Of a DNA stretch of 64,000 nucleotides, positions 1 through 64,000 are shown one piece after another (position 1 is the first letter of the stretch; every line of letters starts with the position of its first letter). Origin of the DNA: Patescibacteria group bacterium. Its GTDB lineage: Bacteria > Patescibacteriota > Patescibacteriia > JAXHNJ01. The DNA is taken from the NCBI GenBank assembly GCA_034520665.1, contig JAXHNJ010000001.1:2579-66578 (forward strand), written 5' to 3'. A model generated the notes under the pieces. That model saw nothing but the letters and a program-made list of their open reading frames with translations. It had not been told where the DNA came from and did no database searches. A program made the position numbers and the translations under genes.

Positions 1-1577
1 AAGGCGATAAAGTTCTATTATCAAACGCTGAAAACAAATCAATTGTTAGGTTGTTTGAAGCTAACATTGACCACGGCAACCCTGAAGGTAAAGACCCTTG
101 GTCAGCTTACCCAACCTTTTACAAGAAGAGGGGTAAAAAATACGGTAAAATAGTTGATGAGTTAACAGGAATTAAGACAGATATAATTGATGTTGTTAAT
201 AAAGATTTAAAAACAATCTATAAAAATATAGAAAACGGTTTAACTCCAGATACAAAATGTTTTGTTATTAGTCAGGTTATTCGTGATACAGGTATTGAAT
301 TGCCAGTAAAAGATATTATTGAATTTGTGAGAAAGAAAAAACAAGAACTTAATCCTAAAGACCCAGATATTTTTGTAATGATTGATGGGGCACAGGCATT
401 AGGCAATGTTTCAGAAGTAAAGTTTGATGACATAGGTTGCGACGCATATTTTGGCACTCCTCATAAAACAATGGCCAGCACCCCATTAGGATTAGGATAT
501 TTTAATCCTGATAGCCCTAAAGTTAAAAAGAATTTGTTCAAATTAAATAAATTACACTGGCAGGATGAGCAGGTTATTTTGAAGTACATGTTTGATGATA
601 AACTAGAGATACATCCGAATACAGATATTGAAGATGAGATTGATTGTGTTGACGCTTTTGGCTTTAATAATGCTATCCAGACTTTAGAGGAGAAAGGCTA
701 CGAAAATGGAAATTTTGAAAAGGTAACACAAGAACGCCAAGAACTTAAAGATTATTTTAGAGATAAAATTCATCAAATTGCTGAACAGGAAGGTTTAACT
801 TTGTACGAAGTTGAAGGAGGAACATCATTTATTTATTCTTTTAGTGTTTCAGGAGTTGATAATAAAGAGTTTGCACAAAAGTTAGCTGATAAAGGCATTT
901 ACCTGTCTTATATAGACCGAACAAAAATTCAGAAAAAAGATTTGCAATGGCACGGAAACGGGGTAATCAGAGCTTCATTTAGTATTGATAACAAAAAAGA
1001 AGAAATTGATAATTATTTGCCTAAAATTCAAGAGGCATTACAAGAAGTTGTCCAGACTGAGTTTACGACTTTTGAAGAAAAGGCAGAGCAAGAAGTATTA
1101 TTCAAAAAACCAGAAAATGTTTATGCTATGTTTGAATGGTTGAAAGAGAAGACCAAATCGCCAATTGTCAAAATTGCCACAACCGCTGCAATGATATTGA
1201 CTATTTTAATTAGTTCAGAGTTATTAAAACAAAAAGAAGGTAAAGAAATAATAGCTGATAAAAGCTTCCTTAAATCAAAAACCGAACAATTTGAAAAATA
1301 TCAAAAAATATATCATCACTATAGAGGGCTATTTGAACGAGACGGTTTTCAGCATCAGGTTGTTCAGCAAATGGGAATGTCGGAGTTAGAGATGGATAAA
1401 TATAAATTACTTGTTAATTTAACTGACGAAGATGAATTAAATAAATTATTAAAGGACGACATTGATATTCAATTAGCTTCAAGTTTTGGATACAACGAAG
1501 TAGAAAAAGACCAAATGGAAAAAGTATATCAGCAGACAAAAAATAAAAAGTTAGAAAAGTTAATTCAGTTGATCTAG
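1..1577 (+). CDS. Window-truncated duplicate of the C-terminal 508 codons of the radical-SAM/aminotransferase fusion gene (full copy at 23011..26832)
   Basis: Protein identical to the C-terminal part of the 1273-aa ORF on the other arm. It contains the PLP-lysine motif GTPHKTMASTPLG. It is part of the left arm of the inverted duplication. Confidence 0.6.
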   Translation, partial: GDKVLLSNAENKSIVRLFEANIDHGNPEGKDPWSAYPTFYKKRGKKYGKIVDELTGIKTDIIDVVNKDLKTIYKNIENGLTPDTKCFVISQVIRDTGIELPVKDIIEFVRKKKQELNPKDPDIFVMIDGAQALGNVSEVKFDDIGCDAYFGTPHKTMASTPLGLGYFNPDSPKVKKNLFKLNKLHWQDEQVILKYMFDDKLEIHPNTDIEDEIDCVDAFGFNNAIQTLEEKGYENGNFEKVTQERQELKDYFRDKIHQIAEQEGLTLYEVEGGTSFIYSFSVSGVDNKEFAQKLADKGIYLSYIDRTKIQKKDLQWHGNGVIRASFSIDNKKEEIDNYLPKIQEALQEVVQTEFTTFEEKAEQEVLFKKPENVYAMFEWLKEKTKSPIVKIATTAAMILTILISSELLKQKEGKEIIADKSFLKSKTEQFEKYQKIYHHYRGLFERDGFQHQVVQQMGMSELEMDKYKLLVNLTDEDELNKLLKDDIDIQLASSFGYNEVEKDQMEKVYQQTKNKKLEKLIQLI

Positions 1578-2032
1578 GAAAAAATAAAGTCGTTTCCGCA
1601 TCCCGCTCAAGCAGGATTACAAATCAAGAAATGGTCAAGAAAGAAGAAAGAAAATTTAATCAAAGGTAAAAAAACTTAATACCTTTTTAAAACACAATTA
1701 TTTATCGAGGGTAACCCCGAGTGGCTTAAATAATACAAACAAACAGCGGTTTTAACGGATTCGTCGTTGTTTTTTTATTTTATTAAGGTAATTTTTTTTA
1801 TCTTTATAGTTTAATCTACTTTTTAAATTCGCTAGCCGTTCACGCTTTTCGTCTAGACTACCCTCTTTTAAGAGATATTTTGCGTATTTTGCGAATATTC
1901 ACTTCAACTTCTCCGAGCCATTTCTTTGTTTTTAAACCCCAATCTACGTACCTCAAAACACTAACTTGAAAAATCCCCTAAAAAAACCTATAATTAGAGT
2001 ATAATTTAAATAATAAACGGAGGAAAAAATAT

Positions 2033-2533
2033 ATGGCTGAAGAAAAAAAAGAAATCCCTGATCGGGGTAAAACCTTACTTTCATGGGATTTTTCAGAATA
2101 TGACATACCTAATCGGGGAAAATTATGGTATGTTTCTACTTTATTAATATCGGCGGCTATTTTAGTGTGGTCAATCTTTACCGGTAATTATCTCTTTACC
2201 CTGGTTATTATTCTGGTGGGTATTATTTTTGTTTTCCAAAACCGTAAAAAACCAAAAATTCTTGAGTGCCGCATTAAAGAAGATGGTATAGAAACTGGCA
2301 CTAGCTTCTATGACTACAATGATATTAAAAAATTCTGGATTGTTTACCGCCCTCCTGAAACAAAAGTGCTTTATATCGATTTTAAAAGCTCACTTAAACC
2401 AACCCTGCCTATTTCTCTGGAAAAACAAAACCCACTTGAAGTCAGAAAAGTGTTAAAAAAATATATTGAAGAAGATTTAGAAAAGGAAGAAGAGCCAGCT
2501 TCAGATCAAATTAGCCGTTCACTTAAGATTTAG
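2033..2533 (+). CDS. Hypothetical membrane protein (two predicted TM helices)
   Basis: ORF with an RBS-like ggagg upstream and hydrophobic segments. An identical copy lies at 22055..22555(-). Confidence 0.5.
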   Translation: MAEEKKEIPDRGKTLLSWDFSEYDIPNRGKLWYVSTLLISAAILVWSIFTGNYLFTLVIILVGIIFVFQNRKKPKILECRIKEDGIETGTSFYDYNDIKKFWIVYRPPETKVLYIDFKSSLKPTLPISLEKQNPLEVRKVLKKYIEEDLEKEEEPASDQISRSLKI

Positions 2534-2559
2534 ATTAATTATAAGATATCTTTACTTTT

Positions 2560-2631
2560 GCCCTCGTCGTTCAACGGATAGGACGTAGGATTGCGGATCC
2601 TAAAATAGAGGTTCAATTCCTCTCGAGGGCA
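2560..2631 (+). tRNA. tRNA-Arg (anticodon GCG)
   Basis: Hand-folded cloverleaf. Acceptor GCCCTCG/CGAGGGC, D-stem GTTC/GGAC, anticodon stem TAGGA/TCCTA with loop TTGCGGA, T-arm AGAGG-TTCAATT-CCTCT, discriminator A. No encoded CCA. Confidence 0.7.
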
Positions 2632-2682
2632 TGGGTAAGGATAATTTTTTATTTTTAAAATTAATTATGCTATCATATAAAC

Positions 2683-3504
2683 ATGGATAATTTTTATAAA
2701 GAGCCAAAAATATTTTCTGAAAATCAACAAGGTTTTAAAACTGGTTTTATTGCCGCCATTGTTATAATTATTTCTTTATTAATAATTTTCGCTGGTTTAA
2801 CTAAAGCTGCTATTATAGATAATTTTCTTAATATACCTTTATTAGAACCAAATTCATCTAGTATCGATACCAGAAAATCTGACTCTTTAAATACTAATAC
2901 AAGGGGTTATCCAGTTATAACTTCTTATAGTATTGAAGATATTGGCTCTCCTGTAGAAAAACCAGTAATTTATCTTTACCCAGAAAAAGAAACTCAAATA
3001 GAAATAAATATAGATTTCCCCGGAAAAATATTCGCATCAAATCCCGAATATCAAAATGGCTGGCATGTGATAGCAAAACCTAGTGGGGAAATATTAAATC
3101 TAATAAATAATAAAAAATACAACTATCTTTTCTGGGAAGGACAATACCAGAACAAGATCGCCTACGATCTTTCACAAGGCTTTATTGTAAAAGGAAAAAA
3201 TACAAAATTATTCTTCCAAAAAAGTTTAAAAGATATGGGCCTTATTGACCAAGAAATAAAAGAATTTATCGAATATTGGCTACCACGTATGCAAAACAAT
3301 AAATTTAACCTTATTCATTTTGCTACGGCAGAAGAATATCATAATCGAGTTAAATTAAATATTTTACCAAAACCGGATTCAGTACAAAGAATTATTATGG
3401 TTTACAAAGCCTTAGAAGACCCAATAAAAATTACACCTCAATTAATAAAAAACTTCGAAAGAATAGGATTTACTGTAATCGAATGGGGTGGCATCGAATT
3501 ATAA
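2683..3504 (+). CDS. Hypothetical N-terminally membrane-anchored protein
   Basis: ORF with an N-terminal TM helix. No recognisable catalytic motif. Mirrored at 21084..21905(-). Confidence 0.45.
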   Translation: MDNFYKEPKIFSENQQGFKTGFIAAIVIIISLLIIFAGLTKAAIIDNFLNIPLLEPNSSSIDTRKSDSLNTNTRGYPVITSYSIEDIGSPVEKPVIYLYPEKETQIEINIDFPGKIFASNPEYQNGWHVIAKPSGEILNLINNKKYNYLFWEGQYQNKIAYDLSQGFIVKGKNTKLFFQKSLKDMGLIDQEIKEFIEYWLPRMQNNKFNLIHFATAEEYHNRVKLNILPKPDSVQRIIMVYKALEDPIKITPQLIKNFERIGFTVIEWGGIEL

Positions 3505-3524
3505 AGTAACTCTTAAAAATACTG

Positions 3525-5630
3525 TTGATAATTTTAGTATTTTTATTGAATAGATCTATGATCAAAGCTAATTCTGATTTTACAGAAATTCCTACTGTCG
3601 GACCAACCACAGCCCGACGGCTAAAAAGTCTTGGCTTAAATAAAGTACAAGACCTTCTTTTTTATTTTCCTAATAGATACCAGGATTTTTCCGAAATAAC
3701 CCCTATCAAAGACATTAAGCCGGAAGAAGTTTATACTATCAGAGGTACCTTACAACTTATAAAAAGCCGGCGCAGCTGGAAAAAGCGTCGTCTGACTATT
3801 ACTGAAGCTATGGTTAAAGATAAGACTGCTTCTATTAAAATAATTTGGTTTAATCAGCCTTATCTAAAGAAAATACTTAATCCCGGAGATGAAATTATTC
3901 TTTCGGGTAAGGTTAAAATGCAGGAATTAACTTTGGAATTCTTAGCTCCTTCTTTTGAAAAAGTAAAAAAAGAACAAACCCACACCGGCCGTATAGTACC
4001 GGTTTATCCCTTAACTAGCGGACTTTCTCAAAGACAAATAAGATTTTTTATAAAAACTGCACTAACTTTGCGTAAAAAAATTAAAGAAACCCTGCCTGAA
4101 AGAATTACCAAAAAATACCAGCTAATGCCTTTGCCAGAAGCTATAAAACAAATTCATTTTCCTGATTCTTTTGAAAAGTTAGAAAAGGCTTCAAAGAGAC
4201 TTAAATTTGGCGAGCTTTTTTATATTCAGATACAATCACTGCAAAATAAAAGATTTATTAAACAAACTCGTGCTCCGGTTATAAATTATAAAGATAAATA
4301 TATTGATGATTTTAAAAATAACCTGCCTTTTAAACTAACCAAGGCTCAGGAAAAAGCAAGTCAGGAAATTATTAAAGATCTTAAAAAAGGTAACCCCATG
4401 AACAGGCTTTTAGAAGGAGACGTAGGCTCTGGAAAAACAGTAGTGGCCCTAATGGCTGCTTTTCTAGCCATTAAAAATGGCTTTCAAGTGGCTTTTATGG
4501 CTCCGACAGAAATACTGGCCCGGCAGCATTATTTAAAAATAAAAAATATATTAAAAACTTTTAACTTCTCTCTGGGGCTTTTAACCAGTAAACTGATAAA
4601 AATTAACGATGAGGAATTATCAAAAAAGAAAGCCAGTACTATAATAAAAAAAGGTGGCGTGAATATAGTTATTGGCACTCATTCTATAATCCAGGAAAAA
4701 ATTAGTTTTCACAATTTAGCTTTTGTGGTGGTTGATGAACAGCACCGTTTCGGAGTTGAGCAAAGAAAAGCCCTAAGAGACAAATCCTCAAAAAAACATG
4801 ATTTAGCGCCACATTTACTCTCAATGACCGCCACCCCCATTCCTCGCTCGCTGGCTCTAACTGTCTACGCTGACCTTGACCTTTCTATAATTGACCAAAT
4901 GCCTCAGGGCCGTAAAAAAATAAAAACTGAAGTGATTGAACCGGAAAAAAGAAAAAAAACTTACAAGTTTATTAAAGAAGAAATTAAAAATGGAAACCAG
5001 GTTTTTGTAGTCTGTCCTTTAATCGAACCTTCGGATAAACTAGGTGTAAAATCTGTTAAAGAGGAATATGAGAAAATAGCTAAAGATATTTTTCCAGATT
5101 TTAAAGTGGCCAGGCTCCACGGTAAAATGAAAACCCAAGAAAAAGAAAAAATTATGGATCAAATGAAAAATAAAGCCATAGATATCCTAGTTTCCACCTC
5201 AGTTATTGAAGTCGGCATAGATATTCCTGACGCCACGGTCATGATGATTGAAGGAGCTGAAAGATTTGGTTTGGCTCAACTGCATCAGTTTCGGGGGCGA
5301 GTGGGGCGCAGTGAAAAACAATCTTTTTGCTTTGTTTTTACAGAAAGTGAATCACCCAAAAATCTAAAAAGACTGGAGGCTTTAGAAAAATCTCAAGATG
5401 GTTTTAAATTAGCTGAATATGACTTAAAAATGCGCGGTCCCGGTGTGTTAACCGGTGCCCAACAATCTGGTTTGCCCGATTTCAAAATGGCCACTTTGGC
5501 AGACGTAGATATTATTAAAATGGCACGTGAAGCAGCCCAAGATTTAACTAAAAAAGATCCGGCCTTGAAAAAATATTATAAAATTAAGCAAAAGGCCGAG
5601 AATTTATATAAAGACACACATTGGGAATAA
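3525..5630 (+). CDS. recG: ATP-dependent DNA helicase RecG
   Basis: Walker A GDVGSGKT, DEQHRFG (DEAH-like box) and a helicase C-terminal domain with the QxxGRVGR motif. Size ~700 aa with an N-terminal wedge region. Confidence 0.9.
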   Translation: MIILVFLLNRSMIKANSDFTEIPTVGPTTARRLKSLGLNKVQDLLFYFPNRYQDFSEITPIKDIKPEEVYTIRGTLQLIKSRRSWKKRRLTITEAMVKDKTASIKIIWFNQPYLKKILNPGDEIILSGKVKMQELTLEFLAPSFEKVKKEQTHTGRIVPVYPLTSGLSQRQIRFFIKTALTLRKKIKETLPERITKKYQLMPLPEAIKQIHFPDSFEKLEKASKRLKFGELFYIQIQSLQNKRFIKQTRAPVINYKDKYIDDFKNNLPFKLTKAQEKASQEIIKDLKKGNPMNRLLEGDVGSGKTVVALMAAFLAIKNGFQVAFMAPTEILARQHYLKIKNILKTFNFSLGLLTSKLIKINDEELSKKKASTIIKKGGVNIVIGTHSIIQEKISFHNLAFVVVDEQHRFGVEQRKALRDKSSKKHDLAPHLLSMTATPIPRSLALTVYADLDLSIIDQMPQGRKKIKTEVIEPEKRKKTYKFIKEEIKNGNQVFVVCPLIEPSDKLGVKSVKEEYEKIAKDIFPDFKVARLHGKMKTQEKEKIMDQMKNKAIDILVSTSVIEVGIDIPDATVMMIEGAERFGLAQLHQFRGRVGRSEKQSFCFVFTESESPKNLKRLEALEKSQDGFKLAEYDLKMRGPGVLTGAQQSGLPDFKMATLADVDIIKMAREAAQDLTKKDPALKKYYKIKQKAENLYKDTHWE

Positions 5631-5639
5631 GCCAAGCTC

Positions 5640-5668
5640 TTGACAAATATTAAAATTTTAGATAGTAT
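5640..5668 (+). promoter_or_regulatory. Sigma70-like promoter (TTGACA-N17-TAGTAT) immediately downstream of recG
   Basis: Perfect -35 hexamer and 17-nt spacer read directly from the sequence. It precedes the structured leader of the 91-aa ORF. Confidence 0.4.
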
Positions 5669-5680
5669 TTATTATTATAG

Positions 5681-5810
5681 GCACTTTAAGTACACACGAG
5701 GGAGCGCTTCCGCTCATAAATAACTAAAGTCTTAAACAGGTAAAGATTGATCCTCTCGCCTGTTTAAAAGACTATTTATAAAAAAAGTGCTCCCTCTTTA
5801 ATTTTTTCAA
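5681..5810 (+). promoter_or_regulatory. Structured 5' leader (nested hairpins, terminator-like long-range stem + T-run); candidate riboswitch/attenuator
   Basis: GAGCG-CTTC-CGCTC hairpin. A 13-bp interrupted stem agtcttaaacagg/cctgtttaaaagact. A long-range stem gagggagc...gctccctc followed by tttaatttttt. A 7-codon uORF with AGGAGG lies downstream. Confidence 0.35.
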
Positions 5811-5923
5811 TTAATTAATTATTTCTTGGTCTAGTTGACTTAAAAACAAAAAAAGGAGGTGAATTAATTGAAATATAAAACCATAAATTAGCTAAGTTTG
5901 TCTGTTTAAAGAGAGGATCAAAG

Positions 5924-6199
5924 ATGTGTGTCTACACAAATAATCTCTGTTCTTTACTGGGAGTTAACAACGCCAGTCAGATTATACATCGCAACGGAGA
6001 AAAAACATTATTAGAAGAAATCCGGAAATTTTCAAAAAAGGAAGGATTCAAAAAACATCTTGAAAGAAACAGCAGTGGCTTAATCAACTGGGCCCGGCAA
6101 TGGGCTGAGCATGAAAATCACTCCAAGTTAAGAAATGAGGTTATTAAAATAATTGGGGATGTTAATCCCGAAATTAAAAAACATCTACAGACAAACTAG
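5924..6199 (+). CDS. Hypothetical 91-aa protein
   Basis: Good RBS (gagagga 7 nt upstream of the ATG) and a strong intrinsic terminator immediately downstream. Identical copy at 18389..18664(-). Confidence 0.5.
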   Translation: MCVYTNNLCSLLGVNNASQIIHRNGEKTLLEEIRKFSKKEGFKKHLERNSSGLINWARQWAEHENHSKLRNEVIKIIGDVNPEIKKHLQTN

Positions 6200-6208
6200 T
6201 ACTTTCAC

Positions 6209-6242
6209 CAGGGTGGTTCAGCCGAACCACCCTTCTTTTTTT
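6209..6242 (+). terminator. Rho-independent terminator
   Basis: GGGTGGTTC-agcc-GAACCACCC stem-loop followed by TTCTTTTTTT. Confidence 0.8.
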
Positions 6243-6305
6243 ATAGATTAAAAAAAATCTTATTTAAAAAAAAGATCTTTTTATATTATTTGGCTTAATT
6301 AATTT

Positions 6306-6926
6306 TTAAAGCAATGAATCAATAATATCTTTGAGTTCCTCCTCTTCAATTAACTCAGTTATTTCATAATTATTTACAAAGAAATGAGGCGTGCCCTGAA
6401 CACCTAAACTTGTTCCTTCCTCTATATCTTTCTGAATTAAAGCTAGGGTTTCATTATTATTAACACATTGAATAAATTCATCAGTGTCCAAATCTAAGCC
6501 AGAAGCTAAGGGTACATATAAGTCATCAGTTAGTTTTTTTTGGTTTTGAAAAAGTAGATCGTGCATCTGCCAAAATTTATCCTGCTTCTGAGCGCAACGG
6601 GCCGCCTTAGCCGCGTTTAAAGATTGATCATGAATTTGATGAAGCGGAAAATCCTTCCAGACAATAGCTATCTCTCCTTCATATTCATCATTTAAATTAC
6701 GAAAAATATCGGCCAACTCTCTGCAATAAGGACACTGAAAATCCCCATATTGAATTATTACCACTTCATTACTTTTTTTCCCTATAATGGGGTTTTCTGA
6801 TTTAATTTTCGGAAAACTTGAACCAGTTTTATCATTAAAAAAAGACAAAACCGAATAAGCAAATAGAATAACTATTAATACAGCTAATACTATTAAAGCA
6901 TTTAGGCCTAGCTTTTTTTTATCCAT
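6306..6926 (-). CDS. DsbA-like thiol:disulfide oxidoreductase (membrane-anchored thioredoxin fold, CPYC active site); intact copy
   Basis: N-terminal TM helix. CxxC motif FQCPYCRE with a thioredoxin-fold context. 206 aa. The copy on the other arm is frameshifted. Confidence 0.8.
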   Translation of the reverse strand: MDKKKLGLNALIVLAVLIVILFAYSVLSFFNDKTGSSFPKIKSENPIIGKKSNEVVIIQYGDFQCPYCRELADIFRNLNDEYEGEIAIVWKDFPLHQIHDQSLNAAKAARCAQKQDKFWQMHDLLFQNQKKLTDDLYVPLASGLDLDTDEFIQCVNNNETLALIQKDIEEGTSLGVQGTPHFFVNNYEITELIEEEELKDIIDSLL

Positions 6927-6929
6927 TTA

Positions 6930-8186
6930 TTATTTCAGTCTTATTTTATAAACTCGTCCTGTATTTTTATCGGTAAAATAAATATATTCTTCATTATTGG
7001 AAAGATAAACATTCTGGGCCGTATAGTTACCAAATCCGGAAGAATTTACCGGTCTAGCTAATAATTCTTTTGAACCTGTTTCCAGATTAATTTTATAAAA
7101 ATCATCAGGTACATTATTAGCTAATTCCGGATAAATGTCACTGCCACTGGGCAGAAATTCAGGTACGGCGCAGTAAATATAATTATTATCGCCAAAAACA
7201 CATTTATCAGGCCAGGTCTGTATGTTTAAATCAACTTGACTGGCTCCTATATTTTCCATAGTGCCGTCCATTATATGAAGACTGGGGTTATAATTTGATT
7301 CTTTGTCAAAAACACTGTATAAAATAGTATTGCCTGTCGGTGACCATTTTGATTTAAAACCCCTTCCGGATACATCAACAGAGGGGAAATTTTCATTATT
7401 AGCCCCTAAAAAAATTATTTCCTGCTCTTCAGTACTGGTTGATTTGTTATAAGTAGCAATAACCTGATTATTAGGAGCCCAATTTACAGTTACTTGATTA
7501 GCATATTGCCCCAAGTCTTCCACCAATCTGGCTGAAGTGCCTTCAGGGTCAGAAACAGCTAAATAATTATCTCCTTCCTGCTCGCCCTGATACTTATAAG
7601 CTAATTTACCTGATGACGGAGAAAAAGAAAATTCATATGTTTCTTTAGGTAAACTGTACTGCTTTTTTAGGTTAAAATCGTAAGTTATTTTGGATCGGTC
7701 AGGAAAAGTAATAACAGCTTTATCACGTGAAGGAGACCAGTAAATATCTTCGGCTCCGGGATATTTATCGTCAGTTAATTTTGTTTTAGTGGTGCCATCC
7801 GGCGAAGTTTTAATAAATTCTCCAGTTAATTCATCATAATAAATCAAATCCTTTTTATTGGTATCTATTACAGCTGACTTGGTTAAGTCTTCGGTAATCT
7901 TACTAACCTCGGTAATCCCGCCGGAAGCTACCTGGGAGGGCGGTTCGGGCTGAGCTGTACCATTAATATTAGGCAAAGCTTCGTTAACATTTAAATTATC
8001 ATTAATATTGCCTGTGGGGCGATTAACCGCGTTAATATTAGGTAAAATGCCGTTGACATTATAATTATCATTATCATTAGTATCTATTATTGGCGAAAAT
8101 AAGATACGGTAAATTAAATAGCCAAAAAAAACGGCTACGGCTATAAAGCCGATAATGAGTAAAATTCTTTTTAATTTTGGGTTCAT
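6930..8186 (-). CDS. Membrane-anchored PD40/TolB-like beta-propeller repeat protein
   Basis: N-terminal TM, an N-rich linker, then repeated Y/W-rich blade-like segments (YWSPSRDKAVITF, SFSPSSGKLAY, VNWAPNNQVIATY, KWSPTGNTILYSV). Confidence 0.5.
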   Translation of the reverse strand: MNPKLKRILLIIGFIAVAVFFGYLIYRILFSPIIDTNDNDNYNVNGILPNINAVNRPTGNINDNLNVNEALPNINGTAQPEPPSQVASGGITEVSKITEDLTKSAVIDTNKKDLIYYDELTGEFIKTSPDGTTKTKLTDDKYPGAEDIYWSPSRDKAVITFPDRSKITYDFNLKKQYSLPKETYEFSFSPSSGKLAYKYQGEQEGDNYLAVSDPEGTSARLVEDLGQYANQVTVNWAPNNQVIATYNKSTSTEEQEIIFLGANNENFPSVDVSGRGFKSKWSPTGNTILYSVFDKESNYNPSLHIMDGTMENIGASQVDLNIQTWPDKCVFGDNNYIYCAVPEFLPSGSDIYPELANNVPDDFYKINLETGSKELLARPVNSSGFGNYTAQNVYLSNNEEYIYFTDKNTGRVYKIRLK

Positions 8187-8341
8187 ATAATCTATTTATA
8201 AATTAATTAAATTATTTATTAATAGTTAAAATACAGATAAGTTTGGAGCTAAAATTTTATAATTAATAGTAGAGTTTATTAGCTGTATTTAGATATAAAA
8301 AAATATTTCTCTAATAATTTGACGATATAATCAAGTAAATT

Positions 8342-9616
8342 TTAATGAAGATAAGTTTGAGCACAACAAATATGATCAGCTGGACAAAAACATTCATTAT
8401 TATCAATACAAGCAAGATCCTCGCCGCCACCTTGGTATTTCATATCATTAAATTCCGGGCTATTATAGGTGTCACAGTCTACCTCAATTTCATTTTTACT
8501 ATCACATTTCCCAGGATCCCGACAATCAATTTCTGTTTTTAAGGCTTTCATACAACAAATAGTGTCAGCTTCTACGTTAGCCCGGGAATCACTGCTACAA
8601 AAAATTTTGCTAGGAGCTATGAGATATCTTGGTTCATTATTATCAGAGTCCCAACATTGGGTACCGCCACGTTCACAATCTATTCTTATATCAGTAACTT
8701 CTTCACAGACTTTTTCAGTCAACTCATCTTGTAAAAGATTAACTTCAAATATTCCATTACTACTAGTACCACGTATTTTTGCAAAACGGCAGTCCATATT
8801 CCCAAAACCCTTATTAATTCTACGGCAGCTTGATTTTATTTCTGGATTTTTAGCAATAACAGCATCCACTTCTTGGCATTTTTCATCATCAGCTTCATCG
8901 CATAAATCCTTGGGGTCAAAACAATTTAAAGGACAATCCTTTTTAGAAGTAACGTCATTGGCGCAAATTTTTGGTTCTCCGGATTTAGTTTCTACAGTCG
9001 GATCACATTCACTACCACAACAATATGATTCACCATAAGCTGCTTTATCCTGGGCACTTTTAGGAATATCATATCTTGTACCACAAGCAAAATATGGGTA
9101 ACTATCTATTGATTCTTTATCCGGGAAATCTTTGCAATAAAAAGTATCTAAAACATTTTTTGATATATTAGACAAGGGCAAAAGTTTAAAGCGGACCAAG
9201 GCTGGGTTAATAGTATTAAGTAAAACAAAAGCCCCTAAGGTTAAAACCAGACCCATTAAAGCGCCGTTTAAAGTGGCTTTGGCTTTTTCTATTTTGGTGG
9301 CATTGCCGCTGGCAGTAATCCACTGGAAACCAGCAAAGACAATCATGACAGCGGCAAAGATACCGGCCGCTCGAGCAAACCATTGGTAAAACTGTATAAT
9401 ATAATCGCCAAAGTTATTGACACAATAATCACAGGTAGAGGTATTACAATCGGGATCACATTTTTTGGTTAAGCCGGGAATTTGTAAATTTACTTTAATC
9501 TGTTTTTCACCCACTTCTGTATCACTTCCTTCTTCCTGAGCTAAAACTTGCCCTGAATAAAATAACAAAACGGAAAAAATTGATAGGATTAAGATTATTT
9601 TAGCTATTTTTTTCAT
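8342..9616 (-). CDS. Cys-rich secreted/membrane protein, paralog B. It has a signal peptide, a conserved two-TM-helix module (possibly TrbC/VirB2-like pilin; uncertain) and a divergent Cys-rich C-terminal domain with about 30 Cys.
   Basis: Signal peptide ending AQEEG. A module FYQWFARAAGIFAAVMIVFAGFQWITASGNATKIEKAKATLNGALMGLVLTLGAFVLL that is near-identical at nucleotide level to paralog A. The C-terminal ~220 aa is dominated by Cys. Confidence 0.6.
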   Translation of the reverse strand: MKKIAKIILILSIFSVLLFYSGQVLAQEEGSDTEVGEKQIKVNLQIPGLTKKCDPDCNTSTCDYCVNNFGDYIIQFYQWFARAAGIFAAVMIVFAGFQWITASGNATKIEKAKATLNGALMGLVLTLGAFVLLNTINPALVRFKLLPLSNISKNVLDTFYCKDFPDKESIDSYPYFACGTRYDIPKSAQDKAAYGESYCCGSECDPTVETKSGEPKICANDVTSKKDCPLNCFDPKDLCDEADDEKCQEVDAVIAKNPEIKSSCRRINKGFGNMDCRFAKIRGTSSNGIFEVNLLQDELTEKVCEEVTDIRIDCERGGTQCWDSDNNEPRYLIAPSKIFCSSDSRANVEADTICCMKALKTEIDCRDPGKCDSKNEIEVDCDTYNSPEFNDMKYQGGGEDLACIDNNECFCPADHICCAQTYLH

Positions 9617-9796
9617 CTTATTATTTAATTAGGAAAAATATTATTTTCATTTTTAACATATAAGTTAACATCCATACAGCAATGTCCATTAGGCACAATA
9701 CTGCAATCAGTAGCACTGGCAGATGCACTTGATCCACAAGGATTTTCTCCACATAAAGCCGATAATGAGTAAAATTCTTTTTAATTTTGGGTTCAT
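9617..9796 (-). pseudogene. Gene remnants: 42-nt copy of the first 14 codons of the 418-aa propeller gene (MNPKLKRILLIIGF) fused to a decayed Cys-rich C-terminal tail (..ENPCGSSASASATDCSIVPNGHCCMDVN..)
   Basis: 9755..9796 is identical to 8145..8186. Downstream, an alternative frame reads a Cys-rich tail resembling paralog C-termini. Confidence 0.5.
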
Positions 9797-9818
9797 ATTA
9801 ATAATATTTACTTATATT

Positions 9819-11045
9819 TTAATTTTTCCACAATAAATTAGTGCGCATCCAACAATTTGAACTACAATTTTCAGTAGTGTTGTCGTAATAGGTACCTGAC
9901 ATACTATTATAACTTTCTCCATTGTCTAAAATATCACTATCACAATCTATCTGTATAATATCTTTTTCTTCCCAAACATCTCCCATACTCGAGTAAGGTT
10001 TTTCTTCTTGGCAAAATATATTTTCTTTAGGAAATAGAGCGCAACACCATTTATCAATATCTCCTACTCTTTCATCATTTGTACAATAATCCCTTGGCTC
10101 ATCTTTATCCCAACAAGCTGTTTCTACTTCTCCAGAATATTCTCCTTTAAAACTACAATTTATTCTTTTCCAATTTCCTTCACAAGGATTTTCTACTATT
10201 TCAACATAAGCACAGGAGTCAAAGGAAAGACCGGGTCTATCCTTACTACATTTATAATCAGTTATTTTATTTTTTTCCAATATGTCGTCAATTTTATAAC
10301 ACTCATCTTTATTAGCTTCCTCACATAATTTTTGTGGGTCAAAACAATTTAAAGGACAATCTTCACCCACCATAGTTACATCATTAGCACAAATTTGTGG
10401 GTTACCCTCCTCATCAACATCACTACAGACACTACCACAACAATAAGATTCACCATAACCCACTTCATCCTGGACACTTTTAGGAATATCATAACTTGTA
10501 CCACAAGCAAAATGTGGGTAATTATCTATTGATTCTTTATCCGGGAAATCTTTGCAATAAAAAGTATCTAAAACATTTTTTGATATATTAGACAAGGGCA
10601 AAAGTTTAAAGCGGACCAAGGCCGGGTTAATAGTATTAAGTAAAACAAAAGCCCCTAAGGTTAAAACCAGACCGATTAAAGCGCCGTTTAAAGTGGCTTT
10701 GGCTTTTTCTATTTTGGTGGCATTGCCGCTGGCAGTAATCCACTGGAAACCAGCAAAGACAATCATGACAGCGGCAAAGATACCGGCCGCTCGAGCAAAC
10801 CATTGGTAAAACTGTATAATATATTCGCCAAAGTTATTGACACAGTAACTACCAGCAAATTTTCCGTTTTCATCACAGGGTTTAGTCAATTTTGGTATTT
10901 TCAAATTTACTGGTATTTCCTTTTCTCCGGTTTCATTACTACCCTCTTCTTGAGCTAAAGTATTATAAAAAGGAAAGAGTAAAAAAAGTAATACTGTTAA
11001 AACTAAAGTTAATTTAGTTAATATTTTTATATTTTTATTTATCAT
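9819..11045 (-). CDS. Cys-rich secreted/membrane protein, paralog A (408-aa model). The ORF track extends it to 11180 because of an indel that fuses the upstream gene's tail.
   Basis: Identical to 13545..14771(+) from the MINKNIK start. It has the same conserved N-terminal module as paralog B and a different Cys-rich C-terminus. Confidence 0.55.
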   Translation of the reverse strand: MINKNIKILTKLTLVLTVLLFLLFPFYNTLAQEEGSNETGEKEIPVNLKIPKLTKPCDENGKFAGSYCVNNFGEYIIQFYQWFARAAGIFAAVMIVFAGFQWITASGNATKIEKAKATLNGALIGLVLTLGAFVLLNTINPALVRFKLLPLSNISKNVLDTFYCKDFPDKESIDNYPHFACGTSYDIPKSVQDEVGYGESYCCGSVCSDVDEEGNPQICANDVTMVGEDCPLNCFDPQKLCEEANKDECYKIDDILEKNKITDYKCSKDRPGLSFDSCAYVEIVENPCEGNWKRINCSFKGEYSGEVETACWDKDEPRDYCTNDERVGDIDKWCCALFPKENIFCQEEKPYSSMGDVWEEKDIIQIDCDSDILDNGESYNSMSGTYYDNTTENCSSNCWMRTNLLWKN

Positions 11046-11601
11046 ATTATAATTTAATAAATAGGACTTAAAAATTGCCTTTAAAGCCTCAAAAGTTTCT
11101 TTATCCAAAAAATTTGTAATCTCGCTAGGATTTTCATAAATATAATGTCCTAAAATAATCAGAAAAATAATTACTGCCAAACCAAGCCAAATATACCAGG
11201 TAGCCAGAAAAAAACTGACGATAGCCCCGAGAATTGGTATTATTATTCTTTGAATGAGTATTTTTAAAAACTTTTTAGCTGCTTTTTTAACTACTTTTTT
11301 GACTTTTTCTCTTAACCTCCTCTTTGGCTATTTTTCTTACTCTTTCTAATTTTCTTCTTCTTTGTCTTTCCTCATCTTCTTCTTCCTCCTTTTTTGTATC
11401 TTCCTGATTAAAATCTAATCCATCTTTTTCAGAGGATGAATTTCTATATTCTTCTGGAGTTTCCCCATCATCCGCTTGGGTTTCAGGAATTTCACGTAAA
11501 TTTTCTTGATTAATGTTTCTTTCATTAAAACGTTTTTCTTTTAACTCTCTTTCAATTTCCCTATCTTTATTTTCACTTTTTTTTTCATCTAATTCTTTCA
11601 T
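11046..11601 (-). pseudogene. K/E-rich small membrane protein, frameshifted copy (intact 182-aa version at 12988..13536)
   Basis: The N-terminal 104 codons are in one frame. The C-terminal TM part (WLGLAVIIFLIILGHYIY..) is shifted and read as an N-terminal extension of paralog A. Indels relative to the other arm were seen directly. Confidence 0.5.
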
Positions 11602-11611
11602 AACTTATATT

Positions 11612-12199
11612 TTATAGATCACTCTTTTCACCCCAGGAAGCAGCATTAATTTTCCATGTATTATCAATTTTTTTTAACTCTAAAACTAATTTCTGATAAT
11701 AATTATCCAGAGTATCTGTTAGATCTTCTTCAGTTCTTTCAGTTAATAACTCTACTCTAGCGCTTTCGTCGGAAAAATTAGTTATTTTATTAGAAATTAC
11801 TTTACTCACCATAGCTTTATAATCATCGTCTTCAGATCTAATTTTCTCTTGTTCTTCAATATAGCTATCTATATCTTTTTGGTAGCTAGAAGTCATCCAT
11901 GATTTAAGGTTTTCTAAATTTTCAAAATCATTTTTGTTTGAATAACTGCCGAAACGTTCAGCAAAAGTATGGGCCATTCCTATTATTTCATTTTTTTCTT
12001 TACTTTTATCAATAGCCGAATTAGTATTATTATTCGCATTTGTATTAACCGAAAGATTTAGATTTTGATTCTGATTTAAATTTAAAGCAAAATTAGTATT
12101 TGCTTGATTAAGATTGTCGTCATTCACATTGCCATTACCCTCATACCAATAAAAAAATACAAAGGCCAGACCTCCTAAAATAATTATAACGGCTACCAT
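11612..12199 (-). CDS. Hypothetical membrane-anchored protein with N-rich linker (195 aa)
   Basis: N-terminal TM and a low-complexity N/Q-rich region. Identical divergent copy at 12390..12977. Confidence 0.5.
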   Translation of the reverse strand: MVAVIIILGGLAFVFFYWYEGNGNVNDDNLNQANTNFALNLNQNQNLNLSVNTNANNNTNSAIDKSKEKNEIIGMAHTFAERFGSYSNKNDFENLENLKSWMTSSYQKDIDSYIEEQEKIRSEDDDYKAMVSKVISNKITNFSDESARVELLTERTEEDLTDTLDNYYQKLVLELKKIDNTWKINAASWGEKSDL

Positions 12200-12240
12200 A
12201 ATGATAAATAGATAATTTTTTCATATATTTATATTTTAAT

Positions 12241-12350
12241 TAACCTAAACCTTGGCTGTCTTTACTAACACTTTATACCTCTGATAGCTTTCGGCGGTAA
12301 GCTATCAGAGGTATAAAGTGTTAGTAAAGACAGCCAAGGTTTAGGTTAAT
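12241..12350. repeat. Symmetry junction of the inverted duplication: arms meet at 12291..12298 with an 8-nt asymmetric spacer (tcggcggt)
   Basis: Perfect reverse-complement symmetry on both sides (..ctgatagctt|tcggcggt|aagctatcag..). Confidence 0.9.
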
Positions 12351-12389
12351 TAAAATATAAATATATGAAAAAATTATCTATTTATCATT

Positions 12390-12977
12390 ATGGTAGCCGT
12401 TATAATTATTTTAGGAGGTCTGGCCTTTGTATTTTTTTATTGGTATGAGGGTAATGGCAATGTGAATGACGACAATCTTAATCAAGCAAATACTAATTTT
12501 GCTTTAAATTTAAATCAGAATCAAAATCTAAATCTTTCGGTTAATACAAATGCGAATAATAATACTAATTCGGCTATTGATAAAAGTAAAGAAAAAAATG
12601 AAATAATAGGAATGGCCCATACTTTTGCTGAACGTTTCGGCAGTTATTCAAACAAAAATGATTTTGAAAATTTAGAAAACCTTAAATCATGGATGACTTC
12701 TAGCTACCAAAAAGATATAGATAGCTATATTGAAGAACAAGAGAAAATTAGATCTGAAGACGATGATTATAAAGCTATGGTGAGTAAAGTAATTTCTAAT
12801 AAAATAACTAATTTTTCCGACGAAAGCGCTAGAGTAGAGTTATTAACTGAAAGAACTGAAGAAGATCTAACAGATACTCTGGATAATTATTATCAGAAAT
12901 TAGTTTTAGAGTTAAAAAAAATTGATAATACATGGAAAATTAATGCTGCTTCCTGGGGTGAAAAGAGTGATCTATAA
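12390..12977 (+). CDS. Hypothetical membrane-anchored protein with N-rich linker (195 aa), right-arm copy
   Basis: Identical protein to 11612..12199(-). Confidence 0.5.
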   Translation: MVAVIIILGGLAFVFFYWYEGNGNVNDDNLNQANTNFALNLNQNQNLNLSVNTNANNNTNSAIDKSKEKNEIIGMAHTFAERFGSYSNKNDFENLENLKSWMTSSYQKDIDSYIEEQEKIRSEDDDYKAMVSKVISNKITNFSDESARVELLTERTEEDLTDTLDNYYQKLVLELKKIDNTWKINAASWGEKSDL

Positions 12978-12987
12978 AATATAAGTT

Positions 12988-13536
12988 ATGAAAGAATTAG
13001 ACATGAAAAAAAAGAGTGAAAATAAAGATAGGGAAATTGAAAGAGAGTTAAAAGAAAAACGTTTTAATGAAAGAAACATTAATCAAGAAAATTTACGTGA
13101 AATTCCTGAAACCCAAGCGGATGATGGGGAAACTCCAGAAGAATATAGAAATTCATCCTCTGAAAAAGATGGATTAGATTTTAATCAGGAAGATACAAAA
13201 AAGGAGGAAGAAGAAGATGAGGAAAGACAAAGAAGAAGAAAATTAGAAAGAGTAAGAAAAATAGCCAAAGAGGAGGTTAAGAAAAAAGTCAAAAAAGTAG
13301 TTAAAAAAGCAGCTAAAAAGTTTTTAAAAATACTCATTCAAAGAATAATAATACCAATTCTCGGGGCTATCGTCAGTTTTTTTCTGGCTACCTGGTATAT
13401 TTGGCTTGGTTTGGCAGTAATTATTTTTCTGATTATTTTAGGACATTATATTTATGAAAATCCTAGCGAGATTACAAATTTTTTGGATAAAGAAACTTTT
13501 GAGGCTTTAAAGGCAATTTTTAAGTCCTATTTTTAA
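12988..13536 (+). CDS. K/E-rich protein with C-terminal TM helix (182 aa), intact copy
   Basis: Highly charged N-terminal region, a KK-rich segment, then a hydrophobic C-terminal helix. Confidence 0.45.
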   Translation: MKELDMKKKSENKDREIERELKEKRFNERNINQENLREIPETQADDGETPEEYRNSSSEKDGLDFNQEDTKKEEEEDEERQRRRKLERVRKIAKEEVKKKVKKVVKKAAKKFLKILIQRIIIPILGAIVSFFLATWYIWLGLAVIIFLIILGHYIYENPSEITNFLDKETFEALKAIFKSYF

Positions 13537-13544
13537 ATTATAAT

Positions 13545-14771
13545 ATGATAAATAAAAATATAAAAATATTAACTAAATTAACTTTAGTTTTAACAGTATT
13601 ACTTTTTTTACTCTTTCCTTTTTATAATACTTTAGCTCAAGAAGAGGGTAGTAATGAAACCGGAGAAAAGGAAATACCAGTAAATTTGAAAATACCAAAA
13701 TTGACTAAACCCTGTGATGAAAACGGAAAATTTGCTGGTAGTTACTGTGTCAATAACTTTGGCGAATATATTATACAGTTTTACCAATGGTTTGCTCGAG
13801 CGGCCGGTATCTTTGCCGCTGTCATGATTGTCTTTGCTGGTTTCCAGTGGATTACTGCCAGCGGCAATGCCACCAAAATAGAAAAAGCCAAAGCCACTTT
13901 AAACGGCGCTTTAATCGGTCTGGTTTTAACCTTAGGGGCTTTTGTTTTACTTAATACTATTAACCCGGCCTTGGTCCGCTTTAAACTTTTGCCCTTGTCT
14001 AATATATCAAAAAATGTTTTAGATACTTTTTATTGCAAAGATTTCCCGGATAAAGAATCAATAGATAATTACCCACATTTTGCTTGTGGTACAAGTTATG
14101 ATATTCCTAAAAGTGTCCAGGATGAAGTGGGTTATGGTGAATCTTATTGTTGTGGTAGTGTCTGTAGTGATGTTGATGAGGAGGGTAACCCACAAATTTG
14201 TGCTAATGATGTAACTATGGTGGGTGAAGATTGTCCTTTAAATTGTTTTGACCCACAAAAATTATGTGAGGAAGCTAATAAAGATGAGTGTTATAAAATT
14301 GACGACATATTGGAAAAAAATAAAATAACTGATTATAAATGTAGTAAGGATAGACCCGGTCTTTCCTTTGACTCCTGTGCTTATGTTGAAATAGTAGAAA
14401 ATCCTTGTGAAGGAAATTGGAAAAGAATAAATTGTAGTTTTAAAGGAGAATATTCTGGAGAAGTAGAAACAGCTTGTTGGGATAAAGATGAGCCAAGGGA
14501 TTATTGTACAAATGATGAAAGAGTAGGAGATATTGATAAATGGTGTTGCGCTCTATTTCCTAAAGAAAATATATTTTGCCAAGAAGAAAAACCTTACTCG
14601 AGTATGGGAGATGTTTGGGAAGAAAAAGATATTATACAGATAGATTGTGATAGTGATATTTTAGACAATGGAGAAAGTTATAATAGTATGTCAGGTACCT
14701 ATTACGACAACACTACTGAAAATTGTAGTTCAAATTGTTGGATGCGCACTAATTTATTGTGGAAAAATTAA
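13545..14771 (+). CDS. Cys-rich secreted/membrane protein, paralog A (right-arm copy)
   Basis: Signal peptide, conserved two-helix module and a Cys-rich C-terminal domain. Forms a tandem pair with 14974..16248. Confidence 0.6.
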   Translation: MINKNIKILTKLTLVLTVLLFLLFPFYNTLAQEEGSNETGEKEIPVNLKIPKLTKPCDENGKFAGSYCVNNFGEYIIQFYQWFARAAGIFAAVMIVFAGFQWITASGNATKIEKAKATLNGALIGLVLTLGAFVLLNTINPALVRFKLLPLSNISKNVLDTFYCKDFPDKESIDNYPHFACGTSYDIPKSVQDEVGYGESYCCGSVCSDVDEEGNPQICANDVTMVGEDCPLNCFDPQKLCEEANKDECYKIDDILEKNKITDYKCSKDRPGLSFDSCAYVEIVENPCEGNWKRINCSFKGEYSGEVETACWDKDEPRDYCTNDERVGDIDKWCCALFPKENIFCQEEKPYSSMGDVWEEKDIIQIDCDSDILDNGESYNSMSGTYYDNTTENCSSNCWMRTNLLWKN

Positions 14772-14793
14772 AATATAAGTAAATATTATTAAT

Positions 14794-14973
14794 ATGAACC
14801 CAAAATTAAAAAGAATTTTACTCATTATCGGCTTTATGTGGAGAAAATCCTTGTGGATCAAGTGCATCTGCCAGTGCTACTGATTGCAGTATTGTGCCTA
14901 ATGGACATTGCTGTATGGATGTTAACTTATATGTTAAAAATGAAAATAATATTTTTCCTAATTAAATAATAAG
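14794..14973 (+). pseudogene. Gene remnants (propeller-gene start fragment + decayed Cys-rich tail), right-arm copy
   Basis: Mirror of 9617..9796. Confidence 0.5.
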
Positions 14974-16248
14974 ATGAAAAAAATAGCTAAAATAATCTTA
15001 ATCCTATCAATTTTTTCCGTTTTGTTATTTTATTCAGGGCAAGTTTTAGCTCAGGAAGAAGGAAGTGATACAGAAGTGGGTGAAAAACAGATTAAAGTAA
15101 ATTTACAAATTCCCGGCTTAACCAAAAAATGTGATCCCGATTGTAATACCTCTACCTGTGATTATTGTGTCAATAACTTTGGCGATTATATTATACAGTT
15201 TTACCAATGGTTTGCTCGAGCGGCCGGTATCTTTGCCGCTGTCATGATTGTCTTTGCTGGTTTCCAGTGGATTACTGCCAGCGGCAATGCCACCAAAATA
15301 GAAAAAGCCAAAGCCACTTTAAACGGCGCTTTAATGGGTCTGGTTTTAACCTTAGGGGCTTTTGTTTTACTTAATACTATTAACCCAGCCTTGGTCCGCT
15401 TTAAACTTTTGCCCTTGTCTAATATATCAAAAAATGTTTTAGATACTTTTTATTGCAAAGATTTCCCGGATAAAGAATCAATAGATAGTTACCCATATTT
15501 TGCTTGTGGTACAAGATATGATATTCCTAAAAGTGCCCAGGATAAAGCAGCTTATGGTGAATCATATTGTTGTGGTAGTGAATGTGATCCGACTGTAGAA
15601 ACTAAATCCGGAGAACCAAAAATTTGCGCCAATGACGTTACTTCTAAAAAGGATTGTCCTTTAAATTGTTTTGACCCCAAGGATTTATGCGATGAAGCTG
15701 ATGATGAAAAATGCCAAGAAGTGGATGCTGTTATTGCTAAAAATCCAGAAATAAAATCAAGCTGCCGTAGAATTAATAAGGGTTTTGGGAATATGGACTG
15801 CCGTTTTGCAAAAATACGTGGTACTAGTAGTAATGGAATATTTGAAGTTAATCTTTTACAAGATGAGTTGACTGAAAAAGTCTGTGAAGAAGTTACTGAT
15901 ATAAGAATAGATTGTGAACGTGGCGGTACCCAATGTTGGGACTCTGATAATAATGAACCAAGATATCTCATAGCTCCTAGCAAAATTTTTTGTAGCAGTG
16001 ATTCCCGGGCTAACGTAGAAGCTGACACTATTTGTTGTATGAAAGCCTTAAAAACAGAAATTGATTGTCGGGATCCTGGGAAATGTGATAGTAAAAATGA
16101 AATTGAGGTAGACTGTGACACCTATAATAGCCCGGAATTTAATGATATGAAATACCAAGGTGGCGGCGAGGATCTTGCTTGTATTGATAATAATGAATGT
16201 TTTTGTCCAGCTGATCATATTTGTTGTGCTCAAACTTATCTTCATTAA
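14974..16248 (+). CDS. Cys-rich secreted/membrane protein, paralog B (right-arm copy)
   Basis: Identical protein to 8342..9616(-). Confidence 0.6.
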   Translation: MKKIAKIILILSIFSVLLFYSGQVLAQEEGSDTEVGEKQIKVNLQIPGLTKKCDPDCNTSTCDYCVNNFGDYIIQFYQWFARAAGIFAAVMIVFAGFQWITASGNATKIEKAKATLNGALMGLVLTLGAFVLLNTINPALVRFKLLPLSNISKNVLDTFYCKDFPDKESIDSYPYFACGTRYDIPKSAQDKAAYGESYCCGSECDPTVETKSGEPKICANDVTSKKDCPLNCFDPKDLCDEADDEKCQEVDAVIAKNPEIKSSCRRINKGFGNMDCRFAKIRGTSSNGIFEVNLLQDELTEKVCEEVTDIRIDCERGGTQCWDSDNNEPRYLIAPSKIFCSSDSRANVEADTICCMKALKTEIDCRDPGKCDSKNEIEVDCDTYNSPEFNDMKYQGGGEDLACIDNNECFCPADHICCAQTYLH

Positions 16249-16403
16249 AATTTACTTGATTATATCGTCAAATTATTAGAGAAATATTTTTTTATATCTA
16301 AATACAGCTAATAAACTCTACTATTAATTATAAAATTTTAGCTCCAAACTTATCTGTATTTTAACTATTAATAAATAATTTAATTAATTTATAAATAGAT
16401 TAT

Positions 16404-17660
16404 ATGAACCCAAAATTAAAAAGAATTTTACTCATTATCGGCTTTATAGCCGTAGCCGTTTTTTTTGGCTATTTAATTTACCGTATCTTATTTTCGCCAA
16501 TAATAGATACTAATGATAATGATAATTATAATGTCAACGGCATTTTACCTAATATTAACGCGGTTAATCGCCCCACAGGCAATATTAATGATAATTTAAA
16601 TGTTAACGAAGCTTTGCCTAATATTAATGGTACAGCTCAGCCCGAACCGCCCTCCCAGGTAGCTTCCGGCGGGATTACCGAGGTTAGTAAGATTACCGAA
16701 GACTTAACCAAGTCAGCTGTAATAGATACCAATAAAAAGGATTTGATTTATTATGATGAATTAACTGGAGAATTTATTAAAACTTCGCCGGATGGCACCA
16801 CTAAAACAAAATTAACTGACGATAAATATCCCGGAGCCGAAGATATTTACTGGTCTCCTTCACGTGATAAAGCTGTTATTACTTTTCCTGACCGATCCAA
16901 AATAACTTACGATTTTAACCTAAAAAAGCAGTACAGTTTACCTAAAGAAACATATGAATTTTCTTTTTCTCCGTCATCAGGTAAATTAGCTTATAAGTAT
17001 CAGGGCGAGCAGGAAGGAGATAATTATTTAGCTGTTTCTGACCCTGAAGGCACTTCAGCCAGATTGGTGGAAGACTTGGGGCAATATGCTAATCAAGTAA
17101 CTGTAAATTGGGCTCCTAATAATCAGGTTATTGCTACTTATAACAAATCAACCAGTACTGAAGAGCAGGAAATAATTTTTTTAGGGGCTAATAATGAAAA
17201 TTTCCCCTCTGTTGATGTATCCGGAAGGGGTTTTAAATCAAAATGGTCACCGACAGGCAATACTATTTTATACAGTGTTTTTGACAAAGAATCAAATTAT
17301 AACCCCAGTCTTCATATAATGGACGGCACTATGGAAAATATAGGAGCCAGTCAAGTTGATTTAAACATACAGACCTGGCCTGATAAATGTGTTTTTGGCG
17401 ATAATAATTATATTTACTGCGCCGTACCTGAATTTCTGCCCAGTGGCAGTGACATTTATCCGGAATTAGCTAATAATGTACCTGATGATTTTTATAAAAT
17501 TAATCTGGAAACAGGTTCAAAAGAATTATTAGCTAGACCGGTAAATTCTTCCGGATTTGGTAACTATACGGCCCAGAATGTTTATCTTTCCAATAATGAA
17601 GAATATATTTATTTTACCGATAAAAATACAGGACGAGTTTATAAAATAAGACTGAAATAA
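16404..17660 (+). CDS. Membrane-anchored PD40/TolB-like beta-propeller repeat protein (right-arm copy)
   Basis: Identical protein to 6930..8186(-). Confidence 0.5.
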   Translation: MNPKLKRILLIIGFIAVAVFFGYLIYRILFSPIIDTNDNDNYNVNGILPNINAVNRPTGNINDNLNVNEALPNINGTAQPEPPSQVASGGITEVSKITEDLTKSAVIDTNKKDLIYYDELTGEFIKTSPDGTTKTKLTDDKYPGAEDIYWSPSRDKAVITFPDRSKITYDFNLKKQYSLPKETYEFSFSPSSGKLAYKYQGEQEGDNYLAVSDPEGTSARLVEDLGQYANQVTVNWAPNNQVIATYNKSTSTEEQEIIFLGANNENFPSVDVSGRGFKSKWSPTGNTILYSVFDKESNYNPSLHIMDGTMENIGASQVDLNIQTWPDKCVFGDNNYIYCAVPEFLPSGSDIYPELANNVPDDFYKINLETGSKELLARPVNSSGFGNYTAQNVYLSNNEEYIYFTDKNTGRVYKIRLK

Positions 17661-17663
17661 TAA

Positions 17664-18282
17664 ATGGATAAAAAAAAGCTAGGCCTAAATGCTTTAATAG
17701 TATTAGCTGTATTAATAGTTATTCTATTTGCTTATTCGGTTTTGTCTTTTTTAATGATAAAACTGGTTCAAGTTTTCCGAAAATTAAATCAGAAAACCCC
17801 ATTATAGGGAAAAAAGTAATGAAGTGGTAATAATTCAATATGGGGATTTTCAGTGTCCTTATTGCAGAGAGTTGGCCGATATTTTTCGTAATTTAAATGA
17901 TGAATATGAAGGAGAGATAGCTATTGTCTGGAAGGATTTTCCGCTTCATCAAATTCATGATCAATCTTTAAACGCGGCTAAGGCGGCCCGTTGCGCTCAG
18001 AAGCAGGATAAATTTTGGCAGATGCACGATCTACTTTTTCAAAACCAAAAAAAACTAACTGATGACTTATATGTACCCTTAGCTTCTGGCTTAGATTTGG
18101 ACACTGATGAATTTATTCAATGTGTTAATAATAATGAAACCCTAGCTTTAATTCAGAAAGATATAGAGGAAGGAACAAGTTTAGGTGTTCAGGGCACGCC
18201 TCATTTCTTTGTAAATAATTATGAAATAACTGAGTTAATTGAAGAGGAGGAACTCAAAGATATTATTGATTCATTGCTTTAA
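17664..18282 (+). pseudogene. DsbA-like thiol:disulfide oxidoreductase, frameshifted copy (homopolymer indels vs left arm)
   Basis: The ATG at 17664 reads MDKKKLGLNALIVLAVLIVILFAYSVLSF, then the frame is lost. The CPYC-containing part survives as the ORF 17824..18282. T6 vs T7 and A6 vs A7 run differences relative to the left arm. Confidence 0.6.
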
Positions 18283-18345
18283 AAATTAATTAAGCCAAAT
18301 AATATAAAAAGATCTTTTTTTTAAATAAGATTTTTTTTAATCTAT

Positions 18346-18379
18346 AAAAAAAGAAGGGTGGTTCGGCTGAACCACCCTG
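18346..18379 (-). terminator. Rho-independent terminator (mirror of 6209..6242)
   Basis: Same GC stem and T-run on the minus strand. Confidence 0.8.
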
Positions 18380-18388
18380 GTGAAAGTA

Positions 18389-18664
18389 CTAGTTTGTCTG
18401 TAGATGTTTTTTAATTTCGGGATTAACATCCCCAATTATTTTAATAACCTCATTTCTTAACTTGGAGTGATTTTCATGCTCAGCCCATTGCCGGGCCCAG
18501 TTGATTAAGCCACTGCTGTTTCTTTCAAGATGTTTTTTGAATCCTTCCTTTTTTGAAAATTTCCGGATTTCTTCTAATAATGTTTTTTCTCCGTTGCGAT
18601 GTATAATCTGACTGGCGTTGTTAACTCCCAGTAAAGAACAGAGATTATTTGTGTAGACACACAT
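18389..18664 (-). CDS. Hypothetical 91-aa protein (right-arm copy)
   Basis: Identical to 5924..6199. Confidence 0.5.
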   Translation of the reverse strand: MCVYTNNLCSLLGVNNASQIIHRNGEKTLLEEIRKFSKKEGFKKHLERNSSGLINWARQWAEHENHSKLRNEVIKIIGDVNPEIKKHLQTN

Positions 18665-18777
18665 CTTTGATCCTCTCTTTAAACAGACAAACTTAGCTAA
18701 TTTATGGTTTTATATTTCAATTAATTCACCTCCTTTTTTTGTTTTTAAGTCAACTAGACCAAGAAATAATTAATTAA

Positions 18778-18907
18778 TTGAAAAAATTAAAGAGGGAGCA
18801 CTTTTTTTATAAATAGTCTTTTAAACAGGCGAGAGGATCAATCTTTACCTGTTTAAGACTTTAGTTATTTATGAGCGGAAGCGCTCCCTCGTGTGTACTT
18901 AAAGTGC
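18778..18907 (-). promoter_or_regulatory. Structured 5' leader, mirror copy of 5681..5810
   Basis: Reverse complement of the left-arm leader. Confidence 0.35.
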
Positions 18908-18957
18908 CTATAATAATAAATACTATCTAAAATTTTAATATTTGTCAAGAGCTTGGC

Positions 18958-21063
18958 TTATTCCCAATGTGTGTCTTTATATAAATTCTCGGCCTTTTGC
19001 TTAATTTTATAATATTTTTTCAAGGCCGGATCTTTTTTAGTTAAATCTTGGGCTGCTTCACGTGCCATTTTAATAATATCTACGTCTGCCAAAGTGGCCA
19101 TTTTGAAATCGGGCAAACCAGATTGTTGGGCACCGGTTAACACACCGGGACCGCGCATTTTTAAGTCATATTCAGCTAATTTAAAACCATCTTGAGATTT
19201 TTCTAAAGCCTCCAGTCTTTTTAGATTTTTGGGTGATTCACTTTCTGTAAAAACAAAGCAAAAAGATTGTTTTTCACTGCGCCCCACTCGCCCCCGAAAC
19301 TGATGCAGTTGAGCCAAACCAAATCTTTCAGCTCCTTCAATCATCATGACCGTGGCGTCAGGAATATCTATGCCGACTTCAATAACTGAGGTGGAAACTA
19401 GGATATCTATGGCTTTATTTTTCATTTGATCCATAATTTTTTCTTTTTCTTGGGTTTTCATTTTACCGTGGAGCCTGGCCACTTTAAAATCTGGAAAAAT
19501 ATCTTTAGCTATTTTCTCATATTCCTCTTTAACAGATTTTACACCTAGTTTATCCGAAGGTTCGATTAAAGGACAGACTACAAAAACCTGGTTTCCATTT
19601 TTAATTTCTTCTTTAATAAACTTGTAAGTTTTTTTTCTTTTTTCCGGTTCAATCACTTCAGTTTTTATTTTTTTACGGCCCTGAGGCATTTGGTCAATTA
19701 TAGAAAGGTCAAGGTCAGCGTAGACAGTTAGAGCCAGCGAGCGAGGAATGGGGGTGGCGGTCATTGAGAGTAAATGTGGCGCTAAATCATGTTTTTTTGA
19801 GGATTTGTCTCTTAGGGCTTTTCTTTGCTCAACTCCGAAACGGTGCTGTTCATCAACCACCACAAAAGCTAAATTGTGAAAACTAATTTTTTCCTGGATT
19901 ATAGAATGAGTGCCAATAACTATATTCACGCCACCTTTTTTTATTATAGTACTGGCTTTCTTTTTTGATAATTCCTCATCGTTAATTTTTATCAGTTTAC
20001 TGGTTAAAAGCCCCAGAGAGAAGTTAAAAGTTTTTAATATATTTTTTATTTTTAAATAATGCTGCCGGGCCAGTATTTCTGTCGGAGCCATAAAAGCCAC
20101 TTGAAAGCCATTTTTAATGGCTAGAAAAGCAGCCATTAGGGCCACTACTGTTTTTCCAGAGCCTACGTCTCCTTCTAAAAGCCTGTTCATGGGGTTACCT
20201 TTTTTAAGATCTTTAATAATTTCCTGACTTGCTTTTTCCTGAGCCTTGGTTAGTTTAAAAGGCAGGTTATTTTTAAAATCATCAATATATTTATCTTTAT
20301 AATTTATAACCGGAGCACGAGTTTGTTTAATAAATCTTTTATTTTGCAGTGATTGTATCTGAATATAAAAAAGCTCGCCAAATTTAAGTCTCTTTGAAGC
20401 CTTTTCTAACTTTTCAAAAGAATCAGGAAAATGAATTTGTTTTATAGCTTCTGGCAAAGGCATTAGCTGGTATTTTTTGGTAATTCTTTCAGGCAGGGTT
20501 TCTTTAATTTTTTTACGCAAAGTTAGTGCAGTTTTTATAAAAAATCTTATTTGTCTTTGAGAAAGTCCGCTAGTTAAGGGATAAACCGGTACTATACGGC
20601 CGGTGTGGGTTTGTTCTTTTTTTACTTTTTCAAAAGAAGGAGCTAAGAATTCCAAAGTTAATTCCTGCATTTTAACCTTACCCGAAAGAATAATTTCATC
20701 TCCGGGATTAAGTATTTTCTTTAGATAAGGCTGATTAAACCAAATTATTTTAATAGAAGCAGTCTTATCTTTAACCATAGCTTCAGTAATAGTCAGACGA
20801 CGCTTTTTCCAGCTGCGCCGGCTTTTTATAAGTTGTAAGGTACCTCTGATAGTATAAACTTCTTCCGGCTTAATGTCTTTGATAGGGGTTATTTCGGAAA
20901 AATCCTGGTATCTATTAGGAAAATAAAAAAGAAGGTCTTGTACTTTATTTAAGCCAAGACTTTTTAGCCGTCGGGCTGTGGTTGGTCCGACAGTAGGAAT
21001 TTCTGTAAAATCAGAATTAGCTTTGATCATAGATCTATTCAATAAAAATACTAAAATTATCAA
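18958..21063 (-). CDS. recG: ATP-dependent DNA helicase RecG (right-arm copy)
   Basis: Identical to 3525..5630. Confidence 0.9.
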   Translation of the reverse strand: MIILVFLLNRSMIKANSDFTEIPTVGPTTARRLKSLGLNKVQDLLFYFPNRYQDFSEITPIKDIKPEEVYTIRGTLQLIKSRRSWKKRRLTITEAMVKDKTASIKIIWFNQPYLKKILNPGDEIILSGKVKMQELTLEFLAPSFEKVKKEQTHTGRIVPVYPLTSGLSQRQIRFFIKTALTLRKKIKETLPERITKKYQLMPLPEAIKQIHFPDSFEKLEKASKRLKFGELFYIQIQSLQNKRFIKQTRAPVINYKDKYIDDFKNNLPFKLTKAQEKASQEIIKDLKKGNPMNRLLEGDVGSGKTVVALMAAFLAIKNGFQVAFMAPTEILARQHYLKIKNILKTFNFSLGLLTSKLIKINDEELSKKKASTIIKKGGVNIVIGTHSIIQEKISFHNLAFVVVDEQHRFGVEQRKALRDKSSKKHDLAPHLLSMTATPIPRSLALTVYADLDLSIIDQMPQGRKKIKTEVIEPEKRKKTYKFIKEEIKNGNQVFVVCPLIEPSDKLGVKSVKEEYEKIAKDIFPDFKVARLHGKMKTQEKEKIMDQMKNKAIDILVSTSVIEVGIDIPDATVMMIEGAERFGLAQLHQFRGRVGRSEKQSFCFVFTESESPKNLKRLEALEKSQDGFKLAEYDLKMRGPGVLTGAQQSGLPDFKMATLADVDIIKMAREAAQDLTKKDPALKKYYKIKQKAENLYKDTHWE

Positions 21064-21083
21064 CAGTATTTTTAAGAGTTACT

Positions 21084-21905
21084 TTATAATTCGATGCCAC
21101 CCCATTCGATTACAGTAAATCCTATTCTTTCGAAGTTTTTTATTAATTGAGGTGTAATTTTTATTGGGTCTTCTAAGGCTTTGTAAACCATAATAATTCT
21201 TTGTACTGAATCCGGTTTTGGTAAAATATTTAATTTAACTCGATTATGATATTCTTCTGCCGTAGCAAAATGAATAAGGTTAAATTTATTGTTTTGCATA
21301 CGTGGTAGCCAATATTCGATAAATTCTTTTATTTCTTGGTCAATAAGGCCCATATCTTTTAAACTTTTTTGGAAGAATAATTTTGTATTTTTTCCTTTTA
21401 CAATAAAGCCTTGTGAAAGATCGTAGGCGATCTTGTTCTGGTATTGTCCTTCCCAGAAAAGATAGTTGTATTTTTTATTATTTATTAGATTTAATATTTC
21501 CCCACTAGGTTTTGCTATCACATGCCAGCCATTTTGATATTCGGGATTTGATGCGAATATTTTTCCGGGGAAATCTATATTTATTTCTATTTGAGTTTCT
21601 TTTTCTGGGTAAAGATAAATTACTGGTTTTTCTACAGGAGAGCCAATATCTTCAATACTATAAGAAGTTATAACTGGATAACCCCTTGTATTAGTATTTA
21701 AAGAGTCAGATTTTCTGGTATCGATACTAGATGAATTTGGTTCTAATAAAGGTATATTAAGAAAATTATCTATAATAGCAGCTTTAGTTAAACCAGCGAA
21801 AATTATTAATAAAGAAATAATTATAACAATGGCGGCAATAAAACCAGTTTTAAAACCTTGTTGATTTTCAGAAAATATTTTTGGCTCTTTATAAAAATTA
21901 TCCAT
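21084..21905 (-). CDS. Hypothetical membrane-anchored protein (right-arm copy)
   Basis: Identical to 2683..3504. Confidence 0.45.
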   Translation of the reverse strand: MDNFYKEPKIFSENQQGFKTGFIAAIVIIISLLIIFAGLTKAAIIDNFLNIPLLEPNSSSIDTRKSDSLNTNTRGYPVITSYSIEDIGSPVEKPVIYLYPEKETQIEINIDFPGKIFASNPEYQNGWHVIAKPSGEILNLINNKKYNYLFWEGQYQNKIAYDLSQGFIVKGKNTKLFFQKSLKDMGLIDQEIKEFIEYWLPRMQNNKFNLIHFATAEEYHNRVKLNILPKPDSVQRIIMVYKALEDPIKITPQLIKNFERIGFTVIEWGGIEL

Positions 21906-21956
21906 GTTTATATGATAGCATAATTAATTTTAAAAATAAAAAATTATCCTTACCCA

Positions 21957-22028
21957 TGCCCTCGAGAGGAATTGAACCTCTATTTTAGGATCCGCAATCC
22001 TACGTCCTATCCGTTGAACGACGAGGGC
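21957..22028 (-). tRNA. tRNA-Arg (GCG), right-arm copy
   Basis: Reverse complement of 2560..2631. Confidence 0.7.
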
Positions 22029-22054
22029 AAAAGTAAAGATATCTTATAATTAAT

Positions 22055-22555
22055 CTAAATCTTAAGTGAACGGCTAATTTGATCTGAAGCTGGCTCTTCT
22101 TCCTTTTCTAAATCTTCTTCAATATATTTTTTTAACACTTTTCTGACTTCAAGTGGGTTTTGTTTTTCCAGAGAAATAGGCAGGGTTGGTTTAAGTGAGC
22201 TTTTAAAATCGATATAAAGCACTTTTGTTTCAGGAGGGCGGTAAACAATCCAGAATTTTTTAATATCATTGTAGTCATAGAAGCTAGTGCCAGTTTCTAT
22301 ACCATCTTCTTTAATGCGGCACTCAAGAATTTTTGGTTTTTTACGGTTTTGGAAAACAAAAATAATACCCACCAGAATAATAACCAGGGTAAAGAGATAA
22401 TTACCGGTAAAGATTGACCACACTAAAATAGCCGCCGATATTAATAAAGTAGAAACATACCATAATTTTCCCCGATTAGGTATGTCATATTCTGAAAAAT
22501 CCCATGAAAGTAAGGTTTTACCCCGATCAGGGATTTCTTTTTTTTCTTCAGCCAT
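22055..22555 (-). CDS. Hypothetical membrane protein (right-arm copy)
   Basis: Identical to 2033..2533. Confidence 0.5.
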   Translation of the reverse strand: MAEEKKEIPDRGKTLLSWDFSEYDIPNRGKLWYVSTLLISAAILVWSIFTGNYLFTLVIILVGIIFVFQNRKKPKILECRIKEDGIETGTSFYDYNDIKKFWIVYRPPETKVLYIDFKSSLKPTLPISLEKQNPLEVRKVLKKYIEEDLEKEEEPASDQISRSLKI

Positions 22556-23010
22556 ATATTTTTTCCTCCGTTTATTATTTAAATTATACTCTAATTATAG
22601 GTTTTTTTAGGGGATTTTTCAAGTTAGTGTTTTGAGGTACGTAGATTGGGGTTTAAAAACAAAGAAATGGCTCGGAGAAGTTGAAGTGAATATTCGCAAA
22701 ATACGCAAAATATCTCTTAAAAGAGGGTAGTCTAGACGAAAAGCGTGAACGGCTAGCGAATTTAAAAAGTAGATTAAACTATAAAGATAAAAAAAATTAC
22801 CTTAATAAAATAAAAAAACAACGACGAATCCGTTAAAACCGCTGTTTGTTTGTATTATTTAAGCCACTCGGGGTTACCCTCGATAAATAATTGTGTTTTA
22901 AAAAGGTATTAAGTTTTTTTACCTTTGATTAAATTTTCTTTCTTCTTTCTTGACCATTTCTTGATTTGTAATCCTGCTTGAGCGGGATGCGGAAACGACT
23001 TTATTTTTTC

Positions 23011-26000
23011 CTAGATCAACTGAATTAACTTTTCTAACTTTTTATTTTTTGTCTGCTGATATACTTTTTCCATTTGGTCTTTTTCTACTTCGTTGTATCC
23101 AAAACTTGAAGCTAATTGAATATCAATGTCGTCCTTTAATAATTTATTTAATTCATCTTCGTCAGTTAAATTAACAAGTAATTTATATTTATCCATCTCT
23201 AACTCCGACATTCCCATTTGCTGAACAACCTGATGCTGAAAACCGTCTCGTTCAAATAGCCCTCTATAGTGATGATATATTTTTTGATATTTTTCAAATT
23301 GTTCGGTTTTTGATTTAAGGAAGCTTTTATCAGCTATTATTTCTTTACCTTCTTTTTGTTTTAATAACTCTGAACTAATTAAAATAGTCAATATCATTGC
23401 AGCGGTTGTGGCAATTTTGACAATTGGCGATTTGGTCTTCTCTTTCAACCATTCAAACATAGCATAAACATTTTCTGGTTTTTTGAATAATACTTCTTGC
23501 TCTGCCTTTTCTTCAAAAGTCGTAAACTCAGTCTGGACAACTTCTTGTAATGCCTCTTGAATTTTAGGCAAATAATTATCAATTTCTTCTTTTTTGTTAT
23601 CAATACTAAATGAAGCTCTGATTACCCCGTTTCCGTGCCATTGCAAATCTTTTTTCTGAATTTTTGTTCGGTCTATATAAGACAGGTAAATGCCTTTATC
23701 AGCTAACTTTTGTGCAAACTCTTTATTATCAACTCCTGAAACACTAAAAGAATAAATAAATGATGTTCCTCCTTCAACTTCGTACAAAGTTAAACCTTCC
23801 TGTTCAGCAATTTGATGAATTTTATCTCTAAAATAATCTTTAAGTTCTTGGCGTTCTTGTGTTACCTTTTCAAAATTTCCATTTTCGTAGCCTTTCTCCT
23901 CTAAAGTCTGGATAGCATTATTAAAGCCAAAAGCGTCAACACAATCAATCTCATCTTCAATATCTGTATTCGGATGTATCTCTAGTTTATCATCAAACAT
24001 GTACTTCAAAATAACCTGCTCATCCTGCCAGTGTAATTTATTTAATTTGAACAAATTCTTTTTAACTTTAGGGCTATCAGGATTAAAATATCCTAATCCT
24101 AATGGGGTGCTGGCCATTGTTTTATGAGGAGTGCCAAAATATGCGTCGCAACCTATGTCATCAAACTTTACTTCTGAAACATTGCCTAATGCCTGTGCCC
24201 CATCAATCATTACAAAAATATCTGGGTCTTTAGGATTAAGTTCTTGTTTTTTCTTTCTCACAAATTCAATAATATCTTTTACTGGCAATTCAATACCTGT
24301 ATCACGAATAACCTGACTAATAACAAAACATTTTGTATCTGGAGTTAAACCGTTTTCTATATTTTTATAGATTGTTTTTAAATCTTTATTAACAACATCA
24401 ATTATATCTGTCTTAATTCCTGTTAACTCATCAACTATTTTACCGTATTTTTTACCCCTCTTCTTGTAAAAGGTTGGGTAAGCTGACCAAGGGTCTTTAC
24501 CTTCAGGGTTGCCGTGGTCAATGTTAGCTTCAAACAACCTAACAATTGATTTGTTTTCAGCGTTTGATAATAGAACTTTATCGCCTTTTTTAAGTCCTAC
24601 CAACCAAGAAACTAATTTCATTGCCTCGGTTGTATTTCTGCCAAAAACAACTGCTTCTGGTTTAACCCCCACCAATTCAGCTGCTTTTTCTCTCGCTTGT
24701 TCAAATAATTGTTCTTTTTGATTTTCAGACACATCTTTTGCCTCTGCTAACATCTTTTCAATTTCTTTTGGTCTGTTGGTAATAGAAGCGTGGTTTAAGT
24801 GTAGCGCTTCTCTTTCTCCATCAAGATATTCTTGATAATAATCCCAATTAAAATAAAAATCTTCTTCAAATTCCTGCCTATATTTTTCAAGATGTTGTTG
24901 AATTTCTTGGCTGTCAAATTCTACTCCTATCAAGCCCTTACCTAATTTTTTACGAGCATAAGCATATATCTCATTTACTTTCGGGATATTTAAATTAGAC
25001 AGATGATGAGCCGACTCAAAACGAGGATGTCTTTTAAGTTTTTGGCTAAAATCTGGAAGCACTCCCTTTTTGGACAACTCCAACCACTCTTGTGTTCCTG
25101 GATAGGCAGTATTTATATTTATACCAACAGAATTTTTAGATATTAAACCTTGAGATTTTAACTCTGAAATATAATCAATAGTCTGCTGATAGCTTCCTAT
25201 ACCTTCTAATCCGAACTGAAGAGAAACCCCTACTTTTATGCCAGCCTCTTTGCACCAATCCAATACATTTTCAACTTTTTCTAATTTAATTTTTTTACCA
25301 CCTTTAGATATAGCTTCTTCTAATTGTTCAAAGCCAAAATAAATATAGGAACAACCCGATTCTTTCATCTTATCAATAAATTCTTTATTTGGAATATCAA
25401 TAAAAGTTGTTTGACAGCCCCATTCAAAAGAAGCTTCTTCTTTTTGTAAATCAATTATCCCATCCAATAATTTTTCTGTTCTTTTTGGTTTTTGAGTAAA
25501 AGTCGAGTCATCAAAAAATACTGCTTCGTATCCATAATCTTTAATTAGAATTTCAATTTCTTTTAATGCTCGCTCTGGAGTTGGTCTGTCTTTACATAAT
25601 TTGTAAAGTGATGGTTGTTTATCTTTATTTGACAAGAGTGACTCCATACAAAAACTGCAAGCGTATTTACACATTATTTGGGTCATAACTTGAGCTGTTT
25701 TTTTATCACCAAAAACAGGAAACTTATTTTCTGTGGTCAATCTACCTCTAAACATAAAAGGCAATTTATTCCAGTCAACTGGGTTGCCTGACAAAGAAAT
25801 TGAATTAACTTTGTCTTTCTTATCTTTGACAAAGATATTGCCAGACCCTTCCACATTTTGAAAAATATCTTTATTTTTTATTATTTCGTCAATTATTTCC
25901 TGATTTTTTTTATCTGTATTATTAGCAATAAACTTAAAAATTTCTGTCAGGGCATATTGCCCGTCGCCAGCAACTAAAATATCAATTAACTCTTTTTCCT

Positions 26001-26832
26001 GCTCCTTGCTTAAAGTTGATTGTTTTTCAAGTGTCTTTTTTTGTTCATCTGTTAAACCAAGTTTTTCTCTAATACTTGGGTTAAAATACGCTTCGTGATT
26101 TGTCCCATCTTCATGAGAACCGCCCAAAATAACCAATGTGTCTGGGGAGTATTGCTTAACAATTTTAGCCAGCTCAATAGCAAAATAATGACCTTCGGAA
26201 GTGTTGCTTATCCCAACCGCTCTTGGTTTTTTGTCTTTTATTTCTTCAACAAAATTTTTAACAAATTCATCACTATACTCAGCGGGATTTTGCATTGATA
26301 AAATTTCAGGACTTTTCTCTGCTGGGAAAGTATCAGTTCTGACATATCTGTCCAAAACAGAAGTTGCATACATTAAAGGAGTTGGTTCGCCTGGGAATGT
26401 TCCGCTAACACCTTCTGAAATATGCGGGGCACTAACAAACATTACTGAAAAATGTTTCAGCTTATATTTCTCGTCTTCAAGTGCTTCAACAAATTTTTCG
26501 TGGCTTGTAAATTTCATATCTTTCAAATTTTGTTTAGCCTGTTTTTCTATTTTCAAATCCCGCTCCTTCAAAAAACTAATATATTCATTCGTATTAAATT
26601 CTTGTTCAGGACTGAAATAGTAAGCCTTACCTGTCTCTTTTTCAATTTTCTTTTCTGTATCAGTTAAATCTTCTGAAACCTTTTTCTCTTGACCTTCCCT
26701 AATCACTTCCAAATCAGCGCCTTCCTGTAAGGTGTCAGCAAGGCCTTTATTCTTTAAAGTTTTTGCCCTCTTTTCTAAGTTAATGGCTTCTTCGTGAAGA
26801 CTGTTTATATTATTTTCCTTTCTCTTAATCAT
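23011..26832 (-). CDS. Multidomain fusion: coiled-coil N-terminus + B12-binding domain + radical SAM core + class-V aminotransferase/cysteine-desulfurase-like PLP domain + C-terminal extension
   Basis: Rossmann-like B12-binding stretch RAVGISNTSEGHYFAIELAKIVKQYSPDTLVILGGSH. Radical-SAM CxxxCxxC (MCKYACSFCME). PLP-fold region with GTPHKTMASTPLG (Lys-PLP) and FVMIDGAQALG. 1273 aa. Confidence 0.7.
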   Translation of the reverse strand: MIKRKENNINSLHEEAINLEKRAKTLKNKGLADTLQEGADLEVIREGQEKKVSEDLTDTEKKIEKETGKAYYFSPEQEFNTNEYISFLKERDLKIEKQAKQNLKDMKFTSHEKFVEALEDEKYKLKHFSVMFVSAPHISEGVSGTFPGEPTPLMYATSVLDRYVRTDTFPAEKSPEILSMQNPAEYSDEFVKNFVEEIKDKKPRAVGISNTSEGHYFAIELAKIVKQYSPDTLVILGGSHEDGTNHEAYFNPSIREKLGLTDEQKKTLEKQSTLSKEQEKELIDILVAGDGQYALTEIFKFIANNTDKKNQEIIDEIIKNKDIFQNVEGSGNIFVKDKKDKVNSISLSGNPVDWNKLPFMFRGRLTTENKFPVFGDKKTAQVMTQIMCKYACSFCMESLLSNKDKQPSLYKLCKDRPTPERALKEIEILIKDYGYEAVFFDDSTFTQKPKRTEKLLDGIIDLQKEEASFEWGCQTTFIDIPNKEFIDKMKESGCSYIYFGFEQLEEAISKGGKKIKLEKVENVLDWCKEAGIKVGVSLQFGLEGIGSYQQTIDYISELKSQGLISKNSVGININTAYPGTQEWLELSKKGVLPDFSQKLKRHPRFESAHHLSNLNIPKVNEIYAYARKKLGKGLIGVEFDSQEIQQHLEKYRQEFEEDFYFNWDYYQEYLDGEREALHLNHASITNRPKEIEKMLAEAKDVSENQKEQLFEQAREKAAELVGVKPEAVVFGRNTTEAMKLVSWLVGLKKGDKVLLSNAENKSIVRLFEANIDHGNPEGKDPWSAYPTFYKKRGKKYGKIVDELTGIKTDIIDVVNKDLKTIYKNIENGLTPDTKCFVISQVIRDTGIELPVKDIIEFVRKKKQELNPKDPDIFVMIDGAQALGNVSEVKFDDIGCDAYFGTPHKTMASTPLGLGYFNPDSPKVKKNLFKLNKLHWQDEQVILKYMFDDKLEIHPNTDIEDEIDCVDAFGFNNAIQTLEEKGYENGNFEKVTQERQELKDYFRDKIHQIAEQEGLTLYEVEGGTSFIYSFSVSGVDNKEFAQKLADKGIYLSYIDRTKIQKKDLQWHGNGVIRASFSIDNKKEEIDNYLPKIQEALQEVVQTEFTTFEEKAEQEVLFKKPENVYAMFEWLKEKTKSPIVKIATTAAMILTILISSELLKQKEGKEIIADKSFLKSKTEQFEKYQKIYHHYRGLFERDGFQHQVVQQMGMSELEMDKYKLLVNLTDEDELNKLLKDDIDIQLASSFGYNEVEKDQMEKVYQQTKNKKLEKLIQLI

Positions 26833-26918
26833 AGTAAATTTTAATTAACCCTGTGGATTAATTTATTTTAATAATTCATCAGGTAAAACACCTAATGCTT
26901 TGGTCAATTTTTTGATAG

Positions 26919-27113
26919 TTAATAAAAAGTGGGGTTTCTTAGCCCGCTTTCAAGGCTACTACTGATATACCCTCTGTCCATATTTAAAGCACGAGAAATA
27001 TTCCCTTGAGATGTTCCCTTTTTAGTCCGAATTTCCTTTAAATTTTTACCTAATTTTTTAGATAAATCGTCCATAATATCAATGATATTATATAACTTAT
27101 TAAATTTATTCAA
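26919..27113 (-). CDS. XRE-family helix-turn-helix transcriptional regulator (short, possibly truncated)
   Basis: LGKNLKEIRTKKGTSQGNISRALNMDRGYISSLESGLRNP matches the Cro/C1 HTH pattern. Confidence 0.55.
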   Translation of the reverse strand: MNKFNKLYNIIDIMDDLSKKLGKNLKEIRTKKGTSQGNISRALNMDRGYISSSLESGLRNPTFY

Positions 27114-27335
27114 CTCTCATGGCCGGTAAGGTTTTGTAGACAAACTTAATCCTTATGTTCTTTAAATCTTTTGTTTAGGTTAGTTGAATAACCTACATAT
27201 CTTTGCTTAGGATATTTTATACTTTTTAGATAATAAACGTAATATAAGATATTTTTTTTGGCGACCAGAATCATAAAACTTTGTTTCGGTTCTGGTCTGC
27301 CACGAACCGAAAAATTCTTTTCTGGTTCGTGGCGG
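27112..27335. repeat. Direct repeat copy 1 (~225 bp) flanking tRNA-Ser(UGA)
   Basis: Near-identical to 27560..27788. Contains hairpins CCACGAACC/GGTTCGTGG, GACCAGAA/TTCTGGTC and AGGTTA/TAACCT. Confidence 0.85.
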
Positions 27336-27419
27336 TGGGAGCAGGATTCGAACCTGCGGTCCCCGTTAAGAGACTCTGGTTTTCAAAACCAGTGCATTCG
27401 ACCACTCTGCCATCCCACC
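27330..27419 (-). tRNA. tRNA-Ser (anticodon UGA), CCA encoded
   Basis: The reverse complement folds as GGTGGGA..TCCCACC-G-CCA with anticodon loop TTTGAAA, a long variable arm and T-arm GCAGGTTCGAATCCTGC. Confidence 0.8.
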
Positions 27420-27559
27420 GGGTTATTTTTATCGTGCGTCTCTCTTTATTTTAAAGTATTTCTTAACATCAATTTTAAGGCTTTTCTTCCCTTGCTTGTT
27501 TTTAGGTATTTTTCTTGTCTTTTTGCATCAGCTTTATTTTTAAAAACCTCATAAAAAAT

Positions 27560-27788
27560 CAACTCTCATGGCCGGTAAGGCTTTGTAGATAAACTTAATC
27601 CTTGATTATGTTCTTTAAATCTTTTGTTTAGGTTAGTTGAATAACCTACATATCTTTGCTTAGGATATTTTATACTTTTTAGATAATAAACGTAATATAA
27701 CATATTTTTTTTGGCGACCAGAATCATAAAACTTTGTTTCGGTTCTGGTCTGCCACGAACCGAAAAATTCTTTTCTGGTTTGTGGCGG
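27560..27788. repeat. Direct repeat copy 2 flanking tRNA-Ser(GCU)
   Basis: Same sequence as 27112..27335 with a 7-nt insertion and two substitutions. Confidence 0.85.
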
Positions 27789-27874
27789 AGAGGGTGGGAC
27801 TTGAACCCACAAACGGCTTTTGAAACCGTTACAGTTTAGCAAACTGCTGCCTTACCAATTCGGCGCACCTCTCC
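27783..27874 (-). tRNA. tRNA-Ser (anticodon GCU), CCA encoded
   Basis: The reverse complement folds as GGAGAGG..CCTCTCC-G-CCA with anticodon stem GCAGT/ACTGT, loop TTGCTAA, a long variable arm and T-arm GTGGGTTCAAGTCCCAC. Confidence 0.75.
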
Positions 27875-28199
27875 ATAAAGTTTAATCTATTGGTATTTCT
27901 AATATTTAATTGAGGGAATTACTCAATCTATTTTTTAAAAGTTCTTTTTGTTGACCGGTTTTTAAATGATATTTTCTCTTTGTGGCCTCTTTTTTAGATA
28001 CATATGTTTCGTTTAGTCAATATAAAGATCATTATTATTAATTTTTAAAACATAAACATAGAACATAATAAAGTTTAAGTTTAGTCTCACACCGTGAGAT
28101 GTCCCGCCGGGAGACTAAACCGCGGCCTTATTTATTCCGTCGAACTTGTCCCGTTATATAGCGGGATGACGGGACCAATTTGGTACATCTCTCCCTGAT

Positions 28200-28913
28200 T
28201 TATATTTTATTACGAGCAATAACCAAGCCTTTTACATCTTTAGCTCCAGCTTTTTTTAAGGCTTTAGCGGCTTCATTCATAGTAGCGCCGGTAGTGTAAA
28301 CATCATCTATAAGAATAGCAGTTTTACCTAAAATTTCAAGTTTTTGGCTTACTTTAAAGGCATTTTCCAGGTTTTTTTGTCTTTGTTTAGCTTTTAGCTT
28401 AATCTGTGATTTTGTATTTTTAGTTCTTTTTAAGGAATTTTCGGATAAATATATATTAGTAATTTTTGAAAGTTCCTTGGCAATAATTAAGGCTTGATTA
28501 AAGCCTCGCCACTTTTCTCTTTTTTTATGCAAAGGAATAGGAATAATAACTGAATTTTTGAGAAAATTATAATCATTGTTTTGTAAGTGGAAGTTAATTA
28601 TAAGGTTAAAAAATTTTTTTAAGTCTCGGGCGTATTTATATTTTAAAGAATGTATGGCCTTTTCTATTATTTGATCCTGATAATCACAAATTACTACTAA
28701 TGATTTTAGTTTAATATTTTTTTGACATATAAAACAAACTTGACCTTGGTTTGAAGGTTTTCGGCAAACTGGACAAACTTGTTTTTTATTAAATTTTATT
28801 TGATTTAGACAAGTTTGACAAAGCCATTGGCCTTCCTTTCCGCAACCCAGACAAGTGACCGGAAATAAAAGGTCAAGTAAAAATATGGCCGCTTTTCTTA
28901 ATTTATTTTTCAT
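28200..28913 (-). CDS. comFC: ComF family competence protein / phosphoribosyltransferase (ComFC)
   Basis: N-terminal double zinc ribbon (CLGC...CQTC, CPVC...CFIC) plus PRTase motif ILIDDVYTTGATM. Confidence 0.8.
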   Translation of the reverse strand: MKNKLRKAAIFLLDLLFPVTCLGCGKEGQWLCQTCLNQIKFNKKQVCPVCRKPSNQGQVCFICQKNIKLKSLVVICDYQDQIIEKAIHSLKYKYARDLKKFFNLIINFHLQNNDYNFLKNSVIIPIPLHKKREKWRGFNQALIIAKELSKITNIYLSENSLKRTKNTKSQIKLKAKQRQKNLENAFKVSQKLEILGKTAILIDDVYTTGATMNEAAKALKKAGAKDVKGLVIARNKI

Positions 28914-28972
28914 AAAAAAGTCTGGCCTTAATGATTAATTAAGGCTAAAAATTCTACTCTAAGCCACCAAAA

Positions 28973-31471
28973 TTATTTTTTTTCTAATTTAATTTCACCT
29001 TTTTTTAATTTTACGGCTACTTTATCAGAAATGTCAACTTGGCCTTCAAGTATTTTTTGAGCCAAGGGATTTTCTACTTTTTCCTGGATTAGTTTTCTAA
29101 CGGCTCTGGCTCCTTCATCGGGAGAAAAAGCTTCTTTGGCCATAGCTTTTTTGGCTCGGCTACTTAAGTCTAAGGTAATACCTTTATCTTTTAATCTTTC
29201 TTCCAGTTCCTGGATTTGCAGATTAACAATTTTCTCCACGGCTTTTTTATCCAGAGGCTTAAAAACAATAATTTTATCGACGCGGTTTAAAAATTCTGGC
29301 CGAAATTCTTTTTTTAAATCTTTAAGAATATTCTCCTTAGTTTTTTCGTAATTTTTTTCGGCTTTTTCTTTATCTTTTTTATCAGACTCAAATCCGACAT
29401 CAGCCAACTGGTTAAGGTTTTCTAAGCCAATATTGGAGGTCATTATAATAATGGTATTTTTAAAGTTAATTTTTTTGCCGACACTATCAGTAAGATGGCC
29501 GTCTTCCATAATCTGCAGTAGTAAATTAAAGACGTCCGGATGAGCTTTTTCTATTTCGTCGAAAAGTACCACGGAATAAGGCTTTCTTTTGACCTGATCG
29601 GTTAATTTAGTCGATTCTTTGTAGCCAACATAGCCGGCCGGAGCTCCGATTAATTTTGAGGTATTAAATTTTTCCGAAAATTCAGACATATCAATGCGAA
29701 TTAAAGCCTCTTCGTCTTCAAATACAATACTGGTTAAAACCTTTGCTAGCTCTGTTTTGCCGACTCCAGAAGGACCCAGAAAAATAAATGAACCTAAGGG
29801 ACGCCTTGGGTGTGAAAGACCGACTCGGGAGCGACGGATAAAATCAGAAACTTTGTTCACAGCTTCGTCCTGACCGACTATAAATTTCTCTATCTTTTTT
29901 TCCATATTGATTAGTCTTTCTTTTTCAGATTTTACTAACTCAGATAAAGGCACGCCGGTTATTTTTGAAATTATTTCAGCTATGTCTTTTTCTTTAATCT
30001 CGCCAACCATCTTTTTATTTTTTTGGGCTAATTCTTCCATTAGTTTATGAATGCTGGCTCTTAGATTTTTTTCCTCCTCTTTTTTATAAATAGCTTTCTT
30101 AAAGTTTTCCATCTGGACGGCTTTTGCCTTTTCTTGAATAAGCTTTTTTAAGTCTTTCTCTTTTTTTCTTATCTTTTTTTGCAAAGGCGAGGGTTTGACA
30201 CTAACTTTAATTTTAGAAGCGGCTTCATCAATCAAATCAATAGCTTTATCAGGCAGAAATTTATCTTGAATATAACGGCTGGAGAGTTTTACCGCGGCCT
30301 GAATAGCTTTTGGTGTAATAGTGACACGGTGATATTTTTCAAAATTATCCTTAATGCCCTCAAGGATTTTAATAGTTTCTTCTGGTGTAGACTGACGAAC
30401 AATAATAGACTGAAATCTTCTCTCTAAAGCCGGATCAGACTCGATATTTTTTTTGTATTCCTCCATAGTGGTAGCGCCAATAGTACGGATTTGGCCCTTG
30501 GCTAAGGCCGGTTTTAAAATATTAGCCGCATCCATTGAACCAGAAGCACTGCCAGTGCCCATAATATTATGTATTTCATCAATAAAAAGTATATTACGCT
30601 TATCTGACTTTATTTCCTCAATCAGTTGTCTTACGCGACTTTCAAATTCACCGCGATAAACAGTGCCGGCAATAACTAGGCTTAAATCAAGTGAGAGAAT
30701 TTTTTTGTCTTTGAGTATTTCTGGTACTTCGTCTTTAATTATTTTTTTAGCTAAACCTTCTATAATAGCAGTTTTACCGACTCCGGGATCGCCGATTAAA
30801 ATGGGGTTATTTTTTGTACGACGCGATAAAATATGAATTAGCCTTTCTATTTCTTTTTCTCGGCCAATAACCGGATCAATATTTTTCTGGAGTTTTTCAT
30901 CAGTTAAATTAGTGGCAAAAAAGTCTAAAGCCGGTGTTTTACTGGGTTTGGGAGCGGCTGGCACTTTTTCTTTTTCTTCACTTTCTTCAAAAAACCCGGT
31001 TAAATCAGGAAATTTAGAAGTACTTTTTAATATAGAGGAAATTCTTTTTTTAATTTCTTTTTTACTAATACTATTTTTTATTAAAATCTCCTCTATTTTT
31101 TTATTGTTTAATTCAATTAAAGAAATCAGGAGATGTTCAGTACCGACATATTTATGATTATATTTATTAGCCAGCAAGACTGCTTTTTCCAATACTTTTT
31201 TGGCCGGGGATGAAAATTTTAGATCCTCGTTTTTTAATGCTTTTTCAGAAATAGGGTTAATGGTATTATCTATATGATCTTTTATATTTTCCGGTTTTAG
31301 ATTTATCTTTTTTAAAATATCATAAGAAATACTGCCGCGACTAGAAGCTAGGCCATAAAGCAAATGTTCTAAATTTATTTGTTTATGGCGCATTTGCCAG
31401 GCCAAACTAGCCCCTGTTTTTAGAGATTTTTTTAGATGTTTAGTTAATTTATGTAGAATAGGGATATCCAT
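28973..31471 (-). CDS. clpC: Clp/Hsp100 AAA+ chaperone, ClpC/ClpB family ATP-binding subunit
   Basis: Clp_N repeats. Two AAA modules with Walker A GDPGVGKT and GPSGVGKT. Sensor motifs. 832 aa. Confidence 0.9.
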
Positions 31472-31548
31472 ATTTAAAATTGATTTAAAAATAAATTAGC
31501 AAACTATAGTATAACTAATAGATTGCTTACTGTCAAGAAAAAAGAAAT

Positions 31549-31738
31549 ACTCCGATGCCCTCCCGGTCCGCCGCACAAGACTTTGGCAGGCGGGGCCTCG
31601 GAGCTTGACCATTAATAAAGATTTGGCTGCGCTGAGTCCTGCACGCCGAAGCCTATCATATTATTAGTTTACTTATAATTTAGGCTCCGCTATCCTTTCC
31701 CAAGGCCAAGCATTGGGGCTTTGCCGCGGAGGCGTGTC
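31549..31738. ncRNA. GC-rich structured island (~190 nt) in an AT-rich intergenic region; probable small ncRNA of undetermined class
   Basis: Multiple complementary GC blocks (ctccga/tcggag, ccgcc/ggcgg, cacgcc/ggcgtg, cccaagg/ccttggg) between the clpC start and the htpX stop. No ORF. Confidence 0.4.
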
Positions 31739-31758
31739 AAAAAATGAAGTATTTAATT

Positions 31759-32655
31759 TTACATATTTCTTAAGGCTTTAATTCTTTTTTCAACTGGCGG
31801 ATGAGTGGAGAAAAACTTTTTAAAACCTTTTTTAGCTTTGGCTCCAAAAGGGTTAGAGATAAAAAGATGAGCGGTAGCACTAGTAGCTTTTTTCATAGGC
31901 TTATTATATTGGGATATTTTTTCTAAAGCATTAGCTAAGCCTTCCGGATAGCGAGTAATCAGAGAGCCGGAAGCATCAGCCAGATATTCCCTTTTTCTAG
32001 AAATAGCAAACTGAATTAATTTGGCAAAAATGGGAGAAAGAATTAAAAAAACTAAACTGACAATCATTAAAATACCACCTAGGCGGCCGCCACCACTACT
32101 CCGATTCCTTCGCCCGCCAATAATTCGAAAGCGGATAAACCAGTGGCCAATAAGCATAATCGTCCCCACTAAAACAATTACTATGGTCATTAAACGAATA
32201 TCATAATTTTTAATATGGGATAGTTCATGAGCAATAACCCCCTCTAATTCTTCATTTTCTAATTTATCAACCAATCCCGAAGTTAGAGCTAAAGAAGCGT
32301 GGTCAGGATCGCGGCCGGTAGCAAAAGCGTTCAGAGCCTGATCATCAATAATATAAATATCTGGCCGGGGCAGGCCGGCTGTAATGCATAAGTTTTCTAC
32401 CAGACGATAAACATAAGGATTATCTTTTTTTCCAATCGGTTTGGCGCCAGCTGTCCAGAGAGCGATTGAGTCTCCCCGAAAAAAGCTAAGCAGGGTCATA
32501 AAAACAGCCAAACCAAAAGCTAAGGAAAGACCAGTATAGCCGATACCCATATAATAACCGGCAAAATAGCCGACCGCTAAAACTAAAATAACAAAAACAG
32601 CTATTAAAAAAAAGCTTCTTCTTTTATTACTTTTAATAATGTCGTAAGTAGTCAT
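31759..32655 (-). CDS. htpX: Zinc metalloprotease HtpX
   Basis: HEXXH in IAHELSHIKNYD. Four TM segments. Peptidase M48 architecture. Confidence 0.9.
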   Translation of the reverse strand: MTTYDIIKSNKRRSFFLIAVFVILVLAVGYFAGYYMGIGYTGLSLAFGLAVFMTLLSFFRGDSIALWTAGAKPIGKKDNPYVYRLVENLCITAGLPRPDIYIIDDQALNAFATGRDPDHASLALTSGLVDKLENEELEGVIAHELSHIKNYDIRLMTIVIVLVGTIMLIGHWFIRFRIIGGRRNRSSGGGRLGGILMIVSLVFLILSPIFAKLIQFAISRKREYLADASGSLITRYPEGLANALEKISQYNKPMKKATSATAHLFISNPFGAKAKKGFKKFFSTHPPVEKRIKALRNM

Positions 32656-32694
32656 TATATTGACTTAGAACTGATAACTTCGAACTAATAACAA

Positions 32695-33054
32695 TTAATT
32701 ATTACGTAATTTTTTAGTAAATCCAATTAATTGCTTGCCTAGCTCTTCAGCTAATAAAATGTAATCTTGGTGTTCATTTTTTGAAATATATTTTTCATCT
32801 AAAGCTATATCTAAACAGGCGATCACTTCTTCTAGTGAACTGGATGAATTTATTAAAAAACGGCCAAAATCTTTATCTGACATTCTGTTTGAGCCCTCGG
32901 CGATATTTAAGAGAATAGAATTAGCGGCTCTTTTAATTTGAGAAGTCAAATTGTATATTTCTTCTTTGGGAAACTTATTTGCTAAGAGATATACAGCTTT
33001 TCTAAAACGGCGGGCGTCTTTATAAACAGGAAATTTTCTAAAACGAAACAACAT
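32695..33054 (-). CDS. Four-helix-bundle protein (23S rRNA intervening-sequence protein family)
   Basis: Characteristic EEIYNLTSQIKRAANSILLNIAEGSNR...LEEV pattern. ~119 aa. Confidence 0.7.
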   Translation of the reverse strand: MLFRFRKFPVYKDARRFRKAVYLLANKFPKEEIYNLTSQIKRAANSILLNIAEGSNRMSDKDFGRFLINSSSSLEEVIACLDIALDEKYISKNEHQDYILLAEELGKQLIGFTKKLRNN

Positions 33055-33089
33055 AAGTTTTTAGTTCTAAGTTCTAAGTACTTGGTTTA

Positions 33090-33647
33090 TTAAAAGCTAA
33101 CCTTGGGATTTTCTCTGGCTTTATCTTCGGCAATTTCAAAAAATTCTCTTTTGTTAAAACCAAGTTTTTTAGCAAAAATATTAGTGGGAAAAACTTGAAT
33201 TTTAGTGTTAAAGTCACGGACATTACCGTTGTAAAACCGGCGGGAGGCTTGGATTTTATTTTCGGTGTCGGTCAATTCATCTTGAAGCTTAGCAAAGTTA
33301 TTTGAAGCTTTGAGGTCCGGATAGTTTTCAGCCACGGCAAAAAGACTTTTCAAAGCCCCTTTAAGCATGTTCTCGGCTTGTCCCTGCTGCTTTGGTCCTT
33401 CCGCTTGCATGGCTTGTGAACGGGCTTGGGTTACTTTTTCAAAAACTCCCTTTTCATGCGCGGCGTAACCTTTAACAGTTTTCACTAAATTTGGAATCAG
33501 GTTATAGCGCCTCTTGAGCTGAACATCAATATCTGACCAGGCTTCATTAACCTGATTTTTTTTGCTGATCAGAGAATTATAAACAGCAATCAGCCAGAAG
33601 ATAGCGATGAAAAGAAGACCTAAGATTATCCATATGATATAAGACAT
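33090..33647 (-). CDS. lemA: LemA family protein
   Basis: N-terminal TM and conserved LemA segments (RRYNLIPNLVKTVKGYAAHE, RRFYNGNVRDFNTKIQVFPTNIFA). Confidence 0.85.
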   Translation of the reverse strand: MSYIIWIILGLLFIAIFWLIAVYNSLISKKNQVNEAWSDIDVQLKRRYNLIPNLVKTVKGYAAHEKGVFEKVTQARSQAMQAEGPKQQGQAENMLKGALKSLFAVAENYPDLKASNNFAKLQDELTDTENKIQASRRFYNGNVRDFNTKIQVFPTNIFAKKLGFNKREFFEIAEDKARENPKVSF

Positions 33648-33675
33648 ATATTTCCTTTCTATTCTTTTTTAATAA

Positions 33676-34200
33676 TTAATTAATTTTTTCAATGCGTGAA
33701 GCCATAAACTCTTCTTTGTATTTTATATTTTCTTTAGCATAAACCAATACCCGATCGCCTTTTTTTAGGTCTTTTCTTTCTATGGAGTTTAGAGCTTCAC
33801 TTTCTCCTTGGTGTCCGTATTTATAAATTATAGCCATGTTTTTTTTATAAAAAGAGGTGTCAGTATTTAAATTGGCTTTTAAAGTGGAGAGAACGATATT
33901 ATTATCGCGGATATATTTAGCTTCAAAAATTATGTAATTTTCTTTTACTTCTTTTACTCTACCGGAATAACTTTTTCTTATTCTTAGTTCTGCTTGACTG
34001 GGTTCGCCTTCTTTGTAATCAACCGCTCCTAAAATACGGCTACTAACCTGATTATCATCTGATGATGTTTTTTTTATCGGTGAATAATAATAACCAGCTA
34101 TAAATAAAATAACTAATATTAGTAATAAAATAAAAGAGCCTAAAATAACACTTTTTTCCGGTTTATTGAGAAGATTACTGGTTTTTTTAAATAAATTCAT
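33676..34200 (-). CDS. Hypothetical membrane-anchored protein
   Basis: N-terminal TM. No motif recognised. Confidence 0.4.
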   Translation of the reverse strand: MNLFKKTSNLLNKPEKSVILGSFILLLILVILFIAGYYYSPIKKTSSDDNQVSSRILGAVDYKEGEPSQAELRIRKSYSGRVKEVKENYIIFEAKYIRDNNIVLSTLKANLNTDTSFYKKNMAIIYKYGHQGESEALNSIERKDLKKGDRVLVYAKENIKYKEEFMASRIEKIN

Positions 34201-34300
34201 ATTTTTTATGAGGTTTTTCTTAATCTAGACAAAAACCCCTTTCTTATGTTATTATATAATTAGTTTATAGGTACTGTCAAAGACCTAATATAGGAAAAAA

Positions 34301-37300
34301 ATGAAAAATAAAAAGCTTTTTATTAGCCAGACTGGAAATTTTTATAGCATTATAATTAAAATACTGCCTATTTTAGTCATTATAGGCGGTTTTTTCTTAT
34401 TTAAGAGTGAGGCCCTAGCCTGGTCAGAACCGACTGCCGGGCCACCAGGGGGCAATATAGCGGCTCCGATAAATATTTCAGCCAGTTCACAGACAAAATT
34501 AGGTAATCTAAAAATCGGCGACAATGAAAAAGGTTTATTTTGGCTGGCTCCGAAAGATTCTGATTATAGTCCTTCAAATGCTGAAGCCGGCCAAATATAT
34601 TACAATAGTGATAATAAAATAGTTTATTTTGATGGATCATCATCATCATGGGTGGAGTTAGGAGCTGGCGGTAGTGGTGTTAACCCTTTTAAATTATATA
34701 ATGATACTCAAACTGGCTGGGCTTATTTAAAATCAAATGGTAGTAGTGAAGATCCAGATATTGATTATGCTATAAAAGGAGTAGCTGAAGATTTAGGCCC
34801 TAATGAAAGTTATGGCCTTTATGGTCAGGCTGATGGAGCTAGTGCCACCAGTTTTGGTATTTATGGTTATGATGGCGGATATTCAGGAGCTTACGCCGGT
34901 TATTTTCAAGGCAAGGTTGGTATTAGTGGTGATTTATGTTTGAATAGCAATTGCCGTTCTACTTGGCCCAGTGGTGGTGGCAGTGGTTTATGGGCTGAAA
35001 ATCCCGGGCATACTTATTTGATTGACACAGATTCAAATTTGAGTTTAGGCGGCAATACGCCGGAAGATTCTGTTTTTAATGTTGATGTTAATAATGGCGG
35101 TAGTCTGGTTATTGGTAGCCCTCTGGATGTATCAGATTCTACTTATTCTTGTGGCGACAGTATCTGTCAAACCAGTTCTTTTGGCGAGGATAATACGAAT
35201 TGTGATCAAGATTGTCCGCCTACGGGCATGGAGCCTTCTTCTCAATCGCCAACCGAAAATAGTATTACTATTTCTTGGCAAGCTGATGAAGAGCATTACG
35301 CTAGGATAGATTATACTTCGGATTTTTCGGAAAGTGTATATAGCGACTCAAGTTTACCGGACGGACAGCCGGCTGCTAGTTATAATCACGAAATATCCGG
35401 ATTAGATTCTGAAACCACTTATCATTATCGGGTAGTTGTTTGGGATGGATATAATAATTATGGATTTAGTGGAGATAAAACATTTACTACGACTACCTCC
35501 GGCTGTGGTAATGGGACTTGTGATGCTGGTGAAGATTGTGATAATTGTGGATTAGATTGTGGATGTGGTGGACAAATTTGCTGTTATCATGATAATGCTT
35601 ATACTTGTGAGGATTGTTGTGGTGGCTCTGATTGTAGTGGTGATGATTATTGTTGTACTGGTATAGATTGGCAGTGCCATGATTGTTGTGCTTCTAGTGA
35701 TTGTTTGGATGGCTATGTATGTTGTGCTGATTTTAGCTGTCATGAAAGTTGCGAAAAATACGGCGGAAAGCTTATACCTTTCGAAGAGTTAGGATCCACG
35801 GCTCTGCCCTTGAGTTATCAGAATTCAGAATTGATTAATCAGACAAAGATTTTGGGCCAAACTACTAAAAAACTGAGCCAGTCACTTTTAATTCCTGAAG
35901 CTAAAGCTTCTACAGAATGGTTTGAAAATATAATACCCGTAGCCCAGGCGGCCGCTCCCTTTGATACCGAAAATAACCGTAAATTAACAATTTACGGCGG
36001 CGTGGCGACTGTAATTAATAGCACGGATACAAATACTTACGCTTTGGAAATGGGCAAAGCCTTTGATGACGGTTTAGCTATACTGACCGGCAATAAATTA
36101 TATTTAGGCGGCAATAGTAATAATAAAATTTTGACTGTTGATACTCTTAATAGCCAGCTGCGGATGGACGGCTCTTTAGCCCGTCAGGGAGCAGAATTTT
36201 TAGGTGATAGTAATGATAGTACTAAAACTAATATTAATTTGGGTGTAACTTGGGTTGATCCCTCTAGTACACCTGAACCTGATGAAGAAAGTAAGGTTGG
36301 AGTTGATGGCAGTGATTATAAATATATTACAATTTCCGGCGGCGGCGGCAATGTGGCTGAAGGCAGAGGAACTACTGTTTCTGGAGGTATGCGTAATTTT
36401 GCTGATCGAAGAGAAGCCACAGTTTCCGGGGGTTATAGTAATCAAGCTATTGGCCATGCTTCAACTGTTTCCGGAGGGTGGGAAAATACAGCGGAAGCTA
36501 CAAAAAGTACTATTTCCGGGGGGTTAAGTAATTTAACCAGAGGCACCTATTCAGCAGTAGCTGGGGGGGTACATAATGAAGCGGATGGGTTTGGCAGTTT
36601 TGTTTCCGGAGGTGGATATAATGACGCTGAAGGAAGTTATTCATGGGCTGGCGGTTATAGCTCTCAGGCCGTCCATGAAGGTTCTTTTGTTTGGTCTGAT
36701 AATACTGAATCTTCTAATGGTTATCCATCAAAAGCCGCCTATACTTTTAATGTTTATGCCAGTGGCGGGTCATTTTTTGAAGGGGATACTAATGCTAGTA
36801 GTGGTGAGATCGCTGGAACTACTAATTTACTTACAATTAATCCTAGCGAAAATTCATCTGGTAATTATAGAAGTACTACTAATATAACTAATTATAATAG
36901 TAATAATTATTCTAATAGTGGATGGGTAACTGGTTCAAAAGATTATTCTAGGAATAATGGAAATAAAACCTTAGAAAATGTAGCTGGTAGTTTGAGCTTT
37001 GCAGTAAATAATTCAACTGGGACAATAAATCTTGCTATAGGAACATTAGGTGCAATTAAGAATAAGTCAACTGGAACAATACATAATGCTTATAGTGTTG
37101 TTGGTGATTTATTTGTTAAAGAAGGTTCTACTGTAGAAAATGCTCATATGCTTCGTGCCGAAGATCCTAATCAACTAGCTGAATATAATGGTACTATTAA
37201 TAATTTATATGGTCTTTCTATTGAAGATCAAACTTATGGTATTAATCAATGGGCAATTTATCAAGAAGGTAGTGATGATAAATCATATTTTGCCGGTAAT

Positions 37301-37879
37301 ATTGGTATTGGTAATGATAATCCTGTGGCAAAATTAACAATTAATAATGGTGTTAGTGATTCAGGTAGTTCAGGTGATGGGGTTTTTGCAGCAGTTGATA
37401 GTAGTAATGCTGCTATTTCTGGTAAGCAAACTGGTTCTGGTTACGCCGGTTATTTTTCCGGAAATGTAAAAGTGGATGGTAATTTTGAAGCGGATAATGT
37501 GGGTAGAATAACAATTACTGAACCTTATGAAGATTCTGGTATAATTGTTTCTGAAGATATTATTATTGAATATTGTGGTGATTTAGATGGTTGTAAAATA
37601 AGGCAAAGTGTATATAGTTTTGATACTAAGGGTACTCATGCTTCTAGAGATTTTTTATTTTTTTATAATCCTGATACTGGATGGTGGCGTCAAAATTATA
37701 ATGATGGAGGAGACGGGGATGCTCATAATAATGTTTCTGATACTATTACAAGGTTTTGGGAAAGTGAGTTCGTTGATGAATTTATAAATATTTATCCTTA
37801 TTATCATTTTGGATTCTATTGCCGTAATGATGATGATGGGAAGGTACCTGAGGGGTGTAAGCTTACCATTATAGATTAA
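34301..37879 (+). CDS. Giant surface protein (1192 aa): TM anchor, AGPPG motif, FN3-like domain, Cys-rich knots, YadA/Hep_Hag-like Gly-rich 14-mer repeats (xxVSGGxxNxAxGxxST)
   Basis: PTGMEPSSQSPTENSITISWQ...YHYRVVVWDG (FN3-like). CGNGTCDAGEDCDNCGLDCGCGG. Tandem TVSGG/ATVSGG/STVSGG/TISGG/AVAGG/FVSGG repeats. Confidence 0.6.
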   Translation: MKNKKLFISQTGNFYSIIIKILPILVIIGGFFLFKSEALAWSEPTAGPPGGNIAAPINISASSQTKLGNLKIGDNEKGLFWLAPKDSDYSPSNAEAGQIYYNSDNKIVYFDGSSSSWVELGAGGSGVNPFKLYNDTQTGWAYLKSNGSSEDPDIDYAIKGVAEDLGPNESYGLYGQADGASATSFGIYGYDGGYSGAYAGYFQGKVGISGDLCLNSNCRSTWPSGGGSGLWAENPGHTYLIDTDSNLSLGGNTPEDSVFNVDVNNGGSLVIGSPLDVSDSTYSCGDSICQTSSFGEDNTNCDQDCPPTGMEPSSQSPTENSITISWQADEEHYARIDYTSDFSESVYSDSSLPDGQPAASYNHEISGLDSETTYHYRVVVWDGYNNYGFSGDKTFTTTTSGCGNGTCDAGEDCDNCGLDCGCGGQICCYHDNAYTCEDCCGGSDCSGDDYCCTGIDWQCHDCCASSDCLDGYVCCADFSCHESCEKYGGKLIPFEELGSTALPLSYQNSELINQTKILGQTTKKLSQSLLIPEAKASTEWFENIIPVAQAAAPFDTENNRKLTIYGGVATVINSTDTNTYALEMGKAFDDGLAILTGNKLYLGGNSNNKILTVDTLNSQLRMDGSLARQGAEFLGDSNDSTKTNINLGVTWVDPSSTPEPDEESKVGVDGSDYKYITISGGGGNVAEGRGTTVSGGMRNFADRREATVSGGYSNQAIGHASTVSGGWENTAEATKSTISGGLSNLTRGTYSAVAGGVHNEADGFGSFVSGGGYNDAEGSYSWAGGYSSQAVHEGSFVWSDNTESSNGYPSKAAYTFNVYASGGSFFEGDTNASSGEIAGTTNLLTINPSENSSGNYRSTTNITNYNSNNYSNSGWVTGSKDYSRNNGNKTLENVAGSLSFAVNNSTGTINLAIGTLGAIKNKSTGTIHNAYSVVGDLFVKEGSTVENAHMLRAEDPNQLAEYNGTINNLYGLSIEDQTYGINQWAIYQEGSDDKSYFAGNIGIGNDNPVAKLTINNGVSDSGSSGDGVFAAVDSSNAAISGKQTGSGYAGYFSGNVKVDGNFEADNVGRITITEPYEDSGIIVSEDIIIEYCGDLDGCKIRQSVYSFDTKGTHASRDFLFFYNPDTGWWRQNYNDGGDGDAHNNVSDTITRFWESEFVDEFINIYPYYHFGFYCRNDDDGKVPEGCKLTIID

Positions 37880-37973
37880 TTTTTTTGATATTATAAATTT
37901 CAAAGAATATAATAATAGTTATCTATAGATTACCTTTATAAAATTATTATTAAAAAAATTTTTTAATTTTAAA

Positions 37974-40900
37974 ATGCCCAAAATAATTCGTGAAAAACCA
38001 GTCTTTTTCTTAGTCCCGGCTTTCATCTTGATTCTCGGGGCTGTCTTTTTATTTACTCATGTTAGCCGTTCAGCCTCAGAATTTGAAAAAGAAGCCGGAC
38101 CGCCGGGGTATGATGATATTAATATTATGGATATAGCGGCCCATTTTAATCCGCATACCAGCCGTTACTACGCCTGGACCGTGGGTTATAAGCACTCACC
38201 TTATATTGAAGCGCAAATTTTTACTTATAATGGAGCTACTTATTCCTGGCAGGCTCAAAATTTAAAACCTTGCGGAAAGCTAAAAGCAGTGGATTTGTTT
38301 TATGATACAGATTATAACCACCAAGATGACAGTCAGGGCCGTAATGGCTACCGAGCCTGGGCTGTCGGAGAATATGGTTATATATTAAAGTATACTGACT
38401 GGGAAAGAGGGGATCCGAATGATGATTCAGATAATTATGAAGGCTGGGGCTATTTATGTGATACTAGTAAAAATGATTGCAATTCAGACGGGACAATTGG
38501 AGAAGGTTTTGATGGTTCTCAAAATATTTCTGAACTTGTGGGCAGTAATTTGACAGATGTTGATTTTATTAATAAAGATACGGGCTGGATAGTAGCCAGT
38601 GACGGTAAAATTTTTAAAACTACCAATGGCGGGTTAGAGTGGGAGGAGAAAGCTGATTATGACTGGAATATAAACGCTATTAGTATGCTGCCAGACGGCA
38701 GTGCGGGTCTTGTAGTAGGTTATGACTATATTAACAATCGTGGCTATTATGCTTTATATGACGGCAATAATTGGACACCAGACGATATTGGCAGTGATAT
38801 TCTCACGGATGTAGAATTTGTTGATTCAAATCACGCCTGGATAGCTATTAATGCCAATCAATATTATTATTATCATAATTTAAGTTTTAGCCCGCTGAAT
38901 ACCGGATTAGGATTAACCAGTCCGCCAATTATGAACTCAGTCACGGCTACTCTTGACGGAGACGGCCAGTATAACGTTTGGTTTGCCGGCGAGGACGGAA
39001 AAATAATTTTTTCCAAAGATAATACTAACTGGTATTTTCAAACTACTGAAGTGCCGACCACTCTTCATTCCATTGACGCGGTTAACCCGACTCATGTCTG
39101 GTCAGTCGGTAACGATAGCTTAATCATGAAAATATCACCGGGCAACGCGGCTGGCTGGGGCTGGGTCGGGGCTGATAATTGTGAAAGCGATGATACTTGC
39201 GACACGCCTAATCCGGCTGACACTTCAAGACAATACCCGGCCCAGTGGATTAGTTTTAATTGCGCTAACCAACAGGTTTGTGATGAAACCACTTTTTCCT
39301 ATGGAGTAAATATTAAAACCAAGGTTGATGATTGGGGAGATTGCACCGATACCAGGCAAGATAAGGACGTCGGAGCTTTGTCAGGCTATGCCTGGTTTGG
39401 CAAGTATGATCCTTATGAAAGGCTGGAAGATGTAAAATGTGATTATGAACCAGGAGATGGCAATACTTATTGCTCAAACAATCATCTAGTTATATGTAAT
39501 GGTGATATAACTCGATGTGATTGCGGTAATAACAAACAAAGCTGTTATTCATCAGGCTGGCTTTCTTTTGATCGGGATGACACTGGTGATCCGCCGGCTG
39601 AGCCTTACCAAAATCTGCCAGTAACTACTCCTTTTAACGATGATACCGCTTGTACTAATAAAATAATTGATGACGGCGACCCGGAAGATTATGTTTTAGC
39701 CACTTTTGATTATGAGACCTATGGACTAGACGGCTGGGCTCGGTTTAAACTGGGTCAGTGTAGCAATGATATTAGTCAGTCTTGTTTTAAAGACAGTGAG
39801 TGTGGCAGCGGCAATACTTGTGATTATAATGGCCAGGGCCGATGTCAAGATGATTGGAGCATTTTATGTATTAATAATAGCGATTGTCCAGCTAGCGATT
39901 GTCAGTACCCCCAGGGCTGGGTCAAATTTCGGGGTGTTGATAAAACTGGAGAGGCTAATAATTATACCCCCTGCCAGGCTTGTCTAACCCATGACCCGAA
40001 TAACGATGATGAAGATTTATCTGATGATGATGGAGATGAATATATGACTTGTAAAATATGTGAGGGAGTAAAAGATTCAGATACTAGTTATATGTGTAAT
40101 CAGTGTGGCCAGTCAGTGGATAAAGGTCCTTGTGATACTGGAACTTGGTTTTGTGAAGGAGATGGTTCAATAACTTGTACTACAGATGCTGATTGTATTA
40201 CTTATCCCATGCAATGTGGCAATGGACTTTGTTCTGGGGATACAAGTAAAGCTTGTTTGGTTGATAGTAATTATAATCACTGTGGTAGTGACGGAGTTTG
40301 TGTTGGTAATGGCTATTGTTCAGAAGGTAATGATGTGGGCCAACCCTGTCTTTATAACAGTGATTGTGAAGGTACCTCTACTTGTGAAAATGTAGTAAAA
40401 GGTACTTGTTCAAATGATGATACAAAAAAGTGTATTATCGATGGCGGTTGTGAAAATGGGGGGGTTTGTGAAAATTATTTACCCAGCCTCCAAAATTTTT
40501 GTTTTGAATGTAATAGCTGTAATTTATACGGAGTGTCTGTTGATATAGACGCGGGGGACTGGTATGGTCATGCTTATTCGGAAGATTTTGGCTGGATAGA
40601 TATGTCTAAAGTGGGTCAATACAATACGGCCTGGGTCAGAGCCGAATACGGTGATATATACTCCAGCGGTAATGTCGGCACGCCCCAAACGGCCAGAGCG
40701 CCGGGCTGGACCACAGCTGACCGAGACTGTAATGCCACCTATCTTATTTTAGCTGGTGGTAGTGTAACTAATTTTTGTTCAGAAGCAGATTTTAATAAAA
40801 AATATTCTATTTCAAATCCAGGCAATCCTTCTGATGCCAATCCTTATGTAGTAGAAGGGTATCGGGCTTTTAATAAACCAGAAGAAACCAGTCCGCATAG

Positions 40901-41522
40901 TCTTTTAGGTACTATAAAAGTGGATAAATTAATTGAAAAAAAAGATGTAGAATTACAACGTAATGGTATCGAGGACCCATTATCCAGAGTCTCATCTAAT
41001 CAATTATTTGATGAAACTAATAGCGGAGATTTAGGCGGAAAAATCTATTATGTTAATGATAATTTATGGTTTTATGATTTACCATATTGGCAAACTTATT
41101 TATATAATGGAGAAAGTAACAGTTCTGGTTTAATTATTGTAGAAGGAGATTTATTTATTGATTCTGATATTTATTATGATGATAGTGACGTTGATAAAAT
41201 TAATAAATTACCTTCAGTTGGCTTTTATGTTAAAGGCAATATTCATATTGGCAAAGAGGTGGAAAATATTGTCGGTGCTTATTATACTGAAGGCAATGTC
41301 TATGTAAGCTCTACTGGGAGTGCTAATACAGACAAGAAATTAACAGTTAAAGGCTTAATGATCGCCAGTGGCTATAGTTTTAAGAGAAGATTCAAAGGCA
41401 CTATGAATAATCCCCAGCCGGCTGAAGTGATCAGTTATGACGGCCGAATTCAGCTTAACCCGCCGCCGGGCTTTCGTGATTTAGTCCAGTCTTTGCCCAA
41501 AATGAGGCCAGCTACCCCTTAA
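37974..41522 (+). CDS. Giant Cys-rich surface protein (1182 aa) with the same TM-then-AGPPG N-terminal arrangement
   Basis: N-terminal TM, then EKEAGPPG. Long Cys/Asp/Gly-rich central region. Putative adhesin or host-interaction protein. Confidence 0.55.
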   Translation: MPKIIREKPVFFLVPAFILILGAVFLFTHVSRSASEFEKEAGPPGYDDINIMDIAAHFNPHTSRYYAWTVGYKHSPYIEAQIFTYNGATYSWQAQNLKPCGKLKAVDLFYDTDYNHQDDSQGRNGYRAWAVGEYGYILKYTDWERGDPNDDSDNYEGWGYLCDTSKNDCNSDGTIGEGFDGSQNISELVGSNLTDVDFINKDTGWIVASDGKIFKTTNGGLEWEEKADYDWNINAISMLPDGSAGLVVGYDYINNRGYYALYDGNNWTPDDIGSDILTDVEFVDSNHAWIAINANQYYYYHNLSFSPLNTGLGLTSPPIMNSVTATLDGDGQYNVWFAGEDGKIIFSKDNTNWYFQTTEVPTTLHSIDAVNPTHVWSVGNDSLIMKISPGNAAGWGWVGADNCESDDTCDTPNPADTSRQYPAQWISFNCANQQVCDETTFSYGVNIKTKVDDWGDCTDTRQDKDVGALSGYAWFGKYDPYERLEDVKCDYEPGDGNTYCSNNHLVICNGDITRCDCGNNKQSCYSSGWLSFDRDDTGDPPAEPYQNLPVTTPFNDDTACTNKIIDDGDPEDYVLATFDYETYGLDGWARFKLGQCSNDISQSCFKDSECGSGNTCDYNGQGRCQDDWSILCINNSDCPASDCQYPQGWVKFRGVDKTGEANNYTPCQACLTHDPNNDDEDLSDDDGDEYMTCKICEGVKDSDTSYMCNQCGQSVDKGPCDTGTWFCEGDGSITCTTDADCITYPMQCGNGLCSGDTSKACLVDSNYNHCGSDGVCVGNGYCSEGNDVGQPCLYNSDCEGTSTCENVVKGTCSNDDTKKCIIDGGCENGGVCENYLPSLQNFCFECNSCNLYGVSVDIDAGDWYGHAYSEDFGWIDMSKVGQYNTAWVRAEYGDIYSSGNVGTPQTARAPGWTTADRDCNATYLILAGGSVTNFCSEADFNKKYSISNPGNPSDANPYVVEGYRAFNKPEETSPHSLLGTIKVDKLIEKKDVELQRNGIEDPLSRVSSNQLFDETNSGDLGGKIYYVNDNLWFYDLPYWQTYLYNGESNSSGLIIVEGDLFIDSDIYYDDSDVDKINKLPSVGFYVKGNIHIGKEVENIVGAYYTEGNVYVSSTGSANTDKKLTVKGLMIASGYSFKRRFKGTMNNPQPAEVISYDGRIQLNPPPGFRDLVQSLPKMRPATP

Positions 41523-41598
41523 TAAAAAACTTTTCTAATTATAAAAAATCTGTTATAATATAAAGGTAATTTAAAGAAATTAAGAATAAAACATCAAT

Positions 41599-42699
41599 AT
41601 GGGTCTTTTTTCCCGAAAAAAAAATTATTTAGGCGTTGATTTAGGCACTTCTTCAGTTAAAGTAGTGGAATTGGGCTTTGAATCAGGGGCCCCTAAATTA
41701 GTTACTTATGGTTTTATTGAAGAATCAACAAAAATTGTTAAAAGTGACTCTTCTGAGCAAAAAAAGAAAATTTCCTTATTAATAAAAAATTTACTGAAAA
41801 AAACCGGGGCCACCACTGATCAGGTTGTAGCGGCTTTGCCTAGTTTTAGCGTTTTTAGCTCTATTATATCTTTACCAGCTATGTCGGAAAAAGACCTTAA
41901 TTCGGCGGTACGCTGGGAAGCTAAAAAATTTGTACCCATGCCTTTGGAAGAGATGGTTTTAGACTGGCGTTTGGTTGAAGAAGAGAAAAAGAAAGAAAAG
42001 TCTAATGATGAAGATAAAAAAAAGAAAAAGGATAAAAAAATCAGTGATTATAAAATATTATTGACAGCCGCCCCTAAAAATTTAGCCAAAAAATACATTG
42101 ATATTTTTAAATCTTTAAATTTACAAATTGTCAGTTTAGAAACAGAATCTTTTGCTTTACAGAGATCCTTGATTGGTGATGATCCCTCGCCGGTTATGAT
42201 TGTGGATATAGGGGCTTTAGCCACTGACATTAGTGTAATAAAGAATGGCATTCCCATTTTAAATCGGGGTGTTGATGTCGGTGGCGATACTATCACTAAA
42301 TCAATTGCTAACGCTCTAAATATTGATTCTGAAAGAGCCGAGCAGTTTAAAAGAGATTTTGGTATTTCTAGTGGTCTAAGTCAAAATAATAATAGCCATC
42401 AAAATAAAATACCAAAGACTATAGAATTTGTTTTATCATCAGTGATCAATGAAATAAAACATGTTTTTAATCTTTATAAAAATATTGAAGATCTGCCGGT
42501 AGAGAAAATTGTACTTTCAGGCGGCTCGGCTTTTTTACCAAATTTTACCGAATATTTATCTAAATTATTTGATACCAAAGTAATTATTGGCAATCCCTGG
42601 TCTAGGGTGAGCTATCCTAAAGAATTAGAGCCGGCTTTAATGGAAATTGGTCCCCGTTTTTCAGTGGCCATAGGACTGGCTTTAAGAGAATTGATTTAA
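41599..42699 (+). CDS. pilM: Type IV pilus assembly protein PilM (actin-like ATPase fold)
   Basis: N-terminal GVDLGTSSVKVVEL motif. 366 aa. First gene of a pilMNO-like block. Confidence 0.8.
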   Translation: MGLFSRKKNYLGVDLGTSSVKVVELGFESGAPKLVTYGFIEESTKIVKSDSSEQKKKISLLIKNLLKKTGATTDQVVAALPSFSVFSSIISLPAMSEKDLNSAVRWEAKKFVPMPLEEMVLDWRLVEEEKKKEKSNDEDKKKKKDKKISDYKILLTAAPKNLAKKYIDIFKSLNLQIVSLETESFALQRSLIGDDPSPVMIVDIGALATDISVIKNGIPILNRGVDVGGDTITKSIANALNIDSERAEQFKRDFGISSGLSQNNNSHQNKIPKTIEFVLSSVINEIKHVFNLYKNIEDLPVEKIVLSGGSAFLPNFTEYLSKLFDTKVIIGNPWSRVSYPKELEPALMEIGPRFSVAIGLALRELI

Positions 42700-42707
42700 C
42701 AAAAAAA

Positions 42708-44219
42708 ATGCCTGATATAAATCTATTGAAAGACACTACCAGTGTAGAAAAGGATAATAAAAAATCCAAATCTTCGGATACTTCAGAAAAATCTGAAGTC
42801 AGTATGAAAAGGCCGAAAACTGATAAGCCAGGATTTTTTAAAAGAATTTTTTCTAAGAAGAATAAGCCAGATAAACAAATAAAAAAATATAATAAAGATT
42901 CAAGTTTTAAAAAGAATAAAAAATCAGAAAAGAAAGAAAAAAAGAAAGAAGAGAATAAATTAAAAGAAGCTTTTACTAGTAAGCCTGATAAAAAAGAAAA
43001 AGAAAAGCCTAAAAAAATTGAATATAAAAAAGCTGAGGAGCCAAAAGAAAAAAGCGCTGGTGGTTTTAGTAGTGTTTTTTCGGAAAAAAAAGCAGAAAAA
43101 AATGATATTAATAAAAAAGATTCTTTTAAGAGTAAAGATTTTTCAGATAATGAGAAGGTAGAGGATATTTTTTCTTCTACTGAAGAAGAAAAAGAAACGA
43201 AAAAACCCAAGCCAAAATTAATGACTGATAAAAAAACCTTGTCTTCTCAAAAGAAAAAAGAAAAACAAAAAGTAAAAAAAGAAGAAAAGGAAAAAAAGGA
43301 AAAAGAGGAGGGCCATAAAGATTCTTTTTTGGTTAATCTTATGCCGGAGGAAATTGCCAGTCATGAGAAACCAAAAAAGAAATTAATAAACCTGGCTTTA
43401 ATAGCTCTAACAGCTCTCGTATTGGTTGGTTTAGTCTATGCCGGCTTAGTTTTTTATCAAACTAGAATTGTAACAGAAATCCAGGATGTTAAAGCACAAA
43501 GAATAGAATTAGATAGGAGAATTAGAGAGTTAAAAGATGATCAAGAGAAATCAATTGAGTTTAAGCAAAATTTACAAGCTGTTAAAAGTGTTTTAAACAC
43601 CCATGTTTATTGGTCTAAATTTTTTGAAAAACTGGAAAAATATACCATAAAAGATGTTTACTATACTGGGGCTTTTAATGCTTCTACCGAAGGGAGTTTG
43701 ACTCTTTCGGCCATAGCAGCTGATTATACTTCAGTAGCGGAACAGCTCCTGGTTTTTCAGAATGCCGAAGATTTTTTATCAAATGTCAGTATTACTGGAG
43801 CTAGTAAATCTTCTCCGGAAATTCAAAGTTCTAATTTGGGAGAAACTGTATCAAAGGTTAGTTTTTCAGTCACTTTAGAAATTCTACCCACAATATTTTA
43901 TAAAATGGAAGAAGAGGATACTCAAGAGTCTCAATCTGAAAACATTAATTTAAATACTAATACTAACACTAGTACTAATACCAACAATAATAACTATAAT
44001 ATTAGTATTATTGATTTAAACTCCAATATCAATTCAAATTCTAATTCCAATACTAATATTAATTATGGTTATGATAACTTAAATACTAATACCAACACAA
44101 ACTTAATTAATAACAATACAAATAATAATATAAATTCTAATTCTAATTCTAATAATTCTTCTTTGAATGTTAATTATAATAGTAGTAATACCAATAGTGA
44201 TATATTAAATATTGAGTAA
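42708..44219 (+). CDS. PilN-like type IV pilus assembly protein with long K/E-rich N-terminal and N/T-rich C-terminal low-complexity extensions
   Basis: Single TM (LINLALIALTALVLVGLVYAGLVFY) followed by a coiled-coil periplasmic domain typical of PilN. Located directly after pilM. Confidence 0.55.
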   Translation: MPDINLLKDTTSVEKDNKKSKSSDTSEKSEVSMKRPKTDKPGFFKRIFSKKNKPDKQIKKYNKDSSFKKNKKSEKKEKKKEENKLKEAFTSKPDKKEKEKPKKIEYKKAEEPKEKSAGGFSSVFSEKKAEKNDINKKDSFKSKDFSDNEKVEDIFSSTEEEKETKKPKPKLMTDKKTLSSQKKKEKQKVKKEEKEKKEKEEGHKDSFLVNLMPEEIASHEKPKKKLINLALIALTALVLVGLVYAGLVFYQTRIVTEIQDVKAQRIELDRRIRELKDDQEKSIEFKQNLQAVKSVLNTHVYWSKFFEKLEKYTIKDVYYTGAFNASTEGSLTLSAIAADYTSVAEQLLVFQNAEDFLSNVSITGASKSSPEIQSSNLGETVSKVSFSVTLEILPTIFYKMEEEDTQESQSENINLNTNTNTSTNTNNNNYNISIIDLNSNINSNSNSNTNINYGYDNLNTNTNTNLINNNTNNNINSNSNSNNSSLNVNYNSSNTNSDILNIE

Positions 44220-44222
44220 ATT

Positions 44223-44906
44223 ATGAAAATAAATTTTTCAAAAATTGTAAACCTGATGCGGAGTCTGTTTTTAAGGTATTTTAAAATATTAGCCATTGTT
44301 TTAGCTGTTTTGATTTTAGTTCTCGGATTTTTATTTATCGTTAAACCAAAATGGAATGAAGTTAAGGAAACAGGAATATTTGACCTTAATGCTGAAAAAG
44401 AAAAAAAGGAAGACAATGAACTGTATTTATCTAGATTGAAAGAATCTTTGGATAAATTTAAAGAGATAAATCAGAAAGATATTGATTCTTTAAGTCAGAT
44501 AATACCAAGTAAAAAAGAAATTCCCGAGCTTTTTATAATTTTAGAGGATTTAGTGAGTCATTCAGCTTTGAGTCTGGATTCTATAACTTTTTCTGAAGGC
44601 AGTGTCTTGAGTCAAGAAAATGATTCTTTAAGTGATAACCTTGATGAATTACCGGCGGCGCAAGCCAAGGTTATTAAAAATACCTCAGTGAGTAAAAATA
44701 TTAATATACTTAATATTTCTTTGAGTATCAGCGGTGGACGTAATTATAATGATTTAAAGACTCTTCTTAATGATATTGAAGAAGAACAGAGAATAATGGA
44801 TATTTCAAGTTTAAGTTTTAATCCGCAAAGTCAGAGTAGTATTGATGCCGGCATGAATTTTGGTTTGAATTTAAAAACTTATTATATAGAGAGAGATAAT
44901 GATTAA
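44223..44906 (+). CDS. PilO-like type IV pilus assembly protein
   Basis: N-terminal TM plus coiled coil. Positioned after the PilN-like gene. Confidence 0.5.
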   Translation: MKINFSKIVNLMRSLFLRYFKILAIVLAVLILVLGFLFIVKPKWNEVKETGIFDLNAEKEKKEDNELYLSRLKESLDKFKEINQKDIDSLSQIIPSKKEIPELFIILEDLVSHSALSLDSITFSEGSVLSQENDSLSDNLDELPAAQAKVIKNTSVSKNINILNISLSISGGRNYNDLKTLLNDIEEEQRIMDISSLSFNPQSQSSIDAGMNFGLNLKTYYIERDND

Positions 44907-44912
44907 AATAAT

Positions 44913-45203
44913 ATGGTCTTAGTAAGAAAAAGAAATTATAAAAAAATAGCTGTCTACAGCGTTATTTTAGTTATTGTAATAATTTTAGGCGGTTATATGG
45001 TTTATAATTCCATGAGTGAAAATGGCGGTAGTAAAGTAATAGATGTTAGTTCAGAGCATAATCGGCCTATTATTAGTGATTATGAAAAAGATTTTCTTGA
45101 AAAAGAAGATTATAAAAATTTAATTGAATTTGGTAAAAATAAGTTACCATTGGATTTAGAAAACATTAGGACAAAGCGTAATAATCCTTTTAATCCTATT
45201 TAG
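44913..45203 (+). CDS. Small membrane protein (possible PilP-like accessory)
   Basis: N-terminal TM. 96 aa. Lies between the pilO-like gene and pilB. Confidence 0.35.
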   Translation: MVLVRKRNYKKIAVYSVILVIVIILGGYMVYNSMSENGGSKVIDVSSEHNRPIISDYEKDFLEKEDYKNLIEFGKNKLPLDLENIRTKRNNPFNPI

Positions 45204-45206
45204 ATT

Positions 45207-46982
45207 ATGGCTTTAAAAAAAGATGTAAAAAATAAAGGGATAGAAGGAGATAACGAGCTCCTTGATATTTTATTAAAAGAGAAAAAAATAAAGCGTACAC
45301 AGTACGAGGAAATTAAAAAAGAAGCTAAAGAAAAAAACACCACGCCTGAGAAACTGTTAGAAGATAAAAAAATTGTCAGGGAAGATGATTTATCAAAAGC
45401 AAAATCAAAGGTTTACAATCTGCCTTATATAGATCTTTTCGGTCGGATGGTTCGAGCCGATGTTTTAAATATTATACCGCAAGAACTGGCTCAAAATTAC
45501 AAAGTAGTAGCCTTTAATAAATCAGGTCAGGAAGTTAGTTTAGCTATGACGGATCCTTCCAATTATAAAGCCCTCCAAGCTATTGAATTTTTGGCTCGTA
45601 AAAATAATTTTAAAATAAAATATTATTTAACTTCTATTTCTTCTTTGAAATACGTACTTCGCCAGTATGAAAGCTTATCAACTGAAGTAGAGGAAGCTTT
45701 AAAAGGAGCCGAAGCTGAAAGTAGACCTAAAGAAGAAATATCCTTAGCCGAAGGCCGTGAAGATTTAGAAGAAGTGGTGAAAACAGCGCCAGTTTCAAAA
45801 ATGGTTTCGGTTATTATGCGTCATGCGGTTGAAGGTAAGGCCTCTGATGTACACATTGAACCGGTGGGTAATGAGACGAGAGTACGTTACCGTATTGATG
45901 GTGTTTTACATACTTCTCTAGTATTGCCAAAACGAGTACACTCTTCTTTAATTGCTCGTATTAAAGTGGTTTCAAATTTAAAGATTGATGAAACTCGCGT
46001 ACCCCAGGATGGGCGTTTTAGAATGACTATAGAAGAGCGTAATATAGATTACCGTGTTTCTACCTTACCTTTAATAGACGCGGAAAAAGTAGTGATGCGT
46101 ATTTTGGATACGGCTTCAGCTACTTTAGACTTAGAGGATTTGGGATTTTGGGGTCAGTCTTTAGATATTATGAAAAAGAATATTGATAAATCTCACGGTA
46201 TGTTCCTTATTACCGGTCCTACTGGTAGCGGTAAATCAACCACTTTATACGCTTTATTAAGTATTTTAAATGAAGAATCTGTTAATATTATTACCCTGGA
46301 AGATCCGGTTGAGTATTATATGCAGGGTATTAACCAATCTCAAATTAATACTGAGGTGGGCCTGACTTTTGCGGCGGGTTTAAGATCTATTTTACGGCAA
46401 GACCCTGATATTATTATGGTTGGTGAGGTGCGTGATACGGAAACAGCTGAGTTAGCGGTGCATGCGGCTTTAACTGGTCATATTGTACTTTCTACTTTGC
46501 ATACTAATGATGCTATTGGAGCTATACCCAGATTAATTGATATGAAAATAGAACCTTTTTTGCTTACTTCTTCGGTTAATCTGGTTATGGCCCAGCGTCT
46601 GGTCAGAAAGATTTGTCCGCATTGCAAAGAAGAATTTAAGTTGCCAGAAATTTTGGAAAAGCAGGCTTGGGAAGAGCTGGAAAAAATTGATAAAGAACAT
46701 TTACCGGATAATATTAAGTTAACTAAACCCTTAAAAATGTACCGCGGTAAAGGCTGTGCTCGCTGTGATAATACTGGCTACAAAGGCCGGATTGCTATTT
46801 GTGAAGTAATGGAAATTAACGCTAAAATGAAAGAAGTAATTCTGAGCAGTGGAGATATACAAGAAAAAACTTTAGAAGAATTTTTAAACCAGGGTAATTT
46901 TCTTATGAGACAGGACGGCATTATTAAGGCCTTACACGGAAAAACTACTATTGAAGAGGTTTGGGATGCTACGCGCGCTTAA
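45207..46982 (+). CDS. pilB: Type IV pilus assembly ATPase PilB (GspE family)
   Basis: N-terminal GSPII_E-N domain, Walker A GPTGSGKSTTLYA, Asp/His boxes, tetracysteine CPHC...CARC. Confidence 0.9.
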   Translation: MALKKDVKNKGIEGDNELLDILLKEKKIKRTQYEEIKKEAKEKNTTPEKLLEDKKIVREDDLSKAKSKVYNLPYIDLFGRMVRADVLNIIPQELAQNYKVVAFNKSGQEVSLAMTDPSNYKALQAIEFLARKNNFKIKYYLTSISSLKYVLRQYESLSTEVEEALKGAEAESRPKEEISLAEGREDLEEVVKTAPVSKMVSVIMRHAVEGKASDVHIEPVGNETRVRYRIDGVLHTSLVLPKRVHSSLIARIKVVSNLKIDETRVPQDGRFRMTIEERNIDYRVSTLPLIDAEKVVMRILDTASATLDLEDLGFWGQSLDIMKKNIDKSHGMFLITGPTGSGKSTTLYALLSILNEESVNIITLEDPVEYYMQGINQSQINTEVGLTFAAGLRSILRQDPDIIMVGEVRDTETAELAVHAALTGHIVLSTLHTNDAIGAIPRLIDMKIEPFLLTSSVNLVMAQRLVRKICPHCKEEFKLPEILEKQAWEELEKIDKEHLPDNIKLTKPLKMYRGKGCARCDNTGYKGRIAICEVMEINAKMKEVILSSGDIQEKTLEEFLNQGNFLMRQDGIIKALHGKTTIEEVWDATRA

Positions 46983-47003
46983 ATACTATTAATTTATAAA
47001 TAT

Positions 47004-47399
47004 ATGACTAAAAAAGATAAGGCAAAAAAGCAAAAAATATTATTAGTGGAAGATGATACTTTTCTTTCTGGGATGTATGTTTCCAAACTTGATATAGAGG
47101 GTTTTGAGACGGTTCTGGCCTCAGAAGGTAAGCAAGGTTTGAAAATGGTAAAACAAGAAAATCCAGATCTTATTTTATTGGATATAATTTTGCCAAAAAT
47201 GGACGGTTTTGAAATTTTAAAAGAAATAAGAAAAGATAAAAAAACTAAAGATATTCCGGTTATTCTTTTAACTAATTTAGGTCAAAAAAAAGACGTAGAC
47301 AAGGCTTTTAATCTGGGAGCGGTTGATTACTTAATCAAAGCCCATTTTATGCCTTCAGAGGTAGTGGAAAAAATTAAAAAAACTTTAAGGAAAGAATAA
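47004..47399 (+). CDS. Stand-alone response-regulator receiver domain (CheY/PilH-like)
   Basis: ILLVEDD...LLDIILPKMDGF...LTNLGQ receiver motifs. 131 aa. Confidence 0.8.
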   Translation: MTKKDKAKKQKILLVEDDTFLSGMYVSKLDIEGFETVLASEGKQGLKMVKQENPDLILLDIILPKMDGFEILKEIRKDKKTKDIPVILLTNLGQKKDVDKAFNLGAVDYLIKAHFMPSEVVEKIKKTLRKE

Positions 47400-47400
47400 T

Positions 47401-48474
47401 ATGCCCACCGGAGAAAAGATAATTTTAGATAAAATATTATCTACTGGCGCTGAATATAATGCCAGTGATTTTCATTTAACTGTCGGCAATCCACCTATCT
47501 TGCGGGTAGATGGCAAGTTAGTGCCTTTGACTGATCAGCCAGTAATTAATCCGGATTTTATGAAAGACATGGTAAATAATATTTTAAATGATAAGCAAAA
47601 AAATAAATTAGAAAAGGAAAAAGAAATTGTTTTGGCTCATACCATGTCCAATAAATCAAGATTTAAAATTAGTATTTTTTATCAAAAAGGTTATTTGGCC
47701 GCTTCTTTGCGCCTGATTGATAAAAAAATTAAAAATTTGGATGAATTAGGCTTACCCGGAGTGATTAAAAAATTTACTGAGATTGAAAAAGGATTAGTTA
47801 TTATAAGCGGTCCTTTTGGTTCCGGGCGAACCTCAACTATCTCGGCTATTATTAATGAAATCAATAAAAATAGAGCTGATCATATTATTACTATTGAAAA
47901 ACCAATAGAGCATATTTATATCAATAACAAGTCAATAATTGAACAGAGAGAAGTAGGCCGGGATACTAAGTCATTTACCCAGGCTTTGAATACAGCCTCA
48001 CATGAAGACGTGGATGTGATTTATGTTTCAGAGGTTGAAAAGCTGGAAGTGGCTGAAGCTATGTTAAATGCCGCTGAATCCTCTCGCTTAGTTATTTGCT
48101 CTATGAATACTGATTCAGTTTTACGGACTATTGAAAAAATTATTTCTTTTTTCCCCGAAGACAGAGAAGAACAAATAAGAAATCAATTTGCCGGTGTTTT
48201 GTCAGGTATAGTTTCACAAAGGCTGCTGCCCCGGGTGGGCGGCGGACGTATTGCTGTGGCGGAAGTTATGATCCCTAATGATGCGGTACGATCAGTTATT
48301 CGTGAGGGAGCTATTTATCAAATCAATAATGTTCTCCAGACTTCCAGAGATGAAGGTATGATTTCTCTTGATAAATCTTTATCCGAGTTAACAAAAACCG
48401 GTGAAATACTAAGAGAAGACGCTTTAACTAATGCTAATGATAAGCAAAATATTAAATCAATGATAAAACGTTAA
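47401..48474 (+). CDS. PilT-like retraction ATPase paralog with degenerate Walker A (GPFGSGRTST) and no His-box histidine
   Basis: Aligns to the PilT core (GLVIISGPFGSGRTSTISAIINEINKNRADHIITIE), but Walker A has Lys replaced by Arg and the TLHT His-box reads CSMNT. Confidence 0.7.
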   Translation: MPTGEKIILDKILSTGAEYNASDFHLTVGNPPILRVDGKLVPLTDQPVINPDFMKDMVNNILNDKQKNKLEKEKEIVLAHTMSNKSRFKISIFYQKGYLAASLRLIDKKIKNLDELGLPGVIKKFTEIEKGLVIISGPFGSGRTSTISAIINEINKNRADHIITIEKPIEHIYINNKSIIEQREVGRDTKSFTQALNTASHEDVDVIYVSEVEKLEVAEAMLNAAESSRLVICSMNTDSVLRTIEKIISFFPEDREEQIRNQFAGVLSGIVSQRLLPRVGGGRIAVAEVMIPNDAVRSVIREGAIYQINNVLQTSRDEGMISLDKSLSELTKTGEILREDALTNANDKQNIKSMIKR

Positions 48475-48482
48475 GATAAATT

Positions 48483-49691
48483 ATGGCCGTTTTTGATTAT
48501 AAAGCAAAAAATAAATCAGGGGATACAGTCAATGGGGCGGTAGAGGCGCCTTCAGAAAATGTCGCTCAGGAAGTTCTGCGCGACAAGGGCTTGATTGTCC
48601 TTTCGGTTAATGAACGGAGTAAAATAACTCTTTTTCAGTCTACTTTTGGTTTTTTGAAAAGAGTGCCGCGCAAAGACGTGGTTATGTTTTCCCGCCAATT
48701 AGCGGTTTTAATTGCGGCCACGGTGCCGATTGTTCAAGCCTTGCGCATATTGGTGAAGCAGCAGAAGAATGTTAATTTTAAAATAATTTTATCAGAAATT
48801 GCTGATGAAGTCGACGGCGGGGCCCGGCTCTCCCAAACCTTGGGAAAATATCCTCAGGTTTTTTCTGATTTTTTTGTTCATATGATTCGTTCTGGTGAAA
48901 CCACTGGTAAACTAGATGAAACTTTAAATTATCTGGCTGATCAGCAGGAGAGGGATTATGACTTAATGAGTAAGATTAAAGGAGCCATGATTTATCCGGT
49001 ATTTATTGTCGGCGGTATGATCGCGGTGGGTGTTTTAATGATGATTTTTGTGCTGCCAAAGTTAACCGAAGTTTTGGAACAAGGCGGCGGTGAACTGCCT
49101 TGGTCCACTAAGTTGGTTATGGGGACTAGCGGATTTTTACAAAGTAAGTGGTGGCTCTTGCTTTTGATAATTATAATACTAGTAGCGGTTTTTATTTTAA
49201 TCAGAAAAAATCCGGCTGGCCAGAGAAAGCTGGATGAGCTAAAAATGCGTCTGCCGGTTTTTGGCCAAATTTACCAAAATATTTATTTAGTCCGTTTTTC
49301 TCGCAGTCTTGCTACTCTTCTTGTCTCTGGGGTTACTTTAACAAAATCTTTGGAAATTACCGGTGATATTGTCGGTAATCTTTTGTATAAGGAATTAGTA
49401 GAGGATACTATTGAGGACGTAGAATCGGGAAAGTCTATTGCCACTAGTTTTTTAAAAAGTAAAGCCGTACCGGTAATGCTGCCCCATATGATGGCTATTG
49501 GTGAACAAACCGGTAAAATGGACTTAATTTTAGACAAAATTTCCGGATTTTACGCTCGCGAGCTGGAAAATACAGTGAATAATTTAGTTAGCCTGATCCA
49601 GCCCTTTATTCTTGTAATTATGGGTATTGGCGTAGCCGTAATGGTTATGTCTATATTACTACCGATGTATAATTTGTCGCAAGCTGTATAA
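48483..49691 (+). CDS. pilC: Type IV pilus inner-membrane platform protein PilC (GspF family)
   Basis: Two GspF-type repeats and three TM regions. 402 aa. Confidence 0.85.
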   Translation: MAVFDYKAKNKSGDTVNGAVEAPSENVAQEVLRDKGLIVLSVNERSKITLFQSTFGFLKRVPRKDVVMFSRQLAVLIAATVPIVQALRILVKQQKNVNFKIILSEIADEVDGGARLSQTLGKYPQVFSDFFVHMIRSGETTGKLDETLNYLADQQERDYDLMSKIKGAMIYPVFIVGGMIAVGVLMMIFVLPKLTEVLEQGGGELPWSTKLVMGTSGFLQSKWWLLLLIIIILVAVFILIRKNPAGQRKLDELKMRLPVFGQIYQNIYLVRFSRSLATLLVSGVTLTKSLEITGDIVGNLLYKELVEDTIEDVESGKSIATSFLKSKAVPVMLPHMMAIGEQTGKMDLILDKISGFYARELENTVNNLVSLIQPFILVIMGIGVAVMVMSILLPMYNLSQAV

Positions 49692-49747
49692 ATAAGCCTT
49701 ATTATGCTATAATTTAGGGGCAGATAAGGATAAAAAAGTTTTTAAAC

Positions 49748-49776
49748 TTGACAAAATATATAATATTTGTTAAAAT
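49748..49776 (+). promoter_or_regulatory. Sigma70-like promoter for the major pilin gene (TTGACA-N17-TAAAAT)
   Basis: Consensus -35, a 17-nt spacer and an AT-rich -10. Strong RBS aagggagg upstream of the ATG at 49898. Confidence 0.5.
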
Positions 49777-49897
49777 ATAAGTAGTCGAGATATAAAGATA
49801 AACAATAATTTTCAGAATTTTCATAATTTGTTGTCAGGCTAGTCGATTACTGATAACAAAAAGAAAACTGAAAAACAAAAAGAAGGGAGGTGACAAA

Positions 49898-50437
49898 ATG
49901 AAAAACAAAAAAGGTTTTACTTTAATTGAATTGTTAGTGGTTATTGCTATTATTGGTATTTTGTCAGCCATTGGTTTGGTGGCTTTGAACGGAGCTCGTG
50001 AAAAAGCTCGTGACGCCCAGGCCAAGTCTGACTTAGGCCAGATTAGAACCGCTTTGACTCTTTATAACGATGATGAAGGGGAATATCCTGACGCCGCTAC
50101 TTTAGTAAGTATTAATGCTAGTATTATGGGTACCGATTTAGTGCCTGATTATTTGGGTACAGCATTAACTCCACCTGATGGAGCAACTGCAATAGGCTCA
50201 ACTACTTCATTTGATAGAGTATACTATTATATTGAAGATGATGCTGAAAATACTTTTGGATTAGCTTATATCCTAGAAGGAGGCGGTGGTGATTCGGTTT
50301 ATTTTCTTAACTCTGATGGAGGCTCGGGAGAGTTAGATATTACTGAGCCAGTCGATGAGGCCGCTTTTATAGATAGTGTTGAATGTTTAGATAGCACAAG
50401 CGGTAGCTTAGATATATGTGAGGGTGTTATTAATTAA
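49898..50437 (+). CDS. pilA: Type IV major pilin (prepilin-type N-terminal cleavage/methylation)
   Basis: [19 protein letters not shown] class III signal (G-1, E+5). 179 aa. Own promoter and terminator. Confidence 0.85.
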
Positions 50438-50505
50438 CCCATAGAAAATCTCTAAAGATATTATTGATACAGGAATAAGCAAAAAAACACTTATTTATAT
50501 AGAGG

Positions 50506-50541
50506 AAAGGACCTTTATTAAAAGAGGTCCTTTTTCTTTTT
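50506..50541 (+). terminator. Rho-independent terminator after the major pilin gene
   Basis: AAAGGACC-tttattaaaaga-GGTCCTTT followed by a T-run. Confidence 0.75.
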
Positions 50542-50565
50542 ATAAATATTTGTTATAATTTATAT

Positions 50566-50976
50566 ATGAATAATAAAGGCTTAAATTTAAAAGAATTAAT
50601 TATATTCACGGCTTTGCTTTTACTGATTATTGTTTTGGGGATTTTACTTCTTCGCAGTGAAAGAGCCCGAGTTAGGGACGCTAAAAGAGTAGCTGATATG
50701 ACGCGTCTGCGCTATGGTTTTGAAATACTATTTAATGAAGAGAATAGCTACGCTCCGGCCGCTGAAGGATGTGAGCAGGAAAATTCTTTAGCCTCAAAGT
50801 GTAATTTGAGTCAATATTTGCCTAATATTTCTTCTATCAAAGATCCGGGTAAATACAGTTATCAAGTAAAATCAGTACCGGATAAAGAAAATTATGTTAT
50901 AAGTTTTTCTTTGGAAAAAGATTATGATGGTTTAGTAGCTGGCAAACACCTTTTAGACTCAAACGGCATACATTAA
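50566..50976 (+). CDS. Minor pilin-like protein (non-canonical prepilin signal KG|LNLKEL)
   Basis: G at -1 and E at +5 relative to the predicted cleavage site. Hydrophobic helix follows. Confidence 0.55.
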   Translation: MNNKGLNLKELIIFTALLLLIIVLGILLLRSERARVRDAKRVADMTRLRYGFEILFNEENSYAPAAEGCEQENSLASKCNLSQYLPNISSIKDPGKYSYQVKSVPDKENYVISFSLEKDYDGLVAGKHLLDSNGIH

Positions 50977-52321
50977 TGGTGTTTGAAAGTTTGAATTTTT
51001 TCAAGCAGAGATAAATCTTTTGCCTACGCGTTGAGTAGTAGGTGTTTCTTCTTTTTGAATCGCTATTGATTTATCTTTGTTTTTTAATTCATCCTCATTC
51101 CGCGTCGGTGGAGATCCTCATCTCCACTTTAACAATAGTAAGCGGTGTCCACGCGAAAGCGTGAGAATGTATCAATTTTTTTGTTAACATAGCGCCGGAT
51201 AAATCCGGCGCCAGGGTGTTAAATAATATAAAATACAACCCGGCGTAACATCCATATGGCGACATTTTAAAAAGATTACTCCACGAGTATAAATTAATTA
51301 GTATTAAAACAAAGGGTTTTGGGCCGAGCCGCTAGTTTGGTTATTAGGCTGAGTCAATGGTTTTTTATTCCAAACCCACCACCAAAACCTTACTAGCTGC
51401 TATAACCATAACCAATTAGCAAAACATAAATCGCCGGATAAATCCGGCGCCTTCACTTCTCCATCCGCGTAGCTGGAGATTTATCTCCAGGGGTTAGAAT
51501 AATTCGGGTAGAGGTGAGCCCTCGCTCGCCTCTAAAATAAGGCCAAAGCGAGGGCTTTGGCCGACCCTTTTTATTATAAATACTAAAATAATTTTCAAAA
51601 AGCTAAATTCTCTAAAATTATTAATCTGTCTTCATTAAATAATCATTTAAATAATAATTCCTATAACCTGAGTATTTATAATCTTCCGAATTTTTAAAGC
51701 TTTTATAAAATACTCTATTATTTTATCGCGAGAAGAACTGGTCCCCAGACCTGTTCTGGCAATATATTTACTAAGCTCAAGGCCGAGTGACTAGAGCTTC
51801 TCGGTGAGTTAAAGATTTAATAATCTATTTTTTCTCGAGAAGGTTGGATCTCCTGATCCAACCGAATAAGGTGACGCGGATCAGGAGATCCGCGCTTCTC
51901 GGGTAATTTTAAGGGCTTCCTTGGCAGTTTGTTTTATACTAGGTAGAGGCGGGTCATGGCTCGTCTCTAGGCCTGGTCTATTAATATTAAAAATAAATTT
52001 AAACAAAAGCATAATATTTGAAATATTTAATATATTGCGGGAATAGGCATTCCCGGCTAGGCGGTTTTATTTAAAGGCGGAGATAAATCTCCGCCTACGC
52101 GAAAACAAACATCTTTATCTGCGTCGGTGGAGATCTCCATCTCCACATTAATAATAGTAAGTGGTGTCCACGCGAAAGCGTGAGAATGTATCAATTTTTT
52201 TGTTAACATAGCGCCGGATAAATTCGGCGCCTTCACCTCTTCATCCGCGTAGCTGGAGATTTATCTCCAGATTCATCTTCGGTTTAAATAAGGTCTTTTT
52301 TATGGTATAATATAATAAAGT
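50977..52321. repeat. 1.35-kb noncoding region dense in GC-rich hairpin repeats (GGAGAT...ATCTCC cores, GCGCCGGAT-AAA-TCCGGCGC, CACGC-GAAA-GCGTG)
   Basis: Composite units at ~51001..51217, 51425..51490 and 52076..52270 are near-identical. Additional hairpins at 51497..51560, 51843..51894, 51930..51962 and 52037..52056. No ORF of 60 aa or more. Confidence 0.8.
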
Positions 52322-53092
52322 ATGAGCATTATTTATTATTTATTAATCTTTATTTTTGGCCTCATTGGTGGCAGTTTTTTAAATGCGGTTATTTACCGTC
52401 TTCATGCGAAAAAGTCATTTTTAAAGGGACGTTCATTTTGCCCTCATTGCCAACATCAGCTAAAAACCGCTGATTTAATACCACTTTTCAGCTTTATTTT
52501 TTTAAAAGGTCAATGCCGCTATTGCCAAAAAAAAATATCCTGGCAGTATCCTCTGGTGGAATTAGCAACCGCTTTGTGTTTTTGTCTTTTATTTTTTCGT
52601 TTTAACTGGTCTTTAGAATTTATTTTTTATCTGGTTATTACTCTTTTTCTGATTATTATTTTTGTTTATGACTGGCGCTATCATCTTATTTTAGATAAGG
52701 TCAGTATAACGGCTGTGATTTTGGCTTTAATTTTTAGTTTAATATTAGGCTTATCAATTTATAGCCTTTTATTAGGCGCTTTGATTGGTGGCGGTTTTTT
52801 CTTTTTGCAGTATTTAATATCAAAAGGTAAATGGATTGGCGGCGGTGATATTCGTTTGGGAGTTTTAATGGGTTTTATACTGGGCTGGCAAAAAATTTTA
52901 GTAGCGCTGTTTTTAGCTTATTTTGTTGGCGCTGTATTTGCCATATTTTTAATAATATTAAAGAATAAGAAATTAAAAAGTCATCTGCCTTTTGGCACTT
53001 TTTTAACTGCCGGAACTTTTGTGGCTCTGCTTTGGGGCCAAGTAATTATAGACTGGTATTTATCGGGGAGTTTAGTCAATTGGTTTTATTAA
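52322..53092 (+). CDS. pilD: Prepilin peptidase PilD (A24 family)
   Basis: N-terminal zinc-binding CPHC...CRYC, multiple TM helices, catalytic Asp-containing segments. Confidence 0.85.
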
Positions 53093-53095
53093 ATT

Positions 53096-53788
53096 ATGAA
53101 ATTATCATCAAGAAAAAAAGGTTTTACCCTAATTGAAATAATTGTTTCTTTTGCGGTTTTTACTATATTAATGGGGGTGGTTATTTTTGGCTTCCAAGAC
53201 ACCAAGAAACATGAAGAATTGCGTGGGGCTAGTTTACAGATGGTGAGCAATATTAAAAAGGTGCAAAATTACGCTCAGACTGGCCATGAATTTGAAGATG
53301 AGGTACCGGCCGGTGGCTATGGTTTGCATATAGATTTGAGTAATCAATCCCAGTATTTATTGTTTGCTGATAAATCATCTGTTAGTACGGCTACTGGTTG
53401 TGTTGATGATGCTGGTAATCAAAGATATGATAATGAAGATGGCTACAGTCCGTCTTGTATTGAGGATAAGATAATCGGAGCTGGGCAGGTTAATTTTGAT
53501 CAAGGAGTTACCATAAACAAAATTGAAGTAAAAGAAATAAATAAAAGCGAAATTATTTTGGATACAAGCCATGATTTTGATCTTACTTTTAAAAATCTTA
53601 AACCCTTCCCTTTTATTGGTTGGCTCAATCAAAATATCAACCGAGATCCGGGTAATGAAAATTTTAATTCTGAAAAAATAGAATATGTTAATATTTATTT
53701 GAGTCATGAAGACTTAAATAAATGCCGTAAAATTCATATTATTGGCGCTTCCGGTGCTGTTAATGAAGAGAGTTCAGATTGCCCCTAA
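53096..53788 (+). CDS. Pilin-like protein (prepilin signal [13 protein letters not shown])
   Basis: Class III signal peptide with E+5. Confidence 0.75.
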   Translation: MKLSSRKKGFTLIEIIVSFAVFTILMGVVIFGFQDTKKHEELRGASLQMVSNIKKVQNYAQTGHEFEDEVPAGGYGLHIDLSNQSQYLLFADKSSVSTATGCVDDAGNQRYDNEDGYSPSCIEDKIIGAGQVNFDQGVTINKIEVKEINKSEIILDTSHDFDLTFKNLKPFPFIGWLNQNINRDPGNENFNSEKIEYVNIYLSHEDLNKCRKIHIIGASGAVNEESSDCP

Positions 53789-53798
53789 ATTAAAAATT

Positions 53799-54350
53799 AT
53801 GAGAATATTTAGAAAAATCAAAAATAAAATTAAAGGTATGTCGCTGATGGAGACTATTTTAGCCGTGGGTTTGGTGATGTCAGTCATTATTGGTTCTTTA
53901 ACTATTGGCATCTACACCACTCGTATTGGCCGCAGCAGCCAGAATCGCTTAATTGCTATAAATTTAGCACAAGAAGGGGTTGAAGTAGTGAGAAATATAA
54001 GAGATACAAACTGGCTTAAGGAAAATTCTTGGAATGATGGTTTAGCGGAAGGAACTTATAAGATTGATCAATACGTACTAACAAGCCCTCCGGAAAAATG
54101 GTTCCAAAAATTGAAAGGAGCTGGAAACTGTGATGATAGCAATCCTTGCTGGCTATATTTAGATAATGATTATGGTTTTTATTCGCTTAATTCAACTGCA
54201 GGAAAAAACACGGGATTTTCTCGTGTTATTGAAATAACAAATATTGATGTCAATACAATTCAGGTGGTCTCAAGAATTAACTGGCAGGAAAATGGGAAAG
54301 ATAAAGAATATTTAATAGAAGAAAAATTAACTGACTGGCGCGATGATTAA
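53799..54350 (+). CDS. Pilin/pseudopilin-like protein (KG|MSLMETI)
   Basis: Start chosen at the internal ATG preceding the KGMSLMETILAVGLV prepilin signal. The ORF track begins earlier at 53742. Confidence 0.6.
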   Translation: MRIFRKIKNKIKGMSLMETILAVGLVMSVIIGSLTIGIYTTRIGRSSQNRLIAINLAQEGVEVVRNIRDTNWLKENSWNDGLAEGTYKIDQYVLTSPPEKWFQKLKGAGNCDDSNPCWLYLDNDYGFYSLNSTAGKNTGFSRVIEITNIDVNTIQVVSRINWQENGKDKEYLIEEKLTDWRDD

Positions 54351-55032
54351 TATATTTAAAAATAATAAAAAAGGTTTTACCTTATTGGAGATGCTAATTT
54401 CAGCGTCTATTTTTGCTATTACGGTAGTGATTGGAGTGGATATATTTTTTGGGGTAGCCCGGATGCAGAAGAGAACTACTTATGTCCAAAATGTGCAAGC
54501 TGACGCCCGGTATGTCCTGGAAGAAATGGCTAAACAGCTCCGGCAGGGGATGATAAATTACCAGTGGTATGATAAAGAAAATTCTCCAGTTAAAGAAAAA
54601 ATACCGCTTTCAGATTTAAGAGATAACAGCCATGAAGATAATAAAATTTTAGCCACTAAAGACTTGGACGGCAATCAATTCTTTTTTGAAAGGGTACCAG
54701 AAGGTACCTTGCATGATGGCTCTGTTCGCTATGTAATGAAAGTTTGTTCTATTGATATTACCGGCGGTGACGATTTAGATAAATGTGATGACCGAACAAA
54801 TAATAGTAGTTGGCAAATAGTAACTCCAAACGAAATAAATGTTGATAAATTTTACCTTTTTGTTTCTCCCTCAAAAGATCCTTTTGTATTAGATGAGAAT
54901 TCTCAATATGAAGCCAACCAGCAGCCGATGGTAACTATTGTTTTTCACACCTCAACTGACCGGCCCGAAAAAGAATATCAAATTGATACCAAGTTATCAA
55001 CCACTATTTCCTCGCGTATTTACAAAAGATAA
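54343..55032 (+). CDS. Pilin-like protein (KKGFTLLEMLISASIFAITVVIG)
   Basis: Canonical prepilin cleavage motif. Confidence 0.75.
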   Translation: MINIFKNNKKGFTLLEMLISASIFAITVVIGVDIFFGVARMQKRTTYVQNVQADARYVLEEMAKQLRQGMINYQWYDKENSPVKEKIPLSDLRDNSHEDNKILATKDLDGNQFFFERVPEGTLHDGSVRYVMKVCSIDITGGDDLDKCDDRTNNSSWQIVTPNEINVDKFYLFVSPSKDPFVLDENSQYEANQQPMVTIVFHTSTDRPEKEYQIDTKLSTTISSRIYKR

Positions 55033-55037
55033 ATTTT

Positions 55038-57882
<2,845 letters not shown>

Positions 57883-57899
57883 TTAGTTATAATAAAGCT

Positions 57900-58187
57900 A
57901 TGAAAATATCAAAAAAAGAAGTAAAACATATTGCCAGTTTGGCCCGGCTAGATCTCACCGAGCCGGAAAAAAATAAATTTTCCCAGGAACTAACTTCGGT
58001 TATTGATTATATTGACCAACTAAAAAAAATTAAAACAAAAAAGACTAAACCTCTTTACCAAACCGGAGTTTCGGCCAATAACACCGCCAGAGATAGGGTA
58101 AACCAATCTAGTAATCAAGATAATATTAAAAAAGAGTTTCCTGAAGAAGAAGATGATTATCTTAAAATTAACAAGGTTTTTGAATAA
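57900..58187 (+). CDS. gatC: Asp/Glu-tRNA amidotransferase subunit C
   Basis: ISKKEVKHIASLARLDLTEPEKNKFSQELTSVIDYIDQL. 95 aa. Overlaps the gatA start. Confidence 0.85.
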   Translation: MKISKKEVKHIASLARLDLTEPEKNKFSQELTSVIDYIDQLKKIKTKKTKPLYQTGVSANNTARDRVNQSSNQDNIKKEFPEEEDDYLKINKVFE

Positions 58188-59626
58188 TGAAATTTGATAA
58201 GCTAAGTATTAAAAAAGCTCATCAGGGCCTTATAAACCAGGATTTTTCGGCTCAGGAGTTAACAGAGTATTATTTAAAAAAGATAGAAGAAAAAAACAAA
58301 TCATTAAATGCTTTTTTGCAGTTAAACAAAGATTTAGCCTTGGATCAGGCTAAAAAAGTAGATAATAAAATTAGCCAGGGAGAAGACTTAAGTGCTTTGG
58401 CTGGTTTGCCTATGGCTATGAAGGACAATATTCTGGTTAAAGGTTTACCAGCCACAGCTGGCTCAAAAATTTTAGAAAACTATCGGGCCGTTTATGACGC
58501 CACTGTGGCTAAAAAATTAAAAAATAATAATTTTATACATTTGGGACGCACAAATTTAGATGAATTTGCTATGGGCTCATCTTGTGAAAATTCAGCCTTT
58601 GGCCCGACAAAAAATCCGCTTGACCTCACTCGGGTGCCCGGAGGTTCATCCGGCGGCAGTGCCGCGGCCGTGGCGGCCGATATGGCTTTGTACGCTTTGG
58701 GCTCGGACACTGGCGGTTCTGTACGGCAGCCAGCCGCTTTCTGCGGCTTGGTCGGCCTCAAGCCGACCTACGGCCGCGTCTCACGCTATGGTTTATTCTC
58801 TCTTACTTCTTCAACGGATGTCATTGGCTCTTTAACCCGCTCGGTTCCAGACGCTGCTTTTGTTTTAGAAGGTATAGCCGGTTTTGATAAAAAAGATTCA
58901 ACCAGCGCTAATAAAAAAGTGGAAAATTATTCTAAGGATATTGATAAACATCCCGGCCGTTTAAAAATAGGTCTACCTAAAGAGTATTTTGGCGACCAGT
59001 TAGATAACGATATTAAAAAGAGTTTGAATAAAGTAATAGAAAATATGGGACACGATAAATTTGAAATAAAAAAAATTTCCTTACCGCACACAGAATATGC
59101 CGTAGCCACTTATTATATTGTTAATCCTTGCGAGGCTTCTTCCAACCTGGCTCGTTATGATGGTATTCGTTATGGAAGACGAGATAAAGAAAGTGAAAAT
59201 TTACGGCAAACCTATATTAATTCCCGAGTAAAAGGCCTAGGAGCTGAACCCAAGCGCCGTATTATGCTGGGCACCTATGCTCTTTCCTCGGGCTATTTTG
59301 AGGCTTATTATCTCAAGGCGCAAAAAGTAAGAAGATTGATTTATGAGGATTTTATTAAATCTTTTGAAAAAGTTGATATTATTATTACTCCGACTGTGCC
59401 GACGGTTGCTTTTAAACTAGGGGAAAAACAAGAGCCCTTATCTATGTATTTATCGGATATATTCTTAAGTGGCGTCAGCTTAGCTGGGTTGCCGGCTTTG
59501 AGTCTGCCTTTTTATGGAAAGAAAAAACTGCCTTATTCACTCCAGCTTATCTCACCTCATTTTACCGAAAAAAAGCTTCTCAATTTTGGTAATTATATGG
59601 AAAAAAATTATTTGATAAAAAAGTAA
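58187..59626 (+). CDS. gatA: Asp/Glu-tRNA amidotransferase subunit A (amidase signature)
   Basis: Amidase signature GGSSGGSAAAVAA. 479 aa. Confidence 0.95.
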   Translation: MKFDKLSIKKAHQGLINQDFSAQELTEYYLKKIEEKNKSLNAFLQLNKDLALDQAKKVDNKISQGEDLSALAGLPMAMKDNILVKGLPATAGSKILENYRAVYDATVAKKLKNNNFIHLGRTNLDEFAMGSSCENSAFGPTKNPLDLTRVPGGSSGGSAAAVAADMALYALGSDTGGSVRQPAAFCGLVGLKPTYGRVSRYGLFSLTSSTDVIGSLTRSVPDAAFVLEGIAGFDKKDSTSANKKVENYSKDIDKHPGRLKIGLPKEYFGDQLDNDIKKSLNKVIENMGHDKFEIKKISLPHTEYAVATYYIVNPCEASSNLARYDGIRYGRRDKESENLRQTYINSRVKGLGAEPKRRIMLGTYALSSGYFEAYYLKAQKVRRLIYEDFIKSFEKVDIIITPTVPTVAFKLGEKQEPLSMYLSDIFLSGVSLAGLPALSLPFYGKKKLPYSLQLISPHFTEKKLLNFGNYMEKNYLIKK

Positions 59627-59664
59627 ATAACTGATATAATGTTATTAATTAATAATGAAAAAAT

Positions 59665-60039
59665 ATGACAAACAAAACTAAAATTTTACTAGTAGAAGAC
59701 GAGAAAACGCTTTCTGACATGTATAAAACCAAGTTTGAAATGGAAAATTATGAAATTATTCAATCTTTTGACGGTAAAGATGGTTTGGAAAAAGCCAAAA
59801 AAATAGATCCGGATATAATTCTATTGGATATTATACTGCCTAAGTTAGATGGTTTTTTGGTTTTGAAAGATTTAAAGTCAGATGATCAATTAAAGAAAAT
59901 TCCGGTTTTGCTTTTGACTAATTTGGGTCAGGAAGATGACATTAAAAAAGGCAAGAAACTGGGAGCTGACGGCTATTTTGTCAAAGCCAATCATAACCCA
60001 GCGGAAATAGTTGACAAGGTTAGAGAACAATTAAAATAA
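59665..60039 (+). CDS. Stand-alone response-regulator receiver domain (paralog of 47004..47399)
   Basis: ILLVEDE...LLDIILPKLDGF...LLTNLGQ. Confidence 0.8.
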   Translation: MTNKTKILLVEDEKTLSDMYKTKFEMENYEIIQSFDGKDGLEKAKKIDPDIILLDIILPKLDGFLVLKDLKSDDQLKKIPVLLLTNLGQEDDIKKGKKLGADGYFVKANHNPAEIVDKVREQLK

Positions 60040-60054
60040 ATAAAATAAAAATAT

Positions 60055-60648
60055 ATGAGCGATTTGATCGAAAAAACCGTAGTTTTAATAAAACCTGACG
60101 GGGTAAAAAGAGGAGTAGTTGGTGAAATAATCAGCCGCTTTGAAAAAGCAGGCCTTAAAATTATCGGCATGAAAATGATTTGGATTGATAAAGAAATAGC
60201 TCAAAAGCATTATCCCGACGCCCGCGAGGAGCTTCTTAAGGGAATAGGCGAAAAAACTTTAAAGACTTATGAAAAATACGGTATGGACCCGAATGAAGAT
60301 TTAGGCACCAAAAACCCTCTTGAAATCGGAAAGATGGTCAACAGCTGGAATATGGATTTTATTACTTCTGGCCCGGTAGTGGCTATTCTTTTAGAAGGTT
60401 TGCACGCTATTGAAAATGTTCGTTCCATGGCTGGTAACACTCTGCCGACTTTTGCTACTCCCGGCACTATCCGTGGCGATTATTCTCTTGATTCACCGGC
60501 CTTGGCTAATGTCAAGAAAAGAGCGGTGCGCAACATAATTCATGCTTCCGGCAACAAAGAAGAAGCCAAGTACGAAGAGCAATTATGGTTTAAAGAACAT
60601 CAAATATATGATTATAAGAGAGCTGATGAAGATGTTATGTTTGAATAG
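60055..60648 (+). CDS. ndk: Nucleoside diphosphate kinase (long form with insertion)
   Basis: KPDGV motif and active-site NIIHASGN. Confidence 0.8.
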   Translation: MSDLIEKTVVLIKPDGVKRGVVGEIISRFEKAGLKIIGMKMIWIDKEIAQKHYPDAREELLKGIGEKTLKTYEKYGMDPNEDLGTKNPLEIGKMVNSWNMDFITSGPVVAILLEGLHAIENVRSMAGNTLPTFATPGTIRGDYSLDSPALANVKKRAVRNIIHASGNKEEAKYEEQLWFKEHQIYDYKRADEDVMFE

Positions 60649-60879
60649 ATTGAATATAAATTTGACCAGTTAAATATTATTTGATAGCATAAATATCAAT
60701 ATGTGGATAAATAGCAAAAAAAATATTTTAAATATTATTATCCGACCCGGCTTGGTATAGTATTGATATAATAGAATATTAAGATTATCCCGAGCCTTAT
60801 AAAAAGGGTCGGTTTTTTTGTTATTACTGGTTCTTTTAAAAAAATGGAAAGCTTTGCTTTCCAAAGAGAAAGGAGAAAA

Positions 60880-61041
60880 ATGAAAACTTGTCCAAAGTGT
60901 CAGTCTTTTTTACAGCCAACAGTGGTTGAAAAAGACGGAAAAAAAGAGATAATTAATGCTTGTTTGCGATGTCATCCGGAGTTATTCAATTTACCTAAAG
61001 GCTTAAAGGAGGTTTATCATGGCCCAAGACAAGAATGTTGA
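60880..61041 (+). CDS. Small zinc-ribbon protein (CPKC...CLRCH)
   Basis: RBS aaaggag 8 nt upstream of the internal ATG. Two Cys pairs. Low confidence. Confidence 0.3.
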   Translation: MKTCPKCQSFLQPTVVEKDGKKEIINACLRCHPELFNLPKGLKEVYHGPRQEC

Positions 61042-61157
61042 AACTAAGGAAGAGATGGAAGAAAATTCAAAGAAAAAAAGAGAAGAGACACCTAAAAAAG
61101 AGTTAACAGCTGAGGAATTCTTTAGTACTTTGGAGGTTTAACTCTCCTTTTTCTACT

Positions 61158-61200
61158 AAAGCCGCCGGTTACTAGAACTAGGCGGCTTTTTTTCTTTTTT
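61158..61200 (+). terminator. Rho-independent terminator
   Basis: GCCGCC-ggttactagaact-aGGCGGC followed by TTTTTTTCTTTTTT. Confidence 0.8.
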
Positions 61201-61295
61201 ATAAACCTAAAGGTTTATATCAAGCTATGCGGCTTCATAAAACTTATTTTGCGCAGAAGGCATTTTTTTAAATTTAAATATCTTATTAGCTGAAT

Positions 61296-61392
61296 AAGCT
61301 CAGCGCCCCGCCAGCCGTTTTTTTGGGGAAATAACTTCAGTAGACCGCCAGCCGTTTTTTTGGGGAAATAACTTCAGCACACCGCCAGTGGC
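61296..61392. repeat. Tandem ~38-bp direct repeat (2.3 copies) in a convergent intergenic region
   Basis: ccgccagccgtttttttggggaaataacttcag occurs twice, plus a partial third copy. Confidence 0.8.
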
Positions 61393-61423
61393 CTTAGACT
61401 TAAATGTTATTAGCTTAAGCTAA

Positions 61424-62533
61424 TTATTTAATTTCTTTTAAGCTGTAGTCTAGTAAATTATCTTTATCTTTAAAATAAAATACTCCTTTTAAGTTTTTAC
61501 CTTTTAAAAATAAAGGCAGCCAAAATTTATCATCCGGCCACATTTTTTTATAAGGTATTTTGTCAAAATCAAACCACTTTGGTTTCATTTCTTCAGTTTC
61601 TTTTGGTTTGCCCTGAAATTCTGGACAATCAAACAAATGAACATGTAATATTTCCGGATTATTTTCAAATTCAAATATGAATAAGCCTCTTTGATTTATT
61701 TTTTTTGGGAAAATTTCACATTCCTCTTTTATTTCTCTAATTAGAGATGATCGGATATTTTCTCCTGGTTTAAGTTTGCCGCCAAAACCGTTCCAACGAC
61801 CCTGACCAAAGCCTCTTTTTTTCATACCCAACAGTATTTTATTATTTTTTATAATTGGACAAAGAGTTAAGTCCATTTTTCTTTTTTGATATTCTTTTTT
61901 AAAGGCGGTTAAAGTGTATGAATTTTTTTTGATAAATTTACCCACTCTGGTTCTTTCTAATTTATATAACACTCCGCCAGTATCTAATATTTCTCCTAGG
62001 TCTCGAGCTAATGATCGAATATAAACTCCGGGACCGGTAATAATTTTTAAATCTAAAAAAGGCCATTTATAGTTAATTAATTTTATATTTTTAATATTAA
62101 CCAGTCTTTTTTTTATGGGAGGTTTTTTGCCTTGAAGGGAAATCTTATAGGCTCTTTGTCCTTTTATTTTAATAGCTGAAAAATCAGGCGGTTTTTGTTT
62201 TATATTGCCTTTAAAGTTTTTGAGCGCTTTTTTTACATCCTTAATATCAGGCTTAGGAATATTTTTAAGTTTTTTAATTTGGCCGGTTTTGTCGTCAGTA
62301 TTACTTTTTTCGCCTAATTTTATTTGGGCTAGGTATTCTTTTTCTTCTAGGTTATTTGACCATATTTTTTTTACAGCCCAGCGCCCAATGCCAACCACTA
62401 AAATACCGCTGGCCATCGGGTCTAAAGTACCGGCGTGGCCAATAGTTTTTATTTGGGTAATTTTTCTCAGCTCATTAATAATTTGGTGAGAGCTGGGGCC
62501 TTTGGGCTTATAAATAGAATGTATACCTTGCAT
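61424..62533 (-). CDS. truB: tRNA pseudouridine(55) synthase TruB catalytic domain fused to a C-terminal NUDIX hydrolase domain
   Basis: N-terminal GHAGTLDPMASGILVVGIG (TruB catalytic Asp motif). C-terminal Nudix box GKLKPGENIRSSLIREIKEECEI. Confidence 0.8.
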   Translation of the reverse strand: MQGIHSIYKPKGPSSHQIINELRKITQIKTIGHAGTLDPMASGILVVGIGRWAVKKIWSNNLEEKEYLAQIKLGEKSNTDDKTGQIKKLKNIPKPDIKDVKKALKNFKGNIKQKPPDFSAIKIKGQRAYKISLQGKKPPIKKRLVNIKNIKLINYKWPFLDLKIITGPGVYIRSLARDLGEILDTGGVLYKLERTRVGKFIKKNSYTLTAFKKEYQKRKMDLTLCPIIKNNKILLGMKKRGFGQGRWNGFGGKLKPGENIRSSLIREIKEECEIFPKKINQRGLFIFEFENNPEILHVHLFDCPEFQGKPKETEEMKPKWFDFDKIPYKKMWPDDKFWLPLFLKGKNLKGVFYFKDKDNLLDYSLKEIK

Positions 62534-62543
62534 ATATCAATTT

Positions 62544-63749
62544 TTAATTCCGCCCCCAAATAGCGTCTAAAATTTTCATGCGGGTGACCATAAAAACGGG
62601 AATCAAACCCGAGCCAATGGCTACCAAAATAATAGTTTCCAGACGGAAAATATAATCAGCCGGATTAACCACTAAAGTCGCGTCACCGATTGGTAATTCA
62701 AAAGGAAAGGCCTTAAAATAGGGGACCAAAATGCCAAAAAATAGAGCCGTGCCCAAAAGTACACCTGAGACCGAATAAATGGAAGTTTGGATGACATAGG
62801 CACTGCGGATAATATAAGGCTTAATACCGATGGCCCTTAAAATGCCAATTTGCCTTTTTTTATTAGTAATATCAATATAGATAACAATAAATATAGTGAC
62901 AGCCGCGATGAGAGTGCCGACAAGGGTCAGTAAAATATTAATACTGAGAAAACTGCTGGTGACGGTATCCATCAAACCGGAAACATTTTCCCAGGTAAGA
63001 AAATTTTCATTAATACCTTTTTCTTTCATTTTACTGATAGCTGTTTGGCCGTCGCGTTTATCCAGCCGAACAATAATAGAGGTCGCTTTATTATCGGCCT
63101 CGGGGTTTAGCTCTTGCCAGGCTTTTTTAGTAATAAAGGCTCTCTGGTCAGTGTTAATAAATTTAGTGTAAAATATACCCTGAATTTCAAATTCTTTAGT
63201 AATCTCTCCTAAGTTAAGAGTAACTTTTTCCCCGACTGAAACGCCTTTAAAAGAAAAGGCATTCATTTCTACCTCTTCGCCGCCGGCAATTTGGCGTCCG
63301 ATTATAATTTTATCAGTATCATGACTGTTAAGATATTCTCCGCTGATCATTTTTTCATGAACATTAGTCACTGTTTTTTCCTTTTCTGGGTCAATAGCTA
63401 AAATTGTCCAGTTGCCTTTAATACCTTTATACTCCAGACTGCCCGGAATAGAAATTTGATCAGAAACACCGGCGATATTTTCAATTTCGTTAATTATTTT
63501 AGTTTTATGCTCAGCTTCTTCAATATAATCCGAGCCAATTTTAGGCGTAATCATAATATGGCCGGTGTAGGTATTGATAATCTGGTCTTCGGAAGACTTG
63601 ATAATCCCGTTAAAGAGTGAAGTAACAAAAACTAAGTTGATAAAAGCAATAGCCATTAAAAAAATGATCAGAAACAAAGTCCATTTGTTGCCTCGATGCA
63701 AATATTTCCACATTAGAAAAAAAGGAATTCTGGTCTCAAACTTTTTCAT
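62544..63749 (-). CDS. ABC transporter permease (FtsX/MacB-like)
   Basis: N-terminal TM, large periplasmic domain, three C-terminal TM helices. 401 aa. Overlaps the upstream ATPase gene by 4 nt. Confidence 0.8.
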
Positions 63750-64000
63750 ACCATCCTCCCGTCTTTTAGTTTAATAATACGGTTGGCGTATTTTTCTTCA
63801 TCCGCTTCATGGGTAATCATGACAATGGTGTGATTTTCTTGTTCGTCCAGGTATTTGAAAATTTCTAAAACTTCATGGCCGGCTGTGGTGTCCAGGTTGG
63901 CTGTTGGTTCATCAGCAAAAATAATTTCCGGGTTATTAACTAAAGCCCGGGCAATAGCCACTTTTTGCTGCTCGCCGCCGGATAATTGACTAGGCAGATT
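63746..64000 (-). CDS. ABC transporter ATP-binding protein (C-terminal part; continues beyond the window end)
   Basis: [15 protein letters not shown] signature, Walker [10 protein letters not shown]-loop ITHE. Confidence 0.85.

Follow-up and report, generated by a model that had tools for sequence, protein, structure and literature searches.

Does the chromosome of an uncultured Patescibacteria (CPR) bacterium really carry a palindrome with arms of some 12 kb, or was a single locus folded back upon itself on its way into the assembly? The question arises at the very start of the stretch of DNA analysed here (64,000 nucleotides, referred to as the window). The evidence favours, with a probability of roughly 0.87, a technical fold-back, i.e. 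a chimeric long read, formed during library preparation or amplification and taken into the assembly, over a true chromosomal feature. Most likely, the left arm (1..12290) is a redundant copy and the fold-back hides, in this window, the true neighbouring genes of a secretion system.

The arms of the palindrome

The initial annotation had described a near-perfect inverted duplication, and both self-BLAST and an arm-versus-arm alignment bear it out. In the former, window 1..24587 matches 24587..1, its own reverse complement, with 99.93% identity over 24,594 columns; in the latter, 1..12290 pairs with 24587..12299 with zero mismatches and six gap openings, corresponding to seven bases. A 12.3-kb match at such identity is well outside chance expectation. 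The centre of the palindrome is formed by the eight nucleotides TCGGCGGT at 12291..12298. The axis at ~12294.5 and the sums of paired coordinates (24588-24590), both given previously, proved right, the drift from 24588 to 24590 being due to the indels between the arms (left-arm positions 6773, 6837, 11058, 11309, 11578 and 11588). Among them are length changes in homopolymers (T7/T6, A7/A6) as well as a garbled run, A10, for which the two arms give different readings. Differences confined to indels, several of them in homopolymers, are a signature of long-read error rather than of divergence. Two marks of a fold-back artefact are found here, namely adjoining reverse-complement segments of one locus with an 8-nt centre between them, and error-like arm differences (indels, homopolymers) with no substitution among them.

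The genuine copy of the locus is the right arm (12299..24587), which runs on into the unique sequence on its right according to the alignments of two short-read contigs (L001 and L002, see below). The left arm, its inverted and redundant copy, is judged artefactual and begins at the window edge within the gene of a 1273-aa protein. A scan of the window against Rfam returned four tRNAs only, with no match at the axis, and a search of GTDB genome contigs and of JGI metagenome contigs for a 44-mer adjoining the axis gave no exact hit.

Short-read contigs through the axis

For comparison, short-read Logan contigs from run SRR26473340 were used, including L001 and L002. Against the unique part of the window they match 31,318 bp at 100% identity, without differences, and are therefore regarded, on sequence identity, as the same strain. 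A literature search for the run found nothing.

Homology between L001 and the window begins at L001 6882, equivalent to window 12293, and L001 6882-8382 aligns to 12293..13796, while nothing in the window matches L001 1-6881 (VirB4-like, TraC-like, PrgI-like and PPDK_N). L001 passes the axis into an intact VirB4-like ATPase/TraC-like/PrgI-like operon and extends 6.9 kb beyond it; as is typical of a fold-back artefact, the contig goes on past the breakpoint, and the junction is devoid of independent support. The alignment of L002 (to window 27182..16418) spans the arm boundary and shows two homopolymer indels only (17752 and 17815). Left-arm positions 1..8172 are 100% identical to L002, and the indels specific to the left arm relative to L001 are at 11058, 11309 and 11578-11588.

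Logan contigs tend to stop at or near repeats detected by self-BLAST; L001 nevertheless runs unbroken through the axis, as does L002 through the arm end at 24587/24588. The short-read contigs show one through-path at the axis and no branch, so that the agreement with an independent same-strain assembly, as expected of a genuine duplication, was not found. A real junction of low abundance could, however, be discarded as a tip in de Bruijn graph assembly.

The central eight nucleotides are neither foreign nor adapter DNA. The genomic 8-mer at L001 6881-6888 is AAGGAGGA, with TCCTCCTT as its reverse complement, and each base of TCGGCGGT is the base of one or the other (8/8 positions, ~0.004 by chance in a test devised post hoc). 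The 8-nt centre looks like a consensus blend of two strands, not like spacer DNA or a clean junction. An adapter remnant was also considered and rejected, as the genomic 8-mer, read on one strand or the other, accounts for all eight nucleotides.

Gene content and synteny

The axis cuts a VirB4-like T4SS ATPase gene ~18 codons before its stop; these last codons form a remnant at 12293..12347 on the plus strand (mirrored at ~12242..12296, minus strand), and the gene at L001 4927-6936 matches DUF87, AAA_10 and P-loop_TraG. The downstream half of a T4SS-like operon follows, with p195, p182, p408, p424 and p418 (12390..17660, plus strand; mirrored at 6930..12199, minus strand). Two of them, p408 and p424, are Cys-rich T4SS_pilin paralogues with 24 and 30 cysteines, p408 lying above the curated cut-off of the Pfam match and p424 just under it. 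Further along the right arm are a DsbA-like thioredoxin gene (17662..18282, plus strand), recG (18958..21063, minus strand, with RecG_wedge, DEAD, Helicase_C and RecG_dom3_C; mirrored at 3525..5630, plus strand) and a tRNA-Arg (GCG) gene (21956..22029, minus strand; mirrored at 2559..2632, plus strand). A 1273-aa fusion gene with B12-binding radical SAM and class V aminotransferase domains (23011..26832, minus strand) spans the outer end of the arm. The labels recG, tRNA-Arg, DsbA and Cys-rich proteins had been correctly assigned; exact-protein look-ups left 5 of 10 without match, probably for reasons of start-codon choice, and are uninformative.

It had also been claimed that every ORF is mirrored. 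This holds for most pairs, and three are unequal because of the arm indels, their lengths being, left versus right, 206 vs 152 aa (DsbA-like), 104 vs 182 aa and 453 vs 408 aa. In the left arm, the DsbA-like gene (6306..6926, minus strand) has an intact frame of 206 aa; in the right arm, two homopolymer deletions, at 17752 and 17815, shift its frame. L002 encodes the 206-aa form. L002 also encodes exactly the same 1273-aa protein as the window. The left arm has only the 3' 1577 bases of this gene, and ORF 51..1577 covers its final 508 codons, as previously noted.

The underlying locus is single copy and comprises PPDK_N, a 592-aa gene, PrgI-like, TraC-like, VirB4-like, p195, p182, the pilins, p418, DsbA, recG (reverse), tRNA-Arg and the 1273-aa gene. 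The order PrgI-like, TraC-like, VirB4-like, small membrane protein, T4SS_pilin proteins and p418 is that of a Patescibacteria/CPR T4SS-like cluster, of which the window has only part, downstream of VirB4. Among related Patescibacteria genomes with enough downstream sequence, homologues of p195, the pilins or p418 lie directly downstream of VirB4 in 65/65; TraC-like or PrgI-like genes are found upstream of it in 79/79 relatives, and the gene order across the axis point is kept on contigs of up to 1 Mb. The axis thus breaks a gene order conserved in all 65 of these relatives.

Distribution of consensus errors

At least six arm-specific and four shared consensus errors were detected in 19.3 kb of arm sequence, and none in the 31.3 kb of unique DNA compared (P from 0.003 to 7e-5), a comparison that was not significant with 6.4 kb of unique sequence and became significant after two more short-read contigs were added. 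The events all lie in the arms, 8 of 10 within 1.3 kb of the axis. Three indels and one substitution relative to L001 are common to both arms and fall within 90 bp of the axis; such shared differences are not explained by errors arising independently in each arm, and require either a variant molecule or a symmetric artefact of the consensus.

Origin of the palindrome

A technical fold-back would have begun with a long DNA molecule or read that broke or switched template ~54 nt before the VirB4 stop codon and continued back along the complementary strand, the known sources of such a turn being nanopore library-preparation fold-back reads, MDA/WGA strand switching or a missed hairpin adapter. 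The assembler would then have extended the contig with the fold-back read, turning at 12291..12298 and replaying 12.3 kb in reverse complement, so that VirB4 was not entered. Short-read polishing would have left the unique sequence perfect and both arms uncorrected; the arms would be beyond its reach because a short read fits either of them equally well, and long-read indel errors would therefore survive only there. Near the axis, the consensus may be a mixture of both orientations. As parts of this scheme, I infer the sequencing platform, the polishing history and a location of window position 1 close to the end of a contig, or right at it.

For WGA and missed adapters, palindromic long reads are documented together with the inverted duplications that they produce in assemblies (PMC6218980), and fold-back reads make up ~0.55-0.6% of ONT genomic DNA reads, some of them being without intervening sequence (PMC12870357). 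The window resembles the fold-back chimeric reads described for ONT (Heinz, Meyerson and Li 2026, PMC12870357) and for WGA/MDA and missed SMRTbell adapters (Pacasus, Warris et al. 2018, PMC6218980) in that one locus is present on opposite strands with almost nothing between, as well as in the long-read indel differences, in the junction without short-read support and in the false inverted duplication of the assembly. Unlike the documented reads, this case is known from the consensus contig alone, and has no adapter at its centre.

The initial annotation had offered two alternatives, a real inverted duplication and a fold-back chimera of assembly or amplification, and it is the second that is favoured. 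A genuine and very recent fold-back inversion in the strain or a subpopulation, i.e. an inverted duplication that lost the sequence next to it and destroyed VirB4 at the locus, e.g. by fork collapse and template switching, is unlikely. The assembled sequence does contain the palindrome, and the four near-axis differences from L001 that both arms share could mark a variant molecule; yet the arms differ by long-read-type indels only, without substitutions, the same-strain L001 reads through the axis with no branch, the inversion would break an operon kept in 65/65 relatives, and the centre resembles a consensus blend, not a clean junction. Long perfect palindromes with a spacer of a few nucleotides are highly unstable or lethal in bacteria (Leach 1994; SbcCD literature). 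It is quite improbable that a subpopulation of this Patescibacteria strain carries a physically real and perfect palindrome of 12 kb or more, in which VirB4 and the T4SS genes upstream are deleted from the locus; a real one might be tolerated since reduced genomes may lack SbcCD-type surveillance that cleaves palindromes. Biological fold-back inversions and large palindromes, such as those of breakage-fusion-bridge cycles, palindromic amplicons and the Y chromosome, share with the window the head-to-head arrangement and the very short spacer. Real ones have junction-spanning reads and doubled depth, and the older ones gain substitutions; unlike them, the arms in the window differ by indels only, and a read-through contig of the same strain contradicts the junction.

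The same mirror pattern is obtained when sequencing passes round a closed end, as at the hairpin telomeres of Borrelia, phage N15 and poxviruses, and a long read rounding the covalently closed hairpin of a linear replicon would be expected to give such a palindrome with a very short centre. That the axis is such a telomere is, however, scarcely credible, and this reading was rejected: the genome does not end at the axis, for the same-strain L001 extends 6.9 kb past it and the gene order across this point is kept in all relatives (65/65); moreover, unlike in the known systems, the axis lies inside a conserved operon, within the VirB4-like coding sequence, and no inverted-repeat site of the telomere-resolvase type is apparent at the centre. 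A purely computational error, in which the contig was wrongly joined, within the graph, to its reverse complement and no physical fold-back molecule existed, is a sub-case of the artefact and would lead to the same assembly outcome as a fold-back read. Graph or consensus handling could produce both the blended 8-mer and the symmetric differences near the axis; the arm-specific long-read errors, however, demonstrate a separate consensus for each arm, which is easier to obtain with reads covering both. A misjoin alone is very unlikely.

Consequences for the gene inventory

The main value of a technical fold-back origin concerns quality control, in that 12.3 kb at the start of the window are redundant and should be dropped. 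The genes for recG, tRNA-Arg, DsbA and the pilins are to be counted once, not twice, and the seeming lack of VirB4 and of upstream T4SS genes beside p195 is false. The warning that half the gene content would be invalid in the case of an artefact was overstated, for the left-arm genes are redundant copies of right-arm genes confirmed by short-read contigs; the error in the window lies in the duplication, together with the adjacency that it creates at the axis. More broadly, palindromes that go unnoticed in MAG collections inflate estimates of duplication and contamination and create false structural variants. If real, a stable and perfect 12-kb palindrome would be a remarkable find in a streamlined bacterium; the evidence points against it. 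The frameshifted ORFs (DsbA in the right arm, p182 and p408 in the left) are consensus errors, not pseudogenes.

Extent of the palindrome and differences between its arms

The inverted duplication recognised in the initial annotation is borne out by self-comparison and by alignment of the two arms: window 1..24587 and its reverse complement are 99.93% identical in an alignment of 24,594 columns. Between the left arm (1..12290) and the right (24587..12299) there is no mismatch; 7 bases are gapped, in 6 openings at left-arm positions 6773 (T7 vs T6), 6837 (A7 vs A6), 11058, 11309, 11578 and 11588, and the centre between the arms is 8 nt long, TCGGCGGT (12291..12298). Because of these indels, the coordinate sums 24588 and 24590 each catch part of the match as ungapped diagonals. 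The left arm starts at window position 1, within the gene for a 1273-aa protein, and each arm carries one tRNA-Arg (GCG) gene, at 2559..2632 (+) and 21956..22029 (-). That every ORF is mirrored holds for most pairs; three are unequal, owing to frameshifts by the indels, namely the DsbA-like ORF (206 aa left, 152 aa right) and two others (104 aa left, 182 aa right; 453 aa left, 408 aa right).

A duplication of any age would gather mainly substitutions; there are none between the arms over 12.3 kb, all differences being indels. One site is A10 in a short-read contig but ...GACATG-A8... in the right arm, and in the left arm the run is shortened, with 3 bases deleted. One long homopolymer mis-read in two ways is the signature of long-read consensus error, so that the arms represent one sequence read twice, each time with noise.

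Short-read contigs of the same strain

The comparison contigs, found via exact-protein look-ups, come from the de Bruijn graph assembly (Logan) of the public run SRR26473340. Three of them, L083 (window 27751..31560), L084 (35207..51037) and L085 (52256..61337), show 0 differences; in all, 31,318 bp of the window's unique part agree fully with the Logan contigs, which are therefore of the same strain. L002 covers window 27182..16418, where it departs from the right arm by two homopolymer indels, and matches left arm 1..8172 with 0 differences.

The decisive contig is L001 (8,382 bp). Its part 6882..8382 matches window 12293..13796, mirrored at 12292..10794, and nothing in the 64 kb of the window corresponds to its part 1..6881. 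This segment codes for five genes, four of them annotated: a PPDK_N-domain protein (Pfam), a 592-aa protein with no Pfam match, PrgI-like and TraC-like proteins, and a 669-aa VirB4-like ATPase (DUF87, AAA_10, P-loop_TraG) whose gene ends at L001 6936. An independent assembly thus runs past the axis into the upstream half of a type IV secretion-like operon, with no turn-round. Since homology starts at 6882, the axis cuts the VirB4-like gene ~18 codons before its stop, an arbitrary position in coding sequence without recognisable structure.

Logan contig ends tend to coincide with, or adjoin, repeats seen in the window self-comparison: L001 ends at window 13796, within the 13742..14279 pilin repeat, L002 ends within the repeats 16392..16447 and 27110..27335, and L085 (ends 52256 and 61337) within 52212..52270 and 61308..61388. 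Between the end of L084 and the repeat at 51099 lie ~60 bp. Conversely, L001 crosses the axis and L002 the outer arm boundary (24587/24588) unbroken, which speaks against any other junction having been appreciably common in SRR26473340.

A conserved operon across the axis

Relatives of the VirB4-like protein, 69-81% identical, occur in 80 fetched loci, nearly all of them MAGs labelled Patescibacteria, Kerfeldbacteria, Falkowbacteria, Buchananbacteria or Parcubacteria. The genes there typically run PPDK_N, 592-aa gene, PrgI-like, TraC-like, VirB4-like, p195, pilin(s), p418 and DsbA, with recG farther along on the reverse strand. Homologues of p195, pilin or p418 (the ORFs downstream in the operon) lie directly 3' of VirB4 on the same strand in all 65 loci having at least 2.5 kb downstream of it, and TraC-like or PrgI-like genes directly before it in 79 of 79. 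The window holds the downstream half only, in two head-to-head copies; the palindrome, if real, would have wrecked one of the most conserved operons of the lineage. A hairpin telomere at the axis is contradicted both by this synteny and by the continuation of L001.

The operon includes tandem T4SS_pilin-domain paralogues with 24 and 30 cysteines (13545-14771 and 14974-16248; mirrors 9819-11180 and 8342-9616), sharing a 540-bp segment at 90% identity, and ~1.4 kb downstream, beyond p418, a DsbA-like oxidoreductase. Disulfide-rich surface proteins paired with their own oxidase are a plausible reading of this arrangement, which is kept in many Patescibacteria loci.

Origin of the palindrome

The genomic 8-mer at the centre (L001 6881-6888) is AAGGAGGA, its reverse complement TCCTCCTT, and TCGGCGGT equals one or the other at 8 of 8 positions (pattern r r f f r f f r, r denoting reverse complement), a fit with a chance of ~0.004 in a test devised after the data were seen. 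So neither adapter nor foreign spacer sits at the centre, which looks like a consensus from reads stacked in both orientations. Relative to the short-read contigs, at least 6 arm-specific errors and 4 common to both arms fall in 19,345 bp of arm sequence, vs 0 in the 31,318 bp of unique sequence (P = 0.003 counting 6 events, 7e-5 counting 10); 8 of the 10 are no more than 1.3 kb away from the axis.

Between the fold-back chimera and the biological duplication envisaged in the initial annotation, the L001 read-through, the indel-only arms and the synteny favour the former and leave the latter unsupported; that the palindrome is not a real genomic feature is strongly supported. I consider it a technical artefact, a fold-back molecule or read taken into the assembly, with a probability of roughly 0.87. 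Such a molecule or read would have been taken up by the assembler in what was probably a long-read assembly followed by short-read polishing; polishing would have corrected the unique sequence and left the arms uncorrected, since a short read fits either arm equally well, and the consensus near the axis would be set by the chimeric read(s) alone, because genuine reads run on into VirB4. Whole-genome amplification is known to make palindromic fragments that end as inverted duplications in long-read assemblies, as do missed SMRTbell adapters (PMC6218980); fold-back reads make up ~0.55-0.6% of ONT genomic DNA reads, some without sequence between the halves, and are thought to originate in library preparation (PMC12870357). 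Amplification, a missed adapter or ONT library preparation may each have been the source here.

The four differences from L001 common to both arms are all no more than 90 bp from the axis (12302, 12326-12328, ~12383 and mirror positions), one being a substitution and the others 1-base insertions. Independent per-arm error leaves them unexplained, and they may reflect either a symmetric consensus artefact or a variant molecule. One of them, an extra T near 12383, shifts the frame at what is likely the true start of p195 (natural N-terminus MKKLSIIIMVAV...). The poor fit of these shared differences with simple independent errors, and the fact that a de Bruijn graph assembler can lose a rare junction, leave some room for a genuine fold-back inversion carried by a subpopulation, which is nevertheless improbable. 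Also improbable is a purely computational misjoin, a sub-case of artefact inseparable from the fold-back explanation without the assembly graph; with it included, an artefact of one kind or the other is very probable indeed.

Gene content and other features

The main use of the finding is as a quality-control flag. Genes of the left arm (1..12290), a redundant copy, are not to be counted; short-read contigs confirm the right arm and all sequence rightward; the gene truly to the left of p195 is the VirB4-like one; and ORFs shortened or lengthened in one arm or the other reflect consensus errors and are not pseudogenes.

The 1273-aa protein (23011-26832, -) fuses a B12-binding radical SAM domain to a class V aminotransferase (cysteine desulfurase-like) domain; since a short-read contig encodes an identical protein, assembly error does not account for the fusion. 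A repeat of ~226-230 bp (27110-27335 and 27559-27788, 96.5% identity) includes hairpin-forming segments, each copy adjoining the 3' end of a different minus-strand tRNA-Ser gene (anticodon TGA, 27330-27419; GCT, 27783-27874); Rfam recognises only the tRNAs there. Adjacent ORFs of 1192 and 1182 aa (34301-41522), for which no confident Pfam match is recorded, are located immediately upstream of a type IV pilus cluster that reaches ~55860 and encodes PilM-like and PilO-like proteins, two T2SSE-family ATPases, a T2SSF-family protein, several N_methyl prepilins and an A24 prepilin peptidase. Short direct repeats of 94-95% identity lie among the prepilin genes (51099-51212 vs 52118-52231; 51432-51490 vs 52212-52270), and a tandem repeat of ~37 bp occupies 61308-61388.

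Follow-up and report, generated by a model that had tools for sequence, protein, structure and literature searches.

Does a membrane-anchored DsbA-like protein, encoded beside two cysteine-rich paralogs in the genome of an ultrasmall (Patescibacteria) bacterium, belong to a system of its own for oxidative folding, or is it a part of something larger? We think it probable that the seven genes concerned, found in a 64-kb stretch of DNA (the window), are the distal, envelope-facing (pilin) half of an already described chromosomal Patescibacteria type IV secretion system (T4SS) locus of ABY1-type context, with a beta-propeller protein and the DsbA-like protein forming an accessory folding module. 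What is new is the propeller and DsbA-like enzyme, both membrane-anchored, which occur in the T4SS loci of many relatives and are absent from published descriptions.

Results

Seven Genes in One Arm of an Inverted Repeat

The initial annotation placed seven co-oriented ORFs at 6306-12199 with gaps of 3-200 bp; all lie on the minus strand, and the gaps measure 3-202 bp. They occupy the left arm of an inverted repeat that we read as a contig-end foldback, an assembly artifact, and we therefore count the seven-gene region as a single copy with a mirror. The same window also has a type IV pilus cluster.

1..24587, no strand: inverted duplication; arms 1-12290 and 12299-24587, hinge 12291-12298 TCGGCGGT
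6210..6233, no strand: GC-rich palindromic hairpin between dsbA and a convergent 91-aa ORF; mirror 18355-18378
6306..6926, minus: membrane-anchored DsbA/BdbD-type thioredoxin-fold protein, 206 aa; mirror 17664-18282 (plus), two frameshifts
6930..8186, minus: membrane-anchored beta-propeller, 418 aa; mirror 16404-17660 (plus)
8342..9616, minus: paralog B, 424 aa, 30 Cys, architecture as paralog A; mirror 14974-16248 (plus)
9753..9796, minus: remnant; mirror 14794-14837 (plus)
9819..11045, minus: paralog A, 408 aa, 24 Cys; clean copy 13545-14771 (plus)
11054..11601, minus: K/E-rich protein with C-terminal TM hairpin, frameshifted, left-arm start approximate; intact 182-aa copy 12988-13536 (plus)
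11612..12199, minus: 195-aa bitopic protein; mirror 12390-12977 (plus)
about 12245-12290, minus: mirror of the virB4-like gene end
12294..12344, plus: end of VirB4-like ATPase gene, last 16 codons and stop, translation AVSYQRYKVLVKTAKV followed by the stop; cut by the hinge

The transcription unit probably ends at the GC-rich hairpin. The remnant joins 14 codons from the start of the propeller gene to a tail, read in another frame, that looks like the end of a Cys-rich pilin at its C-terminus. The 195-aa protein has an N-terminal TM helix, an Asn-rich linker, and an outer domain of about 130 aa; sequence searches placed it in no Pfam, NCBIfam, or PDB family.

The Cysteine-Rich Paralogs Carry a Pilin-Type Hairpin

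The paralogs had been credited with about 30 Cys each, a figure that fits B and is too high for A. Paralog A has a signal peptide, a TM hairpin of the VirB2-like T4SS_pilin type, and an ectodomain rich in cysteine; it scores 29.1 bits against PF18895 (cutoff 26.6), paralog B falls just below at 26.0 bits, and neither matches PF04956. An AlphaFold2 model of paralog B has a helical hairpin at residues 69-136 and the ectodomain at 170-424. Within this 280-aa ectodomain 12 cysteines are invariant and eight more are at least 90% conserved (20 conserved in all) at a mean column identity of 27%, and the number of cysteines is even in both window paralogs and in five of five full-length close homologs. 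The ectodomain is rare, with 35 relatives in a set of 1.84 billion representative proteins, and no structural match to it was found in the PDB.

Among 78 related flanking proteins, 72 match PF18895 and three match PF04956. Roughly one-third of the 78 have SLT, M15, M23, or 3D domains; the hairpin that holds a Cys-rich ectodomain in the window bears a lytic transglycosylase, M15, or M23 peptidase domain in relatives. Cysteine makes up 3.9% of the pilin-domain proteins, against 0.7-1.0% of the background and 0.04-0.26% of other T4SS parts. By their predicted topology, paralogs A and B would not be free secreted toxins; the hairpin would leave the ectodomain, knotted by disulfides, exposed outside the membrane.

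The Propeller and the DsbA-Like Protein

The propeller protein comprises a TM helix (residues 3-30), a disordered Asn-rich linker (35-78), and the propeller itself (85-418), which has an invariant cysteine pair, C329/C339. It has no Pfam match at E<=0.1, and PF07676 is precomputed on several of its homologs; the fold proposed in the initial annotation is confirmed by an AlphaFold2 model (pLDDT 87.7) with Foldseek matches to many propellers at about 1e-11.

Its neighbor, a CPYC thioredoxin, was correctly recognized as DsbA-like. The protein matches Thioredoxin_4 (PF13462, 1.5e-29, 103.8 bits) and DSBA (PF01323, 1.2e-17, 64.7 bits) over the full domain, and it has all the elements of a thioredoxin fold with helical insertion, CxxC, and cis-Pro loop: CPYC at 65-68, a second Cys pair at 111/154, and a cis-Pro at T179-P180 that is invariant among the 11 closest orthologs (alignment A7). 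Among proteins of solved structure, those nearest to it in sequence include BdbD (3eu3, 2.9e-14) and Actinobacterial DsbA-like proteins, among them a DsbA-named chain, 4pwo (1.2e-10), which we take to be an MdbA-type protein. The 64-kb window shows no DsbB or VKOR partner, its only polytopic CxxC protein being the prepilin peptidase. The dsbA start had been described as overlapping the propeller stop, implying translational coupling; the junction reads TAA-TAA-ATG, and the two genes, separated by a 3-nt spacer, merely abut.

An Old Linkage, Kept Beyond the Active Site

In relatives the neighborhood is conserved. The propeller gene lies beside genes for pilin-domain proteins in 52 of 52 loci from diverse Patescibacteria, and the next recognized gene after it encodes a DsbA-like protein in 30 of these loci and a pilin-domain protein in 19. 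Where the DsbA-like gene follows, the gap is mostly 0-12 nt and larger in four loci; such loci extend to 28% propeller identity, always with Cys-rich pilin-domain proteins adjacent. The active site is not conserved throughout: a CxxC, most often CPYC or CPFC, occupies the aligned position in 24 of 31 positional orthologs, the window protein among them with its CPYC, and is absent from the other seven, which arose in two independent clades; these seven still have the cis-Pro and the second Cys pair and still sit at the same point in the locus. Pilin-domain proteins in the 19 loci that lack the DsbA-like gene are still Cys-rich (median 14.5 Cys), although those in CxxC-positive loci have more (median 19, p=0.009, not corrected for phylogeny). 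Since 19 loci do without the gene and seven orthologs do without the CxxC, oxidase activity is not the sole conserved function of this protein, and perhaps not the main one.

The propeller/DsbA linkage is old rather than incidental, yet dispensable and not purely catalytic. The pair is an old accessory sub-module of the T4SS, one that is not strictly required. The initial annotation, which saw a dedicated oxidative-folding partner here, is thus partly supported: the strong conservation of the ectodomain cysteines and the preserved linkage speak for it, and "dedicated oxidase" is too strong a term when the gene has been lost several times and some orthologs have kept their place without the CxxC.

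The DsbA-like protein might instead be the cell's general extracytoplasmic oxidase, placed where it is by the pilin-domain proteins being its most abundant clients or by inherited gene order, and not dedicated to this system. It is a typical representative of the Thioredoxin_4/BdbD-like family, which is very broad, and a reciprocal scan found a propeller or pilin context in just seven of its best 80 metagenome relatives. Saccharibacteria have their DsbA gene at a distance, far from the T4SS genes, and the single "DsbA family protein" of Southlakia, likewise encoded away from the T4SS, scores as essential at later time points; moreover, the type IV pilus cluster in the window includes pilins, which are classic DsbA clients. 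Nevertheless, all 31 DsbA-like ORFs in the related loci (L001-L056) and the window arm sit after a propeller gene, mostly 0-12 nt away, a propeller gene is also upstream in the three closest metagenome relatives, and the retention of the gene after loss of the CxxC argues for a locus-specific role. We consider a general oxidase unlikely.

The orthologs without CxxC suggest another reading, in which the thioredoxin-fold protein is mainly a noncatalytic partner of the propeller, chaperone or structural, and any redox function is secondary. The abutting genes are what would be expected of a stoichiometric pair, and there is a precedent in TraF of the F plasmid, a thioredoxin-fold protein that lacks a CxxC and is nonetheless required for pilus extension (PMC11315126). 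Retention of the motif in 24 of the 31 orthologs, including the window protein, and the higher cysteine content of the CxxC-positive loci, subject to the same phylogenetic caveat, both point the other way, and we regard this explanation as distinctly improbable.

The Operon Continues Into a T4SS Locus

The operon does not begin at 12199, since the end of a virB4-like gene adjoins it upstream, at the hinge. The window holds only the last 16 codons of this gene, and the true sequence upstream of the seven-gene region is missing from it. The repeat is 12.29 kb long (1-12290 against the reverse complement of 12299-24587, 99.94% identity); its arms differ by no mismatches and by six indels of 1-2 bases, mostly beside homopolymer runs, and the 8-nt hinge falls inside those 16 codons. 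Frameshifts differ by arm. In the left arm the K/E-rich gene is cut to 104 aa, its tail being joined to paralog A as a 453-aa ORF with a TTG start, and dsbA is intact; the right arm has intact copies of the K/E-rich gene and paralog A, and its dsbA is broken.

A real palindrome, whether it marked the hairpin telomere of a linear replicon or a genuine inverted duplication, would mean that the operon is present twice in this organism. Long reads over a covalently closed hairpin end would look exactly like the repeat observed, and the left arm does extend to window position 1. However, an independent assembly that is 99.3% identical (L001) crosses the hinge directly into virB4, a near-identical gene occurs on a 698-kb contig of another MAG, the hinge truncates a conserved gene 16 codons short of its stop, and only small indels separate arms that each have a different gene broken; a real palindrome is therefore very improbable.

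In L001 the gene directly upstream of the 195-aa gene encodes a 669-aa VirB4 of the CD1110 type (NF045971, 365.9 bits, cutoff 325) that also matches P-loop_TraG (4.9e-27). Farther upstream are a 229-aa TrsD-like protein, with a precomputed PF26593 TraC-like match and a weak NF041427 TrsD match (28 bits, below cutoff); a PrgI/VirB3-like protein (PF12666, 29.7 bits, cutoff 27); and a 592-aa protein of conserved position for which sequence searches of Pfam, NCBIfam, and the PDB gave nothing significant. By position, the 592-aa and 195-aa proteins are candidates for the VirB6-like polytopic and VirB8-like bitopic proteins of such a locus. L001 encodes the same 182-aa K/E-rich product as the intact copy in the window. 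This gene order is repeated in L002-L004 and in 52 genome loci; L001-L003 and about 25 other loci have the VirB4, TrsD-like, and PrgI genes directly upstream, and the 195-aa gene comes right after virB4 in 27 of 27 loci with a VirB4 match. The order in the real genome is 592-aa protein, PrgI/VirB3-like, TrsD-like, VirB4, 195-aa bitopic protein, K/E-rich protein, pilin-domain protein(s), beta-propeller, and DsbA-like protein, of which the window shows only the part from the last virB4 codons onward because the contig end folds back on itself.

Because L001 continues into these genes, what had been annotated as a module in a new gene context is the distal, pilin half of a published Patescibacteria T4SS locus. 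The picture of two secreted disulfide-rich proteins served by a module for oxidative folding and secretion that is complete in itself, to which the lack of a secretion ATPase beside the genes within the window alone had lent some color, is hardly credible when that lack is an assembly artifact, VirB4, TrsD-like, and PrgI genes stand upstream in relatives, and the supposed substrates bear the T4SS_pilin membrane hairpin. The genes recG and comF adjoin the locus, in agreement with the published ABY1 context, and no relaxase or coupling protein is encoded nearby. Loci of Magasanikbacteria and Uhrbacteria type have clpC and radA on either side of the propeller/DsbA/pilin triad and lack a virB4 gene within 10 kb; there the pilin domain is the one feature that would tie the triad to a T4SS.

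Discussion

If the seven genes are the pilin half of a T4SS, as we favor, their products may work together as follows. The tethered CPYC-containing DsbA-like protein would introduce 12-15 disulfides into the ectodomains while these are emerging from the membrane; encoded 3 nt after the propeller gene, it is probably synthesized at a constant ratio to the propeller, and the tethered propeller could act as scaffold or holdase for the enzyme or its clients. We infer the topology, the client relationship, and the role of the propeller from the features described above. More tentatively, we speculate that the ABY1-type "VirB2-like pilins" may be a delivery and anchoring module that displays large disulfide-knotted binding domains and SLT/M15/M23 cell-wall hydrolases at or on the T4SS. 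The propeller/thioredoxin-fold pair would then be a dedicated station for their assembly and folding that had escaped recognition, and the rare ectodomain of paralogs A and B a host-recognition adhesin that is kept variable as gene conversion keeps the hairpin identical.

Comparison With Known Systems

The chromosomal, MPF_FATA-related T4SS of Patescibacteria (Wang et al. 2023, PMC10633639; Quinonero-Coronel et al. 2025, PMC12102498) shares with this locus a CD1110/MPF_FATA-type VirB4, the TrsD-like and PrgI/VirB3-like upstream genes, VirB2-like pilin genes (PF18895/PF04956) near virB4, and the ABY1-type context with recG, comF, and radA and without a relaxase or coupling protein nearby. Neither of those two papers mentions DsbA, thioredoxin proteins, disulfides, or propellers anywhere in its main text. 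In Saccharibacteria the T4SS pilins are short proteins of about 125 aa and the DsbA gene lies elsewhere; here the hairpins bear Cys-rich or, in relatives, enzymatic ectodomains, and the propeller and DsbA pair is set within the pilin array. Paralogs A and B have the signal peptide and the two-helix hairpin with short basic loop of VirB2/TrbC pilins, but those are small subunits of about 70-130 aa that polymerize into a pilus, whereas the paralogs are three to four times longer and have a large C-terminal globular domain. The propeller has the PD40-type fold of TolB; in place of the N-terminal alpha/beta domain and Tol-Pal context, it has a TM helix and disordered linker and is flanked by pilin-domain and DsbA genes.

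Gram-positive membrane-anchored oxidases of the BdbD/MdbA type have roles in the folding of pilus or pseudopilus subunits. BdbD of B. subtilis and MdbA of Actinobacteria have an N-terminal membrane tether in common with the window protein, but they are general oxidases that work with BdbC or VKOR; the window gene lies inside a T4SS pilin array with no partner in the 64 kb, and some of its orthologs are redox-dead.

A Dsb-type partner in such a setting had been presented as novel, yet thioredoxin-fold helpers are known from F-like T4SS, in which TrbB (CxxC, disulfide isomerase) and TraF (no CxxC) accompany the Cys-rich clients TraN, TraU, and TraH (PMC11315126). Both systems encode, within the locus, a thioredoxin-fold protein near unusually Cys-rich envelope subunits, and both have versions with and without CxxC. 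TrbB and TraF belong to another family, the window protein being of DsbA/BdbD type with a helical insertion and membrane anchor (its match to PF13728 TraF is 15 bits, E=0.023, cutoff 23); the setting differs as well, with a monoderm host and with pilin-domain fusions as clients. The likeness to TrbB and TraF is one of function, an analogy that is probably the product of convergence.

Results

A type IV secretion locus at a folded contig end

The co-oriented genes on the minus strand of 6306-12199, read in the initial annotation as an oxidative-folding operon, are present as it listed them, with intergenic gaps of 3-202 bp, and scanning for promoters and terminators turned up nothing convincing inside the region. 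The main genes are as follows.

6306-6926, minus strand: DsbA-like protein, 206 aa, CPYC motif
6930-8186, minus strand: membrane-anchored beta-propeller protein, 418 aa
8342-9616, minus strand (mirror 14974-16248, plus strand): Cys-rich paralog B
9819-11045, minus strand (clean copy 13545-14771, plus strand): Cys-rich paralog A
11612-12199 (mirror 12390-12977): 195-aa bitopic protein

The CPYC protein is indeed DsbA-like (Thioredoxin_4 1.5e-29, DSBA 1.2e-17). The figure of about 30 cysteines per paralog is right for B (30) and too high for A (24), and the proposed overlap of the dsbA start with the propeller stop gives way to genes that abut across a 3-nt spacer (TAA-TAA-ATG).

The stretch 12299-24587 repeats positions 1-12290 in reverse complement at 99.94% identity, with 0 mismatches and six indels of 1-2 nt, mostly adjoining homopolymer runs. 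These indels disrupt dsbA in the right arm (17664-18282) and, in the left, a K/E-rich gene (104 aa versus 182), whose tail is there fused onto paralog A to give a 453-aa ORF with a TTG start. In NCBI an identical propeller protein, encoded on a contig of 455,760 bp, has the locus tag U5L76_00085, and this tag number would be compatible with a gene close to the contig start. Because of this indel pattern, because the left arm reaches window position 1, because the match of L001 (an independent assembly, 99.3% identical) to the window begins at 12293, with different sequence in L001 before that point, and because the hinge falls inside a virB4-like gene, 16 codons ahead of its stop, we read the palindrome as a foldback artefact of the contig end: the genes of interest are one mirror copy, the content of 1-12290 is counted twice, and the true upstream region is absent from the window. 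The fold looks like a snap-back at the point where a long-read or amplified MAG contig begins. A hairpin telomere was rejected, since L001 runs past the hinge and the hinge sits within the virB4-like gene. There is a practical lesson here, in that a foldback in a public MAG hid the ATPase genes of a type IV secretion system (T4SS), duplicated 12 kb and added arm-specific frameshifts.

In L001 the following genes lie upstream of the 195-aa gene.

669-aa ATPase: CD1110-type VirB4 (NCBIfam), 365.9 bits (cutoff 325); P-loop_TraG, 4.9e-27
229-aa TrsD/TraC-like protein
PrgI/VirB3-like protein: 29.7 bits versus 27
592-aa protein

Downstream, the window neighbours are RecG and a ComF-like protein, as published for ABY1-class T4SS loci. 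Given these upstream genes, the RecG/ComF context and the match of both paralogs to the T4SS_pilin family PF18895, the region is the pilin end of the Patescibacteria T4SS (Wang et al. 2023, PMC10633639; Quinonero-Coronel et al. 2025, PMC12102498). The gene context had been thought unprecedented; this system and its pilin arrays are already published.

The 195-aa protein, with a single N-terminal hydrophobic helix, invariably follows virB4 and occurs in 27 related loci. Its family profile found nothing significant among PDB sequences or Pfam; weak matches were to ARC6-like IMS (1 of 18 members) and SpoIIIAH (2 of 18). Its size and topology are those expected of a VirB8-like subunit, which is our guess. 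Its appearance as a match of an iterated propeller HMM was dismissed as a low-complexity artefact of a shared transmembrane helix and Asn-rich linker.

Other features of the window

A type IV pilus cluster occupies ~45200-55900 on the plus strand and is followed by a gene for NAD-dependent DNA ligase.

47401-48474, plus strand: PilT/PilB-like ATPase
48483-49691, plus strand: PilC
49898-50437, 53096-53788 and 54343-55032, plus strand: three N_methyl prepilins
52322-53092, plus strand: prepilin peptidase

Within 27146-27874 (minus strand) a 202-nt direct repeat (27153-27354 and 27606-27807, 96% identical) is made up of two units, each a long-arm tRNA (27333-27419, 27786-27874) and then a truncated GIY-YIG nuclease N-terminus. 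A 1273-aa fusion of B12-binding, radical SAM and class-V aminotransferase domains is encoded at 23011-26832 (minus strand), and the 3′ part of its gene has been copied through the foldback as a 508-aa ORF (51-1577).

Pilin-domain proteins and their ectodomains

The PF18895 match covers residues ~70-136 of A and B, and NCBI labels a near-identical protein 'pilin'. In an AlphaFold2 model of B (pLDDT 78) a signal helix precedes a helical hairpin (69-101 and 106-136); the ectodomain (170-424) is modelled with confidence over most of its length, and no PDB structure scored below E=1 against it in Foldseek. Full-length homologues are rare: 5.8 billion clustered proteins yielded only about six. With a C-terminal-domain profile, 35 matches came up among 1.84 billion representatives, each in the C-terminal part of a protein of 350-530 aa, save for one 88-aa fragment. 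Across 25 aligned homologues 12 cysteines of the ectodomain never vary and another 8 reach at least 90% conservation, against a mean column identity of 27%, and the cysteine count is even in all five full-length close homologues and in both window paralogs.

The nucleotide sequences of A and B (13545-14771 versus 14974-16248) are 98-100% identical over the ~300 nt that encode the hairpin and only ~50% identical in the flanking signal-peptide and ectodomain regions, a mosaic suggestive of gene conversion in the anchor while the displayed ectodomain diverged. The pair is a lineage-specific duplication, since in the related loci L002-L007 only one pilin gene precedes the propeller. Between A and B (14794-14960; mirror ~9630-9796), the listed remnant consists of the propeller gene's first 14 codons and continues, in another frame, into a Cys-rich tail (..CGSSASASATDCSIVPNGHCCMDVNLYV..*) resembling the C-terminus of another Cys-rich pilin's ectodomain; we read it as the deletion scar of a formerly longer pilin/propeller array.

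Among 78 pilin-domain proteins adjoining propellers, 72 match PF18895. Extra domains are SLT in 11, M15/VanY in about nine, M23 in five, 3D in two and a C39-like domain in one. The hairpin thus anchors extracytoplasmic domains in general, cell-wall hydrolases accounting for about one third of them, and these hydrolase fusions (for example, L003 13188-14384 and L043 11885-13315) are VirB1-like activities anchored via a VirB2-like hairpin. Window A and B belong to the majority without a recognisable ectodomain. Cysteine makes up 3.9% of pilin-domain proteins, 0.7-1.0% of the background and 0.04-0.26% of other T4SS proteins; the median count per pilin-domain protein is somewhat higher in loci with a CxxC DsbA, at 19 versus 14.5 in loci lacking the gene (Mann-Whitney p=0.009, uncorrected for phylogeny).

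The neighbourhood across Patescibacteria

We scanned one genome per GTDB species with an alignment of 11 propeller sequences, which replaced an earlier 31-sequence set that had no conserved stretch, and annotated the loci with HMMs built for this analysis on simple ORF calls, some with over-extended starts. The yield was 52 loci from Kerfeld-, Magasanik-, Uhr-, Komeili-, Kuenen- and Nomurabacteria, Paceibacter and unnamed Patescibacteria. The neighbourhood is conserved, its recurrent order being p592, PrgI, TrsD-like, VirB4, 195-aa protein, (K/E protein), pilin-domain protein, propeller, (DsbA-like), pilin-domain protein. Among 52 loci in which 900 bp or more could be seen beyond the propeller gene, 30 have a DsbA-like gene as the next recognised one, 19 a pilin-domain gene and three none. 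In Magasanik-/Uhr-type loci, which lack virB4 within 10 kb, the module comprises ClpC, K/E-like protein, propeller, DsbA-like, a pilin domain fused to an M23 or M15 peptidase, and RadA.

All 31 DsbA-like ORFs of the related loci (L001-L056) and the window arm follow a propeller gene, mostly at a distance of 0-12 nt. When mapped on a neighbour-joining propeller tree, the presence of DsbA is patchy (8 parsimony changes) and DsbA-positive loci span the deepest ingroup splits; the pairing is therefore old and has been lost several times.

The propeller and the DsbA-like protein

The propeller has more than 195 homologues of ~415 aa, nearly all from Patescibacteria where a lineage is given, together with a few MAGs titled 'uncultured Gammaproteobacteria'. 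Its AlphaFold2 model (pLDDT 87.7), comprising a transmembrane helix (3-30), a disordered Asn-rich linker (35-78) and a beta-propeller (85-418), confirms the predicted fold; the Foldseek matches are to generic propellers only (oligogalacturonate lyase, WDR5, DPP-IV and tricorn, ~1e-11) and point to no specific function.

The active-site CxxC, most commonly CPYC or CPFC, aligns in 24 of 31 DsbA-like orthologues. It is entirely gone (e.g., YETKET) from the other seven, which fall in two separate clades.

DsbA-like proteins lacking the active-site cysteines: L036, L037, L040, L042, L045, L050, L051

These seven retain the second cysteine pair, the cis-Pro and the gene position; the protein is probably not always an oxidase. 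The closest solved relatives by sequence include BdbD and Actinobacterial DsbA-like proteins. In a reciprocal scan with the DsbA alignment, 7 of the 80 best relatives had a propeller/pilin context, a figure not usable as the probability of that context given the DsbA clade, and generic DsbA-like genes of other phyla dominated. The 64-kb window encodes no VKOR or DsbB, and its sole polytopic CxxC protein is the prepilin peptidase of the type IV pilus cluster (~45-55 kb). Southlakia has a VKOR, and its DsbA family gene (SEML1_0787) is remote from the T4SS.

Discussion

In the one species amenable to genetics, the Patescibacteria T4SS is essential for epibiotic growth; the main clue to its function comes from its pilin arrays. 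Three observations supply testable components and a hypothesis on what this system displays at the cell surface: (i) in a large class of Patescibacteria the 'pilins' bear big disulfide-rich or peptidoglycan-cleaving ectodomains; (ii) a propeller and a DsbA-like protein accompany them; and (iii) the DsbA-like protein is repeatedly redox-dead yet retained at the locus.

From gene content, gene order, conservation and predicted folds we infer a topology and a function. With its signal peptide and hairpin, the pilin-domain protein would have both ends outside the membrane and its basic loop on the inner side. Outward-facing domains are also expected for the DsbA-like, propeller and 195-aa proteins, since each has a basic N-terminus and then one transmembrane helix. 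The tethered CPYC protein could oxidise 12-15 disulfides per ectodomain during emergence, and the propeller, on its 45-residue flexible linker, might serve as a scaffold or holdase. That CxxC-less orthologues exist would indicate an extra binding role for the DsbA-like protein, independent of redox chemistry.

The searchable main texts of PMC10633639 and PMC12102498 on the Patescibacteria T4SS make no mention of DsbA, thioredoxin, disulfide or propeller, and we found no paper joining Patescibacteria, DsbA and type IV secretion, although a literature search cannot prove absence. The Pam pili of CPR bacteria (a preprint; Ig-like, donor-strand exchange) were considered and are an unrelated system. 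Although the window DsbA-like protein is not a member of the F-type TraF family (PF13728, 15 bits versus a cutoff of 23), the module may be likened in its presumed working to TrbB/TraF with TraN, TraU and TraH in the F-type T4SS (PMC11315126).

Follow-up and report, generated by a model that had tools for sequence, protein, structure and literature searches.

How two adjacent Cys-rich proteins can be almost identical over one segment and far less so over the remainder, and what role such proteins might have, is the question raised by a gene pair in a 64,000-nt stretch of a Patescibacteria contig (the window).

The tandem pair and the contig foldback

The pair consists of gene A (408 aa; 13545-14771, + strand; NCBI MDZ7797994.1 / MDZ7797999.1) and gene B (424 aa; 14974-16248, + strand; NCBI MDZ7797993.1 / MDZ7798000.1), which have the same architecture and are both named 'pilin' by NCBI. 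The ORFs are neighbours on the same strand with a spacer of 202 nt, in agreement with the tandem pair described in an earlier sequence-only reading of the window, and form an array as defined in PMC12102498 (at least two pilin genes near virB4, in tandem or with a single gene between them).

Copies of both genes were also found on the opposite strand, B at 8342-9616 (-) and A at 9819-11180 (-). Self-alignment of window positions 1-24587 revealed a foldback palindrome whose arms, each at least 12.29 kb long, flank an 8-nt centre (12291-12298) and are 99.93% identical; they are distinguished by 4 mismatches and 12 gap openings, mostly differences in homopolymer length. This palindrome, located at the contig start, is most likely an assembly artefact of the long-read type. 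The mirrored copies pointed out earlier were ruled out as further paralogs because all of 1-24587 is a single foldback. In the left arm the ORF of A extends to a TTG at 11180 (453 aa in total) because a 1-nt indel joins the upstream gene to A; the true 408-aa ORF occupies 9819-11045. The foldback also accounts for the absence of T4SS genes from the window itself. Only the last ~10 codons of virB4 survive, in a 3′ remnant (12299-12349, + strand) which begins right at the fold point and reads ..SVSKDSQGLG-stop, compared with ..LSRDSEGLG-stop in VirB4 of the related locus L001. In the deposited MAG contig this probable 24.6-kb artefact has left ~17 genes doubled and virB4 truncated.

The pilin module and its conversion tract

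Both proteins begin with a hydrophobic N-terminus ending in LAQ/EE, a putative signal peptide. In protein A the signal peptide (~1-32) is followed by a short Cys-containing N-region, a hairpin (72-104 / 109-139), the motif LNTINPALV, a low-confidence linker (146-173) and a Cys-rich head (~180-406). Hydropathy analysis located hydrophobic segments at 5-32, 82-107 and 117-144, with a basic loop, ASGNATKIEKAKATLNG, between the helices, and the signal-peptide-like N-terminus and two hydrophobic helices noticed previously were found in both proteins. This is the layout of PF18895 (leader, two hydrophobic helices and a short basic loop), leader cleavage being predicted. The AF2 model placed helices at 72-104 and 109-139 with a pLDDT of 80.7 overall and ~90 in the head. 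The head is acidic (54 D+E versus 23 K+R), and together with the hydrophobic segments and the K-rich loop this fits an orientation in which the head would face outside.

The PF18895 T4SS_pilin profile (gathering cutoff 26.6 bits) matched A with 29.9 bits and B with 26.0 bits, the latter 0.6 below the cutoff. It also matched 33/33 family members at E ≤ 0.01 (best 3.2e-13). The A/B module shares up to 51% identity with stand-alone pilins of ~120 aa, and stand-alone relatives (76-151 aa) stop ~10 residues past LNTINPxLV. PF18895 proteins are typically stand-alone and of ~100-150 aa, a size that A (408 aa) and B (424 aa) far exceed. A search of a database of 5.8e9 proteins with the module alignment listed only short proteins and is unfit for a length census. 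These matches, the NCBI names and the location of orthologues near virB4 bear out the suggestion of a TrbC/VirB2-type pilin-like module, and identification of the two-helix segment as a VirB2-like T4SS pilin module is supported by sequence comparison. The link with canonical VirB2/TrbC is only indirect: PF04956 (TrbC/VirB2) did not match A or B at E ≤ 0.1, and some stand-alone homologues of the module match both PF18895 and PF04956, so that the tie would be transitive. Comparison of the module profile with PDB chains gave no match at E ≤ 10, and so no solved pilin, and hhalign of the module with A. tumefaciens VirB2 returned a probability of 1%, using an approximate VirB2 sequence. Within this known pilin family, A and B represent a rare long form.

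The near-identity of ~120 residues at the nucleotide level, reported earlier, was confirmed. Residues 67-194 of A (13743-14126, + strand) and the corresponding part of B (15163-15546, + strand) share 375/384 nt (98%) in a sharply bounded block with 9 differences, mirrored on the left arm at 10464-10847 (A) and 9044-9427 (B). In the core of this block (residues 75-174) there are 2 differences in 300 nt. Identical residues use the same codon in 119/121 cases within the block and in 65/108 cases in its flanks (Fisher p = 1.8e-14), and dS between A and B rises from 0.025 in the block to 1.05-2.0 in the flanks. Outside the block the two genes are as divergent as orthologues from different species. 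Trees are also discordant: the block groups A with B in 1000/1000 bootstraps, the tail groups A with the orthologue P0001 (68%). Purifying selection alone was ruled out as the source of the block because P0001 is far less identical there (79% nt identity and 67% same-codon use, as compared with 98% nt identity between A and B). Overall, the dS contrast, codon identity and discordant trees agree with the earlier proposal of concerted evolution, and it is strongly supported that the 384-nt block over the pilin hairpin represents a tract homogenised by gene conversion.

It could be argued that assembly or polishing of error-prone long reads in this MAG created the tandem pair, its near-identical block or both, as the same contig contains the 24.6-kb foldback and many homopolymer indels, and the locus is present on two contigs of the MAG. 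However, on the second contig (698,002 bp) the tandem arrangement recurs, with B adjoining two fragments of A; the sequences are identical to the window copies, including the A-specific I124 and the B-specific M. The edges of the block are graded and its 9 differences are real, long reads would span 384 nt anchored in unique flanks, and both ORFs are intact with every conserved cysteine kept. An artefact is very improbable.

The Cys-rich head and the T4SS operon

Beyond the block, tail identity between A and B is 42%, and BLASTP aligned the complete proteins over 398 residues (55% identity, E 8e-137). A tail-only profile identified 33 representatives (clusters at 50% identity) among 1.84e9 proteins; these are 338-467 aa long, and in all of them the tail is C-terminal and fused to the pilin module. 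Twenty cysteines of the tail recur in no fewer than 29 of the 33 family members. A contains 24 cysteines, 22 of them in the head, and B contains 30, of which 26 are in the head; the figure of ~30 in each tail given previously was too high. The BLASTP match between A and B, the alignment of the whole family and the cysteine conservation together ruled out unrelated heads, and the description of completely diverged tails has to be withdrawn in view of the 42% identity and ~20 shared cysteines. Judged by these alignments, the ~230-aa heads of A and B belong to one domain family, rare and uncatalogued, which is restricted to the pilin module. Searches with the head (residues ~160-408) detected no Pfam, PDB-sequence or PDB-fold relative, adhesin and toxin families included. 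Overall dN/dS of the tail is ~0.4 with saturated dS, and therefore positive selection is not directly signalled.

Related loci revealed the operon that the foldback has removed. Scans of contig collections detected three loci in genome contigs and one in metagenome contigs. The order, read in L001, L002, L008/L009 and L010 (five related loci, in which the orthologue is single-copy), is PrgI/VirB3-like, TrsD/TraC-like, VirB4, two small membrane proteins, Cys-rich pilin, beta-propeller and DsbA; L006 and L007 are short contigs showing the immediately flanking genes only. VirB4 of these loci matched NF045971 with 362.6 bits (cutoff 325). In L001, L002 and L008, virB4 is preceded by PrgI and a TrsD-like gene, and the orthologue follows two genes after virB4. 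The genes for two small membrane proteins (195 aa and 182 aa, the second DUF2207_C-like) found at 12390-13536 (+ strand) in the window occupy the virB4-pilin interval in every related locus. The next gene after the Cys-rich pilin is always the beta-propeller gene, represented in the window by a protein of 418 aa that is membrane-anchored at its N-terminus and gives weak PD40/beta-propeller signals (16404-17660, + strand; foldback copy 6930-8186, - strand). The second is in all related loci a DsbA gene; in the window a domain match identified a DsbA-family thiol-disulfide oxidoreductase (6306-6926, - strand; 206 aa) that carries a CPYC motif and is anchored at its N-terminus, while its right-arm copy (17824-18282, + strand) encodes 152 aa only because of a homopolymer indel. 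By gene order and virB4 proximity, A/B is a component of a chromosomal, MPF_FATA-like Patescibacteria T4SS operon.

PF18895 detected a small, headless T4SS_pilin gene in none of the related operons, matching only the Cys-rich fusion and an M15 fusion there, and the fusion point falls exactly at the end of the stand-alone pilins. Both observations would fit A and B being the major structural pilins, with a Cys-rich head on each subunit of a heavily decorated filament and the paralogs serving as phase or antigenic variants of the fibre. On the other hand, published pilus structures suggest that a head of ~26 kDa on each subunit would be hard to accommodate on a VirB2-type helical lattice; with the geometry of the F- and T-pilus, ~230 aa per subunit would probably not pack in such a filament. 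Fusions of the same module with M15, 3D and SLT domains resemble anchored enzymes more than fibre subunits, and an unannotated 108-aa ORF in L008 is a possible divergent pilin. We regard major-pilin function as decidedly unlikely.

A pro-form, in which the head is cut off after LNTINPxLV or in the linker and secreted as a disulfide-rich effector or toxin, leaving an ordinary pilin, would be in keeping with the low-confidence linker 146-173 just past the end of the stand-alone pilins and with the C-terminal processing that canonical VirB2/TrbC pilins undergo. We consider it improbable: the related operons contain no conserved protease gene, the first invariant cysteine, C164, is located within the linker, and no similarity of the head to toxin families was found.

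The module also carries other heads. Relatives contain M15/VanY domains, weak 3D and SLT matches and several unknown heads. The T4SS_pilin-M15/VanY fusions (P0007, P0008, L002 13170-14384 and L008 13196-14410) have modules 44-51% identical to that of A/B and are encoded in the related operons, two genes further downstream. L006 and L007, from one sample, are 88% and 100% identical in their flanking nucleotides and their tails are non-alignable, which shows apparent allelic head replacement between co-occurring strains. For the wider family, the earlier notion of a constant anchor with exchangeable heads is upheld (M15/VanY, weak 3D/SLT and the L006/L007 swap); for A and B themselves, whose heads are of one family, it fails. 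Diversification of the DGR type was considered and set aside: a bAvd-like match at 32695-33054 is below its cutoff and no reverse transcriptase was seen.

Sister architectures with peptidoglycan-active domains (M15/VanY; weak 3D, SLT), the strict gene order with beta-propeller and DsbA, and a tail dN/dS below 1 would also suit a hairpin acting as a mere membrane anchor, the protein being a fixed envelope accessory of the T4SS with no part in host recognition and head differences reflecting neutral drift. Candidate roles for such an accessory are a scaffold, a cell-wall binder partnered with the beta-propeller or a stand-in for missing VirB8/VirB1-type parts. It is, however, difficult to reconcile with non-alignable heads between near-identical flanks in two co-occurring strains, or with a divergent duplicate kept in the genome with the module alone homogenised. 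Head replacement and the retained duplicate fit selection for head diversity better than drift, and we judge the accessory explanation unlikely.

Known systems and the proposed role of the pair

A and B resemble the PF18895 pilins and arrays of Patescibacteria (Quinonero-Coronel et al. 2025, PMC12102498; Wang et al. 2023, PMC10633639) in Pfam family, signal peptide and a hairpin ending in LNTINPxLV, and in being tandem paralogs near virB4 in an MPF_FATA-like setting with relaxase and T4CP not in view. Unlike the stand-alone pilins they are three times longer, because of the ~230-aa Cys-rich head and the linker, and have DsbA and the beta-propeller co-conserved with them. Their 98% nucleotide tract also differs from published arrays, which average 25% amino acid identity with a maximum of 54% (PMC12102498). 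Novelty can be claimed in part. Tandem pilin arrays in Patescibacteria have been published (PMC12102498) and the module family is catalogued; what seems undescribed is confined to the Cys-rich head and the genes that accompany it in the operon.

The TrbC/VirB2 pilins of diderms (PF04956; F TraA, T-pilus VirB2, RP4 TrbC) similarly have a leader (predicted in A/B), two membrane helices and a short basic loop, and both depend on a VirB4-containing machine. A and B differ from them in the absence of a direct PF04956 match, in their monoderm host and in a large C-terminal domain not known in the TrbC/VirB2 family. The A/B module covers positions 7-76 of 80 in the profile of the Mbov_0395-family pilin-like protein of Mycoplasma ICEs (NF045849; E ~1e-6), and both contexts are a monoderm T4SS with a CD1110/Mbov_0397-type VirB4; however, the scores of 26-27 bits are far below the cutoff of 40, and Mbov_0395 proteins are small and headless. 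M15/VanY fusions share with A/B the module, the operon and the order of module followed by extracytoplasmic head. Their head can be recognised as an enzyme, while for the Cys-rich head no catalytic family is recognisable; the window genome has no M15 fusion at the corresponding operon position. By analogy only, the constant N-terminal assembly module, variable exposed C-terminus and recombination between copies recall Neisseria pilE/pilS variation and the VirB2 paralogs of Bartonella and Anaplasma (PMC12102498). Neisseria pilE/pilS differs in belonging to an unrelated superfamily (T4P, not T4SS); in A/B the tract homogenises the constant part and imports no cassettes, and two expressed-looking copies are present with no silent cassette bank seen.

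Taken together, the data are best explained, with a probability of about 0.6, by A and B being tandem paralogs of an 'extended' VirB2-like T4SS pilin from an MPF_FATA-like operon. They would be surface proteins associated with the T4SS and oxidised by DsbA, each with a variable head in contact with the host. Sec export and signal-peptide cleavage would come first, leaving the hairpin in the membrane with the K-rich loop in the cytoplasm and the acidic head outside the cell, where the neighbouring DsbA could form ~10 disulfides. The T4SS would use the hairpin as a handle, either to keep the protein at the machine or to draw it out into a pilus, where it would serve as a minor or tip subunit; the head would be the variable element in contact with the host or the cell envelope. 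Conversion would maintain a handle compatible with a single machine, and duplication and allelic replacement would diversify the head.

More tentatively, the Patescibacteria VirB2-like hairpin could possibly be a general handle which mounts interchangeable extracellular heads via the essential T4SS at the host interface, with the Cys-rich head, served by its dedicated DsbA and beta-propeller partner, as a host-specificity determinant diversified by allele swapping and duplication and conversion preserving the handle. Among its heads so far there may be a binding domain knotted by disulfides, an M15 peptidase, domains resembling lytic transglycosylases, and others. If this is true, it would amount to modular pilin-borne display of adhesins and enzymes, not described for any T4SS. 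Such a model is testable, and the sister cell-wall hydrolase fusions support it. With 33 clusters at 50% identity, the family is rare and may not extend beyond one lineage.

In a cultivated Saccharibacterium the T4SS and its pilin arrays proved essential, and a PrgB-type adhesin has not been found in Patescibacteria (PMC10633639, PMC12102498, PMC12857230). One pilin array is essential in Ca. Southlakia epibionticum ML1 (Wang et al. 2023, PMC10633639), and T4SS and pilin genes are essential, in an undefined role, for the epibiotic life of the sole genetically tractable Patescibacterium (PMC10633639, PMC11665869). No adhesin has been found for Patescibacteria T4SSs (PMC12102498), and no Patescibacteria pilin has been reported in the literature to polymerise into a T4SS pilus (PMC12857230). 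The Cys-rich-headed pilin with its DsbA and beta-propeller partner is a concrete candidate for the host-touching part.

A promoter and terminator scan of the locus gave no signal above shuffled background. The A-B spacer contains, at 14838-14966 (+ strand), a possible 3′ remnant of a third Cys-rich tail (...DCSIVPNGHCCMDVNLYVKNE..., ending in a stop), which is only suggestive, its alignment covering the last 24 positions of the family HMM with a weak 3.5 bits. Immediately before it, just past the stop of A, a 44-nt stretch (14794-14837, + strand; ATGAACCCAAAATTAAAAAG...) repeats the beta-propeller gene's 5′ end exactly, a footprint of the rearrangement that produced the tandem pair.

The gene pair and a probable assembly foldback

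Analysis of the window confirmed two adjacent minus-strand ORFs within 8342-11180: gene B (8342-9616, 424 aa) and gene A (9819-11045, 408 aa; the ORF list extends it to a TTG at 11180, giving 453 aa). The plus strand carries identical genes, A at 13545-14771 and B at 14974-16248. These "mirrored" coordinates of the sequence-only reading are the same two genes seen twice. Self-BLAST revealed that positions 1-24587 form a single foldback palindrome with an 8-nt centre at 12291-12298, the arms being 99.93% identical and differing by 4 mismatches and 12 gap openings. The differences are mostly homopolymer-length indels, which create the 453-aa form of A in the left arm, truncate the left-arm copy of a 182-aa upstream gene to 104 aa and shorten the right-arm DsbA to 152 aa. 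Uncorrected indel errors were located at 12366-12392, 13282, 13532, 17746 and 17809; a 195-aa gene, whose true start is MKKLSIY (12366), is frameshifted in both arms.

Directly to the right of the fold point the frame ends in ..SVSKDSQGLG*, like the VirB4 C-terminus ..LSRDSEGLG* in a related contig, and the next gene is placed at the same spacing as in the relatives; the palindrome therefore trims virB4 to about 10 codons. The foldback lies at the beginning of a 455,760-bp contig deposited at NCBI for a Patescibacteria MAG (locus tags U5L76_, with U5L76_00085 for the beta-propeller gene); a long-read chimera at the contig end is its most likely origin. Exact look-ups in NCBI records gave two accession numbers for each arm gene, and about 17 genes are doubled by the foldback in the public annotation. 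Much of the complexity initially perceived stemmed from it.

The pair, or the block nearly identical in A and B, could itself be an assembly artefact. However, on a second contig of the same MAG (698,002 bp) B (421 aa, 99% identical) adjoins two frameshift fragments of A, and their sequences match the copies in the window exactly. Since the adjacency is repeated, the tandem pair is not a product of the foldback, and an artefact is extremely improbable.

Pilin module and Cys-rich head

A and B align over 398 residues with 55% identity (E 8e-137). In each, a hydrophobic leader that ends in LAQ|EE precedes an acidic stretch of about 40 residues with 2 (A) or 4 (B) cysteines; two hydrophobic helices, with the basic loop ASGNATKIEKAKATLNG between them, come next, and after these the LNTINPALV motif and an acidic tail with 22 (A) or 26 (B) cysteines. 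Total counts were 24 for A and 30 for B, rather than about 30 each as first estimated. In the AlphaFold2 model (33-sequence alignment, mean pLDDT 80.7), helices 72-104 and 109-139 form a hairpin, confidence is low in the linker (146-173), and residues from about 180 to 406 fold into a compact alpha/beta head whose pLDDT is near 90.

The module matched Pfam PF18895 (T4SS_pilin) with 29.9 bits in A (cutoff 26.6) and 26.0 bits in B, and no other Pfam family was found on either protein. NF045849, the NCBIfam "pilin-like conjugal transfer protein" of Mycoplasma ICEs, aligned full-length below threshold. Of 447 proteins retrieved with a module profile, the 120 top-scoring ones are stand-alone pilins of 76-151 aa with identities of up to 51%; PF04956 (TrbC/VirB2) is also present in about a dozen of them. 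The stand-alone pilins stop about 10 residues past LNTINPxLV, exactly where the A/B extension starts. Together, these matches support membership in T4SS_pilin. PF04956 itself was not matched by A or B, no PDB pilin was found by the module profile at E <= 10, and hhalign gave 1% probability against a manually entered canonical VirB2 sequence. The TrbC/VirB2-like layout noted at the outset thus holds at the level of T4SS_pilin, and its link to VirB2 is transitive only, through homologues with PF04956.

The module is already catalogued; A and B are a new variant within a described family and not a novel surface-display family. Patescibacteria are known to have VirB2-like pilins, PF18895 matches and, close to virB4, tandem arrays of 2-11 pilin genes, within which identity averages 25% and reaches at most 54% (PMC12102498). 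The open-access papers searched mention no C-terminal extension of pilins, no Cys-rich head, no pilin-hydrolase fusion and no DsbA partner. A and B could be a decorated major pilin, having the module of the stand-alone pilins plus an extension at its end; we consider this unlikely.

Among 1.84 billion cluster representatives, a profile built from the tail alone retrieved only 33 proteins at E <= 1e-3. All 33 are 338-467 aa long, contain PF18895 and end in the tail, on which Pfam matched nothing in any of them; 20 tail cysteines are kept in at least 29 of them. The tails of A and B, previously described as unrelated, therefore belong to one domain family. Neither the tails against Pfam nor the tail profile against PDB sequences gave a match at E <= 10, and Foldseek against PDB folds gave none at E <= 0.001. 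By these searches the head is a rare domain, rich in disulfides and absent from the catalogues, that is confined to pilin modules of this kind. The head, joined to the hairpin by a low-confidence linker in the model, might be cleaved and secreted, which we regard as quite improbable.

Conversion tract and head replacement

A sliding comparison located a sharp-edged block on the plus strand (A 13743-14126, residues 67-194; B 15163-15546) in which 375 of 384 nt are identical, with only 2 differing sites in the central 300 nt. Codons of identical residues were kept the same in 119/121 cases in the block versus 65/108 in the flanks (Fisher p = 1.8e-14), and dS was 0.025 versus 1.05-2.0. Protein-level constraint was excluded as the cause because the single-copy orthologue P0001 is only 79% identical to A at the nucleotide level inside the block. 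Outside it the distances among A, B and P0001 are roughly equal (tail identity A-B 42%, A-P0001 44%, B-P0001 34%), A and P0001 grouping in 68% of bootstraps; inside it A and B are sisters in 1000/1000. These discordant histories identify a conversion tract over an old duplication, and the proposed concerted evolution of the module was right.

Just past the stop of A, a 44-nt stretch (14794-14837, plus strand) exactly repeats the beginning of the beta-propeller gene that lies downstream and is a scar of the rearrangement behind the pair. It is followed in the A-B spacer (14838-14966) by a frame reading ...DCSIVPNGHCCMDVNLYVKNE...*, which aligns weakly (3.5 bits) with the final 24 positions of the family HMM. 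This frame is suggestive of a further scar, possibly the 3' remnant of a lost third Cys-rich tail.

The idea of a constant anchor with swappable heads stood in part: the heads of A and B are one family, but close module homologues bear other C-termini. These are M15/VanY (P0007 and P0008; fusions at 13170-14384 in locus L002 and 13196-14410 in L008), a 3D domain just below cutoff (P0010), a weak SLT (P0019) and unknown domains in proteins of 500-666 aa. The M15/VanY and weak 3D/SLT fusions may stand in, in fused form, for the VirB1 hydrolase, which is missing from most Patescibacteria T4SS loci. Two contigs from one ENA sample (ERZ25083882), L006 and L007, have 88% nucleotide identity across the upstream gene and the initial ~450 nt of the pilin gene, and 100% over the opening 55 nt of the region holding the beta-propeller gene; the tails between show no nucleotide similarity. 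P0005 carries the family head, and P0006, with 359 aa, is far more divergent. Shared flanks around non-alignable tails amount to allelic head replacement between co-occurring strains. That A and B are a non-variable envelope accessory is a doubtful alternative, though the least improbable one.

Operon context and proposed role

A common gene order was found in L001 (a JGI contig), L002 (Patescibacteria MAG JBDRMK010000017.1), L008/L009 and L010: an unknown protein of ~490-560 aa, PrgI (VirB3-like), a TrsD/TraC-like protein, VirB4 of the CD1110 family (362.6 bits, cutoff 325), two small membrane proteins, a single-copy Cys-rich pilin, a membrane-anchored beta-propeller (~416 aa) and DsbA. In L002 and L008/L009 the pilin module recurs downstream as a fusion with an M15/VanY peptidase; RadA comes next, and RecG is on the opposite strand. 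The short contigs L006 and L007 retain the pilin's immediate neighbours. Between the virB4 remnant and RecG the window carries the same set, but with the pilin gene in two copies and without the M15 fusion.

The analysis establishes the architecture, operon membership, partnership with DsbA and the beta-propeller, conversion tract and head variability. The reading we favour, with a probability of about 0.6, is a protein held at the T4SS, or built in as a minor subunit, with a variable contact head and a handle maintained by conversion. After Sec export and leader cleavage the hairpin would sit in the membrane, its basic loop on the inner side as the positive-inside rule predicts, and the acidic head would point outward, where DsbA would form about 10 disulfides. 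By analogy with VirB2-type pilins, the T4SS would recognise the hairpin and either retain the protein at the machine or build it in as a minor or tip subunit. Contact with host or cell envelope would fall to the variable head, and conversion would keep both handles compatible with a single machine. In Ca. Southlakia epibionticum a pilin array and the T4SS are essential (PMC10633639; PMC12857230). The handle-and-head model offers a testable candidate for host contact by this essential, unexplained machine; the family is rare, and its function is what we infer.

The remainder of the window is ordinary chromosome, including a ClpB-type AAA+ ATPase, M48 peptidase, LemA, LigA, GatA-type amidase and TruB. 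A 119-aa protein (32695-33054) matches the 23S rRNA intervening-sequence protein family, with a sub-threshold bAvd-like match; no neighbouring reverse transcriptase was detected, and a diversity-generating retroelement is thus unsupported. The foldback ends at 24587 inside a 1273-aa ORF (23011-26832) combining B12-binding, radical SAM and class-V aminotransferase domains. A ~226-nt direct repeat (27110-27335 and 27559-27788, copies 96.5% identical) overlaps with two tRNA-Ser genes of different anticodon (TGA and GCT) at their ends. A complete type IV pilus locus (41599-55032) encodes PilM, PilO, a PilB-like ATPase, a response regulator, a PilT-like protein, PilC, at least three N-methyl-motif pilins and a prepilin peptidase (52322-53092). 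Just upstream lie two adjacent ~1190-aa proteins (34301-37879 and 37974-41522) with faint Pfam signals only (purple acid phosphatase N-terminal domain, BNR/YCF48-like), possibly large surface proteins.

Follow-up and report, generated by a model that had tools for sequence, protein, structure and literature searches.

A fold-back at the end of a Patescibacteria contig, probably a technical chimera, turns within a VirB4-like gene

Lasken and Stockwell reportedly described the inverted chimeras of multiple displacement amplification (MDA) in 2007, and MDA chimeras often join offset points rather than turning on the spot. Fold-back reads have been found to make up 0.55–0.6% of ONT genomic reads (PMC12870357); in fewer than half of them is there any sequence between the arms, and library preparation is their probable origin (PMC12870357). 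Such reads reportedly cause tangles in assembly graphs (Heinz, Meyerson and Li, BMC Genomics 2026, PMC12870357). Whole-genome amplification is a second documented source of palindromic chimeras (10.1101/173872).

The locus described here lies in chromosomal DNA of a member of the Patescibacteria (CPR), within a stretch of 64,000 nt that was analysed as a whole and is referred to below as the window. The window has a GC content of 33% and encodes, among other proteins, RecG, a ClpC-type ATPase, HtpX, LigA, GatA, Ndk and a type IV pilus cluster. Within it the sequence turns back on itself, and to the right of the axis of this turn lie genes for a small membrane protein, a 182-aa protein, two T4SS pilins (PF18895), a 418-aa protein and DsbA. 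Taken together, the evidence presented below indicates that the turn is very probably a technical chimera, produced by fold-back and incorporated into the ends of contigs, and not a biological palindrome.

Geometry and extent of the palindrome

The hairpin turn is present in the deposited sequence, where positions 12281–12308 read ...CTGATAGCTT, TCGGCGGT, AAGCTATCAG... without a break, within a wider context (12241–12350) of ...CCTCTGATAGCTT TCGGCGGT AAGCTATCAGAGG... The eight nucleotides TCGGCGGT (12291–12298) form an asymmetric centre, and the symmetry is otherwise unbroken. A whole-window repeat search combined with a gapped alignment identified positions 1–12290 (the left arm, minus strand) as the reverse complement of 12299–24587 (the right arm, plus strand), the in-window arm measuring 12,290 nt and the two arms differing by six small indels and no substitutions. 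The arms lie 8 nt apart on opposite strands of one locus, inside the limit of 200 bp or less that is used to recognize fold-back reads, and the central 50-mer has a folding energy of -20.4 kcal/mol (z = -11.5); the symmetry is far above chance expectation. A preliminary description of this DNA had recognized the spacer-less hairpin turn and its 8-nt asymmetric centre, and both are borne out here, the palindrome being far larger than was then noted.

The left arm reaches window base 1 and, as judged from pairs of GenBank accessions, continues for at least 2,245 nt beyond it, and for each left-arm protein the right arm has an accession in mirror position (MDZ7797986-996 against 997-8007). A 1273-aa protein occurs twice at full length, and only the last 508 codons of its left copy fall inside the window; since this copy is cut by the window edge, the contig and the palindrome both extend at least 2,245 nt past base 1. 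Locus-tag arithmetic identifies the 1273-aa gene as U5L76_00005, the first feature of a 455,760-bp contig (contig 1), and the check points fall as expected (00055 for a 104-aa gene, 00065 for the right copy of a 195-aa gene, then 00070, 00085, 00095, 00105 and 00115). The mirrored tRNA-Ser is unannotated, from which it follows that the contig begins 2,245–2,832 nt to the left of the window; each arm measures 14.5–15.1 kb in total. The fold-back is terminal on its contig and has no outer junction: the left arm reaches no boundary with unique flanking DNA and ends with the contig start. The 1273-aa gene itself (23011–26832, minus strand) encodes a fusion of B12-binding radical SAM and class V aminotransferase domains (Pfam), and a relative introduced below (L003) lacks this fusion gene at the corresponding position.

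No tRNA lies near the junction, the nearest being at 2559 and 21956, and no match to a transposase family was obtained among the neighbouring gene products, in agreement with what had been stated earlier from the letters alone. The geometry likewise upholds the earlier view that the locus is a fold-back and not a transposon-mediated duplication. An invertible segment was also considered as a candidate and rejected, since inversion isomers never join the end of a segment to itself.

The native sequence across the axis

The same region can be followed in Logan SRR26473340, a separate assembly of the same strain that may share a library with the metagenome-assembled genome (MAG) to which the window belongs. 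One of its contigs (L002, 10,767 bp) corresponds to window 27182–16418 with no substitutions and two homopolymer indels, equals positions 1–8172 of the left arm at 100%, and passes seamlessly through 24587/24588, the mirror point of window base 1. A second contig (L001, 8,382 bp) holds the exact 195-aa protein encoded beside the axis and corresponds to window 12293–13796; it matches the window only from about its position 6882 (window 12293) onwards, and its first 6.9 kb are missing from the 64-kb window. L001 crosses the axis unbroken, with no branch, into a VirB4-like gene, and the fold-back junction is absent there. Its upstream genes encode a PPDK_N protein, a 592-aa protein, PrgI, a TraC-like protein and a 669-aa VirB4-like ATPase, the last of which matches P-loop_TraG at 4.9e-27 and also AAA_10 and DUF87. 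By its matches to L001 and L002, the right arm (12299–24587) is native genome sequence, collinear beyond 24587, and the left arm (1–12290) is taken to be the artefactual copy. In a collection of genome contigs, neither the junction 34-mer nor a 61-mer common to both arrangements had an exact match, and the 61-mer had none among metagenome contigs. The preliminary description had allowed for either a biological or a technical origin of the fold-back; the absence of the junction from a separate assembly of the same strain favours the technical one, absence from an independent library being what the description had itself set as grounds for refuting a biological palindrome.

The single-copy arrangement, which it had been suggested should be sought in other assemblies or related genomes, was found in L001 and in two relatives. 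In the first of these (L003, from JGI 3300022700), genes for the TraC-like protein, VirB4, a 204-aa protein, a 279-aa protein, a pilin, a 416-aa protein and DsbA form one collinear piece, and beyond DsbA, on the other strand, there follow RecG, a 166-aa gene, ComF and ClpC. The second (L004, from GCA_043812155.1) repeats this order, and the locus there is internal to a 212-kb contig. Both are single-copy and collinear across both fold-back points, that is, the one described above and a second that is described below, and in three further contigs (L005–L007) VirB4 is followed 17 nt downstream by a small gene. Comparison of these sequences identifies the single-copy order as the conserved state. 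The pilin genes vary in number: L003 and L004 have a single pilin at the operon position where the window has two, and L004 has an extra gene with a T4SS_pilin domain after DsbA.

The axis falls within the VirB4-like gene, in codons for ...AKEES... The stop codon of this gene lies at L001 6936 and is separated by a 15-nt spacer from the start of a 203-aa gene at 6952. The VirB4-like protein ends in ...AKEESIRGINISKDSQGLG in L001 and in ...SKEESVRGINLSRDSEGLG in L003, each followed by the stop, and this C-terminus (KEES[IV]RGIN[IL]S[KR]DS[QE]GLG, then stop) is kept in a relative of 89% identity. Window 12321–12347 (frame 2) still encodes SKDSQGLG and the stop codon, and by comparison of the C-termini positions 12299–12347 (plus strand) represent an error-laden 3' remnant of the VirB4-like T4SS ATPase, comprising its last ~17 codons and the stop. 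The 95 nt that natively precede the 195-aa ORF consist of these last ~17 VirB4 codons and the 15-nt spacer. The junction had earlier been placed in a promoter region that was thought to be duplicated head-to-head, and this claim has to be given up: by this comparison, the ‘promoter region’ is what remains of the 3' end of an operon gene, in mirror image, and it was VirB4 that was cut off, with no duplication of a promoter.

The gene next to the axis also differs from its native form. Its true product has 203 aa (MKKLSIIIMVAV...) and is encoded at 12366–12977 (plus strand), the corresponding L001 6952–7563 being translated in frame; an inserted T at 12381, with its mirror at 12208, conceals the true start and leaves an ORF of 195 aa. 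The 203-aa form is deposited on a sister contig of the same MAG (contig 2; MDZ7799055/064). The right 195-aa ORF (12390–12977, plus strand) is identical to the left one (11612–12199, minus strand), an artefactual mirror copy, the two forming the accession pair MDZ7797996 and MDZ7797997; they diverge from starts 95–96 nt from the axis, much as the preliminary description had it (~95 bp). The N-terminus of the 203-aa protein, MKKLSIII, looks like a signal or membrane segment, and the hidden start lies at 12366–12392, with its mirror at 12197–12223.

These results bear on two readings in which the palindrome is a stable feature of the cell. In the first, the chromosome carries two functional back-to-back copies of the 195-aa gene with a duplicated promoter, a view that can draw on the presence of the palindrome in the deposited sequence and on the intact ORFs of both gene copies. 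It is nevertheless most improbable: the supposed promoter is the VirB4 3' remnant, the same strain carries the native junction, and no outer boundary delimits the left arm. Such a palindrome would moreover delete VirB4, the TraC-like gene and PrgI; no loss of the genes that it replaces was found in the MAG, where VirB4, TraC-like and PrgI genes lie on contig 2, adjacent to the 203-aa gene. In the second, a covalently closed hairpin telomere of a linear replicon would have been read through by the sequencer, and a terminal fold-back with almost no loop does resemble such read-through. This is scarcely credible, since the replicon continues past the site in L001, L003 and L004, the native site is not palindromic, the two fold-back points share no sequence, the point lies within conserved coding sequence, and no telomere resolvase was seen among the proteins of the window.

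The turn, the arm differences and a second fold-back

All 28 bases of 12281–12308 are explained by the native 25-mer CTGAAGCTAAGGAGGAAAGTATCAG (L001 6872–6896) in one orientation or the other, with a blend cost of 8 (no observed base unexplained) against a minimum of 14 in 596 controls. Judged by this fit, TCGGCGGT probably arose when native AAGGAGGAA and its complement TTCCTCCTT were blended into a consensus, and probably matches no real molecule; the true fold-back centre is predicted to be CTGATACTTTCCTCCTTAGCTTCAG-AGG. The native axis carries a 4-nt inverted microhomology, CTGA...TCAG, inside an imperfect 8-bp stem, and the native junction (L001 6866–6902, both strands) folds at only -1 kcal/mol (z = 0.07). 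Microhomology of 2–4 nt, which had been proposed as a mark to look for at the turn, does therefore exist in the native sequence, but to no greater extent than expected by chance. Two candidate causes of the turn were rejected. A structure-driven turn is disfavoured by a native junction with no hairpin better than those of shuffled sequences; the SMRTbell adapter is 45 nt long, and 8 nt is too short for a remnant of it or of an ONT adapter.

Extra bases occur at four sites in the left arm (6773 T, 6837 A, 11058 T and 11309 C) and at two in the right (13014 C; 13002-3 TG), most of the six lying in homopolymers or A/T runs, and relative to L001 and L002, which resemble short-read contigs, the two arms are wrong at different sites. 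Left-arm indel errors at 11058, 11309 and 11577–11587 cut the 182-aa gene down to 104 aa, and the 182-aa hypothetical protein (12988–13536) is deposited in the 104-aa form (11287–11601) as well. Right-arm indel errors at 13002–13014 (13001–13006 when set against the Logan contigs) fall at a native T10/A10 homopolymer, and two further homopolymer deletions in this arm, at 17752 (A7 to A6) and 17815 (T7 to T6), shorten DsbA from 206 to 152 aa, both forms being deposited (MDZ7797991, 206 aa, 6306–6926; MDZ7798002, 152 aa, 17824–18282). The errors are indels only and centre on homopolymers (T10 read as T8 or T9), and the CPR MAG has contigs as long as 456 and 698 kb; both features would suit a long-read platform. 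Within 90 nt of the axis, both arms depart from the native sequence at four positions, and over the following 620 nt at none. Mirrored near-axis differences of this kind, which base-calling errors made separately on each strand would not yield unaided, call for either symmetric polishing or a physically templated copy, a point that weighs against a technical origin.

A second fold-back was recognized on the 698,002-bp contig 2, the layout of which was rebuilt from accession and locus-tag order only. Here MDZ7799050-059 mirror 060-069 (U5L76_05700-05745), and the mirrored genes are those for the PPDK_N protein, the 592-aa protein, PrgI, the TraC-like protein, VirB4, the 203-aa and 182-aa proteins and the pilins, the pilin copies being frameshifted (421 aa; 158 + 214 aa) with no substitutions. 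The 418-aa protein is absent from contig 2, which places the centre of this fold-back (B) between ~16,350 and 17,660 in window coordinates. The second fold-back opposes the first, lies ~4 kb to its right and is more error-ridden. Contig 1 natively starts at the axis of the first fold-back (A, 12295) and contig 2 natively ends at B, with an overlap of ~4 kb. A segment (S) with the genes for the 203-aa protein, the 182-aa protein and the two T4SS pilins, from 12295 to approximately 16400 on the plus strand as delimited by accession pairs, is present four times in the deposited assembly, in both arms of each contig's fold-back. Most differences between the arms of contig 1 fall inside this four-fold segment, as would be expected if multi-mapping reads had weakened polishing. 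Comparison of junction A with the B region gave no common site (score 12 against a shuffle mean of 13.9), and site-specific recombination or the action of a resolvase was rejected as a candidate, A and B having no similarity.

A technical origin would account for these features in the following way. A chimeric molecule or read, in which one strand runs into its own complement, would have extended a contig end in a long-read assembler. The true order is PrgI, TraC-like, VirB4-like ATPase, 203-aa, 182-aa, pilin, pilin, 418-aa and DsbA, with RecG on the opposite strand; contig 1 would follow this native sequence leftwards to 54 nt before the VirB4 stop codon and then turn, after which ~15 kb would be re-read on the other strand until the read and the contig end. 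The sister contig would mirror the event ~4 kb to the right, so that the two contigs overlap natively by ~4 kb and were never joined. The duplicated stretches would attract multi-mapping reads and hence be poorly polished, giving rise to homopolymer indels and to a symmetrized centre that does not exist. Of all this, the data show the palindrome and its position at the contig end, arms that differ by indels alone, the native single-copy path in the strain and its relatives, the truncation of VirB4 and the second fold-back. We infer the long-read origin of the assembly, its cause in a chimeric read, and the weak polishing that multi-mapping would bring about. The source of the chimera may have been library preparation (nanopore-type fold-back reads) or whole-genome amplification, between which the sequence cannot tell.

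The facing pair of fold-backs also invites a reading as a real inverted triplication formed in vivo, L-S-rc(S)-S-R, or as fold-back inversions in part of the population, mis-resolved by the assembler. The triplication would have been made by two template switches (or by hairpin-capped break repair) at A (12295) and B (~16.4 kb), and it would explain why two opposing junctions flank the same ~4-kb pilin-gene segment, why CTGA...TCAG surrounds the native axis, and why the near-axis differences are mirrored, as they would be after error-prone synthesis followed by copying. We regard it as unlikely. L001 passes A without a branch, so that in its library the junction must be either rare or missing; the contig 1 arms continue for 10 kb past S into rc(R), an extent not expected of a triplication; the arm differences are polishing-type indels only; the microhomology is at chance level (z = 0.07); and the relatives are single-copy. 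In addition, at ~0.6% fold-back reads a facing pair less than 5 kb apart in a 1.1-Mb genome would be neither surprising nor unlikely, on our own estimate (from PMC12870357). It is quite unlikely, too, that an inverted triplication or hairpin-capped breaks around the T4SS pilin genes (12295 to ~16400) are real in a sub-population, in which case template switching at the 4-nt inverted microhomology in the VirB4 3' end would have produced junctions that were caught by the assembler.

If the fold-backs are technical chimeras, as we favour, neither a duplicated divergent promoter nor a palindrome is left that needs a biological explanation. In the public MAG with locus tags U5L76_, whose two contigs measure 455,760 and 698,002 bp, mirror-image duplication amounts to at least ~26 kb, to which contig 1 contributes an arm of ~15 kb and contig 2 one of at least 11 kb, and with it come more than 20 duplicated protein records, some of them frameshifted (DsbA of 152 versus 206 aa, the 104-aa form of the 182-aa protein, split pilins). 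Trimming the fold-backs would probably allow the two contigs to be joined through their ~4-kb native overlap. In scans for long palindromes, it should first be checked whether one arm stops at a contig end.

Genomic surroundings and comparison with known systems

Several other features of the window were observed. The two T4SS pilin genes are tandem paralogues (13545–14771, 408 aa; 14974–16248, 424 aa; PF18895) with long Cys-rich C-terminal extensions, and over a common core of 424 nt they are 96% identical. Between 18.4 and 33.6 kb the genes are all on the minus strand and those from 34.3 to 60.6 kb all on the plus strand, and the minimum of the cumulative GC skew coincides with this strand switch at 33600–34300; the site is origin-like and lies ~22 kb from the fold-back, with no dnaA seen nearby. 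Two adjacent giant Cys-rich proteins of 1192 and 1182 aa, probably secreted, are encoded at 34301–41522 (plus strand), just upstream of a complete type IV pilus cluster (41.6–55.9 kb) in which genes for a PilM-like protein, PilB, PilT, PilC, several pilins and a prepilin peptidase were recognized by eye. Low-complexity runs of Asn, Thr and Ser (NTNTNT..., NSNSN...) are long both in a 503-aa protein of the pilus cluster (42708–44219) and towards the N-terminus of the 203-aa protein (12390–12600). At 61424–62533 (minus strand), a 369-aa protein by eye resembles TruB, the tRNA pseudouridine synthase, fused with a Nudix/MutT-like domain at its C-terminus.

Among known systems, the hairpin telomeres of linear phages, plasmids and chromosomes, such as those of N15 and Borrelia, resemble the locus in having a terminal palindrome with a minimal loop; unlike them, the site described here is non-palindromic in its native form and lies inside a gene, and the genome continues past it. 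DUP-TRP/INV-DUP rearrangements and fold-back inversions, which arise by template switching, break-induced replication or breakage-fusion-bridge cycles, have the same spacer-less head-to-head junctions, with one segment delimited by two junctions and with changes that cluster near the breakpoint, as they do here; in contrast, the junction is absent from the same-strain assembly, the extent of the arms does not fit, and the differences are sequencing-type indels. The inverted chimeras of MDA, which show up as palindromic long reads (Pacasus preprint, 10.1101/173872), share with this locus an inverted join, and template switching by a strand-displacing polymerase is a proposed likeness; the short inverted microhomology available at the turn here is not above chance. 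Unlike the documented fold-back reads, the present case is known from its assembled consequence alone and comprises two events facing each other ~4 kb apart. In other respects it is these long-read fold-back artefacts (PMC12870357) that it resembles: the arms lie at the same place on opposite strands with essentially no insert at the turn, a separate assembly gives the junction no support, and the result is a tangle of the assembly at contig ends.
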